The notes beneath the pieces were generated by a model. It did no database searches. It saw only the letters and a list, made by a program, of their open reading frames with translations, and was not told the DNA's origin. Below are positions 1 through 64,000 of a stretch of 64,000 bases of DNA, piece by piece; the stretch's first letter is position 1; each line of letters starts with the position of its first letter. Source of the stretch: Chiloscyllium plagiosum (lineage: Eukaryota); assembly GCF_004010195.1 (NCBI RefSeq), contig NC_057756.1, positions 1,701,703 through 1,765,702 of the forward strand. Direction: 5' to 3'. A program made the translations under genes and the position numbers.

Positions 1-129
1 TGAATCCTGGAAATTTGGAAGTTAGCCATCTCTAAAGTCGTCTCTTCAAACATGGGAATGATCACGATTTCTTAAAACAGCAGAGGGATGGTTGTTACAA
101 GTGGTCTCAGATGCTCAGTTCAAGGTGTC

Positions 130-1050
130 CAAGCGAGCTGTTCTATTATTTATCTCATTGGAAAGAACATTCGATCAAGTGGATGAAACATTTGCCAGGC
201 TTGGGAACTCTGGACAATTTTTGAATGCTAGACAGAGTATTGTTTAGATTAATTGAATATGTTGCATTTCAGTGCGGCAAAACGGGGTATGAATTATAGT
301 CAGTGGTAGGGCCCTGGGCAGTGTAACAGAACAAAGATATGTACGGGTAGAGGATTAGAGCTCCATGGATATGGAGTCACGGAAACACAGTGTGGCGAAG
401 AAGCCTTTGGAATGCTTGTGTTCATCACTCTGAGCATTGGTGTCGGAGTTTGGAAGTCTTTTTTGCAGCTATAAGAGAGTTGGTGAGGCCATATTTGAAT
501 ATTGTGTGCAGTTCTGATAGGCCTCCTGGAAAAAGGATGTTGTTAAACTCGAAAGAGTGCAGGCAAAAAAATAACTCGAATGCTAACTCAAGTGGAAGGT
601 GCGAGTTATAAGAACAGGTTGGGTAGGCTGGATCTGTATTTTTTCCCTGCATCGTAGGACACTGAGTGCTAAAATTATAGAGGCCTACAAAATTCATGAG
701 AGGCGAAGATAATGTCGATACCCAACATTTTTTCGCTGTGATAGGGGAGAGTAAAACCGAGGACATTTTTTTAATGTGACATGGCAGGGGTATAAAAGGA
801 ATAGATGTGCAACGTTTTCACAATCAGTGTGATGAGTGTTTGGACCGGGCTGCTAGAAGTAGTGATAGACACAAGTACTCTTTCGTTAATTAAGAAACAT
901 TTAGTCAGGTACGTGGAAGGAATAGGTATGATGGGATATTAAACAAACACAGACAAATGTGATGAGTTTAATTATGAATATAGGACTGCAAGGGGCAGTT
1001 GAGCAAAGGGGGCTCTTTCCATATGTAAACCTTTATGGCTTTATGATGAA
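130..1050 (+). mobile_element. degraded CR1 LINE 3' part
   Basis: Degenerate match to the CR1 ORF2 C-terminus (LVRPxLxYCVQF-like; LYKIMRG-like) seen intact at 27704-28207. Confidence 0.75.
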
Positions 1051-1326
1051 GAGACTGTCATCTAGAAAGCACTATCCGCTAAAATAATACTCATGTCAAT
1101 GTTGACTCGAAAAGCAACTGCTTGCTTGAGAAGGAAGATTGGTCACTCGCATTTGTTTTCCATGATTCTGCAAACATTCCTGATTTTGCACATATGTTGG
1201 TTTCGATGCCTGTATGACATTTACAATGGTTGTTGACATGTTCAATAATGGGAGGTTTTAAACTAAAGAAAAGATTGTTACGTACGTTGTTTGTGGTGTG
1301 CACTGATATATAAATGGAATATTGAA

Positions 1327-1349
1327 TCAGTCTCTGTCTGATTGTGTAC
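1327..1349 (-). CDS. candidate terminal coding exon: (G)TQSDRD-stop
   Basis: Strong acceptor tttattatttgtctctacag|GTACACAATCAGACAGAGACTGA; phase 1; begins like exon 5 (tacag|GTACA). No independent support. Confidence 0.3.
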
Positions 1350-1406
1350 CTGTAGAGACAAATAATAAATTGCTTCTGGTTCAATCACTTCAGGCTTACA
1401 TCGTTG

Positions 1407-4400
1407 TGTATGAAGATGTGGGTGTACTGCACCTTTAAGAAAGATAAAGGTTTTCAGAACTATGTGACAGCACCAAGTGTTCTGAACAAGAAATAATGTA
1501 CGCTTTAGGTCCAGCTTTTAGTGTATCTGGTTGCCTGGAGAAAAAAAAAATTCGAATTCGTTCAATCAGTTTAAATTATACCCCAAAATACAAACTCCAA
1601 TCAAGACTGAATTTAATATATTGAATATATTACAAACAAATAACACAACCCGACGTTTTGAGAGTATAAGTCGGGGGAAAATGAGCAGCTGGAAGAGAAG
1701 TGTCAAAAGACCAACAGATGCAGGTTGCTACTCAGAACACTCTGTTAAGTACCAGTCTAGAGAAGAAGCTTGCTTTGAGAAAAAAACATCAACACCAACC
1801 CGGAGGGCAAATCTCCAGAGGAAGATAAAGGCAAGATTCGACCGCTGGCTATTTGGAAATTTGAACTTTTCAGTAAACTTTAATTGGGGTTTGGACTAGT
1901 ACTATAGAAGGGAACGTGAGAGAGGTCAGATGAAGGAAGTTATAAATAGTAGTTAGTTAATTATTCTCCGTTATACTGTAAGAAATAAAGGCATTATTTA
2001 TTACGTTAAATAATTCTTGGCCTCTGGATTTTGACAGATCGTAGCACGGGACGAATATTTATGCGTTGTCTGCATTAAGTTAAGCAGTAGGGTTTAACCC
2101 CATGTCTTAACAGTTTGGTGGCTCTTCGCAGGGAGGCGGGTGTGTATGTGTGTGTGTGTGTGGGGTGGGGGGGGGGGGGCGAGGGTGGTGGTGGATGATG
2201 TTATTCTGTGATATCAAAGTTTGAGACTTGATTTTGTGTTTTGAACTGGTTTAGACAGGTTTGAAGAGATTTGGGGCACGAAAAGTCCCAGCACATTTAA
2301 AGACATACAGATTAGTGTCCTAGATCTTTAAATAAAATGTAGGTGAGGCAATTTGTTTAGTTTTGGTAACTTGTGGTTGATTACTTTAATAGTGAGAAAA
2401 ATGGCTTTAAAAAATGCAAACACGGTTCTTGGATTTGAACATGACTGTAAAATTTGCCATGAAAGCTTAGAAGGAAAGAAAAAGGCCATACAATTTAGAA
2501 TTAGCAAAGAAATTAGATTTGGATTTAACCAACTTCAAAAGTAAAGCTTAAATTGTAAGGGAGTTACCCAAACACTTTGGTGTGTCAGAGAAACAGACAA
2601 ATGCAGTAGAGGTAGAAAAACTGAAATCACGATTGAGGGAAATGTAGTTAGAAGAGAAACAAAGGGAGAGAGAAAATAAAGAGAGAAGAAAGAAAGAGAC
2701 AGAGGAGGGAGAGGAAAAGAGAGAGAAAGAAAATTCTTGGCTGAGCACAGAGAGAGAGAGAAGAAAGAGGAGACAGAAAAAGACAGAGAGGAAAAAGCGA
2801 GAAGGTTCTTATGTGAACTAAAAGAGAGAATTTGAACTTGAGCAGTTGCGACTTATTCCACAAAGTCAAGTTAACAGAGAACGTATTGGTATATGCAAAT
2901 ATGTCAAATCAATGCCATTTTTGGATGAGAAAGATGTTGAAGCCTTCTTTATTGCAGCTGTAAAAATTGCCAGGCAGATGGAGAGGTCCGAGGATTTATG
3001 GTAAAGCTCGTACAGATTAAACTGATAGGCAGAGCAAGTGAGGAACTTACCTTGTTGTTAGATGAAGGGTCAAGAGATTATGGAGAGGGGAAACGGGCTA
3101 TTTTAAGTGTTTATGAATTTGTAGAAGAAACATACAGACAACGGTTCAGAAACATAAAGAGGGAACCAGGTGAGACTTGTGTTGAGATTGAAAGAATTAA
3201 ACATAGTCATTTTGATAGATGCGCACGTCCTTTAAAAAATAGTTGAGATTTTTGAGGCCATAGGAGAGATTATTCTGCTGGATGAGTCCAAATACTCTCT
3301 TCCAGCGATGGTAAGAATTCACACGTAGGAACAGCAGGTTCAGGAAGTGAGAACTGCAATAGAATTTGCAGCTGAATATATGTTGTTGCGTAAGACAAGC
3401 TTCCGGACAGAATTTCGTCCTGTGAGGGATAAATTTTGATGGAAGGGGAGATCCTGCCTTCTGAAACCAAGAGTACAGAGCACTGGTAAGAATTTACCAC
3501 AGAATTAAAAACGAAGCCCAAGAGGGTGCACGGGAGGTGAAAGGACTCAAGTGTTTTCACTGTATTGCAGTCAGGCACAGAAATGTACAGAAGCACATTG
3601 GGAAAAGGTGTTTTCACTACCAGAATGTGGGACTCGTAAAGTTATAGTGCTGATAGTTAAAGAAAGGCAAGGTGTGAAAAGATGCGGTAGCAGATGTGAA
3701 GCCAGTGGCATAAGTGAAGGAAGTAAAACTGAAACCTAAAGAAGAGCCGAGGTGCTGGAAGAGAGTGCACAGCTGAGGCAGGGGCTAAATGTGAAGTTAA
3801 TACCTGATCTCTACGAAGAATTTGCTTCTCTGGATAAAGTTTACTCAGAAAGAACGAGGGAAACGACAAGAAGTTAAAACTTTGATCGATACGGGATCTC
3901 ACCAGTTGCTGATAGTGAGGAATGAGCTAAAATGCACTGTCTCCAATCAGTTACACGAGAGTGTGGTAATTTGTCGGATAGATGGACAAAAATGTACGGT
4001 TATCCTATGTAAAATCAGGTGGAGTGCATAACTCGACTGGAGAAATTACATGGGAACGATTGACAGAATGTCAGTTCCAGGGGTTCAGTTTGTCCTTGGG
4101 AATGATTTGGCAGGATCAGTGGCGGGAGTGACATCCCTGGTGTGCACGAGCCCACGGAAGACCAAGAGTCTGCGGAATTAAGGCAGAATTATCCTGGTAT
4201 TTTCCTAGACTGTGTTGTAACCGGATCCCATTATGATGAGTCACGAAATGAAAAGTAAAGCGTACAATGAAGGAGTTGAGGTTCAGTTGGAGGATACCCT
4301 GTTTGACGTAAAAGTGCAGGAAAAGATTGAACAGGCAGAAGCACAGGCAGAAGTGTTTAATTCTGAAAGTCTAAGGAACGTGCAACTGTAAGACAATATA

Positions 4401-5528
4401 TATGAGGATGCACACTTCGAAAACAGGGTGGAAAATATTCCGGAGGGTTATTATCTGAAAGATAGAACTCGTAGGCGGAAATGGAGACCACGCAGGTTAT
4501 TGCAGAGGAGAAATGGACCGACGTGCACCACATTGTGTTGCTGGTAGCAGAGAGAAAGGACGTGTTACATGTACCACACGAACTACATGTAGGGGGTCAC
4601 CAAGGTATAAGAAATACGCAGGATAAATTGCAAAAAAATAGTTAATTGGCCTGGAAAACACAAGGACCTGGTTAAGTTTGTCATAATGGTCATACTTGCC
4701 AAATGGAAGGTAAGCCACAGGCGGTAATAAAACCAGTGACCTTTTTGCTAAATCCCCACATTTGAAGAACCTGTTACGTGGGTTATAATTGATTGTGTAT
4801 GTCACCTCCGGAAAACTAAAACTAAAAGTGGGAACAAGTTCTTGTTAATCATAGTGGAGGTGCCTAACAGAATTCCAGAACCAATTCCACTATGGTGCAT
4901 CAAGGGAGAAAAGGATAGCAGAGCAGTCACTAGCTTTGTTCACATGTTATGGGCTAACCAGCGAGATTCTGTCGGATCAAAGGTCAAGTTTTACTTCTAG
5001 GCTGTTTAAGGAGGTTATGGATAGCTTAGGTGTACAGCACTTCAAAGCGAGTGCGTATCATCCTGAAACCCAGGGAGCTTTGAAATGCTGGCCTTAGAAC
5101 TTGAAGTCCATGTTGACAGCATACTGTCAGGATTACCCGAATGAAAAGTGTCCCATTCGCACTGCTTGCCATGAGAGATGCTCCAAACGAATCTACTTAG
5201 TTCACCCCCTTCGGGATCATATTCAGTCATCAGTTAAGAGGCCCTTTGAAATTATTTAAAGAAAAAAACAGATAGGAGATGTCATACTTAGATTCTGTAT
5301 CGGAGGTGAGTGAGAGATTATAGAAGGGACAGTAAAAGATAGGTTAGAGAAAAGAGTTATAAATAGTTGTCAGTTATTCACTGTTATACTTTAAGAAATA
5401 AAGTTGCTAATTTCTATTTAAAATAGTTCTTGGCCCCTTGTTTTTTTAACAGATTACTGCATATGATAAATCTTTATTCTGTGTTGCTGATTTAAATTAA
5501 GTAACAATGTTTACTCTGTGTCTTAACA
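1407..5528 (+). mobile_element. Gypsy LTR retrotransposon, Gmr1-like (gag-PR-INT order), degraded, RT/RNase H deleted
   Basis: 5' LTR 1407-2112 (TG...ACA). Its last ~210 bp recur at ~5320-5528. 4-bp TSD GTTG at 1403-1406 and 5529-5532. Gag-like remnants (ETYRQRFR; CFHC zinc knuckle ~3550), protease LIDTGS (~3880) and integrase motifs (LSDQ, SAYHPETQGA, ~4970-5080). Confidence 0.85.
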
Positions 5529-6250
5529 GTTGCCTATAATTTGCAAATTGGTCAATAATTATTTGTTGTGTCATTCATTTTCAAGGTCTCTGGGAAACTC
5601 CTTCAATGATCCGCACTAACTCCTGCACAATTACCAAATCACCAGGTTATTGACTGTTACATAGTCAGAGATTACTCTCTGAAATAATTGTGTGTGGGTA
5701 TAACTGTGCGCATGTGTATACTCCTTTTCTGAATTGAACAAATGTACCTGTAAAATTCGGCCTATTATTCAACTACTAAACGATTTTCAAATCTTCTTCC
5801 CACTTTGAAACAATTAACATTGAAAATCCTTGAGAACGTTTGCCTTAACTACTGTGATACTGTGATCATGCTGCATACATACAAAAATAAACATTTGGTA
5901 ATTCAAATAGATGATTGATGATCAGATGCTCCTGTTCAGGTTATCCATTGATGCTACACCAATTCTAACTAATGCTTACATTTGCATATGTTCAAAAGAG
6001 TATGTGTCACATTAGTCTGTTTTATTTTGTAGCATCACTCATACGTCCCATACGTTCCCTGTAAAGTGGTTTGGTCCATATTGACTGGTTTTAAGAATTT
6101 TGTGCATTGTTCCTGAAAAAAAATGTGCTGCCTGGAATTTCCCTCCAAATTATATTTGTTCATCCTACATTCTTATCCTCGAAGACTGATATCACTTTAC
6201 TTCTAGTCTGCTTTTGCAGATAAATGTTTTCCACTTTCTATATACTTTAC

Positions 6251-6277
6251 CTGACTTTGTTTTCTCCAGATCAGTTT
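6251..6277 (-). CDS. microexon 16 (27 nt): KTDLEKTKS
   Basis: gtccattcccttgcag|AAACTGATCTGGAGAAAACAAAGTCAG|gtaaag; resembles exon 3 (LxxTK motif). Confidence 0.78.
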
Positions 6278-9200
6278 CTGCAAGGGAATGGACAGTAACA
6301 ACGTGTTTATATGCTGACAAATATTTGGTAAAATAACTGGAAACGCAAAAGATCTTCTTGATGCATTCATCAGTCCGATGTTCTGAGTAAGTGTGATAGC
6401 ATGCATGCTTGGAAGTAATGGAATTGCTAAAACGAAAACGAAAATAAATTGAAAAAAAAAACAGATTTTAGAAGTCTCATTAAATTGATCAGCACTTGAG
6501 AAAGTGTTAGTATTGTTGAAGGAATTACTGTTCCATTGCATTCCCTTCAATTCATTCGAGGTCTTACATCATAATTCTAACACTGATACAAGATACTGCG
6601 TTGAAACATTATAAAGAAGATTAAGGACGTATGCAATAGTGTACAGCTTTTTTTGCATTAAACGAAGTATAAGAATGTATTCGTTAAATCAAGTGTAAGA
6701 ATGTATTGATTGCATCACTTTTCGCTCTTGAAAATAATATAAAATGCTTATCAATGTTATATCAGCACATGAACTACACTGAATTTCTTTTACCATTTCT
6801 AACGCACAGACCTCTTCACTAAGGAAAACAACCCACCTTTACGTACGCATGCATTTATGTTGCTTTGTTTCGAGCTTAATCATTATGAAAATAATGATTC
6901 ATTTATATACAGCAGAAGGAACTGAAAACTTCATGATTAATATATTGCTCATGTATGTCTTAGAAGTTAGATATATATCCATAGAGGACCAGGGTAAATT
7001 TGCAGATATATATTTATGTTTACTTACATTTTTTGCACATGTTTGCAGGACATAAAATGGCTGAAGAGGATTAAATAAAATGTGGCAGCTTGTCTCAACA
7101 TTGGGATACCAAATCGCTGTCAAGATATAAGCAGAATAAAAGCCTGCTCTAGCCTTAGAACATGCACAATGGTACCTTTTGGTATCCTGATGCCAAAATA
7201 TCCATTTTATGTCTTGCAAACGTGTGCGACAAACGGAAGTTAACAATGGTACCTTTGAACAGAGCTAATCCAAGGCCAATCATGGGTCTTTCAAGCAATC
7301 ATCCCATACAGTTCGATAAGGGGATGCCCAAGGACAGCCAGCCTAATATATGATGCAGCTGTGAAAACAACAGCTAAAATTAAGCAGCAGTAATTAGCCA
7401 TTTTTGAAGTTATTTAAAATATGAAGAAATCGGGTTCTAGTCAAAGATTCTTCATAAAATCAGAACAATAAATTTCAACGTTAGTATAGAGACATGTACA
7501 ATCAAAGTATAATAGATGTATTAGGAAAAAAACACTTAAGCATAGATGAGAAAATTAATTAGTCTTAAGAAACTTTTTTCTTTATCTCACCTTGGATGAA
7601 ATAGCTTGGTAGCAAATTATTAATCATGAAGTGCTAATGGTACATGTAACTAGTGTATATTTGATACCTTGCAAGAACTGTAACAAAACTACATAGAACA
7701 AAGAGACAGAAAACAAGTCACAAAAAGGAATGGCACACTCCAACTAGTATCTTTACATACGGATGAGGAAGGACATAACTGCTATTGGGACAATACATCC
7801 TAGAAACATGGCACTCCATCCGGAGCTCTATTAACAAACACATTGACTTGGATCCCATTTACCACCCACTGAGAAAAAGAACAGAAAATCATATCACCAC
7901 TGGAAATTGCATCACCAACCCAAGGAAACAAAGCAGATGAACAATAAGCGGCCATACCACCAGTGCTTTACTGGAGGCTCACTGATGATTTTACCTAGTA
8001 CGGTGAGGAAGCGTCTTGAGAACGAACCTTCCAGCTCAGCGAGCAAACTTAGATTCAGGTAGATGTAACATTGCATCTGTACACTTTAAAATTCACTGAA
8101 ATTAATATTACAAATCTTATATGAGTCATTTTAAATTCTCGTTTGTATTTTTTATAAATATGCAATTTGGACAGTGGAAAAATATGAGAAGAATGCGTAG
8201 AATAACAGAACTCCAGCAGTCCTGATAGTTAAGCAATAGTGGGATAGACCTGGAGGAATGCAACCAGTATTTTTGGAATTCGAATTTATTGGATGCATAC
8301 AAAGATCCCAAAGCATAAAAATTACAATGGCTGTTAAACACCATGATATCATGGCAAACAGGGGCTAACCACAGGAATGCCCATCGTTGTTTAGGTGTTT
8401 TATGGGACTGGGTGCACAGAATTAGAAGGAAGGAAATAGTGACCACACTGTCGGTGATTATTTTGACACAAATTTTCTATTTTAAAAAAAACGTATTTCA
8501 ATGTAATAAAATCAGAGAGGTCTGAGACAAAACATTAAGCAATTCTCTCGTCGAGGACAGATTTGATTAAGATCCTATGGCTCTCGCCTTGCATTGACCG
8601 GTTTCTGCTTGAATAAAAGTCTACCACTTGTCTGAATGTTGCCTGCTGGCTGAAGCGTTTTTCTCTGTTTGGCAAGTACGCTCCTACAGGAAACAAGGAG
8701 CTCCACATCTCTGGAAGGACGTTGCGATCATGCACCATTGAAAACGCAGAGTTCTACTTCCATTCTCTCCTATTGTACAACAATCGATATCGTGCACACA
8801 TCCTTCCCTTTTGCGAAAATAAGTTGTCTGAACAATGCAAAATTGGTAAAAGGTCTCTTTGACAAAATAATTGTCAAATAAGGGCAAAAATTGCAAGAAT
8901 TCTTTATTCCATGAGGCAAGGATGCCTGGAGGATAGAAACGATGCGACCAGATGATTATGTTACCATGTAGATGCAGTTTTAAGGAGGCAAGTAGTAAGA
9001 TGAAAATTGCACAGTCGCAATGTATGTCGGGGCTAGTTCAATAAAGGATTGGGAGCCGGATCTGAAGAATTCACGATAAGCATGCCACAAAATGAACAGA
9101 CCACTTTTTAAGGAAGCTGCATGGTGCAACGTTTAAATTGAAATAGGAAAATTAGACAGTTCTATTAGCTTGATGCTACATTTTGATTTGGAAGCGATCT

Positions 9201-12200
9201 TGGTGTTGGTTCCAGATTGTAGACTGAGAACATATTGATGTCAGATGTGTTTCAGAACTAGGGAAGAGGGATAGATTCTGAACGTGAATTGATCTTGGGG
9301 AATGACTTAGCTCAGGGCCTAGTTATAGGATACAGAAACAGAGATTGGTCAATAAGTGAAACAGTGGCTCTGATTGAGAGCACTTTCTATCTGCTGCAGG
9401 CAAACAGTGTTGTATCTGGAATGTGAGCTCAGGGTTTTGGAAAGTGGCAGTGGTTGTTGAGGGGTGTAACGATATGATCTTAGCTAGAGCTGGAATAATG
9501 AGTGGCAGTGGTTGTTGACGGGGTCAAGATATGGTCTTAGCTAGAGCTGGAATAATGAGACTGATGGACCTACAGGGAAGACAGTGTCTTCAGCGCAGGA
9601 ATGTTGATCGGTTCAGTCATTGCAATAGAAACCTTGTCCTGGGGCGAGTTATGTGAGATCTGTTGCTGCTCTAGGGAATGTGACCTGATCCACCAAGGGA
9701 GCGATTACATTGAATAACTTTACAAACGTATGGCTCTTGTAGTCGGTCGTCTGTTTTCAGGGGGAATTATATTTTGATCATGGTCAGGGATATATATGGG
9801 CTTATCATGAGCTGTAACTGAGGTTTGACAGTTGTCAGTTTAATAATTAAAATACTCATACTTGTTGAAGGTCAAACATTGTCTGAAATTAAAATCTAAT
9901 AAAGTCCCTTTTCAAAAACAACGACCTCAAAATGTTGTTACTATGTTTTCAGCCTAGTGACTATAACTTTAAAATTTTCAGTTTTGTTTTGCCATTAAGA
10001 TGGGTCAAACACTGCATTTTAATGTAATTCCTTGTCACTGCAACTCACACGTGTGCATCGGATGCAAAATTAATGCAATATCCATCGGTCTGCTCCATTC
10101 CTGACGCTAATGCTAAATCGTAATTATGCTGATTCAATTTTCATGGTAACACAGTACAACCATTGTAGGAATGTTCAACATTGATAGATTGAGGATATAT
10201 TCTATGGGCCACCACATTAGGATATGTAATTCTAGCGATGTCCCACTCTTGTGGTCCAGTGGAAAATGGGAATTTATATCTTCCAAACTACTCGAAGGTG
10301 AATATACAGTCTACCTCAATATACACCAAGAGAAAGCTTGTAACACACATTAATATCGAAACGAGATTGAGATGTCATGCAGTGACATGATGAGCAAAAT
10401 TGCAAAAACCCCAAACTGTGTGATCGAACCTAGCAAAGGCTATGATCAAATATCATGGTGTTGTTGCAACGAGACAAAACGGAAATTTGTTATTGAATCA
10501 CCATAGAGCCTCATTAATGGCTAATGAACCAAACATGATGACATAACGTATTGTCGTGTTTTTTTTTTTAACTTACTGGCCTGTTCTGTGCATCTTTTAA
10601 GTTCTAGAAAGCCAAAAAGAGATTCATCATGCAAGCAGTTTGAAAATAAAACAGCGAAATATTAACAATGTGCAGTAAAAAAATTGATGTTGTCGTAAAG
10701 TGAATGCTACCAACGGTCAGCTTAACGAGAAAACTGATTCAAAACAGATGATTTCTGAATACTGGATTTACTAGATAGCACAGCTATTTCTTTTGTCAGG
10801 TCAGTATATTGTGATGCTTTCTGCTGAAGTTTCCTGCCACCATTAATAATTATCCAGTACATGCTTGAACCATTTATTTCATGAGCCAATATCTTGACTG
10901 AAGACCATGATCACCTTCACATACGCAAGAAAAGAAAAATGCATCATGCAACTTATTTGCACAGTCAGAAGTTGAAATACCAAAATTCTTTCCGCTTTTC
11001 ACGCTGTTCCAATCTTGCTATAGATAAACCTCATGTACTTGTTTAATTTAAAAAAAACAATCAATTTCTCTTTCAATTTGTTTTCCTGTGTCTTGTTTTC
11101 ATGTTCTATTTTGCTTGTCCTTTCTGATGTACTTTTTTCATGTGTGCGGATTGATATTCATGTACATTGATATGTTGATATAACTGAGGGACACTGGAAT
11201 TCAGGGTGGAGGGAAATCAAGCAAACAACTACATATGCTTTCTTTTTTAACATTTTGAAATCAAGGCAGCATTATACGAACAGGAACATTGTATGTATTC
11301 ATACAATATGTATATAATCATCAAAGTGACGACTGGGAATTGTTAACAAGGTTTTTAAAGCTACCTTCTTCCAGTTGTCCACGGAACGCTCTAAACCAGT
11401 GCCATAAAACACCAATGATACAATAGACAGAACACAAAAACTGACATAATGAGCAACACTCGATGTTTTCCTATTCTTACCTTTTTCTCTTTTATTCAAA
11501 GTTTCTTCTATAATTGGAAATAATAAGTTGAACTTATGCTGATTTATTCATTTTTTTCAGTCTTGATGGAGAGGAAGTCCATTGGTGAAAAAAACATTGG
11601 GAATAGGAGTTGGGAGTTCATTTTGCGGTTGCACAGGACATTGGTTAGGCCACTGTTAGAATAGTGCATGCAATTCTGGACTCCTTCCTATCAGAAGGTT
11701 GTTGTGAAACTTGAAAGGGTTCAGAAAAGATTTATAGGATGTTGCCAGTGTTGGAGGATTTGAGCTACAGCGAGAGGCTTAACAGGCTGGGACTGTTTTC
11801 CCTACAGCATCAGAGGCGGAAGGGTGACTATATAGAAGTTTATAAAATCATATCGAGCATTCATAAGATAAATATTCAAGACCTTTTACCTGGGTTGGTT
11901 GATTGCAGAATTGGCGTGCATACTTTTAGAATGAGAGGGCAAATATCTCAAAGGGACCTAAGGGTCTACATTATCATGCAGATAATGGTGTGCATATGAA
12001 ATAAGCTGACAGAGGAAGTGGTGAAGGCCGTTACAACTACAAAATTAAAAAGGCACGCCAATGTGATAATGAATAGGAAGACATTAGTGGGATAAGTGTG
12101 AAGTGCTGGCAAATTGGACTAGATTAGGTTAGGATGTCTGGATGCATGGACGAGTTGGTTTGAAGGGAATTTTCCCATACTGTATGTCTTTATGATTCTA

Positions 12201-13016
12201 TGACTCAATATCACACATCATTCTTTGGACGTTTGTCAAGAACATGTGCTAATTGACATCCATCTGCACAATAACCATTCTGTGACACTGTGAATCATTG
12301 AACCATCATACAGAAGGTTTTTTTACATTGCATTGAACTCATTCCTGGACCTATGTACAAACAAAACTCACCAGTTTCATTAAGAGATTCTTTTACTGTA
12401 TTTAGTTCTGTAGTGAGAAAAATAGAAAAGCTTTCTATAAAAGGAATATCAACAGTCCTCGACAAGTAGGATAAGATTAAATAATTATTTATGCATTATA
12501 ATTTAACAATGCACTCCCCTCCATCTATGTGTATTTCTTCCCGTCTATCTGCTATTCTAGCTGTTTGTTTGTCTTTCTNNNNNNNNNNNNNNNNNNNNNN
12601 NNNNNNNNNNNNNNNNNNNNNNNNNNNNNNNNNNNNNNNNNNNNNNNNNNNNNNNNNNNNNNNNNNNNNNNNNNNNNNNNNNNNNNNNNNNNNNNNNNNN
12701 NNNNNNNNNNNNNNNNNNNNNNNNNNNNNNNNNNNNNNNNNNNNNNNNNNNNNNNNNNNNNNNNNNNNNNNNNNNNNNNNNNNNNNNNNNNNNNNNNNNN
12801 NNNNNNNNNNNNNNNNNNNNNNNNNNNNNNNNNNNNNNNNNNNNNNNNNNNNNNNNNNNNNNNNNNNNNNNNNNNNNNNNNNNNNNNNNNNNNNNNNNNN
12901 NNNNNNNNNNNNNNNNNNNNNNNNNNNNNNNNNNNNNNNNNNNNNNNNNNNNNNNNNNNNNNNNNNNNNNNNNNNNNNNNNNNNNNNNNNNNNNNNNNNN
13001 NNNNNNNNNNNNNNNN

Positions 13017-13087
<71 letters not shown>

Positions 13088-16000
13088 ATGTTTAAACATT
13101 ATTGACTTCTTTCGTAGAATAACCAAGTTCTCTTGTTGATGATCCAATTATTAATATATATTCTTTGAACTGTACTTTTCATTCGTACTGGTTGAAGTTG
13201 CGGTTAATGATTTTTTTTGCCATTGCAATGAAATTATAGCAATGACATGCGTGCTCCAGTTTCTAAATATTATTGTTTTAAAACCTTTTTTCCCCGATTA
13301 ATTTATCTTTTTTTCTTTGTTTTTTTTTCGTGTCAAGCAGTGCCCTTCACATCAAACGTCAATGCTCACACCTATTTATATTTTTGTTGTGTGAAATCTC
13401 CTGTTTTTTAAAAATTTATTTATACCCCACACAACCGCCTAACTGCGATAGTGTCTATTTTTTTCCCCAGCACCCATGTTGTGTGTGTGCAGGTGTGACA
13501 CACAGTGAGAGACACAAGGTGTCCGAATCTTTATTCAATTTCCACCACCAGGAAGAAAGCAAACACCCGAGTGGCCAGTGACAAGCAGTGCTCTTCAAAT
13601 CAAAGGGCAATGCTGTGTGATCAAACAGTGAGGGGGGGGGGCGCAGGGATTAAATCAAAATAAAGTTGGAAGGGGAAATAATGCACTCCACTCCCTGCGG
13701 GGCCCAACTCTCCCTGAACAACTCCAGGGTATTGGTGGACACCGCATCCTCTTTCTCCAAGTACACCCGCGCTCTAATGTAACCGCGGAAGAGGGGCAGG
13801 AAGTCGGCCCTAACGACCCCCACCAAGACCCGCTGCTTGGACCTGTTTATGGTCAGTTTGGCCAGGCCCAGGAGCAGTCCCACGAAGAGGTCTTCAGACC
13901 TGCCCTCCTTCCTCTGGACCGGGTGCCCGAAGTTCAGGAACGTCGGACTGAAGTGCAACCAAAAACAGAGGAGGAGGTGTTTAAGAAAATCAAAAAGGGA
14001 GTGTAAACGCCCTCACCCAATATACACGTGCTCCACGGACTCCACAGCGCCACAGAACAAGCAGTTGGGCTGGGAGTCCGTGAGCCACCATAATCTGCGG
14101 TGGCAGGGGACCGCTGCGTGCAGCACCCTCCATCCCAGACCCCGAGAGAAAGGGGGAGGACACCCGGGTAGAGAGCCCTCCACTGGGGATCCCCTCCGCC
14201 CGGTGGCAAATGGGCATGCCAAGGCATGTCCGGATGGTGGATGAGGGAGAAGAGGTGGACAGGGCCCGCCTTTTTACGTCCTTAAAATGGACAAAATTGC
14301 AATTCCGGAGGCGGCTCAGGTTGTGGGTCACAGGCTCCCGCAGTAAGTACGGGACCTTGAGGCCAATGTGAAATTCTGTGCGGGCTGGGGTGAGTGTGGA
14401 CAGGATCCCACCGCACACCTGAGCATCCTCCAACTGGTGCACTATGTCGGGTCCGAGCACCGCCCTTTTAAGGCGTCGGATGCCGGTGCACACGTACCGG
14501 ACGTCTACCGCTGCACTGCTCGCTATGTCCTGCAGCAGCATCCAGCCCAGGCCCCCAGCCCCCAGCACGTCCCCGACCCTGGTCACCCTCGCCGCCACGG
14601 CCCTCCCCTCTGACACCCACTTGAACCCGCAAGTATGGAGGTGCGGATTCCTGAGCAACGGCTCCCTGACGACAGCCGCTACTCCTGCTGGAGGCTAGGC
14701 ATGACGTGCTTCGAACAATTTCCAGACAATGATCAGGTTCTGGAAGCGTTTTGAGGGCGACCTCCAAACCGTCACAGTCGACGAACAGGAGCTGTGTGTC
14801 GTAGTTGAGGTTACGCATCTGGCAGAAAAAATACATTGCCAGGGCGCACCATCTAGGAGGAGGCTCGACGTAAGGGTATCGCTACAAGGTCTGAAGGTGG
14901 AATGTCACGACCTGGGTGCAGACACACACCAGCGACTGTCTGCCCTCCTCAATATGGAGATCCAGAAGCTTCGCAGCGACCCAGTGCATCTTTTTGTCCC
15001 AGAAGAAGTCGACCAACGTTCTCTGGATGTCAGCGACAAAGCCAGGAGGAGGGACCAAAGTGACCAGCCGGTACCACAGAATGGCGGCCACCAGCTGGTT
15101 TATGACCAGCACTCGACTCTTTTAACATAGCACTCGGAGTAGTCCTGTCCAGCGGCCTAGGCGAGCCGAGACTTTGGCCTCCCGCTCCTGCCAGTTGGCT
15201 GGCCAGGATTCCTCAGCCGGGCTGAGGTAGACCCCCAGGTAGAGGAGATGGGTGGTCCTCCAGCTGAACCCCAGTAACTCCTCCGGCAGGGAGTTCACTT
15301 GCCATGGACCGACCAGTAGTCCGGAACATTTGGCCCAGTTGATCTTGGCGGAAGACGCTGCCGAGTACACGGCCTGGCACTCACACATCCTCCCCAGGTC
15401 AGCCGGGTTGGTGAAAGTGAGGAGCATGTCGTCGGCGTAGGCCGAGAGGACCACCCCCATGCCCACGCTGCGCAGAACCAGCCCCGACAACCTCCTCCGC
15501 AAGATGCGCAGGAAAGGCTCCATGCACAGGGAATATAGCTGGCTGGACAGGGGGAAGCCTTGACCCACTCATCTCCCGAAGTGAAGGGGTGTCGTCAGGG
15601 ACCCTTTAACTTTACAAGACACTCTGTGGTGGCGCACAAAAATCGGATCAGGTCTACGAATTGCGTCCCTAACCCGAATGTCCGCAGAGTCCCGAGCAGG
15701 TTTTCATGATCGACCCTGTCAAACGCCTTCTCCTGGTCGAGAGACAGAAAGCCGCTCGGCAGACCAGTCAGTCGACAGAAATGGATCAGGTCCCAGACCA
15801 GGTGGATGTTGTCGTGTATCCTCTGGGCCGGGACCGTGTAAGACTGGTCCTCTAAATGTTTTTTCTTTCCCTGGTTATATTTATTTTTTACATTTTTTTC
15901 CCCCACACGACTGCCTAACTGTGGTCGTGCTTATTTTTCCCCAGCACCGTATGTGCGCACAGGTGAGAGACACAGTGAGAGACAGAAGGTGTACGAATCT

Positions 16001-19000
16001 TTATTCAGTATCCACCACCAGGAAGATAGCAAATCACCCGAGTGGCCAGTGACAAGCAGTGCCCTTCACATCAAAGGGAAATGCTGCATGATCAAACAGT
16101 GAAGGAGAGGCAGGGATTAAATCAAAATAGAGTTGGACGGGGAAAAATGCACTTCACTCCCTGCGGCGCCCACCTCTCCCTGAACAACTCCAGGGTGTTC
16201 CTCTAATTGTTATTGAATGGTTTGTGATAATTAAATTGCTACGTCAGAAATACTTTTTGAATTTGCATTGATTACACATGTATTAAGTACCATCGAATGG
16301 CAAAATACTGAGAATAAAAACGTGAAGGGATGTAACAGATCTGAATCTATCGAAGTTTGGGACTGAACTACAGTACGGTGAGATCATGAAAGATTTAGGG
16401 AGGCGCAGTGGCTCAGCAGTTAGCACTGCTGCCTCGCAGCACCAGCAGACCCGGTTTCGATTCCGAGTTTGCACATTCTCCCCGTGTCTGCGTGGGTTTC
16501 CGCTGGGTATCCTGGTTTGGTGAACTGACCGTCTTAAATTGTCCATGGTGTTAGGTGAAGTGGTAAATGTAAGGGAATGGGTGTGGATGGGTTGCTCTTC
16601 GAAGGGTCAGTGTGGACGTATTGGGCCGGAGGGCCTGTTTCCACTCTGCAAGTAATCTAATCATTCTGCTGAAGTGTTGTATCTGCATACTGATAGCACG
16701 CCAGGTTTCCCCCAGTGCAACTCACAATACCGTACCAGTATTTTAATACGCTTGTGCATATTGCATTACACTCTCAGTATAATCCATTCTAAATAAGAGT
16801 CACAGTTACAATGAAATGAAAAAGCAAGGTATTTTTTTTTACTTCTGTTAACGTTTTAGGAAATTATAGTATGAAAAAAATGTGAAGATAAAATCATACC
16901 TCTTTCCTTTTTAGCCAGGTTTTGTTCTATGTTAATAAAGAAGCAATATGCAAATTGTACATTATTGCATAATAATAGCATTGTGCTGATACTTTCCCAG
17001 CAATAATCAAGGAAACACCAAAGCAATCTAATTATTGACTCAGATTTCTAACAGAACTTAACACAACGATGTGTTATCAAATTGCCCACTGATTCTATTG
17101 TACCAAGCCTTTCCAAATATGTTTATTCTACCTAGCCTATGGAATGCCAAGTGTAGGTTTTAAATCATAAATGTCGTTGGATTTGAATATAAGAAATCAT
17201 TCACTTTTTTCACAATGTTGCTGCAGAGGAGTGATTGCTGCTTATTGAAGACATTAATAAAAGTGATTTTCCTCTGAGTGAAATGAACATCAGCGTTATC
17301 AATTTACAATAACAACCTGCAGTTTCTAACCCCTGAATTAATAGAAGGAAACCAACATAAAAATTGGGAACTCTGCCATGTTTCATGTGCTCTGTCTCCT
17401 CCACTTTGTGCGTCATTGCTATGAGATTCCCAGTGATATATTATCTCAATTCAATTATTTCTTCACGAGGAGTTATTTTCTCGAAATACAAAAATCAACA
17501 ACTCTCTGCATCATATATACCCTATAATTGCTAATCTGAGTGCACAATGCATACTGATTTTGTTATTGCAGAAGAGTCATTGAATTTTGTACTTTTAAGT
17601 ATTAATGGAGGTATTTGTTTAAAGGTGCTGTAGATTCTCAGTTTATTTTTCCCCATCATTTTAAAACACCTATTCTTTTCTCAATTATGAACACAGAGAT
17701 GAACAAATCCATTCCTTTTAAACAGAAACTCATCATCAAGGCGAATTGTTTCATTAAGTGTTTAATGATATCAATGAAAATATTATAGTAAAATCTTTTG
17801 TTGCTGAATGAATTTCGATATCCAGACCTCATAATATGACGTGTTTGTCAAATTATGCGTCAACTCAGAAGCATCGTTTTAAAATACTTTGTCATGTCAT
17901 CAATATGAATATTGGAGCAACAACAAAGAACATAGAACAAAGAAAATTACAGTACACGAACAGTACCTTCGGCCGTCCAAGCCTGTGGCGATCCACATTC
18001 TCTATCTCAACATGTAGCATATTTTCTAAGAGGCTGTATCTTTCAGCTCCCTGCCCATTCATTAATTTGTCTAGATATATCTTCAATGACGCTATCATTA
18101 CCGCCTTTAACACCTCCATTTGCAACGTGTTCCAGGCACCCACCACCCACTGTGTGACGAAATTTCCACGCATATTTTCCTTAACCATTTGCTCTCTCGC
18201 CTTGAAAATGTGACTCTTAGTAAATGCGTCGCCCACTCTGGGAAAAAAAAAGCGTCTTGGTATCCACCCTATGTAATCCTTCATGATTTTTCGATCTCAA
18301 TCAGGTCCCCTCTTAACCTCTACATTACTAATGTAAATAATCCCAACCTCTCTTCATTGCTAGTGCCTCCCATACCAGGCAACATCCCGGTGAATCTCTC
18401 TGCACCCCCTCCAAACCATTCACGTCGTTTTGGTAATATGACAAGCAGAAGTGTACACAGTGTTCCAAATGTGGACAAAACAAAATCACATATAATGGTA
18501 AGATGACCTGCCAACTCTGGTACACAATACTTCATGCGGTGAAGGAAAGCATGTCTTCTTGACCACTCTGTCCACCTGCATTACCAGCTTCAGAGAACAC
18601 AAATGGACCTGAACACCCAGATCTCTCTACACATCGATTTTCCCCAGAGCTTTTCCATTCATTTTACAGTTCGCTCTTGAATTGGATCTTCCAAATTGTT
18701 TCATCTCAAATTTGACCGGATTGAGATCCATCTGCTAATTCTTTGCCCATTTCCCTCATCTATCTAGATTCGGTTGCATTCTCCAATAGTCCCCCTCACT
18801 ATCTGGTCCTACGCTAATCTTCATGTCATCTGCAAACTTGCTCATAAGACTGCCTATTCATTCATCCAGATAGTTTATGTCTATCACAAACAACAATAGT
18901 ACCAACATGGAATCGCATGGAATACCGCTGGTCACAGTTCTCCACTTTGGGAAACTCCCTTTCATTGTTGCCCTCTGTCTCGTTCTGCTTAGCCAGTTCT

Positions 19001-22000
19001 CTATCATTCTATCAAGTATGCCCTGAACCTTATGTGCTTTCACTTTCTCCATCAGCCTGCCATGTGGCATTGTGTCCAACACCTTACTGAAGTCCATGCA
19101 TATGGTATTGTGTCAAACACCTTACTGAAATCCATGCATATGACATCTGCAGCCCTTCCCTCATTAATAAACTTTATCACTTCCTCAATGAATTATATAA
19201 GGTTTGTAAGGTATGACCTTCCCTACACAAAACGATGTTGCTTACCACTGATAAGCCCATTTTCTACCAAATATAAACAGGTCCTATCGCTCAGTATCTT
19301 CTTCAATAGCTTCCCTACCACTGACATCAGGTTCATTGGTCTATAATGACCTGGATAACCCCTGATAGAATTCTTAAGGAAGGGGATGACATTGGCAATT
19401 TTCCACTCCACCGGGACCTCATCCGTGTTCAAGGATGCTGCAAAGATATCTGTTAAGATCCCGGCTATTTCCTTTCTTGCTTCCCTCAGTAACATCTGGT
19501 AGTTCCCATCCGGGCGTGGAGACTTGTTCCGTTAACACTTTTCAGAATACTCAACATTTTGTCCCTCCTTATGTGGACTTGGCTTACAGTTATCAAATAT
19601 CTATCCCTAACCTCAACGTCGGTCATGTCCCTCTCCTCAGTGAATACTGATGGTATGTACTCTTTACGAATCTCACCCATTTCCTCTGACTCCATGCATA
19701 AGGTTCTTCTTCGTGCTCGAGTGGGTCAACCCGTTCTCTGGTTACCACCTTGCTCTTTATATAGGAATAAGTGGCGTTGGGATTTTTCTTAACCTTGTTG
19801 GCAAAGGAAATTTCATAATAGTCTTAATTCCTCGTTTCAGATTGGCCCTACCTTCCTGATACTGTTGCAAAGCTTCGTCTATTTTCACTCAACTATACCT
19901 TATGTATGGCTTTCTTTTTCCTCTTCACTCATCTCACATTATTACCTTTCATCTATGATTCCTTAATCTTGCTATTTCGTTCCCTCATTTTCAAAGAAAA
20001 TTCCCTCAATCGAATTCATCTCTCTTTAAAATCATCCCATATATCACATGTGGATTTATTTTCCAACACCTGCTAACAATTCACATTCCCCAGTTTCGGC
20101 CGAATTTTACTGTCGTTGGCCTTCCTCAAATTTAGCAATCGCCATTTTCGGAACACTCACATTTTTGTCATGAGTTGCCTAAAACTTACGGAAATCTGAT
20201 CATTATTCGCAAAGTATGACTCCACTGAAATATTAGCCACCTGATCGGGCTCATTCACCAACAGAAAGTCCAGTATAGCCCCTTCCCGAGTTGGACTATT
20301 TGCAAACTACTCTACAAAACCTTCCTGGATGCTTCTTACAAATTCTCCTCCTTCTAGTCCTCTAACATTTGGTAAATTCCAGTCATAGTTGGGAATATTA
20401 AAATCTATCACCACCACTGTGTTGCTCCTATGTCTTTCCATAATCTGTTCTCATATTTGTACCAATATCGCATGCTCACTGTTGGCAGGCCGGTTGTACA
20501 GTCCCAACATTGCTACCGCACCATTCATATTTCTGAGCTTTGCCTACATTGCCTCACTGCTCGAGTCCTCCATAGTGACCTCATTCGGCCCAGCTGTGAT
20601 ATCCTGTCAGACCAGTGATTCAACTGAGATGCTGGTTCATGACCCGCATTTTCTGATGCATGCTACCAAAGCAACTGGGAAATTTGAAAGAATAGTCCTT
20701 TGGATTAAAGTGCCCAAATGATGAGCTTTTGTTATTGGTACTATAATAAACGAATACAACGTGGTCACTATACCCTGCGAGTAGATTACACGGAAACAAA
20801 ATATACACCATGCACATCATGGATATTCTGATACCCATTGTTTCACTCCACTCTATTTTCCTGTCTGGTGTTTGGGAACTTTTGCTTTAGGTGGCAGACT
20901 ACAAAGCAATACTTGTTGAATGCATAACCATGTCATATTTGTGAATTTCTCATATTCTATGCAAGCATTATTTTTCGTCTGTGGATCATGTTAAGTGGAC
21001 ATCTCAATGAAATTTTCAAATTAAACGGACGCTATAGAAATAATTTACATTAGAACATAGCAGCCCAAACAGGTAACACTGCTCTCGTTCTCATATTATG
21101 AATCTTGACATCTGTGGAACAGAAATGACTATACAGTATTATATATATATTTTAAAAATCCAAACCTGTTACATTCCATTGAAAAGTATATACTTATGAA
21201 ATGATTGTCTCAAACCAACAAGGGAGACACAGTAAGATTTCACAATGGCAAAGCTATGACAACTGAGCAATCGAATTCATTTAATTTGTTAATTGACAGT
21301 TTCCGTCTATTCACATAAACAGTTCAATTTTTCCAAATATATTTCACTTCATCCTCACAAAACAGAATGATTTCATTCATTTCTTTATGGAAGTATTCCT
21401 TGAGTATTGTGTCATTCACTAGCCACTAAAGGCACAGCACCGGCTATTTTGTGCATGTTGCTGTAGGTAGTCCTAAACACAGGACTTTGTGAATCTCTGT
21501 CAGAAGTTCCACTAAATGAGCAACTGTGATGCAGATCGGTGTATTAATAAGGAAATGAAGCAAGCCCTCAGGTGATAGCAGCATGCTAAATGTCACAATC
21601 TTTTTACATGTTGTTTATTTGAGAAGACAATGCACGTTTTGGAATTGGTGCCATGAGACGTGCATTAACTTGCTCCAAGTGCAATAACGTTGAAAGTCGA
21701 TGCATTCTGTGTTATTTTCGATCAATAATTGAGGAGTTACTGCAGTTGACAAAGTTCTCAGGGGATCATTTATAAATAGGTCAGGAGAAACTGTCTGCCC
21801 ACAGACTCCCCATAGCAAATCAGACAACCATTGTTAAGCATTCTTACCATTATAACACACAACAAGAACAGAACAGATTTAAAAAAAAATACAGTAATAA
21901 ACCAAGAGTATTCATGATTTGATAGTAAAACAAAATTAGTTTATTTACCAGTTTCATCAAGACTTTTATTCACGTCTTGCAATTCTGAAAATATATGGCA

Positions 22001-23603
22001 CAAATCTTATTTCTAAAATCCATCAAGACTCTTTTCCGTGCCAAAAGTCTAAAACTAATCAATGCATCTAGATGGGAGCTAAGCGACAGAAAAGTTTTCT
22101 TGGCTGTTATCTCAGGGAATTTTGCACCAAGAAAAAAGAGAACTCTGCCTGCGCTGCAATTGGTTATTGTCCATATGAACTATTGCATGCAATTGTCAGA
22201 TGCTGCATATCATAGGCAGTTATACAGTCCTACAACACGGAGACAGTCCCTATGGGTCAAACTGGCCCATGTCATCCAAAACGTCTGTCTATGCAAATTC
22301 AATTTTACTGCAATTGGCAGTATCCCTCTTATTGTTTTCCTATCCAAGTGTTTGTCCAAATGCATTTTAAATGTTGTTAATGTAACCATCTCAAATACTT
22401 CCGCTGACAGCTCATTCTGTAGATATACCACCCTCTGTGTAAACATTTGACCCTCAGGTTCATTTTATTCTTGCTCCTCAAACTAATGCATTTTACGTCC
22501 TCGATTCCCCAAACTTCGGAAAAAGACTGAATTCATTCACTCAATCCATGCCTCTCTTAAGGTTATAAAACTTTATGAGCGTTCCCACACCCTTCACCAC
22601 CCCCACCTCCGCCTCAGTCTCCTCCGCTCTAAAAAGAAGGGTCCCCATTTGCCCAACCACCCTGATAACTTTGAGCATTGAGTCATGGCAACATCCTTGT
22701 ACATTTCTTCTGCACTTTTTCCAGTTTGCTAGCATCTTTTGTATACAAAGATGACCAAACTTCAACACAATGCTCCAAGTACAGCTTCGCTAATTTCCTT
22801 TACAACTGGAAAATAACTTACCAACTTCTCAACCCCATGCCCTGTCTGATGAAAGCCAAATTGCTAAAACCCTTCTTCAGTGCCCTGTGATTGAACTTTC
22901 AGAGAACGGTGAACATTAACTCCAAGAGCTCTCTGTTTCACTCCATTCCTTAAGCCCACACATTTTCGATGAAACTCCTACCTTGATGTGACTTTCGAAA
23001 ATGTAAGACCTCACACTTTCTTCTATTAATTTCCGTTTGCCATTTCTCAGCCAACTGCCTCAGCTGATTCATGGCATGCTGCATTTTTGGATAACCTTCC
23101 TTACTACCCACGATGCAACATATTTTACTGTCATCTGGCACTTACGAATGATGCCTTATACATTCTCATTCTAACCAATGGCACAGATTACACGGTGGAC
23201 CTCGTCTGCAACTGAGGCATTCCAATTGTCACAGGACTCCATTGCTCCAAACTTTCTTCTATGTTTTAAATAACATGGTGGATCTGTTGCCCTGGAATAA
23301 CAAACTTTTCGATTAATAGAGGAATATTACATTAAACTTTTTTTCCAATAATTGTACTGTTTTTGGTGTTCAGAAATACAATTCGACAAAACAACATTAG
23401 GTAAAGATTTTTTCAATCAAATGAGTGCATAGAAATTAACAGAAATTAGTAGAAAGGATGTAATTCGAAAAGGAGAAACCATTGGTTCGACAGAGAGAGT
23501 GATTGACAGAGAGAAAACGAAGGAATTAAAGAGAAAAAAGAAAGAAATGAACTGAGAAAGAAAAATAAAAACGATCGAACGATGTGTAGAGAGGTAGCTA
23601 GAC

Positions 23604-23670
<67 letters not shown>

Positions 23671-26600
23671 AAGAAAACAAAACTTAAAAAAAAAACTGAT
23701 TCTGTAAATGATGATGATTGCATGGCTTTAAGAAATATATTTTATCCTGTTTTCATTAAAAGATTTTTCAAGGCAGACATGTGTCACAGTCTACAGGAGC
23801 AATTATTTAATCGGTCGTGTGATGTTGTTGTCTTACGTAAATTTGCAACAATGTTTACAGCCTGAATGGAGCAGTCCAGCTTCCACTGAAACAGGGTTTT
23901 TATTTTTAGCTTTCAGCAGCTGCTTTTGGTGTCTTGAGGAGTTGAATGCTGATTTTTTCCTGTCTTAAATACAGCCAAAGTCTGGGTAGTGAGGTTGCAC
24001 TTTATATGGACTGTAGTAATGCATTGGAAAGACGTCCCACGTGTCAGAATGGTGCCAAATCAAAATCAAATTGGATTCATGATCCTGGATAAAAAAAAAT
24101 CATAATAACCTAGTTTTGTATATAGTACGAAGCAATACCAATAAAATCAATATAAGGGCGCCTAAAAGATATTCAAGTGACAACACGGATGTTGGAGTGA
24201 ATACCAGATGAATCATCTGGTATTTAATCTTCGAAAATATTAATAAATTACTTCAAATGGATGAGATTTTCAAAACGGTGGAAAAAATGATGTTGCAAGT
24301 AATTCGAATTTATGTATTTTTTTCTCTTTAAAAGTGGTGAATTACCCAAGAGTGCAAAAGCAGAGTACGACCAGGAAATTTGTTTGGAACTTTAAAAAAA
24401 ATTACAAGAATGGCATGAATGTTGATCCCACAGAACTACGATTAATTGAATCATGCTACAATCTTCCGACAGAAATATGGATACCAAGAACAGAAAATAA
24501 ATTGCATATCGATGGATGTGCACGCGCAAGCAACGTTTTTCCACTGAATGTTTTCTGTTCTGAAAGGTTAACCTCTGTGCCATATATTCAACACATTTAT
24601 GAGGATTGTCATCGCAATCAGTGACATTAAAAATGGAGCAATTATCATTGAGAAACGAAAGCACTTTCTGGGAATGAATGACAGATGGCCAATTGAACGT
24701 TATATTTTCATGAGAAAACAAAGATACAATCATATGAAGGAGAACAAAGTAAATAAGTACCTGATCTAGAAACATATATTTGAAATATTTTGACAGTTAA
24801 TTCTGCGGAAACCTGTCTATTTGTGTTGAATTCTGAAAGTCTTTGCATAATGCTAGTTGTTAGTATGCTAACGTTTAGATTAGATTACTTACAGTGTGGA
24901 AACAGGACCTTCGGCCCAACAAGTCAACACCGACCCGCCGAAGCGCAACCCAACCATTCCTCTACATTTACCCAACACTACGGGCAATTTAGCATGGCCA
25001 ATTCACCTGACCTGCACATCTTTGGATTGTGGGAGGAAACCGGAGCACCCGGAGGAAACCCACGCAGACACGGGGAGAATGTGCAAACTCCACACAGTCA
25101 GTCGCCTGAGTCGGGACTTGAACCCGGGTCTCCTGGCGCTGTGAGGCAGCAGTGCTAACCACTGTGCCACCGTGCTGCCCACTGCAACGTTGCAGTATAA
25201 CAATGAATTTCGACAGTACTAATTTACAGAAGATATTAGAGTCGATTGAATGCGATGCAATTTGCCAAAAGTAAATTGATAGCGGATCATGCAGCTGAGC
25301 AAGAAGCTTAAAAATAGAATTAAGCATCACTCCAAAATGAAATTACTTTCATAAGGCAGCTTTGATTTTTTTTTCTGCAACTTTGCATGAAAAAACATTG
25401 GACCGTACTTTGGTCAAAGAATAGTTTCAGCCTCTTGCAAATGAATTCAATTGTTGGTCACCACAGTAAACAAGATGAAGAATAATATGAAAATGGAAAC
25501 AAACAGAAAAAAACGTGTACAATGCGAAGTGAAATTTCATTCTGAGTTATCGTGTCTACAATATTATCTTCAACTTGAGTCATGATATGACAGAGAAGAG
25601 CAGAATAAACCTAAAGTTTGAAAGAGCATATGATTGGATGGTCACTTAGCACACGAGTAGTTTGGACGTTTGTCCGTGAATCTACCATCATTTCGTGTGT
25701 TTTTGTTTTCTTTGACTGTCATGATGATCATAATTTGAACAGTTAATAATGTTTAATACAAGTAGATTCCAAGAGTTATAAATAGAAATAATGCGATGTA
25801 TCAATGGAATATTTGCCAAATCTGCAAAGTCACGAGAACTGAGTTGAGAATCAAAATATAGTTGGTAAAGCTGTATTGCATGTCAAAATACTTAAGCAAG
25901 CATAAAGCATGGCAGGGCATATTGATGACTGGTTTATCTGTGATGAGGGAAACACTGCTTGGAAGGACATGTTTTTGAAGTGAAGCACTCTACATTTTTG
26001 TTGTGTTTTGGAAAAAAATCAAAATAAGGAAGAAAATTGAATACTACACAGTGGCAGTGGGGCCCTTTTTTGGAATTTCAGCAGAGAGAAAAAGAGGAAA
26101 ATTTGTGGAAGCTGAAGATGCGGTCTTGGATTTGACATCAGATGACGATATGCAGACGACTTTTTCACTGAAGGGAAATTGCCAGTTTTCAACATAGATG
26201 TTGAACGCGGTAGTCAGAATAGCTTTAATGAGAATGAAGAAATTCATAAATTATACAATTTTCGTTGATGATGTTGCGAAAGGATGTTCTGTGAAACTTA
26301 CTGCTGGAGTCATGACATGAGATAAATACCAACGCTGACTTACACTCAGAAACAGCAAAAAAATAGACAGAACATAAAAAAAAATAATTCCAGGAATTAA
26401 ACACAGATATACCCGGTGAAACTTGGGAATACTTTGAGAATGTGTTGCAAAATGTCTGCATTCTCTTGCCTTTCACCTCAATTGACCAATGTTTCGAAGC
26501 CATTGAAACATCATTGTTCCAATTTCGCCAGATTTTATTGATTACAATGGACATAATTCTTTTGATTCTCCACAGTTGTTGGCATCCAGGTATGTGTTGC

Positions 26601-29600
26601 AAAATTTAGATTTAAGTCACAGTAATTGAACTCCTGCATTAAGTAACTTTTTTTAATTCAGTTGGGTTCATTTCTTTTAAATAATCTTTGGAACAGACTT
26701 TTCACTTCTTCAGAGATATCATGAAAGTTTTGTTATCAAGATTAGAAATTAGTTGGGCAGCTGTGTAATGTCTTGAAAAGGATAGTACAACGCGATTCAG
26801 TGCTCAATTGGTTTTAGTCAATCTTGCATTTCACACTTTAAATCTTTAGTAAGACAGAATTGCTCAGCCTCGAGTGAATAGCTCTAGTATAACTGAGAAA
26901 TTGAAAAATATTTATGACAACTGAGGAGATTCACGTCTGTAGTAGCAATGTTGGTTTTCTTTTTATTTTGCTATGTGTTTCATCACAGTAGAATTGAGAA
27001 CTGTGCAACGAAATTATCCAAATTCTTACCTCTTTCTTTCTTGCTCAATTTTTGTTCTGTTGAATGTAGAGATTATATGATACATTATAAAAGTATGGTA
27101 AGAATATATTATGAAGTTACTACCACTTTATAATATTTATATTAATTATTAGTTAGCAGATTGGCGGTTTTGACTGAGGATTGTTTTTTACAGGCACTTT
27201 TTTGTAATTGATTAAAATACAACATTCAGAGTAAATAATATTTTCATAGATTTAACAAACTGTTTATGTCATTTGAAAAGTCATACAAGAAGCTTAGTTA
27301 CTGAAAACATAAATAGATAGTAGAATAAAAACACCAGATACATTTTGGCAGAGCTCGATAGACTAGTTAATGAATCTATTGGACTGAATGAAATTGTACG
27401 GGCAGCAATCATTTATTGGACAACAGGTGAAGTCGCTTTTAATTTGACAGACCGCATGTCCTTTTCTTGATCAATATATGATATTTCGCAAAATGATACA
27501 AAACGATACACAACTCTGATGAGAAGAAATGTTCTCAGTGAAAGGTAATAAGACTTATATGCTTGTTAAAGCAAGAGATATGCGAACGTGTTTCAGATTG
27601 GTTCAAGACTGACAACATTCAAGTCATAGAGTGATAGAGATGTACAGCTTGGAAACACCCTTCGGTCCAACCCGTCCATGCCGACCAGATATCCCAACCC
27701 AATCTAGTCCCACCTGCCAGCACCCGGTCCATATCCCTCCAAACCCTTCCTATTCATATACCCATCCAAATGCCTCTTAAATGTTGCAATTGTACCATCC
27801 TCCACCAGTTCCTCTGGCAGCTCATTCCATACACTTAGCACCATCTGCGTGAAAAAGTTGCCCCTTAGGTCTCTTTTATATCTTTCCCCTCTCACCCTAA
27901 ACCCATGCCCTCTAGTTCTGAACTCCCCAACACCAGGGAAAATACTTTGCCTATTTATCCTATCCATGCCCCTCATAATTTTGTAAACATCTATAAGGTC
28001 ACCCCTCAGTCTCCAACGCTCCAGGGAAAGCAGTCCCAGCCTGTTTAGCCTCTCCCGATAGCTCAAATCCTCCAATCCTGGCAAGATCCTTGTAAATCTT
28101 TTCTGAACCCTTTCAAGTTTCATAACATCTTTCCGATAGGAATGAGACCAGAATTGCACGCAATATTCCAACAGTGGCCTAAGCAATGTCCTGTACAGCT
28201 GCAACATGACCTCCCAACTCCTGTTCCACTCTACCCATTTTCCAATTTGTTACATCGGGGAAACATGTTTCTCTTCCCGTGTGTAATGTATAAAGTTACA
28301 ACTCTCCAACAAAGATGTTTTCTTAGCTTTATTCTGTTCCACATCCTCTAACTTTTAATCTCCAGTCTTGAAAAACAAAATCTAAGGTTGAAATGTATAG
28401 TGCTTGGACAGAGAATGAAATAAAATAACTAACATTACCACTGGAAGTGGTTAACTTCCTTATTGTCATTTATATAAATATTGTTCAACGTATATTAAAT
28501 CTGAGTCTGTTAAGCTCGCACAGGCAATATTCATAAGGTTTCTACTTTTTTGATGCATTCAAGAGATGGCAGTGATGCCTGTTGGGCCAGCAATTCCTGC
28601 CTGGTTGGCAGATAAGGATCACAGTTCTCACTTTCTCCAAGCGAAGGAACAAACACTCGTGTCTGAAAGAAGATGTATTCCTTGTCTGATAGTTGTATGT
28701 TTTCTGACAATGGATGCAAAGTCATCATTAAAGTTTTAACATTTATTTCAAGTTCCAAAACCTGCTGTGGCATTAGTGAACCAGGCTCCGCAGAGATATT
28801 ATCTGATTCAACAAACTAACAGACCAGCAATAATGCTATTAGCCTCCCAACTCCACCACGTGTTTGAATGAATTTCGACAATCAGGTGAACTCCGCAAAG
28901 ATGAGGACTGTTTGCAAAAACCGAGCTTGCAATCTCCTGATGATTAGAGCATAATTTTGATACGATAAACTTTCTTTTTAAGTTACATGCATTCATCAGC
29001 TTTTCTCCATTATTGCTTCTGGTGTGCTGTCAGAGCATCGACAGTTAGCTGGAAATATCTGTTCAATTACTCACAACTCAATGAGATACTGCTGGATGGA
29101 AAATAGAATTCTCAAAAATTACTCTTCTACAAGAACGTAATTCTCGATGTAAGTTGCCAAACAATGATGTACATTAAAAAAAAAATCATCACGGCTGTTG
29201 AACGGCATTATGTTGATGAAGTTCAGTTGATAACAATTCTGATGAAATCGAAAGGAATATAAAACAGTGAACGTATTTTGTTTTCGCTCTGTGCTGTGTA
29301 GCAAAATGTAATAAGAAGTGTGGTGTAGTGTTGCCAGTCTTGGGCACCTTCTTGAAATACAGCAAAATCAACTAAAGCATAGAATATATTGGCATAAGAA
29401 TGAACAGGCCAAGAAAATATCAAACTTAAAAATTCTTCCTGTTCAGTGCTCTGAAATGGCTACGGGACTGATATCTTCTTTGCCGGACTGATAGTCTTAG
29501 AATGCAAGGCACTGCAGTGCCATCTCGCCTCTACCGATGCCCTCCTTACTATGAGTCCTTAACAAACCTTGCCAATGCAGACACCGCCAAGGCCACCTGA

Positions 29601-32600
29601 TATCACAGCGTTTTAAACTCTAGTCTCCATGATAATGCGTCTGCTTTAGGCTAATATCACCAATGCAGCTAATCCCAACGCCGTTGGGTCCGGTAGTGAG
29701 TCCAAACTTAACTGCACTGCTATCCTAATAATATTTGCTGGACTTACATTCCGCCAGGAACTGAAATTTGCCTCAGCTGCAGGCATGAATTGTTGTAGTT
29801 TCTACCTCGTCGACGACTGCCAGGAATCTAAATTCATCACTAACATCAACGTCAAATTGGTCCGCTAATGGTCCTTTTCAGTTCCACTGTTGTTATTGAA
29901 ATGACAAGTCTCTTCAATAAGAGATGAGTAAAATAAAATAGAAGAGAGAAAGAAAAACGAGTGAAAAGAGAAAGACGTAAGAAAACAATGAGTCCCGGGT
30001 GAGAAGCCTTATTCACTGTCATCGTAGAGGCAGTAATGTGTCATTTCATGTCCTTTCTGAGGACATTAATCTCAAGGGCAACGTCATGGATAGATCAAAT
30101 CATAGATCAAATCATCTTCAATGACGTAATATTTTAATGGATCAGGTCCTTATATTTTTTTCAGTATTCTTGTATTTTGTTTTGATTTAAAATTTTGATC
30201 TTTGCCTTCAAACCGTTCAGTGCTGTTCAGCGTTCTATACCCTTCGGAAATACAAGTGATAACAATATTTGTGTGAAGAAACTTGTCGCTTTCTATGACA
30301 AAGCAAACTTGACATGCATTTCAAGAGTTTTATTATTCATAATCCACCATGTAATAATTCACTGTTTCAAACCTTACTCTTGATGACAATATCTTATTTG
30401 TAATTAAGGATTACTTTCGATTGAAAATTTCACCACAAGATAACAATCTTAACTCTCTGAAATAGAGCAAAGATTAAGTTTAATGAAAATTCAAGATATT
30501 CACTCTTCGATCAGTATTATCAGAAAATCCGATGCGGCACACAGGAGTATGCCCTGAGTCAAACAAATACCCTAAGAATATTAGTTGTGATTCTTTACCT
30601 GTGAAAACTTCGGAATAAACGTTAAAGAAAACTCTCTGCCTGAATCGTACACGTTGTAAAAAATTTCGTTGGTATGGACTTGCATCTGCAATGCTTCTTT
30701 GACAATCCGTATTTCCAAATATCTGTTATTTGTATATTATTTCAATTCTCACTTTTTCTGTCAAAATTGCTAATTTCCCATTTCAGCACTTCATTTTCCA
30801 TTCATCTGGAGGATTATAACGCAATCAATGTGTCGGTATATTTTTCTCACTACTTAATATCTTCATCAATTGGTGACAATGCTAAGTGTGAGTTTTGCCT
30901 TCAAAATGAATTGATATAGTATTGATGCATTTTGTTCTCAACTATTCTTCACAACATATGGGGTTCTGTCAGATGCCATCCACTTCATGGATTGAAAAGA
31001 TAAGCATTTTTCTCTGTTGTGGTTACTAGATTGTACAAATTCATTTTGAACTTTTAGTCACAAAACGGGAAAATGAAACACATCAAAGAGTACCAGAAAC
31101 AAATATAATTGCTAAGTATCTGTAATGACAATTTAAAGCACGATATTAATATTGCCACATTTATTGAACTGCTAACTTTGCATGATGTACTTTATTCCGT
31201 AAATAGGAATGGCCTACCTCTGAATGGTGAATGCTACGTCAGCTACTATTTTTGAACAGAAAAACATCAAATTGTTCCGATGAGCGTTTGCAATCTTACC
31301 TGTTTCTCCAAGAATTTCAATTTTCTCTTCCAATTCTGCAATTCAATTTAAGAAATAATTTTGCTGGTAAATTCGCCTGACGAATCCATAACTTTATTCC
31401 AGTAAAATAAGAACAAAGTAAATATCATCAGCAAGTAGCAATGAATGACGGGATATTTTGAAAGCAATTTTGTTTCTTTTTGGAATGAAGAATGATAATG
31501 ACTCTCAAATATTATTTGTGATGGTGAGGGTTTTTTGCTTCAACTGATATAGGCAAGGAAATAAATATTATGCATTAAATGTAATTATAATCAGTTTTAT
31601 GATAAGTGGTGCTTGAAAAAAAGGCAGATAGCTCAGTTGACACGCATACAGATTGAGATAGATAGATAGATAGACTGATAGATGGATAGATAGATATATA
31701 CATTTATAGATAGATGGACAGAAAGAATGGATGTTGAATGAGCAGTGGACCATTGGTCCCTTTTAATACACATAGTTTGGGATTTTTTTTCTTTCATATT
31801 TTATTACTTCACACATGGGAGTATTGAAACTGTTTGAACCTGTGTGATGTTTACCTTTTCCTTTTTGGCGAAGCTTGTTGTCTGTGAATAAAAAAAAAAA
31901 GACGATGATGATGATTATTATGATACTACTACTCATAGTATAATAATAGACGATAACACTTATAGATGATAATATTATTAATAAAATGTCAACATTTATT
32001 GCACAGGGCACTCGTTAGACAAGCAATCTTTGGTTCGAAGTTAACTTTAGAGACGTTTAGCATTGAAAGCAATAATAAGTTTAAAATGTAAATTTACGTA
32101 TGTGAAGACAAAAAAAAACAAAGTGTGGCATTACTACAAAGGTGTTGTGGATGCGGAGGTGAGTGAGTAAGGAGAGCAGAGTGTATGTGCCACAAATTGC
32201 TTGGGTATGCATTCACCCAGTAGTGATATAAGGAAAAAGAATTGCGAGCAGCTGTGTAAATAGCTTGGATTCACATTGACATGCATTTAAATATGCTGTC
32301 CTTGAATCTATCTTTAATTCTGTATAAGTAAATAACACATGTCTTGAATGGCAGATGACTATTTCACTGGATGACGTTATGGATGATTTAATTTTAGATT
32401 AGTTACTTGGATGGATGGATTAATCCATCCATATTTAAGTTGTGCAAGTGTATGTGTGTGGGTGTTCAGGAATGTGGTCATATAAGTGTGTTGTTGCCTT
32501 ACTTATGCATGCTTATAGATGGACATGCGTAAGACATGTGTACTGGGATAATAGCTACATTAGCGGAGAATTCGTGCAAGAGTGCATATGTCCACGATAT

Positions 32601-35600
32601 AGATGTTGGATGCTTTGAGTTATTAATTATTTGAACAGTCGGCGACATGTGAAATCAAGTAGGGGAGTGAGTTGTAAAGTGATTAGATGTTTATATTGGT
32701 TTATGAATTCATACAATCCCAACAGTGTGAAACCAGGCCATTCTGTCCAATTTGTGCACAATAAAGCTGCAAAAAATGATTCCTTCCAGACCCATTCCTT
32801 ATCCACATTCTTTTTCAATACTAATCTACCGAGCATGCAGATTTTTGGACTGTTGATGGAAACCAGAGCACTGGGAGACAACGCATGCAAGAATGGGGTG
32901 AATGTGCAGATTCCACGCAGACAGTCAGCCAACATTGGATTCAAACTTCGGTCTGTGACGATGTGTGTCATTCGTAGTAGGGACTGAGCCACCGTACCAC
33001 ACATGCAGTGAACATTTTGATGTGCTTTGCTAGATAGGTGAGTGCTCAGAGATTGGGTTGCTTTGTGACAGTGTAGGCTGTCAGTTAACAAGTGACAGTC
33101 ACTTGGGAACACCATGCATACATCAATGTTTTGAACAGTCCAGTAATCCTTTTTGAATTGCAAGTGAAATCGCCATCAGCAGTCTATAAATTCAGAATGT
33201 ACCAGCAATATCGGAATTCGTCATTATAGGAATAGATATTCTCTCCAATTCCTGAATACATCTGCACAGACAGAGTTCTACCATTTCCAGACATACTTGA
33301 CTTGTAATACATTTCGCTAGTTTTAATGCCGAGACAAGAAAGTTTCTGTCATTCTGTTTTAATAATGACATGGTTGCAGCAAAAATGCCAAATAATTAAT
33401 AATTGTACAGAAAGAGCATGTTAGAGGAAAGTGAAACTGAAACATTACGTTTATCACACGTATTGAGAGTGCAGTTTTGCAGCAATGGTTAGAGCTGCAG
33501 GACCAGATTAATAATCTGTGCTGACCCGTTTTTTCCCGAACTAAACCAGTCTAACTTGGCTGAATTTGGCTCACATCTCTCTAAACTTTTCCTATCAAGT
33601 ACATTTCCAAATGCCTTTTAAATGTTGTACCTGTTCCTGCACTTTCACTTGCTTTGGCAGTTCGTTATAGGTAAAAAAGTCATCCTGTTTTTCTTTAAAA
33701 GAAAAGGCCGTCAAGTCCCTTTTAAATCCTTCTCATGTCAAGATTAAAATATTGCCTCGAGTTTTTAATTCCACCAACTGACGGAAATAAAACCCTTTGC
33801 TATTCACTTTATCAACGTTGCTCATGATTTTATACACTTCTCAACTTCTTACACTCCAGTGGAAAAATTCCCAACCTATCTAGCCTCTACTTATAACTGA
33901 ATCTCTTCAGTCCTGGCAAGATTATAGTTAAAGAAAAGAAAGGACTGTGGATACTGGAAATTGGAAAAATAAAGAGAAATGTTTTAGTAATGTGATAACA
34001 ATATGATAAGAGGTATGGCGTATGGGAATGGCCAAAATGTAGGTAAGATTCTGAAGCCCTAAAATTGTTGAAATCAATATTGAGTCAGAAGGCTGTAGCG
34101 TTCTTAAGTGAAAAAAGAGGTTATTCTTTTAATTTGCAATGAGCTGCGCTGTAGCACGGCAGAAAGCCTGAGACAGATAATTTGGCCAGTGCTCAAGGTA
34201 GTGTGTTGTAATGGCAGGCATCGGGAAGCTCAGGGTCTTTTTAATGGACAGACCATATGTGTATTGTGAAGCAGCAACCCAGACTGCGCCTCTATTCCAC
34301 TGTCAACTATATCACCATTCTGTGGCCTTCTGAGAAGTTGTCTCTGAGCGTCTCATCCAAATCATTTACATAAATAACAAACAATTAGGGAAATCCACAG
34401 AATCTTTGAAGGACACTGCTGCTAACAGGCCTCAAAACAAATTCTTCCACCACCACACTGTGTCTCCATTCGTTAAGACATCTGCATTTAATTGGCTAGC
34501 TTAATCTAAATCCCAAGAAATCTAGAACTGATAACACAATTGACTGCTGGGCGGCAATTTTTTGTCTTTTTTTTGCATCAAAATGAGACGCTACTTTACA
34601 CTCACTTAATCTTATTTCCGGTTTTATTTGGATTGGGATTAGTTTTACTATCTACCTTGATTGCCTGATATTAAACATTGATGTAAATGCCAATACATAG
34701 AGTTATATTAAACTTATATTGCGCTTTCTCTATTAGAATGCATCCCTTTAAAACTGAAATAATCTGAAATGCTAGCTTATTTTATAAACACATTCAATCC
34801 ATTTTTTGAACTAAGATTCAATTAGTCCTGTTGAAAAACCTCAAAATGAAATTTTAAACAACTTCTCACCTGAATCTGCAAGACTTTGTTCCAGCTCTTT
34901 TATTTCTGATGGAAAGAACAGAATGACAGGTAAATTATATAATTATAATGTGGTTTTCAAATAGGTGGACGCTAAAACTATGTGTTAGATAAAAGTAACA
35001 GAATCTAGTCTGCTGCGCTTCTTCTGTCAATTTGAATATGCGGCATATTCCTTTCTCGACAGCAGCACTACAGGAGGGTCATAACCAGTTTTGTAGTGAT
35101 ATACAAGAAAATTGCGTCACCACGAAAAAATTGCTATAATTTCTCAGATGGAAAAATGAGATTGTCTTTGGCTGTACAGATCATTCCACCATTCTGCAGT
35201 GGCGTCTTTTCACTATCGCAGTTGTTGCAAACATCCTCTCTGATCTATACTGCTCATTTGCAAATACTGATAAATGCTTGAAAAACATGTTGCATTTTCA
35301 CGATATGAAATATCCAATGAGTGAGAACCAACCGGCAGGCAGTGCCTTAAAATGAATATAGTTAAGTGAGAAGAGGACTATGTCGTAATCAGAGGAAAAC
35401 TGTGTTGAATTTGATGCTAATATTTTCTGGAACATGTGGAACAAGTTTTAAAATAAATTGTAAGGTGGAAATTTATCGAAGAATGTGTGTGTGAGAAAGA
35501 GAGCGATTTGACAGTGACAGCGAGTGAGAGAGGGAGATGGAGAGAGACATAGAGATGACAGATATCTGTGAGTTTATGCGTGCTGAGAAGAAGGCAACGG

Positions 35601-36317
35601 GCTCACGTAGAGATGGCATGGTTTCTCAGTGCTTAGCACTGCTGCCTCACAGCGCCAGAGACCCGGGTTCGATTCCAGCCTCTAGGCGACTGTCTGTGTG
35701 GGTTTCATCTCACAATCCAAACATGTGCAGGTTAGGTGAATTGACCGTGCTCAATTGCCCATAGTGTTCAGGGATATGTAGATTAAGTGTATTAGTCAGG
35801 GGAAAATATAGGGTGGGGGAATGGGTCTTAGTGGGTTAATCTTCGGACGGTCGGTGTGGACTTGTTGGGCCGCAGTGCCTGTTTCCACACTGTCATGATT
35901 CTGATTCTGATAATATGTAAATGTTGATAAAGCACTATGTTCATGGACAAATTTATTCCGAAACAGATACCATGCTCAGTTAAAGCTGATACCTGGAGAA
36001 ATAAGCTTTTACGTTTATAGCTATTACCACAGAGAAAATATTCAAGGCTAGTAATTGAAGAATATCCTGAAATACCTTGCATTGCTCTTGCAACAGACCT
36101 CAATTCATGAAATTCAATCTTATGGTGGTAATTCTGTTTGCATTGGACGTTAATTATGAATGGATCAAAATCTTGAATTTGACCTGAACTGATGGTTTGT
36201 TTTTGCTCAGGAATATGACCAGATTTCTATTTTAGTGTTTCGTTTCCTAGATTTTGGCCTCCTGTATCATCTGAAATTACGTGGAAGTCCACACACACGC
36301 TACACACGCACGCACGC

Positions 36318-36349
<32 letters not shown>

Positions 36350-39300
36350 TTTCTCTCTTTATACACCTGAGGAAGTGGGAGACTTCTTTGAATGGGAAGA
36401 TTCAGACATTATTAGTAAAAGACTGGTTTCTTCTTCAAATCTGAAGGGCCAACATGACGTTATTAACTTTGTTGGTAATAACCAGTATGTCGATTCTAAA
36501 AATAAAGGTTACAGAATGGTGGAAGTATAGAAATAATACAGCACAAAAGAAGGGGAATGCAGGGCTGGAACTATCTTATCCACTGCGACATAAAGATAAC
36601 CTAAATGCCTTTGTTAATCCCATCTTCCTGCATATGATTCCGTGCTCTTCAGCTTAGAACACAAAACGTTCAGATAGTGGATGTATAGAGGATAGCTGTT
36701 ACCTGCAAGACAATACAGGTGGGTCAATTAGGGGGGTAGGGCAATGTCAAATGGAGAACAATTCTGATCACTGAGAACATTAATAGAGATTTTAACGTCT
36801 CCCTATTCATCACCAAGACAGGCAGCGAATTTCAAACGCCTGCCAATATGCTTTCCAATAACTTGTTTTTTTTTTCCCCCCTCACGTCCCTTAATGTATT
36901 TCTGCAGCTTAAACTTGAATCCATCATCACTGATTTGGAATTTTCTCCTAAGGGAAGCAATTTCTTTCTGTCTACTCTATCCTTACCACTGAGAATTTTG
37001 TATACCCCAATCATGTTACCACTCAGATTTCTCTGTTCAATGGAAAACGACCCAAAACTCGAATTTTTCGTCCTGGTGAAATGATTCCAACTTCGTAGCG
37101 TTCTTAAAATGTTTCTCCGGGCTGTCGCCAAAGCAAGTGCATCATTCCTATAAAATGATAACCAGAACTGCAAACAATTTTCCAATCGTGGTCTCAACAA
37201 TGTATTATCCAATTCATTTTGAAAACCCTAGTTTTACCTTTAATGCATCAGTCAATAAATGAAAGTATTCCACAAAAAGAATTCCACATACTTACCTTTC
37301 AACTTCATCTACAGTTACTGCTAACTTCAGGGACAAGTGCATCTGCACCACAAGATCTCAGCCTTAATTCATGCTTCTCAGTATAACCTTGAAAATTGTG
37401 TATTTACATTTTGACAACACTTTCTTTCCTAATTTCTTCTGAATCTTCACACACCTTACCGTCTTCATCTTTTACAAGTTCCACTTCTTCCTTATCGACC
37501 CCATTTGATCTTTATATACTGTTTTTATACGTTTGGTTTTGACCTTTCACTGTCAGTGATGAACTTCATTTGCTGCTTTCCTGATAACTCCACGAACACT
37601 TCTAATTTTCGTTGGAACTTACACATATCCTTCACATTTTCCACTGGAAGGCGAATTTGTGAGTGGTGTGAAAAATTCTAAATTGAGCCCCTCACTCTCA
37701 ATTCCAAATCGTTAACGCATAAAACAAACAGCATTGGACTGAAGACAGAGCCCTGTGGAACACCAGCTGAAATAACTTACCTTCACACATGCAGACATTA
37801 ACCATAGCATTTTGTTTCATTTAACTAATGCAATTCTGGATGCACATCGACACAGAACCTTGCATCCCTTGGATTTTACTTTCTTGAATCATCTGAATAT
37901 GTAAGTTTGTGAAATGTTTAGCAGAATCCAAATAAACAACATATCCTGCTCTATGCACATCATTCCTCACTATCAATTTTCTAAAGGACTTAATCAAATT
38001 TGTCTGGCATGATCTGCTCTGATCAAAACCATGTTCACTATCTCTGAATATTCTATGCCTGTTTAGGATCTCAGGATTGATGGAAACAAATGGTGCACTA
38101 CTGAAGTGAGACTGATTGGCCTTTAATGATTTTTCTTTCTCCTCTGTACATTTTTGAGTCAGTCGAGCAACATTTGCGTTTCGACAGTTAGATGGCATCT
38201 AATCTGTGTCTAGTAAATACTGAGAAAAAAAAAAGATAATCCTTAGAGCATTTGGATTTCCCTCCATGATCGTTTTCAACATCTCAGCAAACAGTCCATT
38301 CGACCATGGCAACTCATCTACGTTGAAGCTACTTAAACTCCTCTAACACCTACTGCCACGTTATGATTACTTTGTCGAATATTGCACACTGTGCCCGTTA
38401 GTTGACTATAGCCTTACCATTGTTTTCCTTTTATAATACGGACACAAAATAACTTTTTTTTCTAATTACTTCTGCATCTTCACACACCTTACTGTCTTCA
38501 TTTGTGACAGGTCTCACTTCTTCATTATCTACCCCATTACCCTTGATATGCTGTTTGTATAGGTTTGATCTTCCTTTCCTTTTCTTACTAAAATATTTCG
38601 TGCCCTCGCTTTGATTTGCCTATGTCATCCTTCATATGATCCCTGTACTTTCAAAGCTTATAGTGTTTTGAAAAGTGTCATGACTTTACTTCAGTATAAA
38701 CGTTAGGAAAAATTAAAACTTTCAATTTAAAGAAAAAAGGGGAAATTATTAATTTACTGAATAAACAAAAGTGTAGAAGACAAAACAAATAAAGAGAAAA
38801 AAGATTACATCACAATCTGGCGATGTTATTTTGGCCAGAAATGCTGACTATTTATGATATTTTCAGGATTCATTTTCGTTTAAACTTCTGCAATACTTTA
38901 TGTTAGATATGTCACGTAAAACGTGTGCAAATTATCAGTTCACCTGCCAATGCCTTAGTTATGATCTTAATATGTACTAGTAATTGAATGAAAGTGAGTA
39001 CGGTGGCTCAGTGGTGAGCACTGCTGCATTACATCGCCAGGGACCCGGGTTCAGTTTTATGCCTTGTTCCACTGTCTGTGTGGAGCTTGCCCATTCTCCC
39101 CGGGTGTGCGTCAGTTTCCTCCTACATTCCAAAAATGTGCAGGCCTGGCAAATTGGCCATTCTAAATAGCCCATAGTTTAGGTCCATTAGTCAGTATAAA
39201 TGTCGGAGATTGCATCTGGGTGGGTTATTCTTCAGAGGTTCAGTGTGGACTTGATGGGCCAAGGGGCCTGTTTCTTCAGGTAATCTAAAAAAAGTCGAAA

Positions 39301-42300
39301 AGCAAAAGAACTCAGACAGATGTGAGGTATGTCGAATGGAAAATTTAATTATTGTTTTCGTTTTTTGTATCATGAATGGGGGGGGGGGGTTGGTGGGAAT
39401 GGTGGAGTTTGCACATTCTCCCCGTGCCGGCGTGGGCTTCCTCCAGGTGCTCCAGTTTCCTCCCACAGTCCAAAGATGTGCAGATTAGGTGAATTGGCCA
39501 TGCTAAAGTGCCTGTCGTATTAGGGGAAGGGTTAGATATAGGGGAATGGATCTGGATGGGTTGCTGTTCGAAGGGTCGGTGTGGACTCATTGGGTGGAAG
39601 GGTCTGTTTCCACACTGTAAGTGATCTAATCTAATCTAGAGTGTAAACATCGTAAATTGTCTATGGTTTCAGTGCATGACAGCTGAAATTAAGCTTGATT
39701 TTTAATGTATGAAATGATGGCTTCTTGAAACATACTTGCAGAGCTATCAGAGCAAACTGAAGAGCACATGTCTTAGAAATAATTCAGCTAATCGTTTCAA
39801 TGTCTCTTTTGAAGGAGAACTGGAAGCATTACAACATTCCTCCTCATCTGTAATGAAATGTGATCTGTGATATATTTTGTTAATACTCGTATTTGTTGTT
39901 TTAGACGTCATAAACAAATCGGATGAAATGATATAAGGGAAACGCAATATGTGAGTAAAGACATTTTATTTCACTTCCTCACCTTTTTCTCTCCTTTTCA
40001 ATTTTTCCTCTACAATGAGGAAGCAGAATTTTAAGAGCTTGAAAGAGGTCATTTTAAATATGTACGAAAATCCCATTCAGAGATGTTGTATTCAAATACT
40101 TGTGGCATGCTCTCGACGAAGACGATTTTCAAATCAGAAACATTCCTATTTCTGAATCGTGAACAGTTGACGAAGGAACGATTTTGCCATCATTGTGGCC
40201 AGTTGAAAGAACATAAATCATTTTGCCATCATTGTGGCCAGTTGAAAGAACATAGATCATTTTGTTAAATTATTATAGTCACCCTGCATCACTTTGTTTA
40301 CAGCATACACAGACCTGAAATGCACGAAAAATAAATTCTCTTGTGTATTGATTGTTTGATTGCACCGACTGACGCATGCTTCGTTTTCTATTGAATGATT
40401 TGCATTTCCAATCACACATAATAGATATTGATACACTTCAAAATTGTCTTCAATCAAAAGAAGGTTGGCAAAATGTTTGTGGTTGAATTAATGTCGAAAA
40501 ATATCGCATTTTCTCTGAAGAATAATTCAATAATACTTCACACCAGTTTAGGTAGTTAGAAATTCACAATGATTTGTTTAAGGACTGAAAAAAAATCTTT
40601 TTTGAGGCCCAGATGTCACTTGAATAACACCCAACGTGCTCGTCAAATAAATGGTGACATGTTCACCTTAATATTTAAATTTCTTGCGTTCCGAATAATG
40701 GATTTACTCCTTGAAATTATAGAGTTGGATGCGGGTTTTGGCATGGGATGCACATAGCTGAAAATCACACAACATCAGTTTATAGTCCAACAGGACTGTT
40801 GGACTATCATCTTTGATTTGGAGACGTCGGTGTTGGACTGTGGTGTACAAAGTTAAAAATGGCACAAGTCCAGGTTATAGGGTAAAAACAATGATTGCAG
40901 ACGCTGGAAACCAGATTCTGGATTAGTGTTTCTGGAAGAGCACAGCAGTTCAGGCAGCATCCGAGGAGCAGTAAAATCGACGTTTCGGGCAAAAGCCCTT
41001 CATCAGGAATAAATAGGTTTTTGCCCAAAACGTCGATTTTACTGTCCCTCGGATGCTGCCTGAACTGCTGTGCTCTTCCAGCACCGTTAATCCAGAAAAG
41101 CAGGTTATAGTCCAACAGGTTTATTTCGACGCATTTCAGAGAACTCTGAAAGATAATGTTTCCAAGTAAACATGTTTGACTATAATTAGGACTATAACCT
41201 GGTGGTGTGTGATTTTTAAATTTAAAATTACATAGACTTAGCAGTATCACCTTCAACAATGTTCCTATCAAAATTACAGAGTAATTCCGTTTTGAACTTC
41301 ATGATTAACATGGATCAATCGTGATATCATGCAAGCCAATATAAAACTAAACAGTCGCAGTGGAATTTTATTTCTCAGCAATAAGTTTTCGTTTACTTTG
41401 CCCTCATTTTGCACCAATTATCTTTCCTTCGTCAAGTGTTCACGATTCAGAAAAATAAAACTCCATATTTCCTTGTCAAACCCAGAAAAAATGAATACTT
41501 TCTCCAAAACTCCACTTCCAAAATGAAAACGTTCTAATATGAATAACGTCTAATTCTAAAGTAAAGTTCCTGCTCACTGTTTTATATTTGTGCGAATCTT
41601 TGATGCCCTCTATCTTTCCAAAACTTGCACGTACATCCACACGAATACAAATTGTTAACTGAACATAACTTCCGTGTTCTTTTACTTTGTCATCATACGA
41701 GGAAAGCTTGGTATTTAGCATGCCTTACTGAAAAAAAACGTATCCAGCCTTCTGCAACTAACTGCACAGGCGTACACTAACGTTTAATTATTCTTGCACC
41801 TCCTCAAAGTTTATATATTTTTATATTGTATATATTTTATATTGTATATATTTTATATATTTCTATATTTATAAATTTTTGTATTGTGTTATGCTATAAA
41901 GGTGAAGGGGCTCATATTTGCACAAGAAAACCTCTTTTCCCAATTGTCCACGCATTACATTCATTTTTCTGCGTCATTTTAATGGTCTGCATGATGCAGT
42001 TCAGTTTGTAACGTCTCTAGGCTCACTCAAATAGTTTAACACTTGCATCTGGACAACTGCACAATATGTCATCCTACAGATAATAAAAAATGAATAACTA
42101 TTTCACGCCATTTTCTACCATACATTTGTCTCGTCTTAATGATGTCACAATAATGTCAATTTTATGTCATCTTCAATTGCTGAAAAATACTTTGTAGAGG
42201 ACGATATAGCATGGTTTTCCAAGATCCGTGACACACCAGGAATAAAAAAAAACTGCCCTTGCCAATAATCTCAATTTCCTCTTAGAACCGTCAAAGATGA

Positions 42301-45300
42301 TACCTTAAACTAATGTATAGTCACTACCGTATCTCATTTGAATGTTTTTCCCCAGATAACTGTTTCTCGAAGTTTCATATTCACCAAAATGACTTCGAAT
42401 GTCAAATGGTGGTCCGTTCATCAAGCAAATTCCAATCTGAGTGTTTCATGCCACACCAGAAGAATATATGAAGGCCCACACACACCGACGCAAAGACAGA
42501 CAGACAGATAGACAGATAGGCAGACACACACGCACATACACGAGCGCACGCACACACATGATCGCACACACAGACACAACACACACACACAACACACGCA
42601 CACATACATTCTGAAAAAAATCATACACTTTGACAAGAAAGTACTTACCCATTCCTGCTAGATCTAGTCCATTATGGTCTGTACCTGTAAAACATATGTA
42701 ACTCATTAGCGACCATTTTTAAATCTCTGTGCTGGACCTATTTCAACGCACAACCTCGGCCAGACGTAGCCATGCACCCACAGTTAATTTCTCTCCAGAG
42801 ATTTTCTCTATTGAAATGATCAAACAACATTCAAACTTATGGTTTTCAGACAGCTGATGAAACTAATAAATCAAATGAAACCGTGAGCATACTGAATTGG
42901 AAAATCATACGCCCGGCAGGCTGACGTGAAAATGACAGGGAGCATTAAGGAACCACTTATCATTAATGGCCAGCTTTAGGCGAACTTTAACGAATGGCAA
43001 CTGCTTACTGGTAGCACATTGTCCTTCATGATGAATTTTGTTTTTTTTTTACCGATAATTACCTGTCACATTTTACAGAACACGACAATGTATTTGAATT
43101 TAAGAGCAAGAAAAACTGTCATATAAAGCAGAATGACATATTATGTCACAGTGGACACATTATTCAGGAAAGTGTGGGAACCCATTTGGCAATAATGTCA
43201 GCATGACATGATGATTCGAAAGAGTTGTTTTATTTTGCATTGTTATGACTAAAGTCACTGTCACAACTGATTTCTGTCTCTCCCTAACTCCTCAAAACTC
43301 TTACCACTGCAAATTGATCAGCAAATTTTTCAAGTGCTTTGGAATAAGGTACTTAGCCTCATTTCTGAAAATACTGCCATTGTTTTGACTTGAAGTTAAA
43401 CTGATTAAAATGCACTTCAATTTTCAAGGCATGTTTTCCTTCTCACATATCGGCACATTTTACTCCACATCTTGCTGACGTAGAGCATAATGAAATCGCG
43501 ACATATAATCCAACATGGGGTATTGTCAATTAATTAAACTGTAACCTACTGTAGTACTGAAATTGCAAAAGTAAGAAGCACTACACAATATTCTGACAGT
43601 GGAGTATAAATTTATCATACATCCAAAGTGTGCCTGATAGATTACTGAGTAAACATAATTCTGTAGTCAACAACTTACTGCACTTTTGCCGAAGAGCTTC
43701 TAATTCTGAAGTAAAGATAACGTTACCAGTTTTAAGCTTCGATATTCAAAGACGATTGCCACACCAAATTAGCAACTGTTGACCCAGTTCTATTCAAGTA
43801 AAATGAGAAAAACTATGCATTGTGAAGTCATTAACACCTTCTTAACTCTATGTTCCAAACATTATATTCTACAGCTTCAACCTGGACCTAGCCACATGTT
43901 CACCTTAGAGTTCACTACAGCATTATTCTCCATTGAAAAAAAAAGACTTGCAGCTGACAGTGAAGTGAATAAACTGATGTAATCAAATGATGACGTGAGC
44001 AAAGTAGATTTGGGAAAGAAAATGTATGGCACATAATGTGTAAATAACAAGGTAAATTAAATAACTACATTTTACAAAGTGGCTATTTTGGACTCACTTG
44101 CAAGTAATGAGAACTGCTGACTGGTAGCACAATATGCGACATGAGGGAGTCTCCTTTGTCAATGACAGCTGTGTATCACATTTACCCAACAAGGATATGT
44201 AGTTTAACGTAAGGGGAGTATGTCTGTCATATAAAATGAACTATTGTGTTACACTGCAAGAGTTAATAAGGAAAGGATAAATTGACTATAACGTTCTCAG
44301 ACTGTAATTTTGGTGGTGAAATTTTGTTGTTTCGGTGGAAGTGATTTTCCAATCCCCAAAGATAACAGTGAAAAACAATGCACAGATCTGAAAATAGTGC
44401 AAACAGAACCCAGATATAACACAATACCTTGACTCATAATACGACAAACAAGCAATGGAATAACACGGTTTTGGACCTATTTTCTTTCTTTGATTTACAT
44501 TAGTGAACATGCTAAATTCAATATTCAAAAAAAAAGTCCTCCCTGTGCAATTCTGCCAAAATAATTTAGGAAATCGTTGAGTATGCAGAAAGCATTTTCG
44601 TCATATTTGTGCGATGTAATATGTCACTTATGTGAGTTCAATGGATACTTATTTTTAAAATAACACGTTCACACCCTTCCACAATTTCTTATGCCATTTC
44701 CACAAGTTGACAGAAAGCATATAGCAATGTCATGTAATTAGCATTTTGATCAATTATTCCTATTCAAAAGAAGCAATTGCATTCCAATTAAATGTAACTG
44801 ATTAGGAACATTTTTAAAAATCCTGTTACTCACACAAAGACAGATACAAAAGAATGGCTATCGTAGTCCTCTCCCATAGGATGCTCAGAGATGGTCCTTT
44901 CGGCCGTGTTAAGTCTTGCTGTTCCTTGATCATTGTTCACTTGTTTTCAGGAGGCATCCAGTACTGATCACATTCATAATATATCTGACATACTTTTAAA
45001 AAGGCAAATCCTACAGCAACTTTTGAGGGAATAAGCTATCTCTCCGTGAGATTGCGACTGCTGCATTTTGTTTCTGCAGAAAAGAAATATAAAACCACCT
45101 TTTGTTTCCAGAGATCCAAGGGCTCTTGCTCAAGTATATAAACGCACAAACTATTCAGTTGCCTGGGAAGCAATGTCATAGTTGTTAACAACAGAAAGCG
45201 TATTGTCAGCGACAATGAATCACGGTTCTGCAGACTAATCAATTGTGTGCGAACAGCCAATTATCCACTTGGATAGATCTTTGCTGCAACTTCTATTCAA

Positions 45301-48300
45301 CCAGATTTCCAGAACTGCTTAGATAAATAACCTTGATCAGAAGAAAGCAATGAATGTTTTATAAACAAATGCAGAAAATGCTCGTAAAACTCAGCAAGTT
45401 TGGCATCATCTGTGGACAGAAATCAGCATTAAATGTTCAGCTCCAGTGACCCGTCCTTAGACGTGCCCTGAAGACTGGTCACTGGATCTAAAATACAAAC
45501 TCTGATTTCTGGCCACAGATACTTTCCGACCTGGTCAATTTTCCCAGAAATTTATGCTTCTGCTTCTAATTTTCACGATCTAACGTTCCTTCATTTAAAA
45601 AAAAAATCTTTTTACTATATAATATGATTTCACTACTTTGCTTCAAAATAACCAGTTTACGATTTCAGACTGTCGTGAAAAAAAAAACAGAAAATAAAAA
45701 ACGTTTATTTTGCACGAATTAAATGTTGAGGGTATATTCCAGAATTATTCTTTTCAATTGTGAAAGACCATGAAATATGAAGTGTCTACCTATCCTTTAA
45801 TTACTGGCATGCTATTGAAACTACCCGCTTGTTTAAGTTGCCACAAATCAAATAAATATATACAATTACACTTTTGAAAACCTAATTCATACAGCGCCTG
45901 GAATTTCCATCTCTCCAGGATTGGAGACTTGATGTCAGTGTATTCAAACGCCAAACATTTTCAATGACTTCACATCTTTGTACCCCGTTAATATATTTTT
46001 CGTATTACACATTTGTTTTGACCAATCTTTCTGGGAACAGCAATTCTAATTGCTACTTATGAGTTTTGTTGCACTTAAATTTGCACTGATCAAATCCTGA
46101 GGTATGTCATTGGCATCATAGGTTTCACAAACATCATTGAAATTGACATAATAACCAGTACGAAATCAACTAATCCTATCTCTTCCAAGTGAAGTATATT
46201 TAAGTGTGGATGGCAAAACGGTCCGAATGTATTAAAAATAATTAAAATGTTAATCACCTTACCATTTTTTGTATCGCTTAACAGTTTTTCTGCAGTGTCA
46301 GAATATTTAAAATATAGAATATAAAATTGACAGCATAAGGAAATTTTACAGTTGCTAGTGTAAGACTTATTTACGAAATTTGGGAAAAATGGCTATCGAA
46401 ATTGTTTTGTACGAACTTAGGTTTAACAAACTAAAGACAAAGTTTAACATCAATGAAGAGAGACTTTAGCTGTGAAACAATTTAAAATTTAGAGAATATT
46501 ACTTAGCCAACATACTCATCGCCAAAGTTCAACAACTGAAAATGCTAAAGTAATAATCTTCAGTATTCATCAAGAAAATGTTTTGCATGTGCTAGATTAT
46601 GGTGGTGAATTGAGCCTTAACACGTCCTTATTTCTGTTTCAATGTAATAATTTATTGAGCAGAATTGCAGCCATTGCTATACTTCGACTAAATTCAACGT
46701 CCATTGATTTAAATGTTTCACAGCGAAATGGAAAAACCGTAATTTTTTTGAGCATTTTTGATCTAAACTTGCATTTCAGAAACACAGTGATCCACACACG
46801 AATAGAAAAGCACATCGTGGAATTGAATATGTTTCTGAACAAAATATGAGCTGTGAAAAGTTTATGGAGAAGAATTATGGCAGTAAATCCTTGCAAGGAT
46901 TGATTTGTACAATCGTGCAAACATACTGATTACCGTCAGTAATAACAAATATCATTAACATTGGTAACGTGGTAGAATAATCAATTTCACGCATGGTTAG
47001 GATATTATTTAAATAAAACCAATGTGAGGAAATATAACTTGCTTGTAACTTATACGAATTGGCTCAGTTTGCCACCTGATATTACACCTTATAAAAGGAG
47101 ATGAGTGTGGCAAACCGAAGACCGCATGCTATTTCACCACAGACAAGGTTATCTAGCTCTTATAATCTCAATTTACAGCTTCTAACACAAAAGGCAGAAC
47201 GAAAGAAACAAACTAAGAAACCTTGCATACTAACAGACATATGAAAACGCCAAACCACGAAGTGGATTGTCGAAACAGACAAACAAGAAACAAAACAAAA
47301 AAAATCCTGATGATACTGCTACTCAAAGAGACATGTGAACACCAAATCAAATTTATAAGAAATGTTATAGGTACAAATAGGATGAAACCAAGAGCATGTC
47401 CTCACTTGCAAATGTTCTGTATGTATTTGTTAAGCTGAGCACTTTATGCATTAATACGTGCTATGGACAAGACCAGAGGTTCTCAAAATACATTAACAAG
47501 TGAGCCTGGACCATAGATGTATCTAACATTAAAGGCAGATATGAAGTGTACATTCTGGATGTGATGCAGTTGGTCAAACCACTTGAGTTTAAGCAAAACT
47601 AAATTTGTTTAGAATGAACAGGTGAAACCCAACCAAAATAATTCAGAAATTAAAAAAATCTAACGAACGGAGACCTTAACCAACCCGATGCAATAAATAC
47701 TACAAAGTAACCGTCCTAATAGAACCACAACACATAAAGTCACCCCTTTGCAAAAGGTTAAAATTCAGACACATTCTTACAGGCAGGAGGAAACAACTTT
47801 CAAAGAGAGATTTCAGAGAAAGGTTAGTGGAATCCTTTACTGTGGTTTGCATCTCCAGTGGATTCACACATATTTTGTCTGTCTCAGATAAACCAAGCTA
47901 CAAAAAACTGAACTGGGAGAACTAGGCACTCCCTTTTTGATTCTTCAGACCCTCTGCCATTACGACCTCTCTTGAAAAAAAAAGAAGGAAAAAATAATCT
48001 TTTAGAAGTGAAACCATTGTCACACACACTGGGAAGGTAACATACTTCGTATATACCTAACAATCAGTTATCTGTAAAAATACCAAGGTGGTTATGATAG
48101 AGGATTTAACTTTCCAAACATAGACTTGGAATGCCTTTGTGCGAAGGCTTTACATTGAGAGGAATTTGTTATGTGTGCACAAGATTTTTTTTATGATTTA
48201 GTCTGTGGATGCATTTACTAGAGAAAGTGCAAAACGTGAACTAATAAGGCAGAGCGAGTGACGGAGGTGTCAGTGGGACAGTACTTTCAGGGTCGCGACC

Positions 48301-51300
48301 ATTATTATATTAGTTTTAAAATAGTGATAGAAAAGGATAGACTGGATCTAAAACTTCCTGATTCGCAGAAAGAACAAATTTGAAAGTAATATGCAAGGGA
48401 CTTCAAAAGTTGATTTGGTGTGGATGTTCGCAGGTAAAGGGACGTTTTGAAAATCAAAATTCATCAAAAATGAAATAGACCAGAGACAGTGTGTTCCTGT
48501 TAGATTGAAAGACAAGTTTGCATTGTGCAGGGGATGTTGGATCACGAGAGAAATTGTGGATTGATCAAGAAAACGAGGTATGAATATGTCATGTATAGAC
48601 AGCAGAGATTGGGAGAATCCTTCGAAGAGTATAAGGCAATGGTAGTAAACTTAAGAGGGAAATCAGGAGGGCAAGAATGGAACATGACATAACTGTGGAA
48701 AATAGGAATAAAGAGAATGAAAAAGGAATTTGATAAATACATGAACAGCAAAAGGGTAACTAGGGAGGGAATAAGCCCCCCTCAAATGCCAGCAAGGCAA
48801 TAGTTGTGTAGAACTGCAAGAGATGGAGGAGATACTAAACAAGTATTTTTCATCAGTGTTTACAGTGAAGAGTGACATGGAAGACGTATAATGTGGGAAA
48901 ACAAATAGTGATAGCTTGAAAATGTCCATTTACAGAGGAGGAAGTGCTGGTTGCCTTAAAACGCACAAAGGTAGATAAATACCCTGGACCCGATCAGGTG
49001 AAACATAGAACTCTGTGGGAAGCGAGTGAAGAGAGTTTTGGGCTAGTTGTTGAGATGATTGGATCATCGACAGTCACAGGTAAAATCTGGAAGTTTGGAG
49101 GTTGACACCACTAGTTACGAAGAGTGGCAATCAAAACCAAGGGACCTATAGCTCATTGAACCTTACGTTGGTGCTTGAGAGGTTGTTGGAGAGAATCGCA
49201 AGAGACAGGATTTCCAAGTATTTGGAATGGCAAGGCCGAATTAGGTATAGTCAACATAACGACGTTCGTGGGAAATCATGTCTAACTAATTTGAGTCGGT
49301 TAAGAAGAAGTAACTAAGAACATTCAATGAAGGCAGAACGTTGATGGGATCCATATGGATTTCCAAGGCATTCCAAAATGTTCCTCATGGTAGAGTCGTT
49401 TGCGAGGTTAGATCACTTGGAATACAGGGAAAACTGGCATTTGGATACAGAACGAGCTCAAGGGTGGAAGACAGAGAGTGGTGTTAGAGGTTTCCTTTTC
49501 AGACTGGAGCCCTCTAAACATTTGTATGCCACAAGGATGGTTGCTGGGTCCACTGTATTTCGTCATTGATATAAATGATTTTAATGTGAACATGCGAGGT
49601 ATAGTCAGTAAGTTTGCAGTCGACTGCAAAACTGGAGGTACAGTCTGTAGTTTAATTTCGATAAATGTTAGGTGTTTCATTTTGTAAAGGCGAATCAGGG
49701 CAGAACTTAATGAATTGGGGAATATTGCTGAACAAAGAGACGTTCGAATGCGGGCCTATAGTCTCTTGAAAGTGGAGTTGCAGATAAATAGAATAGCAAA
49801 GAAGACGTTTAGTATGCAATCCTTTGTTGGTCAGAACATCGAGAATAAAAGTGGGGATGTCATTGTTGCTGCTGTACAGGTTGGTCAGTTTAGGTCACTT
49901 TTTGAAATATTCTGTACAATTCTGATCTCCCCCTATCGGAAGTATGTTGTGAAACTTGAAATGGTTCAGGTAAGGTTTGCAATGATTTTGCCAGGGTTAG
50001 CGGGTTTAAGCTATAACGAGAGGCTGAATAGGCTAAGGATGTTTTTTTCTTGCTGGAGCGTTAGAGACTGTGGTGTATAAATTCATGTGAGACATGGATA
50101 GGGTAAATAGACAATGCATTTTCCTTGGATGCGGGAGTCCAAACTAGACAGCACAGAGTCATAGACACGTGCAGCATGGCAACAGACCCTTCGGTCCACG
50201 CTGACCAGATATCCGAATCCAATCCAATCTCACCTGCCAGCACCCAGCCCATATCCCTCCAAACCGTTCCTATTCAGATACCCATCCAACTGCCTTTTAA
50301 ATGTTGCAATTGTACCAGCCTCCACAACATACTCTGGCAGCTCATTCCATAAACGTACCACCCTCTGCGTGAAAAAGTTGCCCCTTAGGTCTCTTTTATA
50401 TCTTTCCCCTCTCAACCTAAACCTATGCCAGCTAGTTCTGAACTCCCCGACCCCAGGGAAAAGTCTTTGTCTATTTATCCTATCAATGTCCCTCATAATT
50501 TTGTAAACCTCTATAAGGTCACCCCGCAGCCTCCGACGCTCCAGGGAAAACAACCCCAGTCTGTTCAACCTCTCGCTGTAGCTCAAATCCTCCAACCCTG
50601 GCAACATCCTTGTAAATCTTTTCTGAACCCTTTCAAGTTTCACAAAATCTTTCTGATAGGAATGAGACCAGAGTTGCACGCAATATTCCAACAGTGGTCT
50701 AAGCAATGTCCTGTACAGCCGCAAAATGACCCCCCTACTCCTGTACTCGGAGAGGGGAAAAATTTAAAAGGAACCTAAAGGGCAACTTTTTCATGTAAAG
50801 ATGTTGATCGCATGGAATGAACTGTCAAAGGGTGTGGTGGAGACTGGGAATATTACACATCTAGAAGGTATCTAGATTGACACATGAACAGGAACTGTTT
50901 TGAGGGATATGGGTCAAGTGTTAGAAAATATCACTAGATTAGTTCAGAATATTTGAAAGGCACTAACGAATTGGACTGAACGGCGTGTTTCCATGCTGTA
51001 CATCCCTATGCCTCTACAAATCACGAACTCAAAACTGACTATCCGACTGACTATGGCAAGAAACGAAAACAGCAGAACACTCACTCTACCATCATCAGTT
51101 TTAGGTTTGTTGCTGATAGTTTTCAAGGACTATATTCTGTCGACAGAGTAGACCAGTGTATAAGGGTCTTCAAATAATTATTAATTGATGTTAATCATTA
51201 TCCAAAAAAAAGTAGACAGGTAATTCATTACAGGAGGACTCGAACCCGAGAAGTGCTCCTCATGCTGTATGTGAGAAATGAAAACATTTCCAGAATCAAC

Positions 51301-54300
51301 GGCAGCATTTGTGCGGGAAATATCTTCGACTGCAGCGCCTGAAACGCAGGCTTTCGAGCTGTATCAGCGGGTGGAGAAACCTGGGAGCACAGTGAGGCCA
51401 TACAGTGTCATTGACAGCAGACAGAGAAAGGTTAACACCGGGCATACTCGGAATCTACACGCAGAAATGATAATTGTCACAGTAAGAAGATTAATTATGC
51501 ACACCAGACATCGTGTACTGCAATTCGTCTGCAGAATAGACACACTGATATGATATTTTGAGTGGAATGATCTCTCAGGGGAATACAGCATCACAATTGT
51601 TAGCACCACAATTAGCTGTACTGCAGACGGCGAAGAGCTTCAAGGCAGACGAGATGACCCGGGGGTTGAAGTGAGAGAGAGAATTATTTTGATCCTTGTA
51701 GAGAGAGGAGGATAACTTCTTCAAGGTAGGAGTCCTTGGAAGTGGATTCGCAGCCAGGAGGAGTAAACCATGTAGGAATGTAATAGACATCGGGTTTTAA
51801 TTGTTCGGCGAATATACATTCATCTCTGTGACGATAAATGAGATTCCAGGATAGTAAGTTGTCGCCTGATTCAGGACAGAATAATGTCTCGGGAAGCTAC
51901 TGCAAATGTTGAAGGAATAGGGTGAATGCCCAATAATTATAGTACACAATCGAATGAAATACAGACAGTATTGGTATAAATGAAGATAGGAAGCAAATTA
52001 TAAGGTAGAACATCAAGATGGCGACAAGATAATTGAAAACAAGCTGACGTGCTCCACAGAGCAGTCAGAGCAGGACAAAATGATATTGTGGTTACAGTGA
52101 TGGTGCAAATGAGGAGAGTATCAAATTTCAATGGCATTGTCAATGACTCTGGGGCAGTTGGGATCTTTCCAGTATTAAATTGGAAAGACTGCAGAAGAAA
52201 TTGATAAGTATTTTGTTGTGACTCAAGAGACTGCTGCTTCGGGAGAGTTTGGATAAACTAGAAAATTTTTGGTCCAAGCATAGGAGAACGTGGGAGCGGG
52301 GGAGGGGGTGGGTGGGTGAGTGGAGGTATCAAAGAGAAGTATGTGAGATCATGACAAATATTGAAAGGATGAATGCACACAATCTTTTTCCAAGGGTTGG
52401 GGAATCAAGAAGTAGAGAACATCAATTTAAGATAATAAAGGAAAGAATAAATCAGAATGTGACGGTCTTTTTTCAAACAGAGGGTGATGTGACTATGGAA
52501 TGAGTTGACAATGGATGTTGTTGAGGCTGCCGCATTATCAACACTTAAAAATGTACTTTTAAACATCCATGGAAACGAATGTTTTCGAAGGATATGGGCC
52601 AAGTGCAGCGAAATAGGTTCCGTGTTAATGGTTATTTTGTTCGGCATGGATGAGTTTTGCCTCCATTCTGTAAGACCTCGTGCATAAAAATTAAAAGGTT
52701 TCACTAGGCAGGACAAGAAGTCAGATACCAGCTGGGAAATTTGCGACACAATTGGGTGAGTCTTTACAAGAAAAAGGCAGGGGAATGGGGAACCTTATCA
52801 TGGAGTGTGAGGGAAAATAATCAAGTACTTGGAGAAAATAAAATAAAAAGAATTGACAAATTCATGAAGGTTCATGACTAAATATAGAGAGTGTGAAATT
52901 CATGTCAGCATTTCAAGTAGCTTAAAAAATTTAGGGATGTATACCTTAATGCTCAGAACATTCACAATATTATAAGAAAACCAAAAGAATATATGTTTGG
53001 AATTATGGAGAACATCGTACACAATGATGAGGGATGAGAAATTAACATCCGGATTTATTTAGCTGTGATGAAGAATGGACGAAAACCTTTTTTAAAAAAG
53101 CAGTTTTTAGGCAGCTTTGGTAAATTGATGACTTGTAAGCAGATTAAAACTTTAGGGAAGAAGGATGTTAGCTCGGAATATATGGGAATCGTACTGCTAA
53201 ATGAGAGAAAAAAAATTAAGAGTCAACAAAAGTGTTATTCATGCATAGAATTCCAACTGTATGGAAACAGGCTATTTGGCCCAAAATTCCACACCGACCC
53301 TGCAACGAATAACTCACTGAGAACTATTCCTCTACATTTACTCCTGATGAGCACACTCAGACTACAGATCCCTGGACATTATGGGCAAATCAACATAATC
53401 AGTTCACCTAACATGCACAGCTTTGGACTATAGGTGGAAACACACACAGACACGGCTCGACTGTGCAAACTCCACATAGACAATTATTCTCGGTTGGAAT
53501 CCAGCTCTGATCCCTCGAACTGTGAAGCAGCAGTGGCTAGTCACTGCGTCACCTACCATGGACAGCATACTGCCGAAGTGATATTAAGAACGACAGTAAT
53601 CAGGAATTTAGAAGTTAGAATTTCAAAAAATGGATATATTTAATTATGGGTGACGTTGATCTGCATAGATGGGGAAAACAAAATTGCTGATACTTGAAGA
53701 ACACAGAGCAATTCTGTGGGAGACTGCATTATGTTAGAGAACGGACGATTCAGCATTGATACTGGGGTCACAGAGTCAATTGGGATTAGTGTAATGAGAA
53801 ATTATTTATAATCTAACTGCGTCAGGTCATTTCTGAATAAGTAAACATTGTATGCGAGAAGTCTCATCAAGATGGAGAATAACTGATGGATAGAGTCCTA
53901 AATCCAAACAAAAGAATTTGCAATGTTAGGAGGTACAATTTCCAATGATATATTAGTGATCATTACTGAAACTAAGAGCAGAGAAAATGCAATGGCAATT
54001 GTTTGAAAGAGTCTCAGTGAATTGCAACATCAGTTATTCCACTCTGGTACAAAAGTAAAACAGGAGAGATGCCACACAATCGCTTACATCAGAAATTAAA
54101 GTCATTTTTAGATCCAAGGCAGAGGCTTACAACTTGTAAAACGAATAGAAAAATAAAGATGCAACTATTGAGAGCAGTATAGAATGTAGAAAAAAAGAAC
54201 AGAGATTGATTAAGAAGGGGAATAAAGCACACGAAAATGTTTGCAGAGATGATAAAAACAGATCATAAAACTTTCTACAGTTATGCGGAAAGAAAAAGGA

Positions 54301-57300
54301 AAGATTATTTATGACAAATATAGTGCACTCGCATTCAGATAGAGAATGATCTTTAAAAGAATAAAAGATACACAAGTAAATGCATTCTCATCACATTTTT
54401 TATCGGGCTCATTGACAATGCCCTAAGCTGCTGCATCATTACCTGGTTCGAGAATTGCGCCATCTCGGATTGTAAGACCATACAACGGATAGTGAAGATA
54501 GCTGAGAATATCATCGTAGTCTTTCTTTCAGCATTACATATATTTACACCACACACTGCATCCGAAAGACTAACAGCATTGTGAAATACGGCACCCATCT
54601 CTTACACAAGCTCTTTTCCCTCCTGCCATCTGGCAGAATATATTGAAGCATTGGGTCTCTGACGGGCAAACTGTGCAACAATGTCTTCACCCAAGTCATA
54701 AGGCTCCTTAACACAGTATGATCGAACTCTTTCCAATTGAATTTAATTGCAGGACATTGAATTACTGCGAAAATATGTGTCTTATTTTACATTCTTCTGT
54801 TACAATATTTTGCCCTTCTTATGCCCTTCGTAGCAGAGAGATGTGTATAGTTTATACAGTCTAAGTAGCATCGTAGGTCTTGGAGGAGTGCTGTCTCGTT
54901 TTTCCTGCATCAGTTGCATATGGTAGAAATGACAAATTAAAAAAAAACACTCTAGTCTACTCTTGTCGTTTGGTGTTCACAAGGGACGAGACAAATAACG
55001 TATCAGAAATGTTGAAAAACACACAGATTGTGAGAGGGATAAACTGAGGGAAATCAATATTAAACAGGACAATGACTTAGTGGAAAGTGAATTAATGGCT
55101 GATAAATCCTTAGAGAAGCTTTATCACACTGTATTTCAAAAAGTGATTCTCTAAATATTGAATGGATTGGTGATCACCTTCCAAGATTCGATAGATTCCG
55201 GAACAATTCCTGCAGAAGTGAACCGAGCTACAAAGAAAACTTGCAATTACAGACCAGAGAGTCTCATGCCATTCCTGATGAAGGGCTTATGCCCGAAACG
55301 TCAATTCTCCTGCACCTCAGATGCTGTCTGACCTTCCCAGCAACACACTCTCGACTCTGATTTCCAGCATGCGCAGTCATCACTTTCTTCCAGTCTGACG
55401 TCAGAGGTAGGAAAAGTGCAAGAGCCTATATAAATCTGACTGTATTCCAGCATTTACAAAACATTGGCAAAATTGAACAGTCAGCATGGACTTATGAAAT
55501 GAAAGCCATGCATGAAAAATCTTTTGGAATCCTTGGAAGATCTCACTGGTAGAGGTACAAAAAAAAATGACTGTCAATGTAGCTTGTTTGGAATTATAGA
55601 CGTCATTTTTCAATGTTCTGTTTAAGAGATTCGTGTGTAAAGTAAAAGTACGACGAATTGTGGGTGGTCTGCTGTTTCGGAAACTGGAAAACAAAATAGT
55701 GTTGCGGTTGCTGTAAGAGGGATCATCGAATGCCAAATGTTAACTGTGCTTTCTCTCTATGAATGTTGAGTTTCTCCAGCAATTTCTGTTTTTGTTTTGG
55801 ATAGAAAACTCTTTGACAGACAGAAAACAAAAAGTTGGGAAAACAGCTCTGCATCAAATTGCAGACACGTGCTATTTGAGTAACACAGAATAAATGAAAT
55901 GTGGGTAAGTGCGTCAACTATGTGGAAGGTGTACGGCTTTTTTAGCCTGATTTACTAAGCTGAATGACTGAGTAAATTTCTGCAGATGCAGCATATTGTA
56001 GATAATTGTTTCGTTTTGTACTTTGGGAGCCAAATCAATAAGGCATATTCGAGCGTTAATAGATGTAAGTTAAGAAATTTAATGTGCAACGATACATGGG
56101 AGTCCTCATAAAACTTTGCTGGAAATAAGCAGGCAGACTTACGAGGTGATTAAGAAAAAGGGAATGGTGCTCATAGCAGGAAGATTCAACATAATGAGCA
56201 GGCATGTTTTGCTACAATGTAAGTCTAAGAATAAATTGAATTAAACACTTTTAGCTAAAGTTAATATAATTTATCTGAAACAAAGAGAAAGAAATGATTG
56301 GGTTGGATGATCAGCCATGATCATGTTGAATTTTGGAATAGATGGAGGGGCCCACATAATGAAATTATGTGAATAAGTTCTATATATATCTTTGTAGGAA
56401 TGGACATCACATCCGTCATTCTCGTTCACTGATATGACAAGAATATGATGTAAACTTTGTTTCATCTGGCAAAAATCTATGACCGATTGTGGAACAGTGT
56501 TTAGCTGTCTCAGCTCTAAGTGAAATGATTACACTTTTGATGTTGCTTAGACAACCTTCGGAGATGTATGAAACAAAACGTGCAGTGCAGTAATCAATGA
56601 GTGCAGCTGACACATATTGTGTTACTGGCAGCCCTCATATTTTTATTATATTTGCTTCTCGGCAAAGACAGCAAGGAAGTTGCAGCATTGAGCAGATTGC
56701 AATTATGCCAGTTTCCTCATATATAATTATTTGCTCTTGTCAATATTATGATAGTGTGCTACTCTGGACAGTTCTGTGATGCCACATGTTTGTCAAAGTC
56801 TATATGCATTAATGGAACAAATCAAATTATGCTTAATAAACTGCAAATGAATTACCATTTGCGAGAAAACAGATTTCTGAAGAAGATGCAATGAAAAAAT
56901 ATGTGAAATTTAATTGATACGGAAAATGTCTACGAAGTGGAATGAAGGTGCAAAAATTTCATATTTTGACCTTACTGTCCTGATGAAAGAATAAATCAAG
57001 AAATTAAAATATTTTCATTTAAATTATTAGAAATTGAAAGAAAAAGCTCAGAATGCCATCGGATCTCGTTAGTTAGTTAATTAAGTTACTCAGGTTCAAA
57101 TGCAGGCAGAGCAGATAATTAGAAAAGCAAGTCATATTCTTATTGCTATTACGAGGTAATTAAATATGAAACTGAGGTAGTAATTCAGGTACAAGGAGGC
57201 CATTTCTTTCATCATGTCTGAAATTCCCATATGATATTAATATCTTAGGAAATGGCAGTTTTGTTTAGATTATGTAACCTACAGCGTTGAAACAGGCCAT

Positions 57301-59298
57301 TCCTCCCAAGAAGCTCAAATGGGCCTCCAACGAAGAAGCAACACAGACCCATTTCCGTCTGACTAATTCAGCTAACGGTCTGGGCAATTTAGCATGGACA
57401 ATTCACCTAACCTGCACGTCTTTGGATTGAGGAAGAAGAACCAAGCAGATACAGGGAGAATGTGCAAACTCCACGCAGACAGGAATGGAACCGGGGATTC
57501 GGATGGTGCGAGGCAGTAACTACTGAGCCAGTGTAACATCTCATGAGGCTGCCTAGAAAACGGTTCAGTGAAACCTCAGCGTGCAAACACGTGAAAGAGC
57601 CATATTGCATTATTAGAAGTGTCCTGGCCTTACCTTGCCACCTTAATAGTTGAAAAAGTGCATTTTTGCGGAAATTTGTGATGATCTGATGATATTTCAT
57701 AGAAATAAGAAAGTATGTTTTCTCACGTTTAATATTTTGGAACAATAGATCACTGTTCATGGCAAATACATGTTACACCTGAACAGTATGGACGGGAGCT
57801 TTCCCTCTTTCAGAATCTCCATGCGTACACACAAGTGTGTGTGTGTGTGAATTTCCTATAAGAGGGCCCACTAAATCTTCCTGTATATGATGAAAATATG
57901 TTTAGACAGGAATTTTGTATTCATTGAATTGGAAGGGTAGCCTGAGGTTTAGTGTGATCAGCTATGAACTTGTTACATGCATGAACATCCTCAAAGTTTC
58001 AAATAGCCTTCCATTGAAGATAACTGGCAATGTGATATGTAGTTTCAAGCAGGTTGTATTCTTAAGGTGTTCCGTTGTCAGCGAATAAACAAAGCCCATA
58101 ATATGCTACTTCTGAGTTACCAGCTATTTTGATATATAGGGGCTAGCAGATATTCTCAGAAATCAGAATTTGGCACCTTTTCTTTCAAATGTTTTTCCTA
58201 CCAACTGCAAACTTTAGGACTTAAATCTGCGCTGCATTTAAAAGCAAATACATGGCTAATTACGGCAATTAATGCTACTATTTGCTTTTCAACTCACGTG
58301 TATCCTCAAGAGCCTTTTTCACATTGTTCAATTCTTGACAAAAGGAAGAGAAGTTTTGATAATCGTGACACGTTCTCTAAAATAATTTTGAAAATGACTA
58401 TCATAGTTGCTGCAATGACTTAGATTGCCCACAACACAGCCATTTTATTTTCACCATTACTGATAGCTCTTCTTGCTTCAATTTTTCTTTCATTGTTTTC
58501 AAACAGATGACGCATACCGACAGACAAATGTAAAGATCTGATAGTTAAAGGAATGAATTTCTACCCAATGAAACATAGACAAATTGAAACACAGAATGAT
58601 TACAGAACAGAAGCATGACATCTGAGCTATTCAGTCCACACCATCCTTCTGAAGAAAATCCCAACCAGAACCCCAATTTATCGCCTTGACCTTGCATCTG
58701 AAATGGCCAATCCACATAGGCTGCAAATACCTGGACACTGTGGGCAATTTATCAATGCCAATCAACCTAACGTGCACATCACTGGATTGTGGGAGAAAAC
58801 CGGAGCATCCCAGAATAAATTCCACACTGACAGTCGCGTGAGGCTGGAATCCACCCGTTTAACATACCTATGCTAAACATTGATCTGCCCAAATTCAATT
58901 TAAAATTAATCAGAAATTATGATTGAAATAATTCAGTCGACAGTAATACATGATAAATAATTCAGCCTACTTCATATTGCCTGAACACCAGAATTGACTA
59001 AACTTCCTGCGGATTAAAAGATTAAATCTGACTAACCTAACTTTGAATTGCTTTGTTTCTCGTGAAGTTGCCCATTACCATTCAAAAAAAAAGTTGTGAT
59101 CATTTTAATGGTTACCGTAATTCAGAAACAGATAATCAATATTACCCACAATACACAAAATTCTGTTGTTTTGAAACATTCATGTTACATATTATAGTTG
59201 GGGGATCACATTTAAGACTTCTGACCAAGCAAAGACAATGCGATAAAATGTAATCAGTTTGTGTCACCTACCTTTTCCATTTCCACTTGATTTTTCTT
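6251..59298 (-). CDS. Partial multi-exon gene: 16 phase-1 microexons (27/36 nt) encoding a ~162-aa heptad-repeat coiled-coil segment; both ends not established
   Basis: 16 segments, each bounded by an AG acceptor and GT donor, all 27 or 36 nt and on one strand. They splice collinearly without a stop and are mutually homologous. Individual exons are listed below. Confidence 0.85.
7700..8055 (+). mobile_element. Penelope-like element 3' fragment
   Basis: Degenerate GIY-YIG C-terminal-like sequence (WHS..SINKHIDLDPIY) followed by a decayed CTGATGA hammerhead-type motif at 7982. Confidence 0.65.
9442..9559. repeat. tandem duplication, ~58 bp x2
   Basis: agtggcagtggttgttga...tcttagctagagctggaataatgag occurs twice. 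Confidence 0.9.
10577..10603 (-). CDS. microexon 15 (27 nt, C type): ELKRCTEQA
   Basis: ctctttttggctttctag|AACTTAAAAGATGCACAGAACAGGCCA|gtaagt. Confidence 0.85.
11481..11507 (-). CDS. microexon 14 (27 nt, B type): EETLNKREK
   Basis: tatttccaattatag|AAGAAACTTTGAATAAAAGAGAAAAAG|gtaaga. Confidence 0.88.
11597..12205 (+). mobile_element. CR1 LINE 3' fragment (~600 bp)
   Basis: ORF 11739-11999 (LEDLSYSERLNRLGLFSL) and a (ctatga)-type tail. Confidence 0.9.
12372..12407 (-). CDS. microexon 13 (36 nt, A type): ELNTVKESLNET
   Basis: ctatttttctcactacag|AACTAAATACAGTAAAAGAATCTCTTAATGAAACTG|gtgagt. Confidence 0.9.
12579..13016. other. assembly gap (N run) within a (TCTA)n/(TCTG)n microsatellite
   Basis: N characters, followed by (ATCT)n at 13017-13087. 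Confidence 0.98.
13280..16198 (-). mobile_element. Tx1-clade LINE: one ~2.5 kb 5'-truncated copy plus two short 3'-end copies in tandem
   Basis: RT motifs on the minus strand (YTVP..IHDN, SLDQEKAFDRVDH, QG.PLS.QLY, AYADD) and a C-terminal CLFCG..ESVEH zinc motif. The 3' region recurs at ~13400-13730, ~15870-16198 and as a fragment near 13330. Confidence 0.9.
16398..16662 (+). mobile_element. HE1-like tRNA-derived SINE
   Basis: A-box-like gtggctcagcagttagcactgctgcctc, core tttgcacattctccccgtgtctgcgtgggtttcc, tail gtaatctaat. Confidence 0.85.
16900..16926 (-). CDS. microexon 12 (27 nt, B type): EQNLAKKER
   Basis: ttctttattaacatag|AACAAAACCTGGCTAAAAAGGAAAGAG|gtatga; close paralogue of exon 10. 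Confidence 0.85.
17925..20620 (-). mobile_element. long degraded CR1 LINE (ORF2)
   Basis: Minus-strand fragments YRPMNLMSVVGKLL, MDFSK.LD.MPHGRL, VTSGIP, PHLEHCVHF, RGNFVTQWVVGAWN. Confidence 0.9.
21949..21984 (-). CDS. microexon 11 (36 nt, A type): ELQDVNKSLDET
   Basis: catatattttcag|AATTGCAAGACGTGAATAAAAGTCTTGATGAAACTG|gtaaat. Confidence 0.88.
22210..23160 (-). mobile_element. CR1 LINE fragment
   Basis: DDSKI..IV, WQTEIN..KCEVLHF, FTQRVV, FKMHLDKHL. Confidence 0.85.
23590..23670. repeat. (GATA)n microsatellite
   Basis: Read directly from the sequence. Confidence 0.95.
24874..25180 (-). mobile_element. HE1-like SINE, full length and well preserved
   Basis: Minus strand starts gggcagcacggtggcacagtggttagcactgctgcctcacagcgccaggagacccgggttcaagtccc (A and B boxes) and ends in (tctaa)n. 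Confidence 0.92.
27030..27056 (-). CDS. microexon 10 (27 nt, B type): EQKLSKKER
   Basis: ctctacattcaacag|AACAAAAATTGAGCAAGAAAGAAAGAG|gtaaga. Confidence 0.88.
27622..28228 (-). mobile_element. young CR1 LINE 3' fragment (~600 bp)
   Basis: Intact 167-aa ORF2 C-terminus at 27704-28207 (LLRPLLEYCVQFWS...). Confidence 0.95.
31300..31335 (-). CDS. microexon 9 (36 nt, A type): ELEEKIEILGET
   Basis: aaattgaattgcag|AATTGGAAGAGAAAATTGAAATTCTTGGAGAAACAG|gtaaga. Confidence 0.88.
31655..31725. repeat. degenerate (GATA)n microsatellite
   Basis: Read directly from the sequence. Confidence 0.8.
31855..31881 (-). CDS. microexon 8 (27 nt, B type): DNKLRQKGK
   Basis: ttttttttattcacag|ACAACAAGCTTCGCCAAAAAGGAAAAG|gtaaac. 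Confidence 0.85.
32700..33000 (-). mobile_element. degenerate HE1-like SINE
   Basis: Similar to 24874-25180 (gaatgtgcagattccacgcagacagtc, ctgagccaccgt). Confidence 0.7.
33490..34480 (-). mobile_element. degraded CR1 fragments interrupted by a probable Penelope-like fragment (~33930-34300)
   Basis: CR1 3' end similarity (ccaaatgccttttaaatgttgt); the interrupting segment is a low-confidence call. Confidence 0.5.
34870..34905 (-). CDS. microexon 7 (36 nt, A type): EIKELEQSLADS
   Basis: tctgttctttccatcag|AAATAAAAGAGCTGGAACAAAGTCTTGCAGATTCAG|gtgaga. Confidence 0.88.
35610..35905 (+). mobile_element. HE1-like SINE
   Basis: ttagcactgctgcctcacagcgccagagacccgggttcgattcc ... gcctgtttccacactg. Confidence 0.85.
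36289..36349. repeat. (CA)n/(CACG)n microsatellite
   Basis: Read directly from the sequence. Confidence 0.9.
36520..38650 (-). mobile_element. old degraded CR1 LINE
   Basis: LLRPRLENCLQFW; SEHGF...RSCQTNLI..F; VVYLD. Confidence 0.8.
38998..39638 (+). mobile_element. two adjacent HE1-like SINE copies (~38998-39287 and ~39400-39638)
   Basis: SINE head and core motifs with taatcta tails. Confidence 0.85.
39983..40009 (-). CDS. microexon 6 (27 nt, B type): EEKLKRREK
   Basis: ctgcttcctcattgtag|AGGAAAAATTGAAAAGGAGAGAAAAAG|gtgagg. Confidence 0.85.
40180..40264. repeat. tandem duplication, 39 bp x2
   Basis: ttttgccatcattgtggccagttgaaagaacata occurs twice. Confidence 0.92.
40757..41217. mobile_element. 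nested palindromic (Penelope-derived-like) elements
   Basis: Outer inverted termini aaaatcacaca..ttatagtcc / ggactataacc..tgtgtgatttt. Inner insert 40881-41100 has ~80-bp inverted arms and TSD caggttatag (40871-40880, 41101-41110). Confidence 0.75.
40975..41010 (-). ncRNA. minimal type I hammerhead ribozyme motif
   Basis: Minus strand reads CTGATGA-AGGGC-TTTT-GCCC-GAAAC-GTC. Confidence 0.65.
42480..42607. repeat. compound (GACA)n/(CA)n microsatellite
   Basis: Read directly from the sequence. Confidence 0.85.
42649..42684 (-). CDS. microexon 5 (36 nt): STDHNGLDLAGM (linker-like)
   Basis: atatgttttacag|GTACAGACCATAATGGACTAGATCTAGCAGGAATGG|gtaagt. Confidence 0.75.
43679..43705 (-). CDS. microexon 4 (27 nt, C type): ELEALRQKC
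   Basis: ttatctttacttcag|AATTAGAAGCTCTTCGGCAAAAGTGCA|gtaagt. Confidence 0.85.
45360..45590. mobile_element. old palindromic Penelope-derived-like element
   Basis: Imperfect inverted arms (atctgtggacagaaatcag..tccagtgacc / ggtcactggatc..ctgatttctggccacagat) with a decayed ctgaaga motif. Confidence 0.55.
46263..46289 (-). CDS. microexon 3 (27 nt): QKLLSDTKN
   Basis: ctgacactgcag|AAAAACTGTTAAGCGATACAAAAAATG|gtaagg; keeps the heptad register between exons 2 and 4. Confidence 0.8.
47560..48024. mobile_element. possible solo LTR
   Basis: TGTGA...TCACA termini and LTR-like size; no clean TSD. Confidence 0.35.
48060..51015 (+). mobile_element. degraded CR1 LINE ORF2 with a nested antisense copy
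   Basis: GDFNFP-like (48101), GKSCLTNL, PQG.LLGPL.F.I.IND, 3' end near 51010. Confidence 0.88.
50155..50747 (-). mobile_element. young CR1 3' fragment (~600 bp) nested in an older CR1
   Basis: Intact 164-aa ORF 50230-50724, highly similar to 27704-28207. Confidence 0.95.
53245..53560 (-). mobile_element. degenerate HE1-like SINE
   Basis: tgtatggaaacagg, gtgcaaactccacataga, gtgaagcagcagtg. Confidence 0.7.
54385..54963 (+). mobile_element. Rex1/Babar-type LINE 3' fragment
   Basis: Degenerate CIITWFENC...QRIVKIAE.II...LFSLLPSGR...IRLLN C-terminus and a (ctcta)-like tail. Confidence 0.75.
55265..55391 (+). mobile_element. short insert carrying a minimal hammerhead motif
   Basis: CTGATGA-AGGGC-TTAT-GCCC-GAAAC-GTC at 55275-55302; short duplication agtct at 55260-55264 and 55392-55396. 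Confidence 0.65.
57265..57535 (-). mobile_element. degenerate HE1-like SINE
   Basis: gggcaatttagcatggacaattcacctaacctgcac; gagaatgtgcaaactccac. Confidence 0.75.
58298..58333 (-). CDS. microexon 2 (36 nt, A type): ELNNVKKALEDT
   Basis: ctcttccttttgtcaag|AATTGAACAATGTGAAAAAGGCTCTTGAGGATACAC|gtgagt. Confidence 0.85.
58595..58855 (-). mobile_element. degenerate HE1-like SINE
   Basis: ggattgtgggagaaaaccggagca core. Confidence 0.7.
59272..59298 (-). CDS. microexon 1 (27 nt, B type): (x)EKSSGNGK
   Basis: ctgattcttattgtag|AAGAAAAATCAAGTGGAAATGGAAAAG|gtaggt; similar to exon 39983-40009 including its acceptor (cattgtag). Confidence 0.7.
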
Positions 59299-59607
59299 CT
59301 ACAATAAGAATCAGGATTCAGCACATGACAACCATACTTCGTTTTAAACTTGCATTTTTCATGACAACATCAAAAGTACATCGCAACTTTAGTCCCAAAA
59401 TCAAGGGCCCATCTCCCTGCTGGCCAATGGTTGATTTTAGTCATAACAAAACATTGGTAGTCAATCAAGGATGTTTTCCAAGAGAAAGTAGGCGAAAAGT
59501 ATTTGTTTCTTGGGGTAATCCAATAACTATTGTTCACAGTCTTGATGAACCCACTTTGCCAGGTTGGCACTGTCGTAATTTCCTTTTCTCGTTGAATCAT
59601 TACAAGG

Positions 59608-59723
59608 TTCAAAGTTTGGGAGAAGATTTGTAGCTAGGGTGCTCGTTGTTGTGGTTCTGTTCGCCGAGCTGGGAATTTGTGTTGCAACACAAATTCCCAG
59701 CTCGGCAAACAGAACCACAACAG
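59608..59723. mobile_element. short palindromic insertion with an 11-bp TSD
   Basis: 76-bp near-perfect palindrome at 59647-59722; tcattacaagg duplicated at 59597-59607 and 59724-59734. Confidence 0.85.
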
Positions 59724-59999
59724 TCATTACAAGGCTTGTTGGTCTCAATGTTTCCCTACATTGCTCAAATTAACATTTTTTTTAATCACATAATATTATG
59801 TGAATTAGAACAACTGTTATCTGACGGCGATTAATAATTTCACCAATACCTTATTGACTCGTGCCCTTATTAAGGTGAAAGTGAAATTGCAAAGCCTACG
59901 CCCACATCTCTCCCCTCATTTCCGTCCAATGCCCCACAGTAGTCTTCCACATCCATCAAAGTTTCACCTGCAGTCCCACATATGTCATTTACTTATCCA

Positions 60000-62200
60000 T
60001 TGTCCCAAATGCAGTCTCCTCTAGATTGGGGAGACAGGACGTCTCGTACCAGAGCGCTTCAGGGAACATCTCTGGGACGCCAGCACCAACTACCCCCACC
60101 GTCCGATGGCCGAACACTTCAACTCCCCCTCCCATGCTATCCCATCATACATGTGCTTATTCAAGGATTGTTTAAAACTCCCTACTGTGGCTGAGTTAAC
60201 TACATTAGCAGGCAGGGCATTCAACTCCCTTACCACTCTGAGTAAATAACCTGCTTTTGATATCCATCTTAACTCTATCATCCCTCAATTTATAACTGTG
60301 TCCCCTCGTACAAGCTGACATAATCATCCTAGGAAAAAAAGACTTTCACTGTCTACCCTATTGAATCCTCTGGTCATCTTGTGCGTCTCTATCTAATTCC
60401 CTCAGTCTTCTCCTTTCCAATGAGAACAGACCCAAGTCTCTCAGCCTTTCCTGGTAAGATCTTCCTCCCAGACCAGGCAACATCCTGGTAAATATCCTCT
60501 GCACCTTTTCCAAAGCTTCCACATTCTACCTGTAATGAGGCCACCGCCCATCTCTAAATTTATAACGTTATATATTTAACACAGCTTTCTTCATGAGTCG
60601 AGAATTGCAGATGTAATACATTCCGGAATGCAACAAAAAAAACACGAGTTAGCACACAAATGTAAAAGAATAGTGACATCACGGAAGTGCTTATGAAATA
60701 CACTACATGTACAGTAAGTTTGGGATGCTATGTCGCAATTATACAGGACAAGTCATTTTTAGACTACTACGGAAAATTCTGGTTGGCCATCGTTAGGAAA
60801 TAGTTTGTTAGACTTAAGAGGGTGCAGAAACGATTTTCAAGAATGTTGTAGGACTGGAGCTTTTGAGTTATGCAGAGATGCTGTCTAGGCTGGAGCCTTT
60901 ACTTCCCTTGATGTTCGAGGATGAGGGGTTATTTTACAAACTTTGTAATATCATTCGGGACACAAATAGGGTACATAGGCAAGGAATTTGTCTTAGGTTG
61001 GGCAGTCAAAAATTTCCCAACTTATTTTATGGTGACAGAGGAATATTTTTAAACGATCTGAGAGTTGCTCTTTTCACTCAGAGGGCGGTGCATTTACAGA
61101 ACGAGTTGTCTGAGGAACTGATGTAGCAGGGCATATTTACGGCATTTGAAAGACATCGAGAAGTGTGTATGAACAGGAGGGGTTTAGGGTGTATGGAACA
61201 AACAGTGGCAAATTGGACTTCATCAGTTTGAAATGTATGGTATTCACAGTTTTTTTGATTAAAGAATCAGTTTCTACACAGTATGACTACGACACAGTCT
61301 ACATTAAAGTACCTCAGCGATGTCACAAACATTTTGGGTTAGATTAGATTAGATTAATGCTTCGAAATTATACTTAATGTATAGAAGTGGAATTCTTAGG
61401 ATAACATAATTATGTGCGGAACTTTTCGGAACAAAGATGATGGAGTTGTGAAGCTTATCTACCAGAAGCATCAAGTTGACAAAACGATAAGGTATTTGAT
61501 CAGAATCGCAGATGACTTGATCCGAACAATTAAAAACAGATCATAAGGCCTTAACACAAAGGATTGGAAATTACGCCATTTGACCCATCGAGTATCTTCC
61601 GCTATTCAGTCATGGTTGATCGGTTTCTGGCCCAATTTTCCCGTTTTCGCTCCATAGCATTTAATCACCTTAACAATCTAGAACTTATTTGTCTCTGCTT
61701 TAAATGTACTGTTTTACCAGTCCTCTACAGCCTCTTGCAGCAATGAACTCCACAGATTCACCACACTCTCCCTAAAGTAGTGCCTCTTAATGTCTGATCT
61801 AAAAGGTCTTCCCTTTCTTCTAGAGGTATGTCATCGTTCCTCATCTGTCCAGCCAATTGAAACATCTCCAAACATTCATTACGTCCAGGCCGTTCAGTAT
61901 TCTGAAAGTTTTAATGAGATCCGACCTCGTCCTTCTGAAATGCATCGAGTACAGTCCCAGAGTCCTCAAACTTTCCTTATACGTTAAGTTGTTCATTCCT
62001 GGGATCATCGTCACGAACCTCCTCAGGACACATTCCAGACCTCTATGCTTCCTACCAAAATGCATGACCTCACAATTTCCCACGTTGCATTTCATCTGCA
62101 ACAGTTTATCCAGTCTGCTCGAATGTCTAAATTTTTCTGCAGCCTCCCCGCCTCTTTGCTATTACCAACCCTGTTGTCTATCTTTGTACCATCTTTATGT
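60000..62200. mobile_element. cluster of CR1 3' fragments (~60000-60540 minus, ~60710-61295 plus, ~61540-62200 minus)
   Basis: CR1 ORF2 C-terminal motifs in ORFs 60090-60281, 60863-61126 and 61841-62101. Confidence 0.8.
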
Positions 62201-64000
62201 CTAACTTCATTCAAAGTTAGACACAAAGAGCTGAATGACTCCATAGGATATAGCAAAAGCTAATATATGTGAAATTATCTCGGCTGCTTTTTTTGGAACA
62301 TATGTGTTTGCCCACGACAATTGCAGGAAGCGATTCATCTGTCAACCTGGAGCAGTTTCCAGCTTTTCCCGTCTTAATTAAGTAAAGCAGAACTAATACA
62401 ATCCAGCCACGTGGAACAATATAGTTAACTTATAGTCCCAAAAATAAAATTATGCAAAATATAATGTTAGTGCATGCCATTTTCTGACAATTAACACGTG
62501 CAGCTAGATGTTGTTATGGAGTCTGAGGTGTGATTCATTCGAATTCTCACAATAACGTTTCTCAATCATGGCACATACAACAGATGTCATGACTGCACAT
62601 AAGAGTGGATATAACTGACGTGAAACATTTTGTTATTGTCTGTAACTTCTGTATAGCCTAGAAAAAGAGAAGGTTGAACGGATAAAATAATAAACTTCAA
62701 AAACTGTTGTTAACCCCAGTGAAAATAAACAAAAAAATTCTCTCTTACTTTATGCTAATATTTCCACGAACAAGAATTGCGTGATTGCTTTTCTCCAATC
62801 CAAATTTCTTTAATTATTTCGATGTTCTATGCACCTCAGCTCCATTAAAAGAAAAATGTGTTATACACATGTAATTGCATAGTTTTCTCTATCATTCAGA
62901 TTTGAAGGGCGGCAAATGAGAAAGACAAGACAATTAATCAGAGAAATTTTTCTTTGGTTTTCCTTTTTCCATTGCTGGCAATTTGCAGTATTTGCATGAT
63001 AGAAGGACATGCAGTTTGATAACTTAGCAAGATTAATGTCATTTTTGTTGGCACTATCACCAAGATGCACCATTAAACTCTTGATGTTTTAAATCAGAAG
63101 GAACTGAGCCAGACGAGTAAAACATAATCAAATGTCTCATTAACAAGAACGGTGGGTATTGGAGGCAGTTTTTGTCTAAAACTTCCCCGTTTGATTCTGC
63201 AGTCATACATTTGCTGGGAAGTCTCTGCCACATTTGGATCAGTAAAAAAGGTAGTCGTCTAAATAGGTGCACGGATTTCCCGATGTTTCCTTTCTTCTGA
63301 CTCTCCTCTGGCAGGGTGAGCTTTTCGATTCTTCAAAGCCTTTACAAACAATGAGTGCCCAAAGTTATGCTTTTCAGTGATTGTCTCTCAACTGTCATTG
63401 TAAATGTAAAGTAAGTCATAACTTGGAATCACTTGCCCAGATTGTGAGGAATGGATATGAGACAGGAATTGGTCTTGTAAAACTTTCACTATGTGGATAT
63501 ATGTTTGCGCACATGTGTCATCAATCCTATTAAAACGAATGGAACTATCCATTTTCATGGCAAGGATTGTGCAGCAATGGATCACCGACATTGAGACTTG
63601 CTGAGTTCAGATGTTCTTTTATCAGGACATGACTTTTATTTTATTCAAATAAGCAAATATGGAAATATTCTTTGCAATTTCCCAACATTGTTTATGTTGT
63701 AAGATTTCACTTAGCTGCAAGGATAGTTAACCTTGCAATCTGGTTTTCACAGTCTGGTTGTTTTAATTTCACACTTTCCTTTTATTCAACATGGACATAA
63801 AACCGCAGATGTTACAATGTGGCTTTTTCCGGAACAAAACATGATTAATTCAATTGTTGATGCATAGAAAGAAAAACATTATTCTCAAATCACCACTAAC
63901 ACTAGCCATGATGCTGCCAAAATGCAGGACAATGAATTAAATAACGCCAGGAGCTTAACTTGAACAATTGAGCCATGTTATCCAACTGTCAAGGTGAAAC

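Follow-up and report, generated by a model that had tools for sequence, protein, structure and literature searches.

The neck of CD23 is encoded by one 63-nt exon per 21-aa repeat, with three to four repeats. Non-fibrillar collagen genes are built of exons of 27, 36, 45, 54 and 63 nt, with a codon split after its first base. Ig-domain exons, too, are in phase 1-1, and the introns of BG genes are short. CD23 (FCER2) is described, in the section of PMC6791321 drawn on here, as a trimer with a heptad stalk. Chicken BG genes, according to the excerpt of PMC4046983 used here, carry heptad exons of 21 (sometimes 24) nt, 13-36 per gene, in a number that varies by duplication and with alternative splicing that keeps the frame. 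Chicken BG and troponin T were the only parallels returned by a literature search on microexon or heptad coiled-coil arrays, a result that does not by itself show the gene considered below to be undescribed.

We analysed the window, a stretch of 64,000 nucleotides of a shark genome (contig NC_057756.1, here C47, positions 1701703-1765702), together with flanks of 140 kb to either side and another 10 kb upstream (354 kb); signed positions below are window coordinates. The locus resembles BG and butyrophilin genes, in so far as the same excerpt describes them (PMC4046983), in its long runs of tiny frame-symmetrical heptad exons, its predicted alpha-helical coiled coil and its duplication-variable exon number. 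We consider it probable, judging from the sequence, that these are genuine coding microexons, which would form the middle of one huge minus-strand gene or of a few tandem genes and would encode a long alpha-helical rod of heptad coiled coil. The initial annotation had proposed a hidden gene segment of this kind, made of symmetrical 27/36-nt microexons that ORF finders cannot see, and the data on length, frame, periodicity and selection given below back it.

Microexons of the window and their splice signals

The minus strand of the window carries 16 AG...GT segments (Table 1); ten measure 27 nt and six 36 nt, for a sum of 486 nt. Joined in order by script, they form a stop-free phase 1-1 frame, in which 11 of the 15 junctions split a Glu codon and the other four split codons for Gln, Ser, Asp and Lys. 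All of these numbers exactly reproduce those of the initial annotation, and its description of the donors as mostly strong holds for gtaagt, gtgagt, gtaaga and similar sites but not for a few weak ones (gtaaac, gtaaat and gtatga). The least certain of the 16 is the linker exon at 42649-42684, which both the total of 486 nt and the count of Glu at 11/15 junctions require; it resembles another linker exon at +99265. The exon at 59272-59298 is preceded by a Cys-ending exon outside the window, and the flanks of exon 58298-58333 match only themselves in the 3.56-Gb genome.

Table 1. Microexons of the window (window coordinates) and paralogous matches elsewhere on the contig (C47 coordinates)
Feature	Position	Strand	Residues and remarks
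27-nt microexon	59272-59298	-	EKSSGNGK; phase 1-1, Gly/Ser-containing linker, open in frame; acceptor ...ttattgtag, donor gtaggt
36-nt microexon	58298-58333	-	LNNVKKALEDT; opening half of a 21-30 aa module
27-nt microexon	46263-46289	-	KLLSDTKN; acceptor ...cactgcag, donor gtaagg
27-nt microexon, Cys-ending class	43679-43705	-	LEALRQKC; one of four in-locus exact class-C pattern matches (control 0)
36-nt microexon	42649-42684	-	TDHNGLDLAGM; non-heptad linker; acceptor ...gttttacag, donor gtaagt
27-nt microexon	39983-40009	-	EKLKRREK; donor gtgagg, donor score 6.9
36-nt microexon	34870-34905	-	IKELEQSLADS
27-nt microexon	31855-31881	-	NKLRQKGK; weak donor gtaaac
36-nt microexon	31300-31335	-	LEEKIEILGET; donor gtaaga, donor score 7.2
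27-nt microexon, E-Q-x-L-x-x-K-E-K/R class	27030-27056	-	QKLSKKER; exact class-B pattern match
36-nt microexon	21949-21984	-	LQDVNKSLDET
27-nt microexon	16900-16926	-	QNLAKKER; class-B pattern with one mismatch
36-nt microexon	12372-12407	-	LNTVKESLNET
27-nt microexon	11481-11507	-	ETLNKREK
27-nt microexon	10577-10603	-	LKRCTEQA
27-nt microexon	6251-6277	-	TDLEKTKS; last exon of the window; array goes on at -8.4 and -10.4 kb
Class-C paralogous microexon match	C47:779787-779821	+	~0.75-0.95 Mb from the window
Class-C paralogous microexon match	C47:823120-823154	+	~0.75-0.95 Mb from the window
Class-C paralogous microexon match	C47:974624-974658	+	~0.75-0.95 Mb from the window

AG...GT intervals were sought with a donor weight matrix and a threshold on the pyrimidine tract, at modest cut-offs and ignoring the reading frame. 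The scan returned 14 intervals of 27 nt (two of them internal-AG sub-intervals within 36-nt exons) and 7 of 36 nt on the minus strand of the window, as against an average of 2.03 and a maximum of 6 for the other 89 lengths. The same scan found 3 and 1, respectively, on the plus strand. Over 344 kb the minus-strand totals were 46 at 27 nt and 27 at 36 nt, with 5-21 (about 12) for each of the other lengths from 9 to 120 nt, and the plus strand held 14 and 5. In both the window and the 344 kb, 27 and 36 nt were the only enriched lengths, and they were enriched on the minus strand only. When a composition filter was added, 57 candidates remained on the minus strand of the 344 kb versus 7 on the plus strand.

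The reading frame, which the scan ignores, is coherent among the intervals that it returned. The phase 1-1 frame is open in 66 of the 73 splice-filtered 27/36-nt intervals, while the remaining two frames are open in 30 and 41; intervals of control length are open in 34, 43 and 49 of 72, depending on the frame. Joining 47 ordered candidates gave no stop. One of these (+172004-172030) sits inside a repeat copy and was later removed. A stretch of GA-rich simple sequence at 2545-2850 of the window has a Glu/Lys/Arg-rich translation on the plus strand and looks like the microexons, without their splice-site structure.

Splice logos of the 55 exons in the curated set described below consist of a T-rich tract, a YAG acceptor (50/55), A as the first exon base (48/55) and G as the last (47/55), the donor logo partly reflecting the donor filter used in selecting exons; the exon bodies are 45% A. 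Hexamers in the exon flanks gave signals of three- to fourfold only, such as TGCATG upstream of 9 of the 55 exons versus 2.5 expected, which are not significant over 4096 words. Such small exons, lying across introns of 0.5-15 kb, would be spliced via exon definition, possibly aided by their purine-rich bodies and by good Y-tract/YAG acceptors. Since every exon has a length divisible by 9 and lies in phase 1-1 (most junctions dividing a GAA codon, for Glu, after its G), any exon could be added, lost or skipped without a change of frame.

Several other features lie among the exons of the window. Retroelement remains with RVT_1 matches occur in an intron on the minus strand (15125-15568 and 15598-15930), and plus-strand ORFs at ~3000-5260 resemble the pol/integrase of LTR elements by eye. 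A run of 438 Ns (12579-13016) lies 172 bases upstream, in the direction of the transcript, of exon 12372-12407, and nine more runs of 37-2452 bases are found in the flanks, mostly in a microexon-free stretch described below. The N runs may be assembly gaps and could hide exons.

Heptad repeats of the encoded protein

The larger part of the locus (array A, 46 exons) has a predicted product of 458 aa with 75 Glu, 80 Lys and 73 Leu residues (50% together), 10 Gly, which lie mainly in short linker exons, and no Pro or Trp, a composition compatible with a helix and free of breakers. The Leu heptads noticed in the initial annotation are real, as a hydrophobic period of 3.5 residues was matched by only 1 of 2000 shuffles for the 161 aa of the window exons, and by 2 of 2000 for the 458 aa. 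Heptad position a is taken by Leu (44), Ile (7) and Cys (3), and position d by Leu (18), Lys (12), Thr (7), Ala (6), Val (6) and Ser (5). The periodicity and the apolar a and d positions are those of an alpha-helical heptad coiled coil, though d also accepts Lys and Thr; as about half of the residues at d are not hydrophobic, the coiled coil may be marginal or broken in places. The local register assignment is unbroken over most exon boundaries, and it shifts about every 30 aa in modules of three exons.

Each 36-nt exon was followed by a 27-nt exon (15/15), so the basic unit is 63 nt, or 21 aa, or three heptads. The consensus of the module is E-L-x-x-V/L-K-x-x-L-x-x-T/S from the 36-nt exon and then E-Q/K-x-L-x-x-K-E-K/R from the 27-nt exon. 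Some units include an extra 27-nt exon that ends in Lys-Cys, often followed by a Gly/Ser/His linker exon, and it is there that the register shifts. In three of the four Lys-Cys exons the Cys falls at heptad position a, where it could cross-link chains by a disulfide. The rod would be a parallel, in-register dimer or trimer. Its length could be set by the choice of exon pairs, because each 36 + 27 pair amounts to exactly three heptads, and it might be tuned through the skipping of such pairs. N-x-S/T sequons are not enriched (3 versus 2.55 expected), and an extracellular stalk therefore gains no support from them.

Extent, duplication and selection

The curated set comprises 55 AG/GT-bounded exons between +201.5 kb and -136 kb, of which 46 form array A (+201,519 to -10,418) and 9 form array B (-107,879 to -136,136). 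The earlier count of at least 16 microexons was thus an understatement, the window holding neither the whole array nor either of its ends. A further exon, QKLSKRER at C47:1482839 (-218.9 kb), is probable from a genome-wide pattern search. The locus extends over 338 kb or more (probably >420 kb), of which ~0.7% is coding.

The two arrays are separated by a microexon-free stretch of 97 kb (-10.4 to -107.9 kb) that contains retroelement ORFs and one same-strand C2H2 zinc-finger ORF, on account of which the locus may be two or more genes. This minus-strand ORF of 243 aa (~-61823 to -61095) includes several C2H2 zinc fingers (PF00096, E 4.6e-32) and adjoins an N run of 2452 bases. Another minus-strand ORF, of 316 aa (~-16449 to -15502), has no Pfam match and by eye resembles the C-terminal endonuclease region of Penelope-like retroelements; similar sequence occurs on the plus strand of the window at ~59885-60175.

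We searched the whole genome with patterns made from the exons. All six exact matches of the class-B pattern, that of the second exon of the module, fell inside the locus, and at up to two mismatches its total (74) was no higher than that of a reversed-pattern control (89). The class-C (Lys-Cys) pattern gave 8 matches versus 0 in the reversed control: four known exons, three plus-strand sites of C47 (Table 1) and, on a different contig, one match with 3 mismatches. The match at 823,120, for which one 6.5-kb piece was examined, is a well-formed 27-nt exon (LEDLEQKC) with the acceptor ...ctttctcag and the donor gtgagt. These three plus-strand matches suggest a second, paralogous array in convergent orientation ~0.75-0.95 Mb away. 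A pattern made from the N-terminal exon was confined to its two known copies, and the class-C exon pattern had 0 matches in a metagenome scan.

The regions scanned yielded neither a first or last exon of the gene nor a UTR or an exon for a globular domain. Specifically, no ATG exon with a hydrophobic segment was seen between +201.5 and +214 kb, and no convincing terminal exon downstream of -10.4 kb. A search of the 354 kb for larger phase 1-1 exons flanked by strong splice sites gave ten candidates, all of which resemble repeats or read-through.

In-frame pN/pS among paralogous exons was 0.67 for the 36-nt class (78 pairs), 0.36 for the 27-nt class B (105 pairs) and 0.20 for class C (6 pairs), and 0.82-1.74 for the identical exons in wrong frames, with pS of 0.67-0.83 (near saturation) and pN of 0.16-0.45, the latter being biased downward because exon classes were assigned partly by eye from translations, for which the wrong-frame control corrects only partly. 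In 10 exon pairs the exons were 61-89% identical and the adjacent 150-nt intron flanks 0.48-0.62, shuffle means being 0.50-0.56; 18 of the 20 flank comparisons lay within the shuffle range. Of the two exceptions, the downstream 150 nt of the +94023/+80467 pair reached 0.62 where the shuffles went no higher than 0.58, and for +88704/+115275 the downstream flank, at 0.48, fell under the shuffle mean of 0.50, so some similarity between introns may remain. Taken together, the open frame, AG/GT boundaries, exact lengths, low pN and introns mostly at shuffle level imply, as far as can be judged from sequence, long-lasting selection on the exons after duplication.

Self-BLAST of the 354 kb detected exon-bearing paralogous DNA for two candidates only. 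One is the dropped repeat-borne candidate; the other belongs to a segmental duplication of 71% identity that takes in intron sequence as well (+162114-162480 versus +174109-174493) and shows the mode of array growth. The array may have grown by tandem duplication of sets of 2-4 exons, the introns having since diverged completely while purifying selection would have held the exons. Copies in possible decay are also seen. The exons at +88704 and +78151 encode the same 8 residues and differ at 3 sites, all synonymous, and the latter (+78151 to +78177), which has the poor donor gtacaa, may be a decaying duplicate of the former. At ~+174.3 kb a 71%-identical copy of the +162351 exon block, possibly decaying too, has acquired a Pro codon.

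Alternative explanations and known systems

The array might instead be a decaying or never-expressed relic, composed of the exons of a dead gene or of duplicated pseudo-exons with a coding look. Ends of the gene that were not found, several weak donors, the poor donor of the near-duplicate at +78151 and the Pro codon gained by the duplicate of the +162351 exon would all fit such a relic. However, 46 consecutive exons retain an open frame, AG/GT boundaries and exact lengths, pN is low at a pS near saturation, and intron flanks are at shuffle level in nearly all comparisons; we regard a relic as unlikely. Hardly credible is that the pattern is due to chance, or is a by-product of a dispersed repeat carrying purine-rich segments bounded by AG...GT. 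One candidate (+172004-172030) did prove to be repeat-borne, and GA-rich simple sequence yields look-alikes in the 97-kb gap. Against this reading stand an enrichment specific to strand and length, the coherent frame and unique flanks, class-B exact matches confined to the locus and class-C matches absent from the control.

The initial annotation had thought of a stalk or tail protein, and of IgV/TM, B30.2 or C-type lectin exons in the flanks. We ran Pfam scans on minus-strand stop-to-stop ORFs, namely 300 of the 330 of at least 55 aa in the 97-kb gap, the 73 at +194 to +214 kb among 97 of at least 50 aa from +186 to +214 kb, and 120 of at least 96 aa across the arrays, and obtained only reverse transcriptase, RNase H and zinc-finger matches, and no V-set, Ig, PRY, SPRY or C-type lectin. 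The idea of a stalk or tail found no backing, as within these ORF-length limits the minus strand of the 354 kb has no Ig, B30.2 or C-type lectin exon. If the array were the cytoplasmic tail of a BG/butyrophilin-like Ig-superfamily membrane protein, IgV and TM exons would come before it and perhaps B30.2 after it, and phase 1-1 would match the phase of Ig-domain exons. Its many tiny symmetrical heptad exons in duplication-variable number are indeed the design that the excerpt reports for BG (PMC4046983). Against such a tail stand the lack of V-set, Ig, PRY and SPRY matches in the ORFs scanned and of a hydrophobic first exon at +201.5 to +214 kb (the true 5' end lying beyond the reach of the scan), and also the genome-wide searches, in which, with 150 of ~290 candidates scored for each domain, the contig had a single SPRY match (at 4.58 Mb, 2.7 Mb off) and no PRY match. 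Moreover, the exons are of 27/36 nt rather than 21/24 nt, for which the counts over 344 kb are at background (14/13 on the minus strand versus 21/14 on the plus strand), and the introns are kilobases long, whereas those of BG are short. We consider this tail quite improbable. More improbable still, it seems, is that the array encodes the extracellular neck of a receptor like CD23, ASGR or the Kupffer-cell receptor, a type II C-type lectin whose TM exon would lie upstream and whose C-type lectin domain exons would lie downstream. The 21-aa, three-heptad unit equals the CD23 neck repeat and likewise comes from repeated exons, although as 36 + 27 nt and not as one exon of 63 nt, and the Cys residues in the heptad core would fit a location in an oxidising compartment. 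Yet Lectin_C (PF00059) has 43 matches in the genome (133/133 candidates scored) and none on the 10.7-Mb contig C47, so the C-terminal lectin domain of CD23 has no counterpart there; downstream of the array nothing lectin-like was seen, whether ORF or motif (among ORFs above the length cut-off, to -140 kb), and sequons are not enriched. Regexes for C-type lectin motifs gave nothing convincing on the minus strand of the 354 kb, and Fibrinogen_C, with 81 matches genome-wide, has none on C47.

We return to genuine coding microexons of a coiled-coil rod as the probable reading. A bolder and rather doubtful extension of it is that sharks possess a family of convergent genes of >0.4 Mb whose sole coding content would be 50-100 symmetrical 27/36-nt microexons, without a globular domain of any known family, and whose product would be a splice-programmable coiled-coil ruler or spacer; this would be the largest heptad microexon array described. 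If expressed as one transcript, the locus would be an extreme gene structure, with >50 exons, each of 9 or 12 codons, that the splicing machinery would have to recognise across kilobases of intron. It would then offer a natural system for studying how microexons are defined in a basal jawed vertebrate and a clear case of protein length evolving via duplication of exon sets. Such a gene is invisible to ORF finders, and probably to many gene predictors.

Like non-fibrillar collagen genes, the locus has long arrays of exons that are multiples of 9 nt, all in phase 1-1, but only 27 and 36 nt are enriched here. Collagen triple-helix exons were considered and rejected, as the translations have no Gly-X-Y, Gly makes up 10 of the 458 residues and the period is 3.5, not 3. 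With the CD23 neck it shares a 21-residue, three-heptad repeat that is encoded exon-wise and amplified by exon duplication; unlike in CD23, two exons (36 + 27 nt) share this unit, the units number >15 as against 3-4, and no C-type lectin domain lies on the contig. The introns, of 0.5-15 kb, set it apart from BG genes. The N-terminal microexons of troponin T are also tiny and charged, and they are alternatively spliced in a helical region; unlike here, the portion of PMC2447309 consulted describes only a handful of such exons, which are not heptad modules and belong to an otherwise ordinary gene. BG genes, in the excerpt cited above (PMC4046983), have one heptad per exon of 21/24 nt and 13-36 such exons, whereas here two exons of 36 and 27 nt make three heptads and there are at least 55 exons; BG genes also begin with signal, IgV and transmembrane exons, none of which was found in the ORFs scanned over 354 kb. 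On this comparison the closest known design is the heptad-exon tail of BG and butyrophilin, from which the locus differs in how its exons add up to heptads, in scale, in intron size and in that no flanking domains were detected. Transcribed as one unit, it would extend the heptad-per-exon design of bird BG and mammalian butyrophilin tails to an arithmetic of 36 + 27 nt, on a far larger scale.

Follow-up and report, generated by a model that had tools for sequence, protein, structure and literature searches.

The minus strand of the window (the whole 64-kb stretch of Chiloscyllium plagiosum DNA that was analysed) contains 16 candidate micro-exons, all of phase 1 and each 27 or 36 nt in length (16/16), which extend over 53 kb with a coding fraction of only 0.9%. 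Ten of these are AG..GT segments located between 42684 and 11481, and the remaining six lie outside that span. The ends of the putative gene fall outside the window, and all 16 exons would represent an internal part of it.

Extent and composition of the micro-exon array

Candidates were collected as symmetric, phase-1-open AG..GT segments of 9-330 nt on both strands of the window. Segments of 27 or 36 nt account for 17 of the 51 minus-strand candidates but for only 2 of the 49 plus-strand ones (Fisher p=2e-4); one of the 17 (22626, 36 nt), which sits in a dispersed repeat, was left out to give the set of 16. No stop codon is present in the shared frame of any of these exons, compared with 10/16 and 9/16 exons containing stops in the other two frames, although this count is not fully independent because the shared frame is part of the candidate filter. 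For 16 segments of such lengths drawn at random, the probability of all being open is 4e-4. It is barely credible that the array represents a pseudogene or chance AG..GT matches since, even though the acceptors of several exons are weak (e.g. 46289 and 31335), the strand enrichment, the homology between exons, the open frame, the synonymous leucine codons described below and the low chance of all 16 being open argue against this.

Reading 5' to 3' along the putative gene, the array commences with a B-like 27-nt exon (59272..59298; p=0.002 against the B exons) that lacks Leu at position 4, followed by an A-type 36-nt exon (58298..58333; leave-one-out score 27 bits versus a control of 10.9), a second B-like 27-nt exon with a weak acceptor (46263..46289; p=0.02 against B) and a 27-nt C-type exon (43679..43705) that closes the first zipper tract and starts with Glu-Leu as do the A exons (p=0.048 against the first 27 nt of A). 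The next exon, X (36 nt, 42649..42684), has a linker-like 5' half rich in His, Asn and Gly and an A-like 3' half, with a register shift of two inside it. B (27 nt) and A (36 nt) exons then follow in strict succession: B at 39983..40009, A at 34870..34905, B at 31855..31881 (the most divergent B, with a leave-one-out score below control), A at 31300..31335 (weak acceptor), B at 27030..27056, A at 21949..21984, B at 16900..16926, A at 12372..12407 and B at 11481..11507. A second 27-nt C-type exon (10577..10603), whose likeness to A is not significant (p=0.16), closes this long tract and is followed by exon D (27 nt, 6251..6277), which is weakly B-like (p=0.054) and carries a Leu 11 residues past the preceding one, again a shift of register. 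An assembly gap of 438 N (12579..13016) lies in one of the B-to-A introns and may conceal an exon.

Exons of the same type are homologous, with identities of approximately 55-70%. In leave-one-out profile scans the best plus-strand control was exceeded by all five A exons (27-38 versus 11-13 bits) and by four of the five B exons. The original prediction described a strict 36,27 alternation repeated five times from 42684 to 11481, and this holds for exon lengths inside those coordinates, but not beyond them, where adjacent 27-nt exons occur on both sides (27,36,27,27 upstream and 27,27 downstream). The exon at 42684 does not belong to the A type, as it matches only one of six positions of the A motif. 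Its A-profile score of 7.4 bits falls short of the 9.6 reached by the strongest plus-strand control, and the resemblance to A is confined to the 3' half (p=0.011, compared with p=0.84 for the 5' half). There are therefore four true A exons in this span rather than five. The motifs proposed as common to each type are likewise looser than stated, ELxxxxxSLxET being exact in 2/5 of the 36-nt exons and ExxLxK(K/R)E(K/R) in 3/5 of the 27-nt exons. The longest alternating run of 27- and 36-nt exons comprises 11 exons (p=0.003 on shuffling the 16 lengths, post hoc), and the observed succession is one of 126 possible orders of five B and four A exons (shuffle p=0.008).

Three further segments were set aside, namely 19878 (27 nt), which has a purine-rich acceptor and scores 14.0 bits on the B profile against a control of 14.7, 51528 (24 nt), which has a weak donor, and 7060 (33 nt), which would create a TAA codon when joined to exon D. 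A segment at 1432 (33 nt) is open and constitutes an additional candidate outside the 16. Exon-centred protein alignments gave no match at E<=10 among 5,623 and 2,376 candidates of 75-2000 aa, which is weak evidence because the informative part comprises only 9-12 residues. HMMER returned a single match among 1.84 billion representatives, a bacterial Ig-like (Big_2/SdrD_B) repeat protein that we discounted as spurious and unrelated. Pfam matches were obtained for 4 of the 73 minus-strand frames of at least 80 aa in the window, all of them reverse-transcriptase-related, and none of the 73 contained a non-transposon family. No Ig-V or transmembrane exon is present among these frames, and no RING-like motif or RING/B-box Pfam match was found on the minus strand of the window, the 5' end of the putative gene being outside it in both cases. 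Similarly, the window contains no C-terminal lectin domain and no B30.2 (PRY-SPRY) domain, the ends of the gene lying beyond it.

Leucine register of the predicted product

Judging from the sequence, the pieces would be joined by splicing, and when joined in order in silico the 16 exons encode 162 residues. Positions 2 and 9 of the A exons (12 residues) are Leu or Ile, and position 4 of the B exons (9 residues) is Leu, so that an A+B pair yields one leucine every seven residues. This bears out the proposal that the 36+27 pair forms a block of 21 residues, or three heptads. The longest tract runs from position 9 of X through (B-A)x4-B to position 2 of C, a distance of 14 heptad steps or about 14.5 nm, and within this core Leu or Ile occupies 14/14 consecutive seventh positions. 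Over both tracts the "a" positions are Leu or Ile in 19/19 cases (18 Leu and 1 Ile), and five leucine codons (CTT, TTG, TTA, CTA and CTG) are used along this stripe. In its hydrophobicity spectrum the core has its maximum at a period of 3.50, a result that none of 10,000 random shufflings of the residues reached. The core lacks Pro, and 49% of it is Glu, Lys and Arg. Assigning Leu to "d" was ruled out, since "a" would then become Glu or Asp in 9/14 heptads.

The register shifts twice in the window, each time past a distinct 27-nt C exon, and it is thus kept only within tracts. The product of the array would be a chain of zipper tracts rather than one continuous zipper. The leucine-stripe helices would most likely pair as a parallel coiled coil in which Leu provides the "a" layer, with a weaker "d" layer of Val, Thr, Lys and Arg and with Glu at "e" alongside. 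Every tract is closed by a C exon together with a linker that shifts the register, so that the protein would resemble a rod or spacer made of segments.

A charged single alpha-helix or loose rod, in which the leucines could bind another protein, is a quite improbable alternative to a stable coiled coil. Single alpha-helices are not known to have a hydrophobic seam of this kind, and both the 14 unbroken Leu/Ile at period 7 and a spectral maximum of 3.50 exactly, instead of 3.6, are consistent with the seam of a supercoil. On the other hand, the content of Glu, Lys and Arg is 49%, the "d" layer is largely polar (hydrophobic in 4/14 and Lys or Arg in 6/14) and only 3/14 g-e' pairs are attractive. 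There is also a precedent in the "zipper protein", a BG tail described as a regulator of actin-myosin (PMC4046983).

The reading we favour, and consider reasonably probable, is that these 16 coding phase-1 micro-exons form the central portion of a single large gene on the minus strand, and that its product is a segmented and probably dimerising leucine-stripe rod grown by duplication of A+B units. In silico skipping of any one internal exon leaves the frame open and reduces the best Leu/Ile stripe from 14/15 to between 7/13 and 12/13, while skipping of any neighbouring exon pair gives a best stripe of 11/12. If one exon alone were lost or skipped, the frame would accordingly be kept but the leucine stripe broken, and selection probably acts against such changes.

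Proposed growth of the array and possible selection on register

The original prediction was that the coil grew by tandem duplication of a two-exon cassette. This is plausible from the sequences, because the A exons are homologous among themselves and the B exons likewise, but trees, distances and introns lend it no support. The trees of A-type and B-type exons suggested as a check gave no resolution (bootstrap 23-71). Distances between A exons do not correlate with those between B exons in Mantel tests, either for AB pairing (r=0.03, reached by 60/120 permutations) or for BA pairing (r=0.43, reached by 22/120 permutations). No homology by exon type is left in the intron flanks, where mean z values for same-type and different-type comparisons are 0.48 and 0.30 upstream and -0.10 and 0.29 downstream, with no excess for exons of the same type on either side. 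The introns contain many common dispersed repeats.

Tract growth may have proceeded by unequal crossing-over, with whole 63-nt A+B units being copied. Crossing-over between misaligned homologous exons would change the length by exactly one A+B unit even without selection, and because it too moves whole cassettes, the alternation cannot distinguish this mechanism from selection on register. The further suggestion that selection acts on heptad register, rather than on reading frame alone, is consequently inseparable from the mechanism of duplication, and the register is held within tracts only, being broken twice.

The same coding exons could therefore be read in another way, in which alternation is merely a by-product of the duplication unit, single-exon changes are rare and register is not itself selected. 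We regard this as rather unlikely. Misalignment by one repeat would always alter copy number by one A+B unit, the two shifts of register imply that shifts are tolerated somewhere, and combinations of 9+9 and of 9+12 residues do occur, in the neighbours B-C, C-X and C-D. However, these shifts fall at distinct exon types and not at random losses of A or B. Moreover, dispersed repeats shared between introns could delete single exons, and loss of splice sites could allow micro-exons to decay, yet in the profile scan no degenerate copy of A or B within the tract scored higher than the control.

Comparison of the exons points to constraint on the encoded peptide. In A exons codon position 2 changes least (27 versus 54 and 58 of 110), and the corrected dN/dS of approximately 0.74 indicates modest constraint, these pairs being short and non-independent. 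In B exons pN/pS is 0.328/0.643, with a corrected ratio of approximately 0.30, and codon position 2 is not the least changed (25, 32 and 35 of 80).

Relationship to known heptad-exon genes

The closest known design, by analogy, is the heptad-exon tail of the chicken BG genes, which belong to the butyrophilin family. These tails are encoded by many exons with a split first codon, most of them 21 nt long and representing one heptad each, with occasional exons of 18 or 24 nt, and are modelled as a dimeric coiled coil with hydrophobic residues at "a" and "d"; exon number differs between genes, with 27-37 in the alleles described (PMC5938342, PMC4046983). On these descriptions the array, as spliced in silico, resembles BG in having a long series of tiny split-first-codon exons that encode heptad repeats. 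It differs in that all 16 exons are 27 or 36 nt, rather than mostly 21 nt, and in that its unit is two unequal exons (36+27, three heptads) with register kept by pairs only, whereas the BG unit is one exon, any of which can be gained or lost in register because it encodes one heptad. The "d" layer is mostly polar in the array and, in the BG tails as described, hydrophobic. BG genes also carry a single Ig-V exon and a transmembrane exon upstream of the tail, neither of which was seen in the window, with the 5' end of the putative gene outside.

The mammalian butyrophilins (BTN/BTNL) are described as having Ig domains, a transmembrane segment, few cytoplasmic heptads and B30.2 (PMC4046983, PMC5938342). 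The array has at least 19 leucine layers in the window alone, and exons for Ig, transmembrane and B30.2 domains were not observed there. The rod would probably dimerise and keep a terminal binding domain at a distance, the role suggested for the tails of BG and butyrophilin proteins.

The stalk of CD23 (FCER2) consists of 21-residue repeats, each encoded by one 63-nt exon, in contrast to the two micro-exons that encode this unit in the array. Like the proposed rod, this extracellular stalk is a coiled-coil spacer of heptad repeats bearing a binding domain at its end, and it mediates trimer formation (PMC6791321). That the rod is the trimerising neck, outside the cell, of a type II receptor in the membrane, for example a CD23-like C-type lectin, is nevertheless highly improbable: Asn-x-Ser sequons are present in two A exons, but neither a transmembrane exon nor the lectin domain that accompanies CD23 was found in the window.

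We found no description of 36/27-nt micro-exon arrays in cartilaginous fish in the open-licence PMC and bioRxiv literature. Exons that are symmetric and 3n bases long are generally regarded as freely shuffled or skipped. Because every exon here is frame-neutral and only pairs are register-neutral, the array offers a natural test of whether the geometry of a protein limits how its exons are gained, lost and spliced together, which BG genes are unable to give since each of their exons is one heptad.

A bolder and doubtful proposal is that the array exemplifies a family of giant genes in cartilaginous fish that have largely escaped annotation, in which segmented coiled-coil rods are built from a small alphabet of phase-1 micro-exons and a "register code" atop the reading-frame code governs exon order and alternative splicing. 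In this equally speculative alphabet each exon would be defined by its heptad positions of entry and exit: A would run from g to e and B from e to g, C would act as a tract terminator and X and D as linkers. Co-skipping of A+B would set rod length and single skips would abolish dimerisation, so that the distance reached by a B30.2 domain at the end of the rod could be adjusted. More generally, with exons of 27-36 nt and 0.9% coding sequence, the array draws attention to large genes whose annotation is difficult.

Micro-exon candidates on the minus strand

We scanned the window with rough splice-site weights for AG..GT segments that are open when taken as symmetric phase 1 exons. This revealed 16 minus-strand segments of 27 or 36 nt, running from 59298 to 6251, of which ten were contained in the original prediction and six lie beyond its span. 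Segments of these two lengths make up 17 of the 51 symmetric open candidates (9-330 nt) on the minus strand, compared with 2 of the 49 plus-strand candidates (p=2e-4); one of the 17 was left out because it sits in a repeat. Together the 16 exons occupy 486 of the 53,048 bases of the array span and have a purine content of 71%, against 49% for the strand. Stops are found in 0 of the 16 exons in the common frame, which was itself a filter criterion, versus 10 and 9 in the other two frames.

The exons follow the order B*, A, B*, C, X, B, A, B, A, B, A, B, A, B, C, D, where A exons are 36 nt long (12 aa), B exons 27 nt (9 aa) with B* being B-like, C and D are further 27-nt exons and X is a 36-nt exon at 42684. 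This order places pairs of 27-nt exons on either side of the central tract, a tract being a run of exons that keeps one leucine register. The 36/27 alternation originally reported between 42684 and 11481 is present in these candidates, and reaches a length of 11 exons when the exon at 43705 is added (p=0.003, post hoc). Exon X, however, had been counted as A-type, and this assignment does not hold, as it matches 1 of 6 A-motif positions, scores below the control (the best plus-strand score) with the A profile, and is A-like only in its 3' half. The proposed motifs are exact in part, the A motif in 2 of 5 exons and the B motif in 3 of 5. C exons start with Glu-Leu as A exons do, their A similarity being weak or absent (p=0.048, 0.16), and the D exon is weakly B-like (p=0.054). 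Leave-one-out profile scans placed every one of the five A exons and all but one of the five B exons above the control; no further A or B copy inside the array exceeded it, although an assembly gap of 438 N (12579-13016) could hide one.

Leucine register and the two-exon unit

When the core, the longest tract (X through four B-A pairs and a B exon to C), is joined in silico, Leu or Ile occupies 14/14 consecutive seventh positions, which come from residues 2 and 9 of A exons and residue 4 of B exons. The hydrophobicity spectrum of the core peaks at a period of 3.50, a peak reached by 0/10,000 shuffles. Across both tracts, 18 of the 19 seventh positions hold Leu and the remaining one Ile, and five Leu codons are used. 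As the A exons are identical at just 19-25 of 36 bases, the persistence of this stripe in varied Leu codons is the best evidence of protein-level constraint; corrected dN/dS ratios (A exons ~0.74, B exons ~0.30, from short, non-independent pairs) are a weaker sign. With the stripe at heptad position 'a', position 'd', three residues further on, is hydrophobic in 4/14 heptads and Lys or Arg in 6/14, and 3/14 g-e' pairs are attractive. The array is thus likely to form a coiled coil, but not a textbook one, since the regular stripe is combined with a polar 'd' and few attractive g-e' pairs. There are two shifts of register, one by 2 within X and another where C meets D, and each follows a C exon. 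The gene forms a series of zipper tracts, the longest of which is ~14.5 nm.

Skipping any single exon in silico always kept the frame and lowered the best Leu/Ile stripe to 7/13-12/13, whereas skipping a pair left it at 11/12 in every case. Nine exons, five of them B and four A, can moreover be arranged in 126 ways, of which the observed order is one (p=0.008). On the strength of these simulations and this order we regard the 36+27 pair as the structural unit of the array, with three heptads, as had been predicted. That the pair is also the duplicated unit is plausible, and this part of the prediction gains no backing from exon trees, which it had proposed as a check (bootstrap 23-71), from co-variation of A and B exon distances, of which there was none, or from intron flanks, which keep no type-specific similarity. 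The state of the flanks suggests that any such duplications would be old. Selection on register, also proposed, may have caused the pair-wise alternation. Alternation alone is no proof of this, because unequal crossing-over of misaligned copies would change the count by one whole pair. The profile scan detected no decayed single exons inside the tract, although its introns are repeat-rich, and this leans toward selection on register.

Known heptad arrays and gene identity

In chicken BG genes the long tails are encoded by numerous exons of 21 nt whose first codon is split, and the tail is modelled as a dimeric coiled coil (PMC5938342). By analogy with that account the candidate array would work like a BG tail, but its exons are of 27 or 36 nt instead of 21. 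The array is no simple product of fused BG-type exons, because 36 nt is not a whole number of 21-nt units. In butyrophilins B30.2 comes after a few heptads (PMC4046983), and CD23 has a heptad stalk that trimerises (PMC6791321). Our searches of open-licence papers turned up no report of arrays of this kind from cartilaginous fish. The array is real and represents a variant, not named before, of the micro-exon heptad-array design; its unit comprises two exons and three heptads, whereas splicing, oligomer state, gene identity and selective cause are what we infer. No domain-bearing exon was detected in the window, where 73 minus-strand frames of at least 80 aa gave retrotransposon matches alone. 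Three protein searches found no related proteins, which is weak evidence as the queries were very short. We give roughly even odds to the array being part of a B30.2 gene.

Additional candidates and surrounding repeats

Two 33-nt minus-strand AG..GT candidates have good splice scores. That at 7028-7060 would create a TAA on joining to the next exon, and is therefore a false or terminating exon; that at 1400-1432 is open and His-rich, as is the linker exon X. The 12-kb intron that follows the upstream A exon contains an open candidate of 24 nt (51505-51528, minus strand) whose donor is weak; if real, it would move the register by one. Use of a second acceptor, 27 nt farther upstream, would turn the A exon at 12407 into an open 63-nt exon (12372-12434, minus strand), whose nine added residues are not coil-like.

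The window is vertebrate-type DNA with a G+C content of ~38%, in which SINE-like and LINE-like repeats occur alongside microsatellites. At 13419-16199 (minus strand) lies a broken fragment of an L1/Tx1-like retrotransposon with RVT_1 and zf-RVT matches, which carries a 316-nt repeat (85% identical) at each end. As this repeat matches the 3' end of the element itself, the arrangement resembles a tandem of two copies truncated at the 5' end more than an element with long terminal repeats. Two 600-nt LINE-like 3' ends (27625-28224 and 50152-50744; 87.5% identical), which we take to be CR1-like, gave no Pfam match; more diverged copies lie near 11.6-12.2 kb and 22.3-22.8 kb. A degenerate LTR-retrotransposon-like remnant at ~2900-5200 (plus strand) has a weak integrase-core match (E=5e-4, below the curated cut-off). 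A SINE-like family is represented by ~7 copies, 63-80% alike (16400-16660, 24870-25170, 35620-35900, 39000-39630, 53250-53550, 57260-57480 and 58730-58830). A donor-like site at ~37290, which has no good in-frame acceptor, lies near one copy of a 130-nt direct repeat (37419-37548 and 38452-38578; 81% identical, 1 kb apart). An inverted repeat at 40916-41097, with 82-nt arms that are 90% complementary and an 18-nt spacer, resembles a small non-autonomous DNA element.
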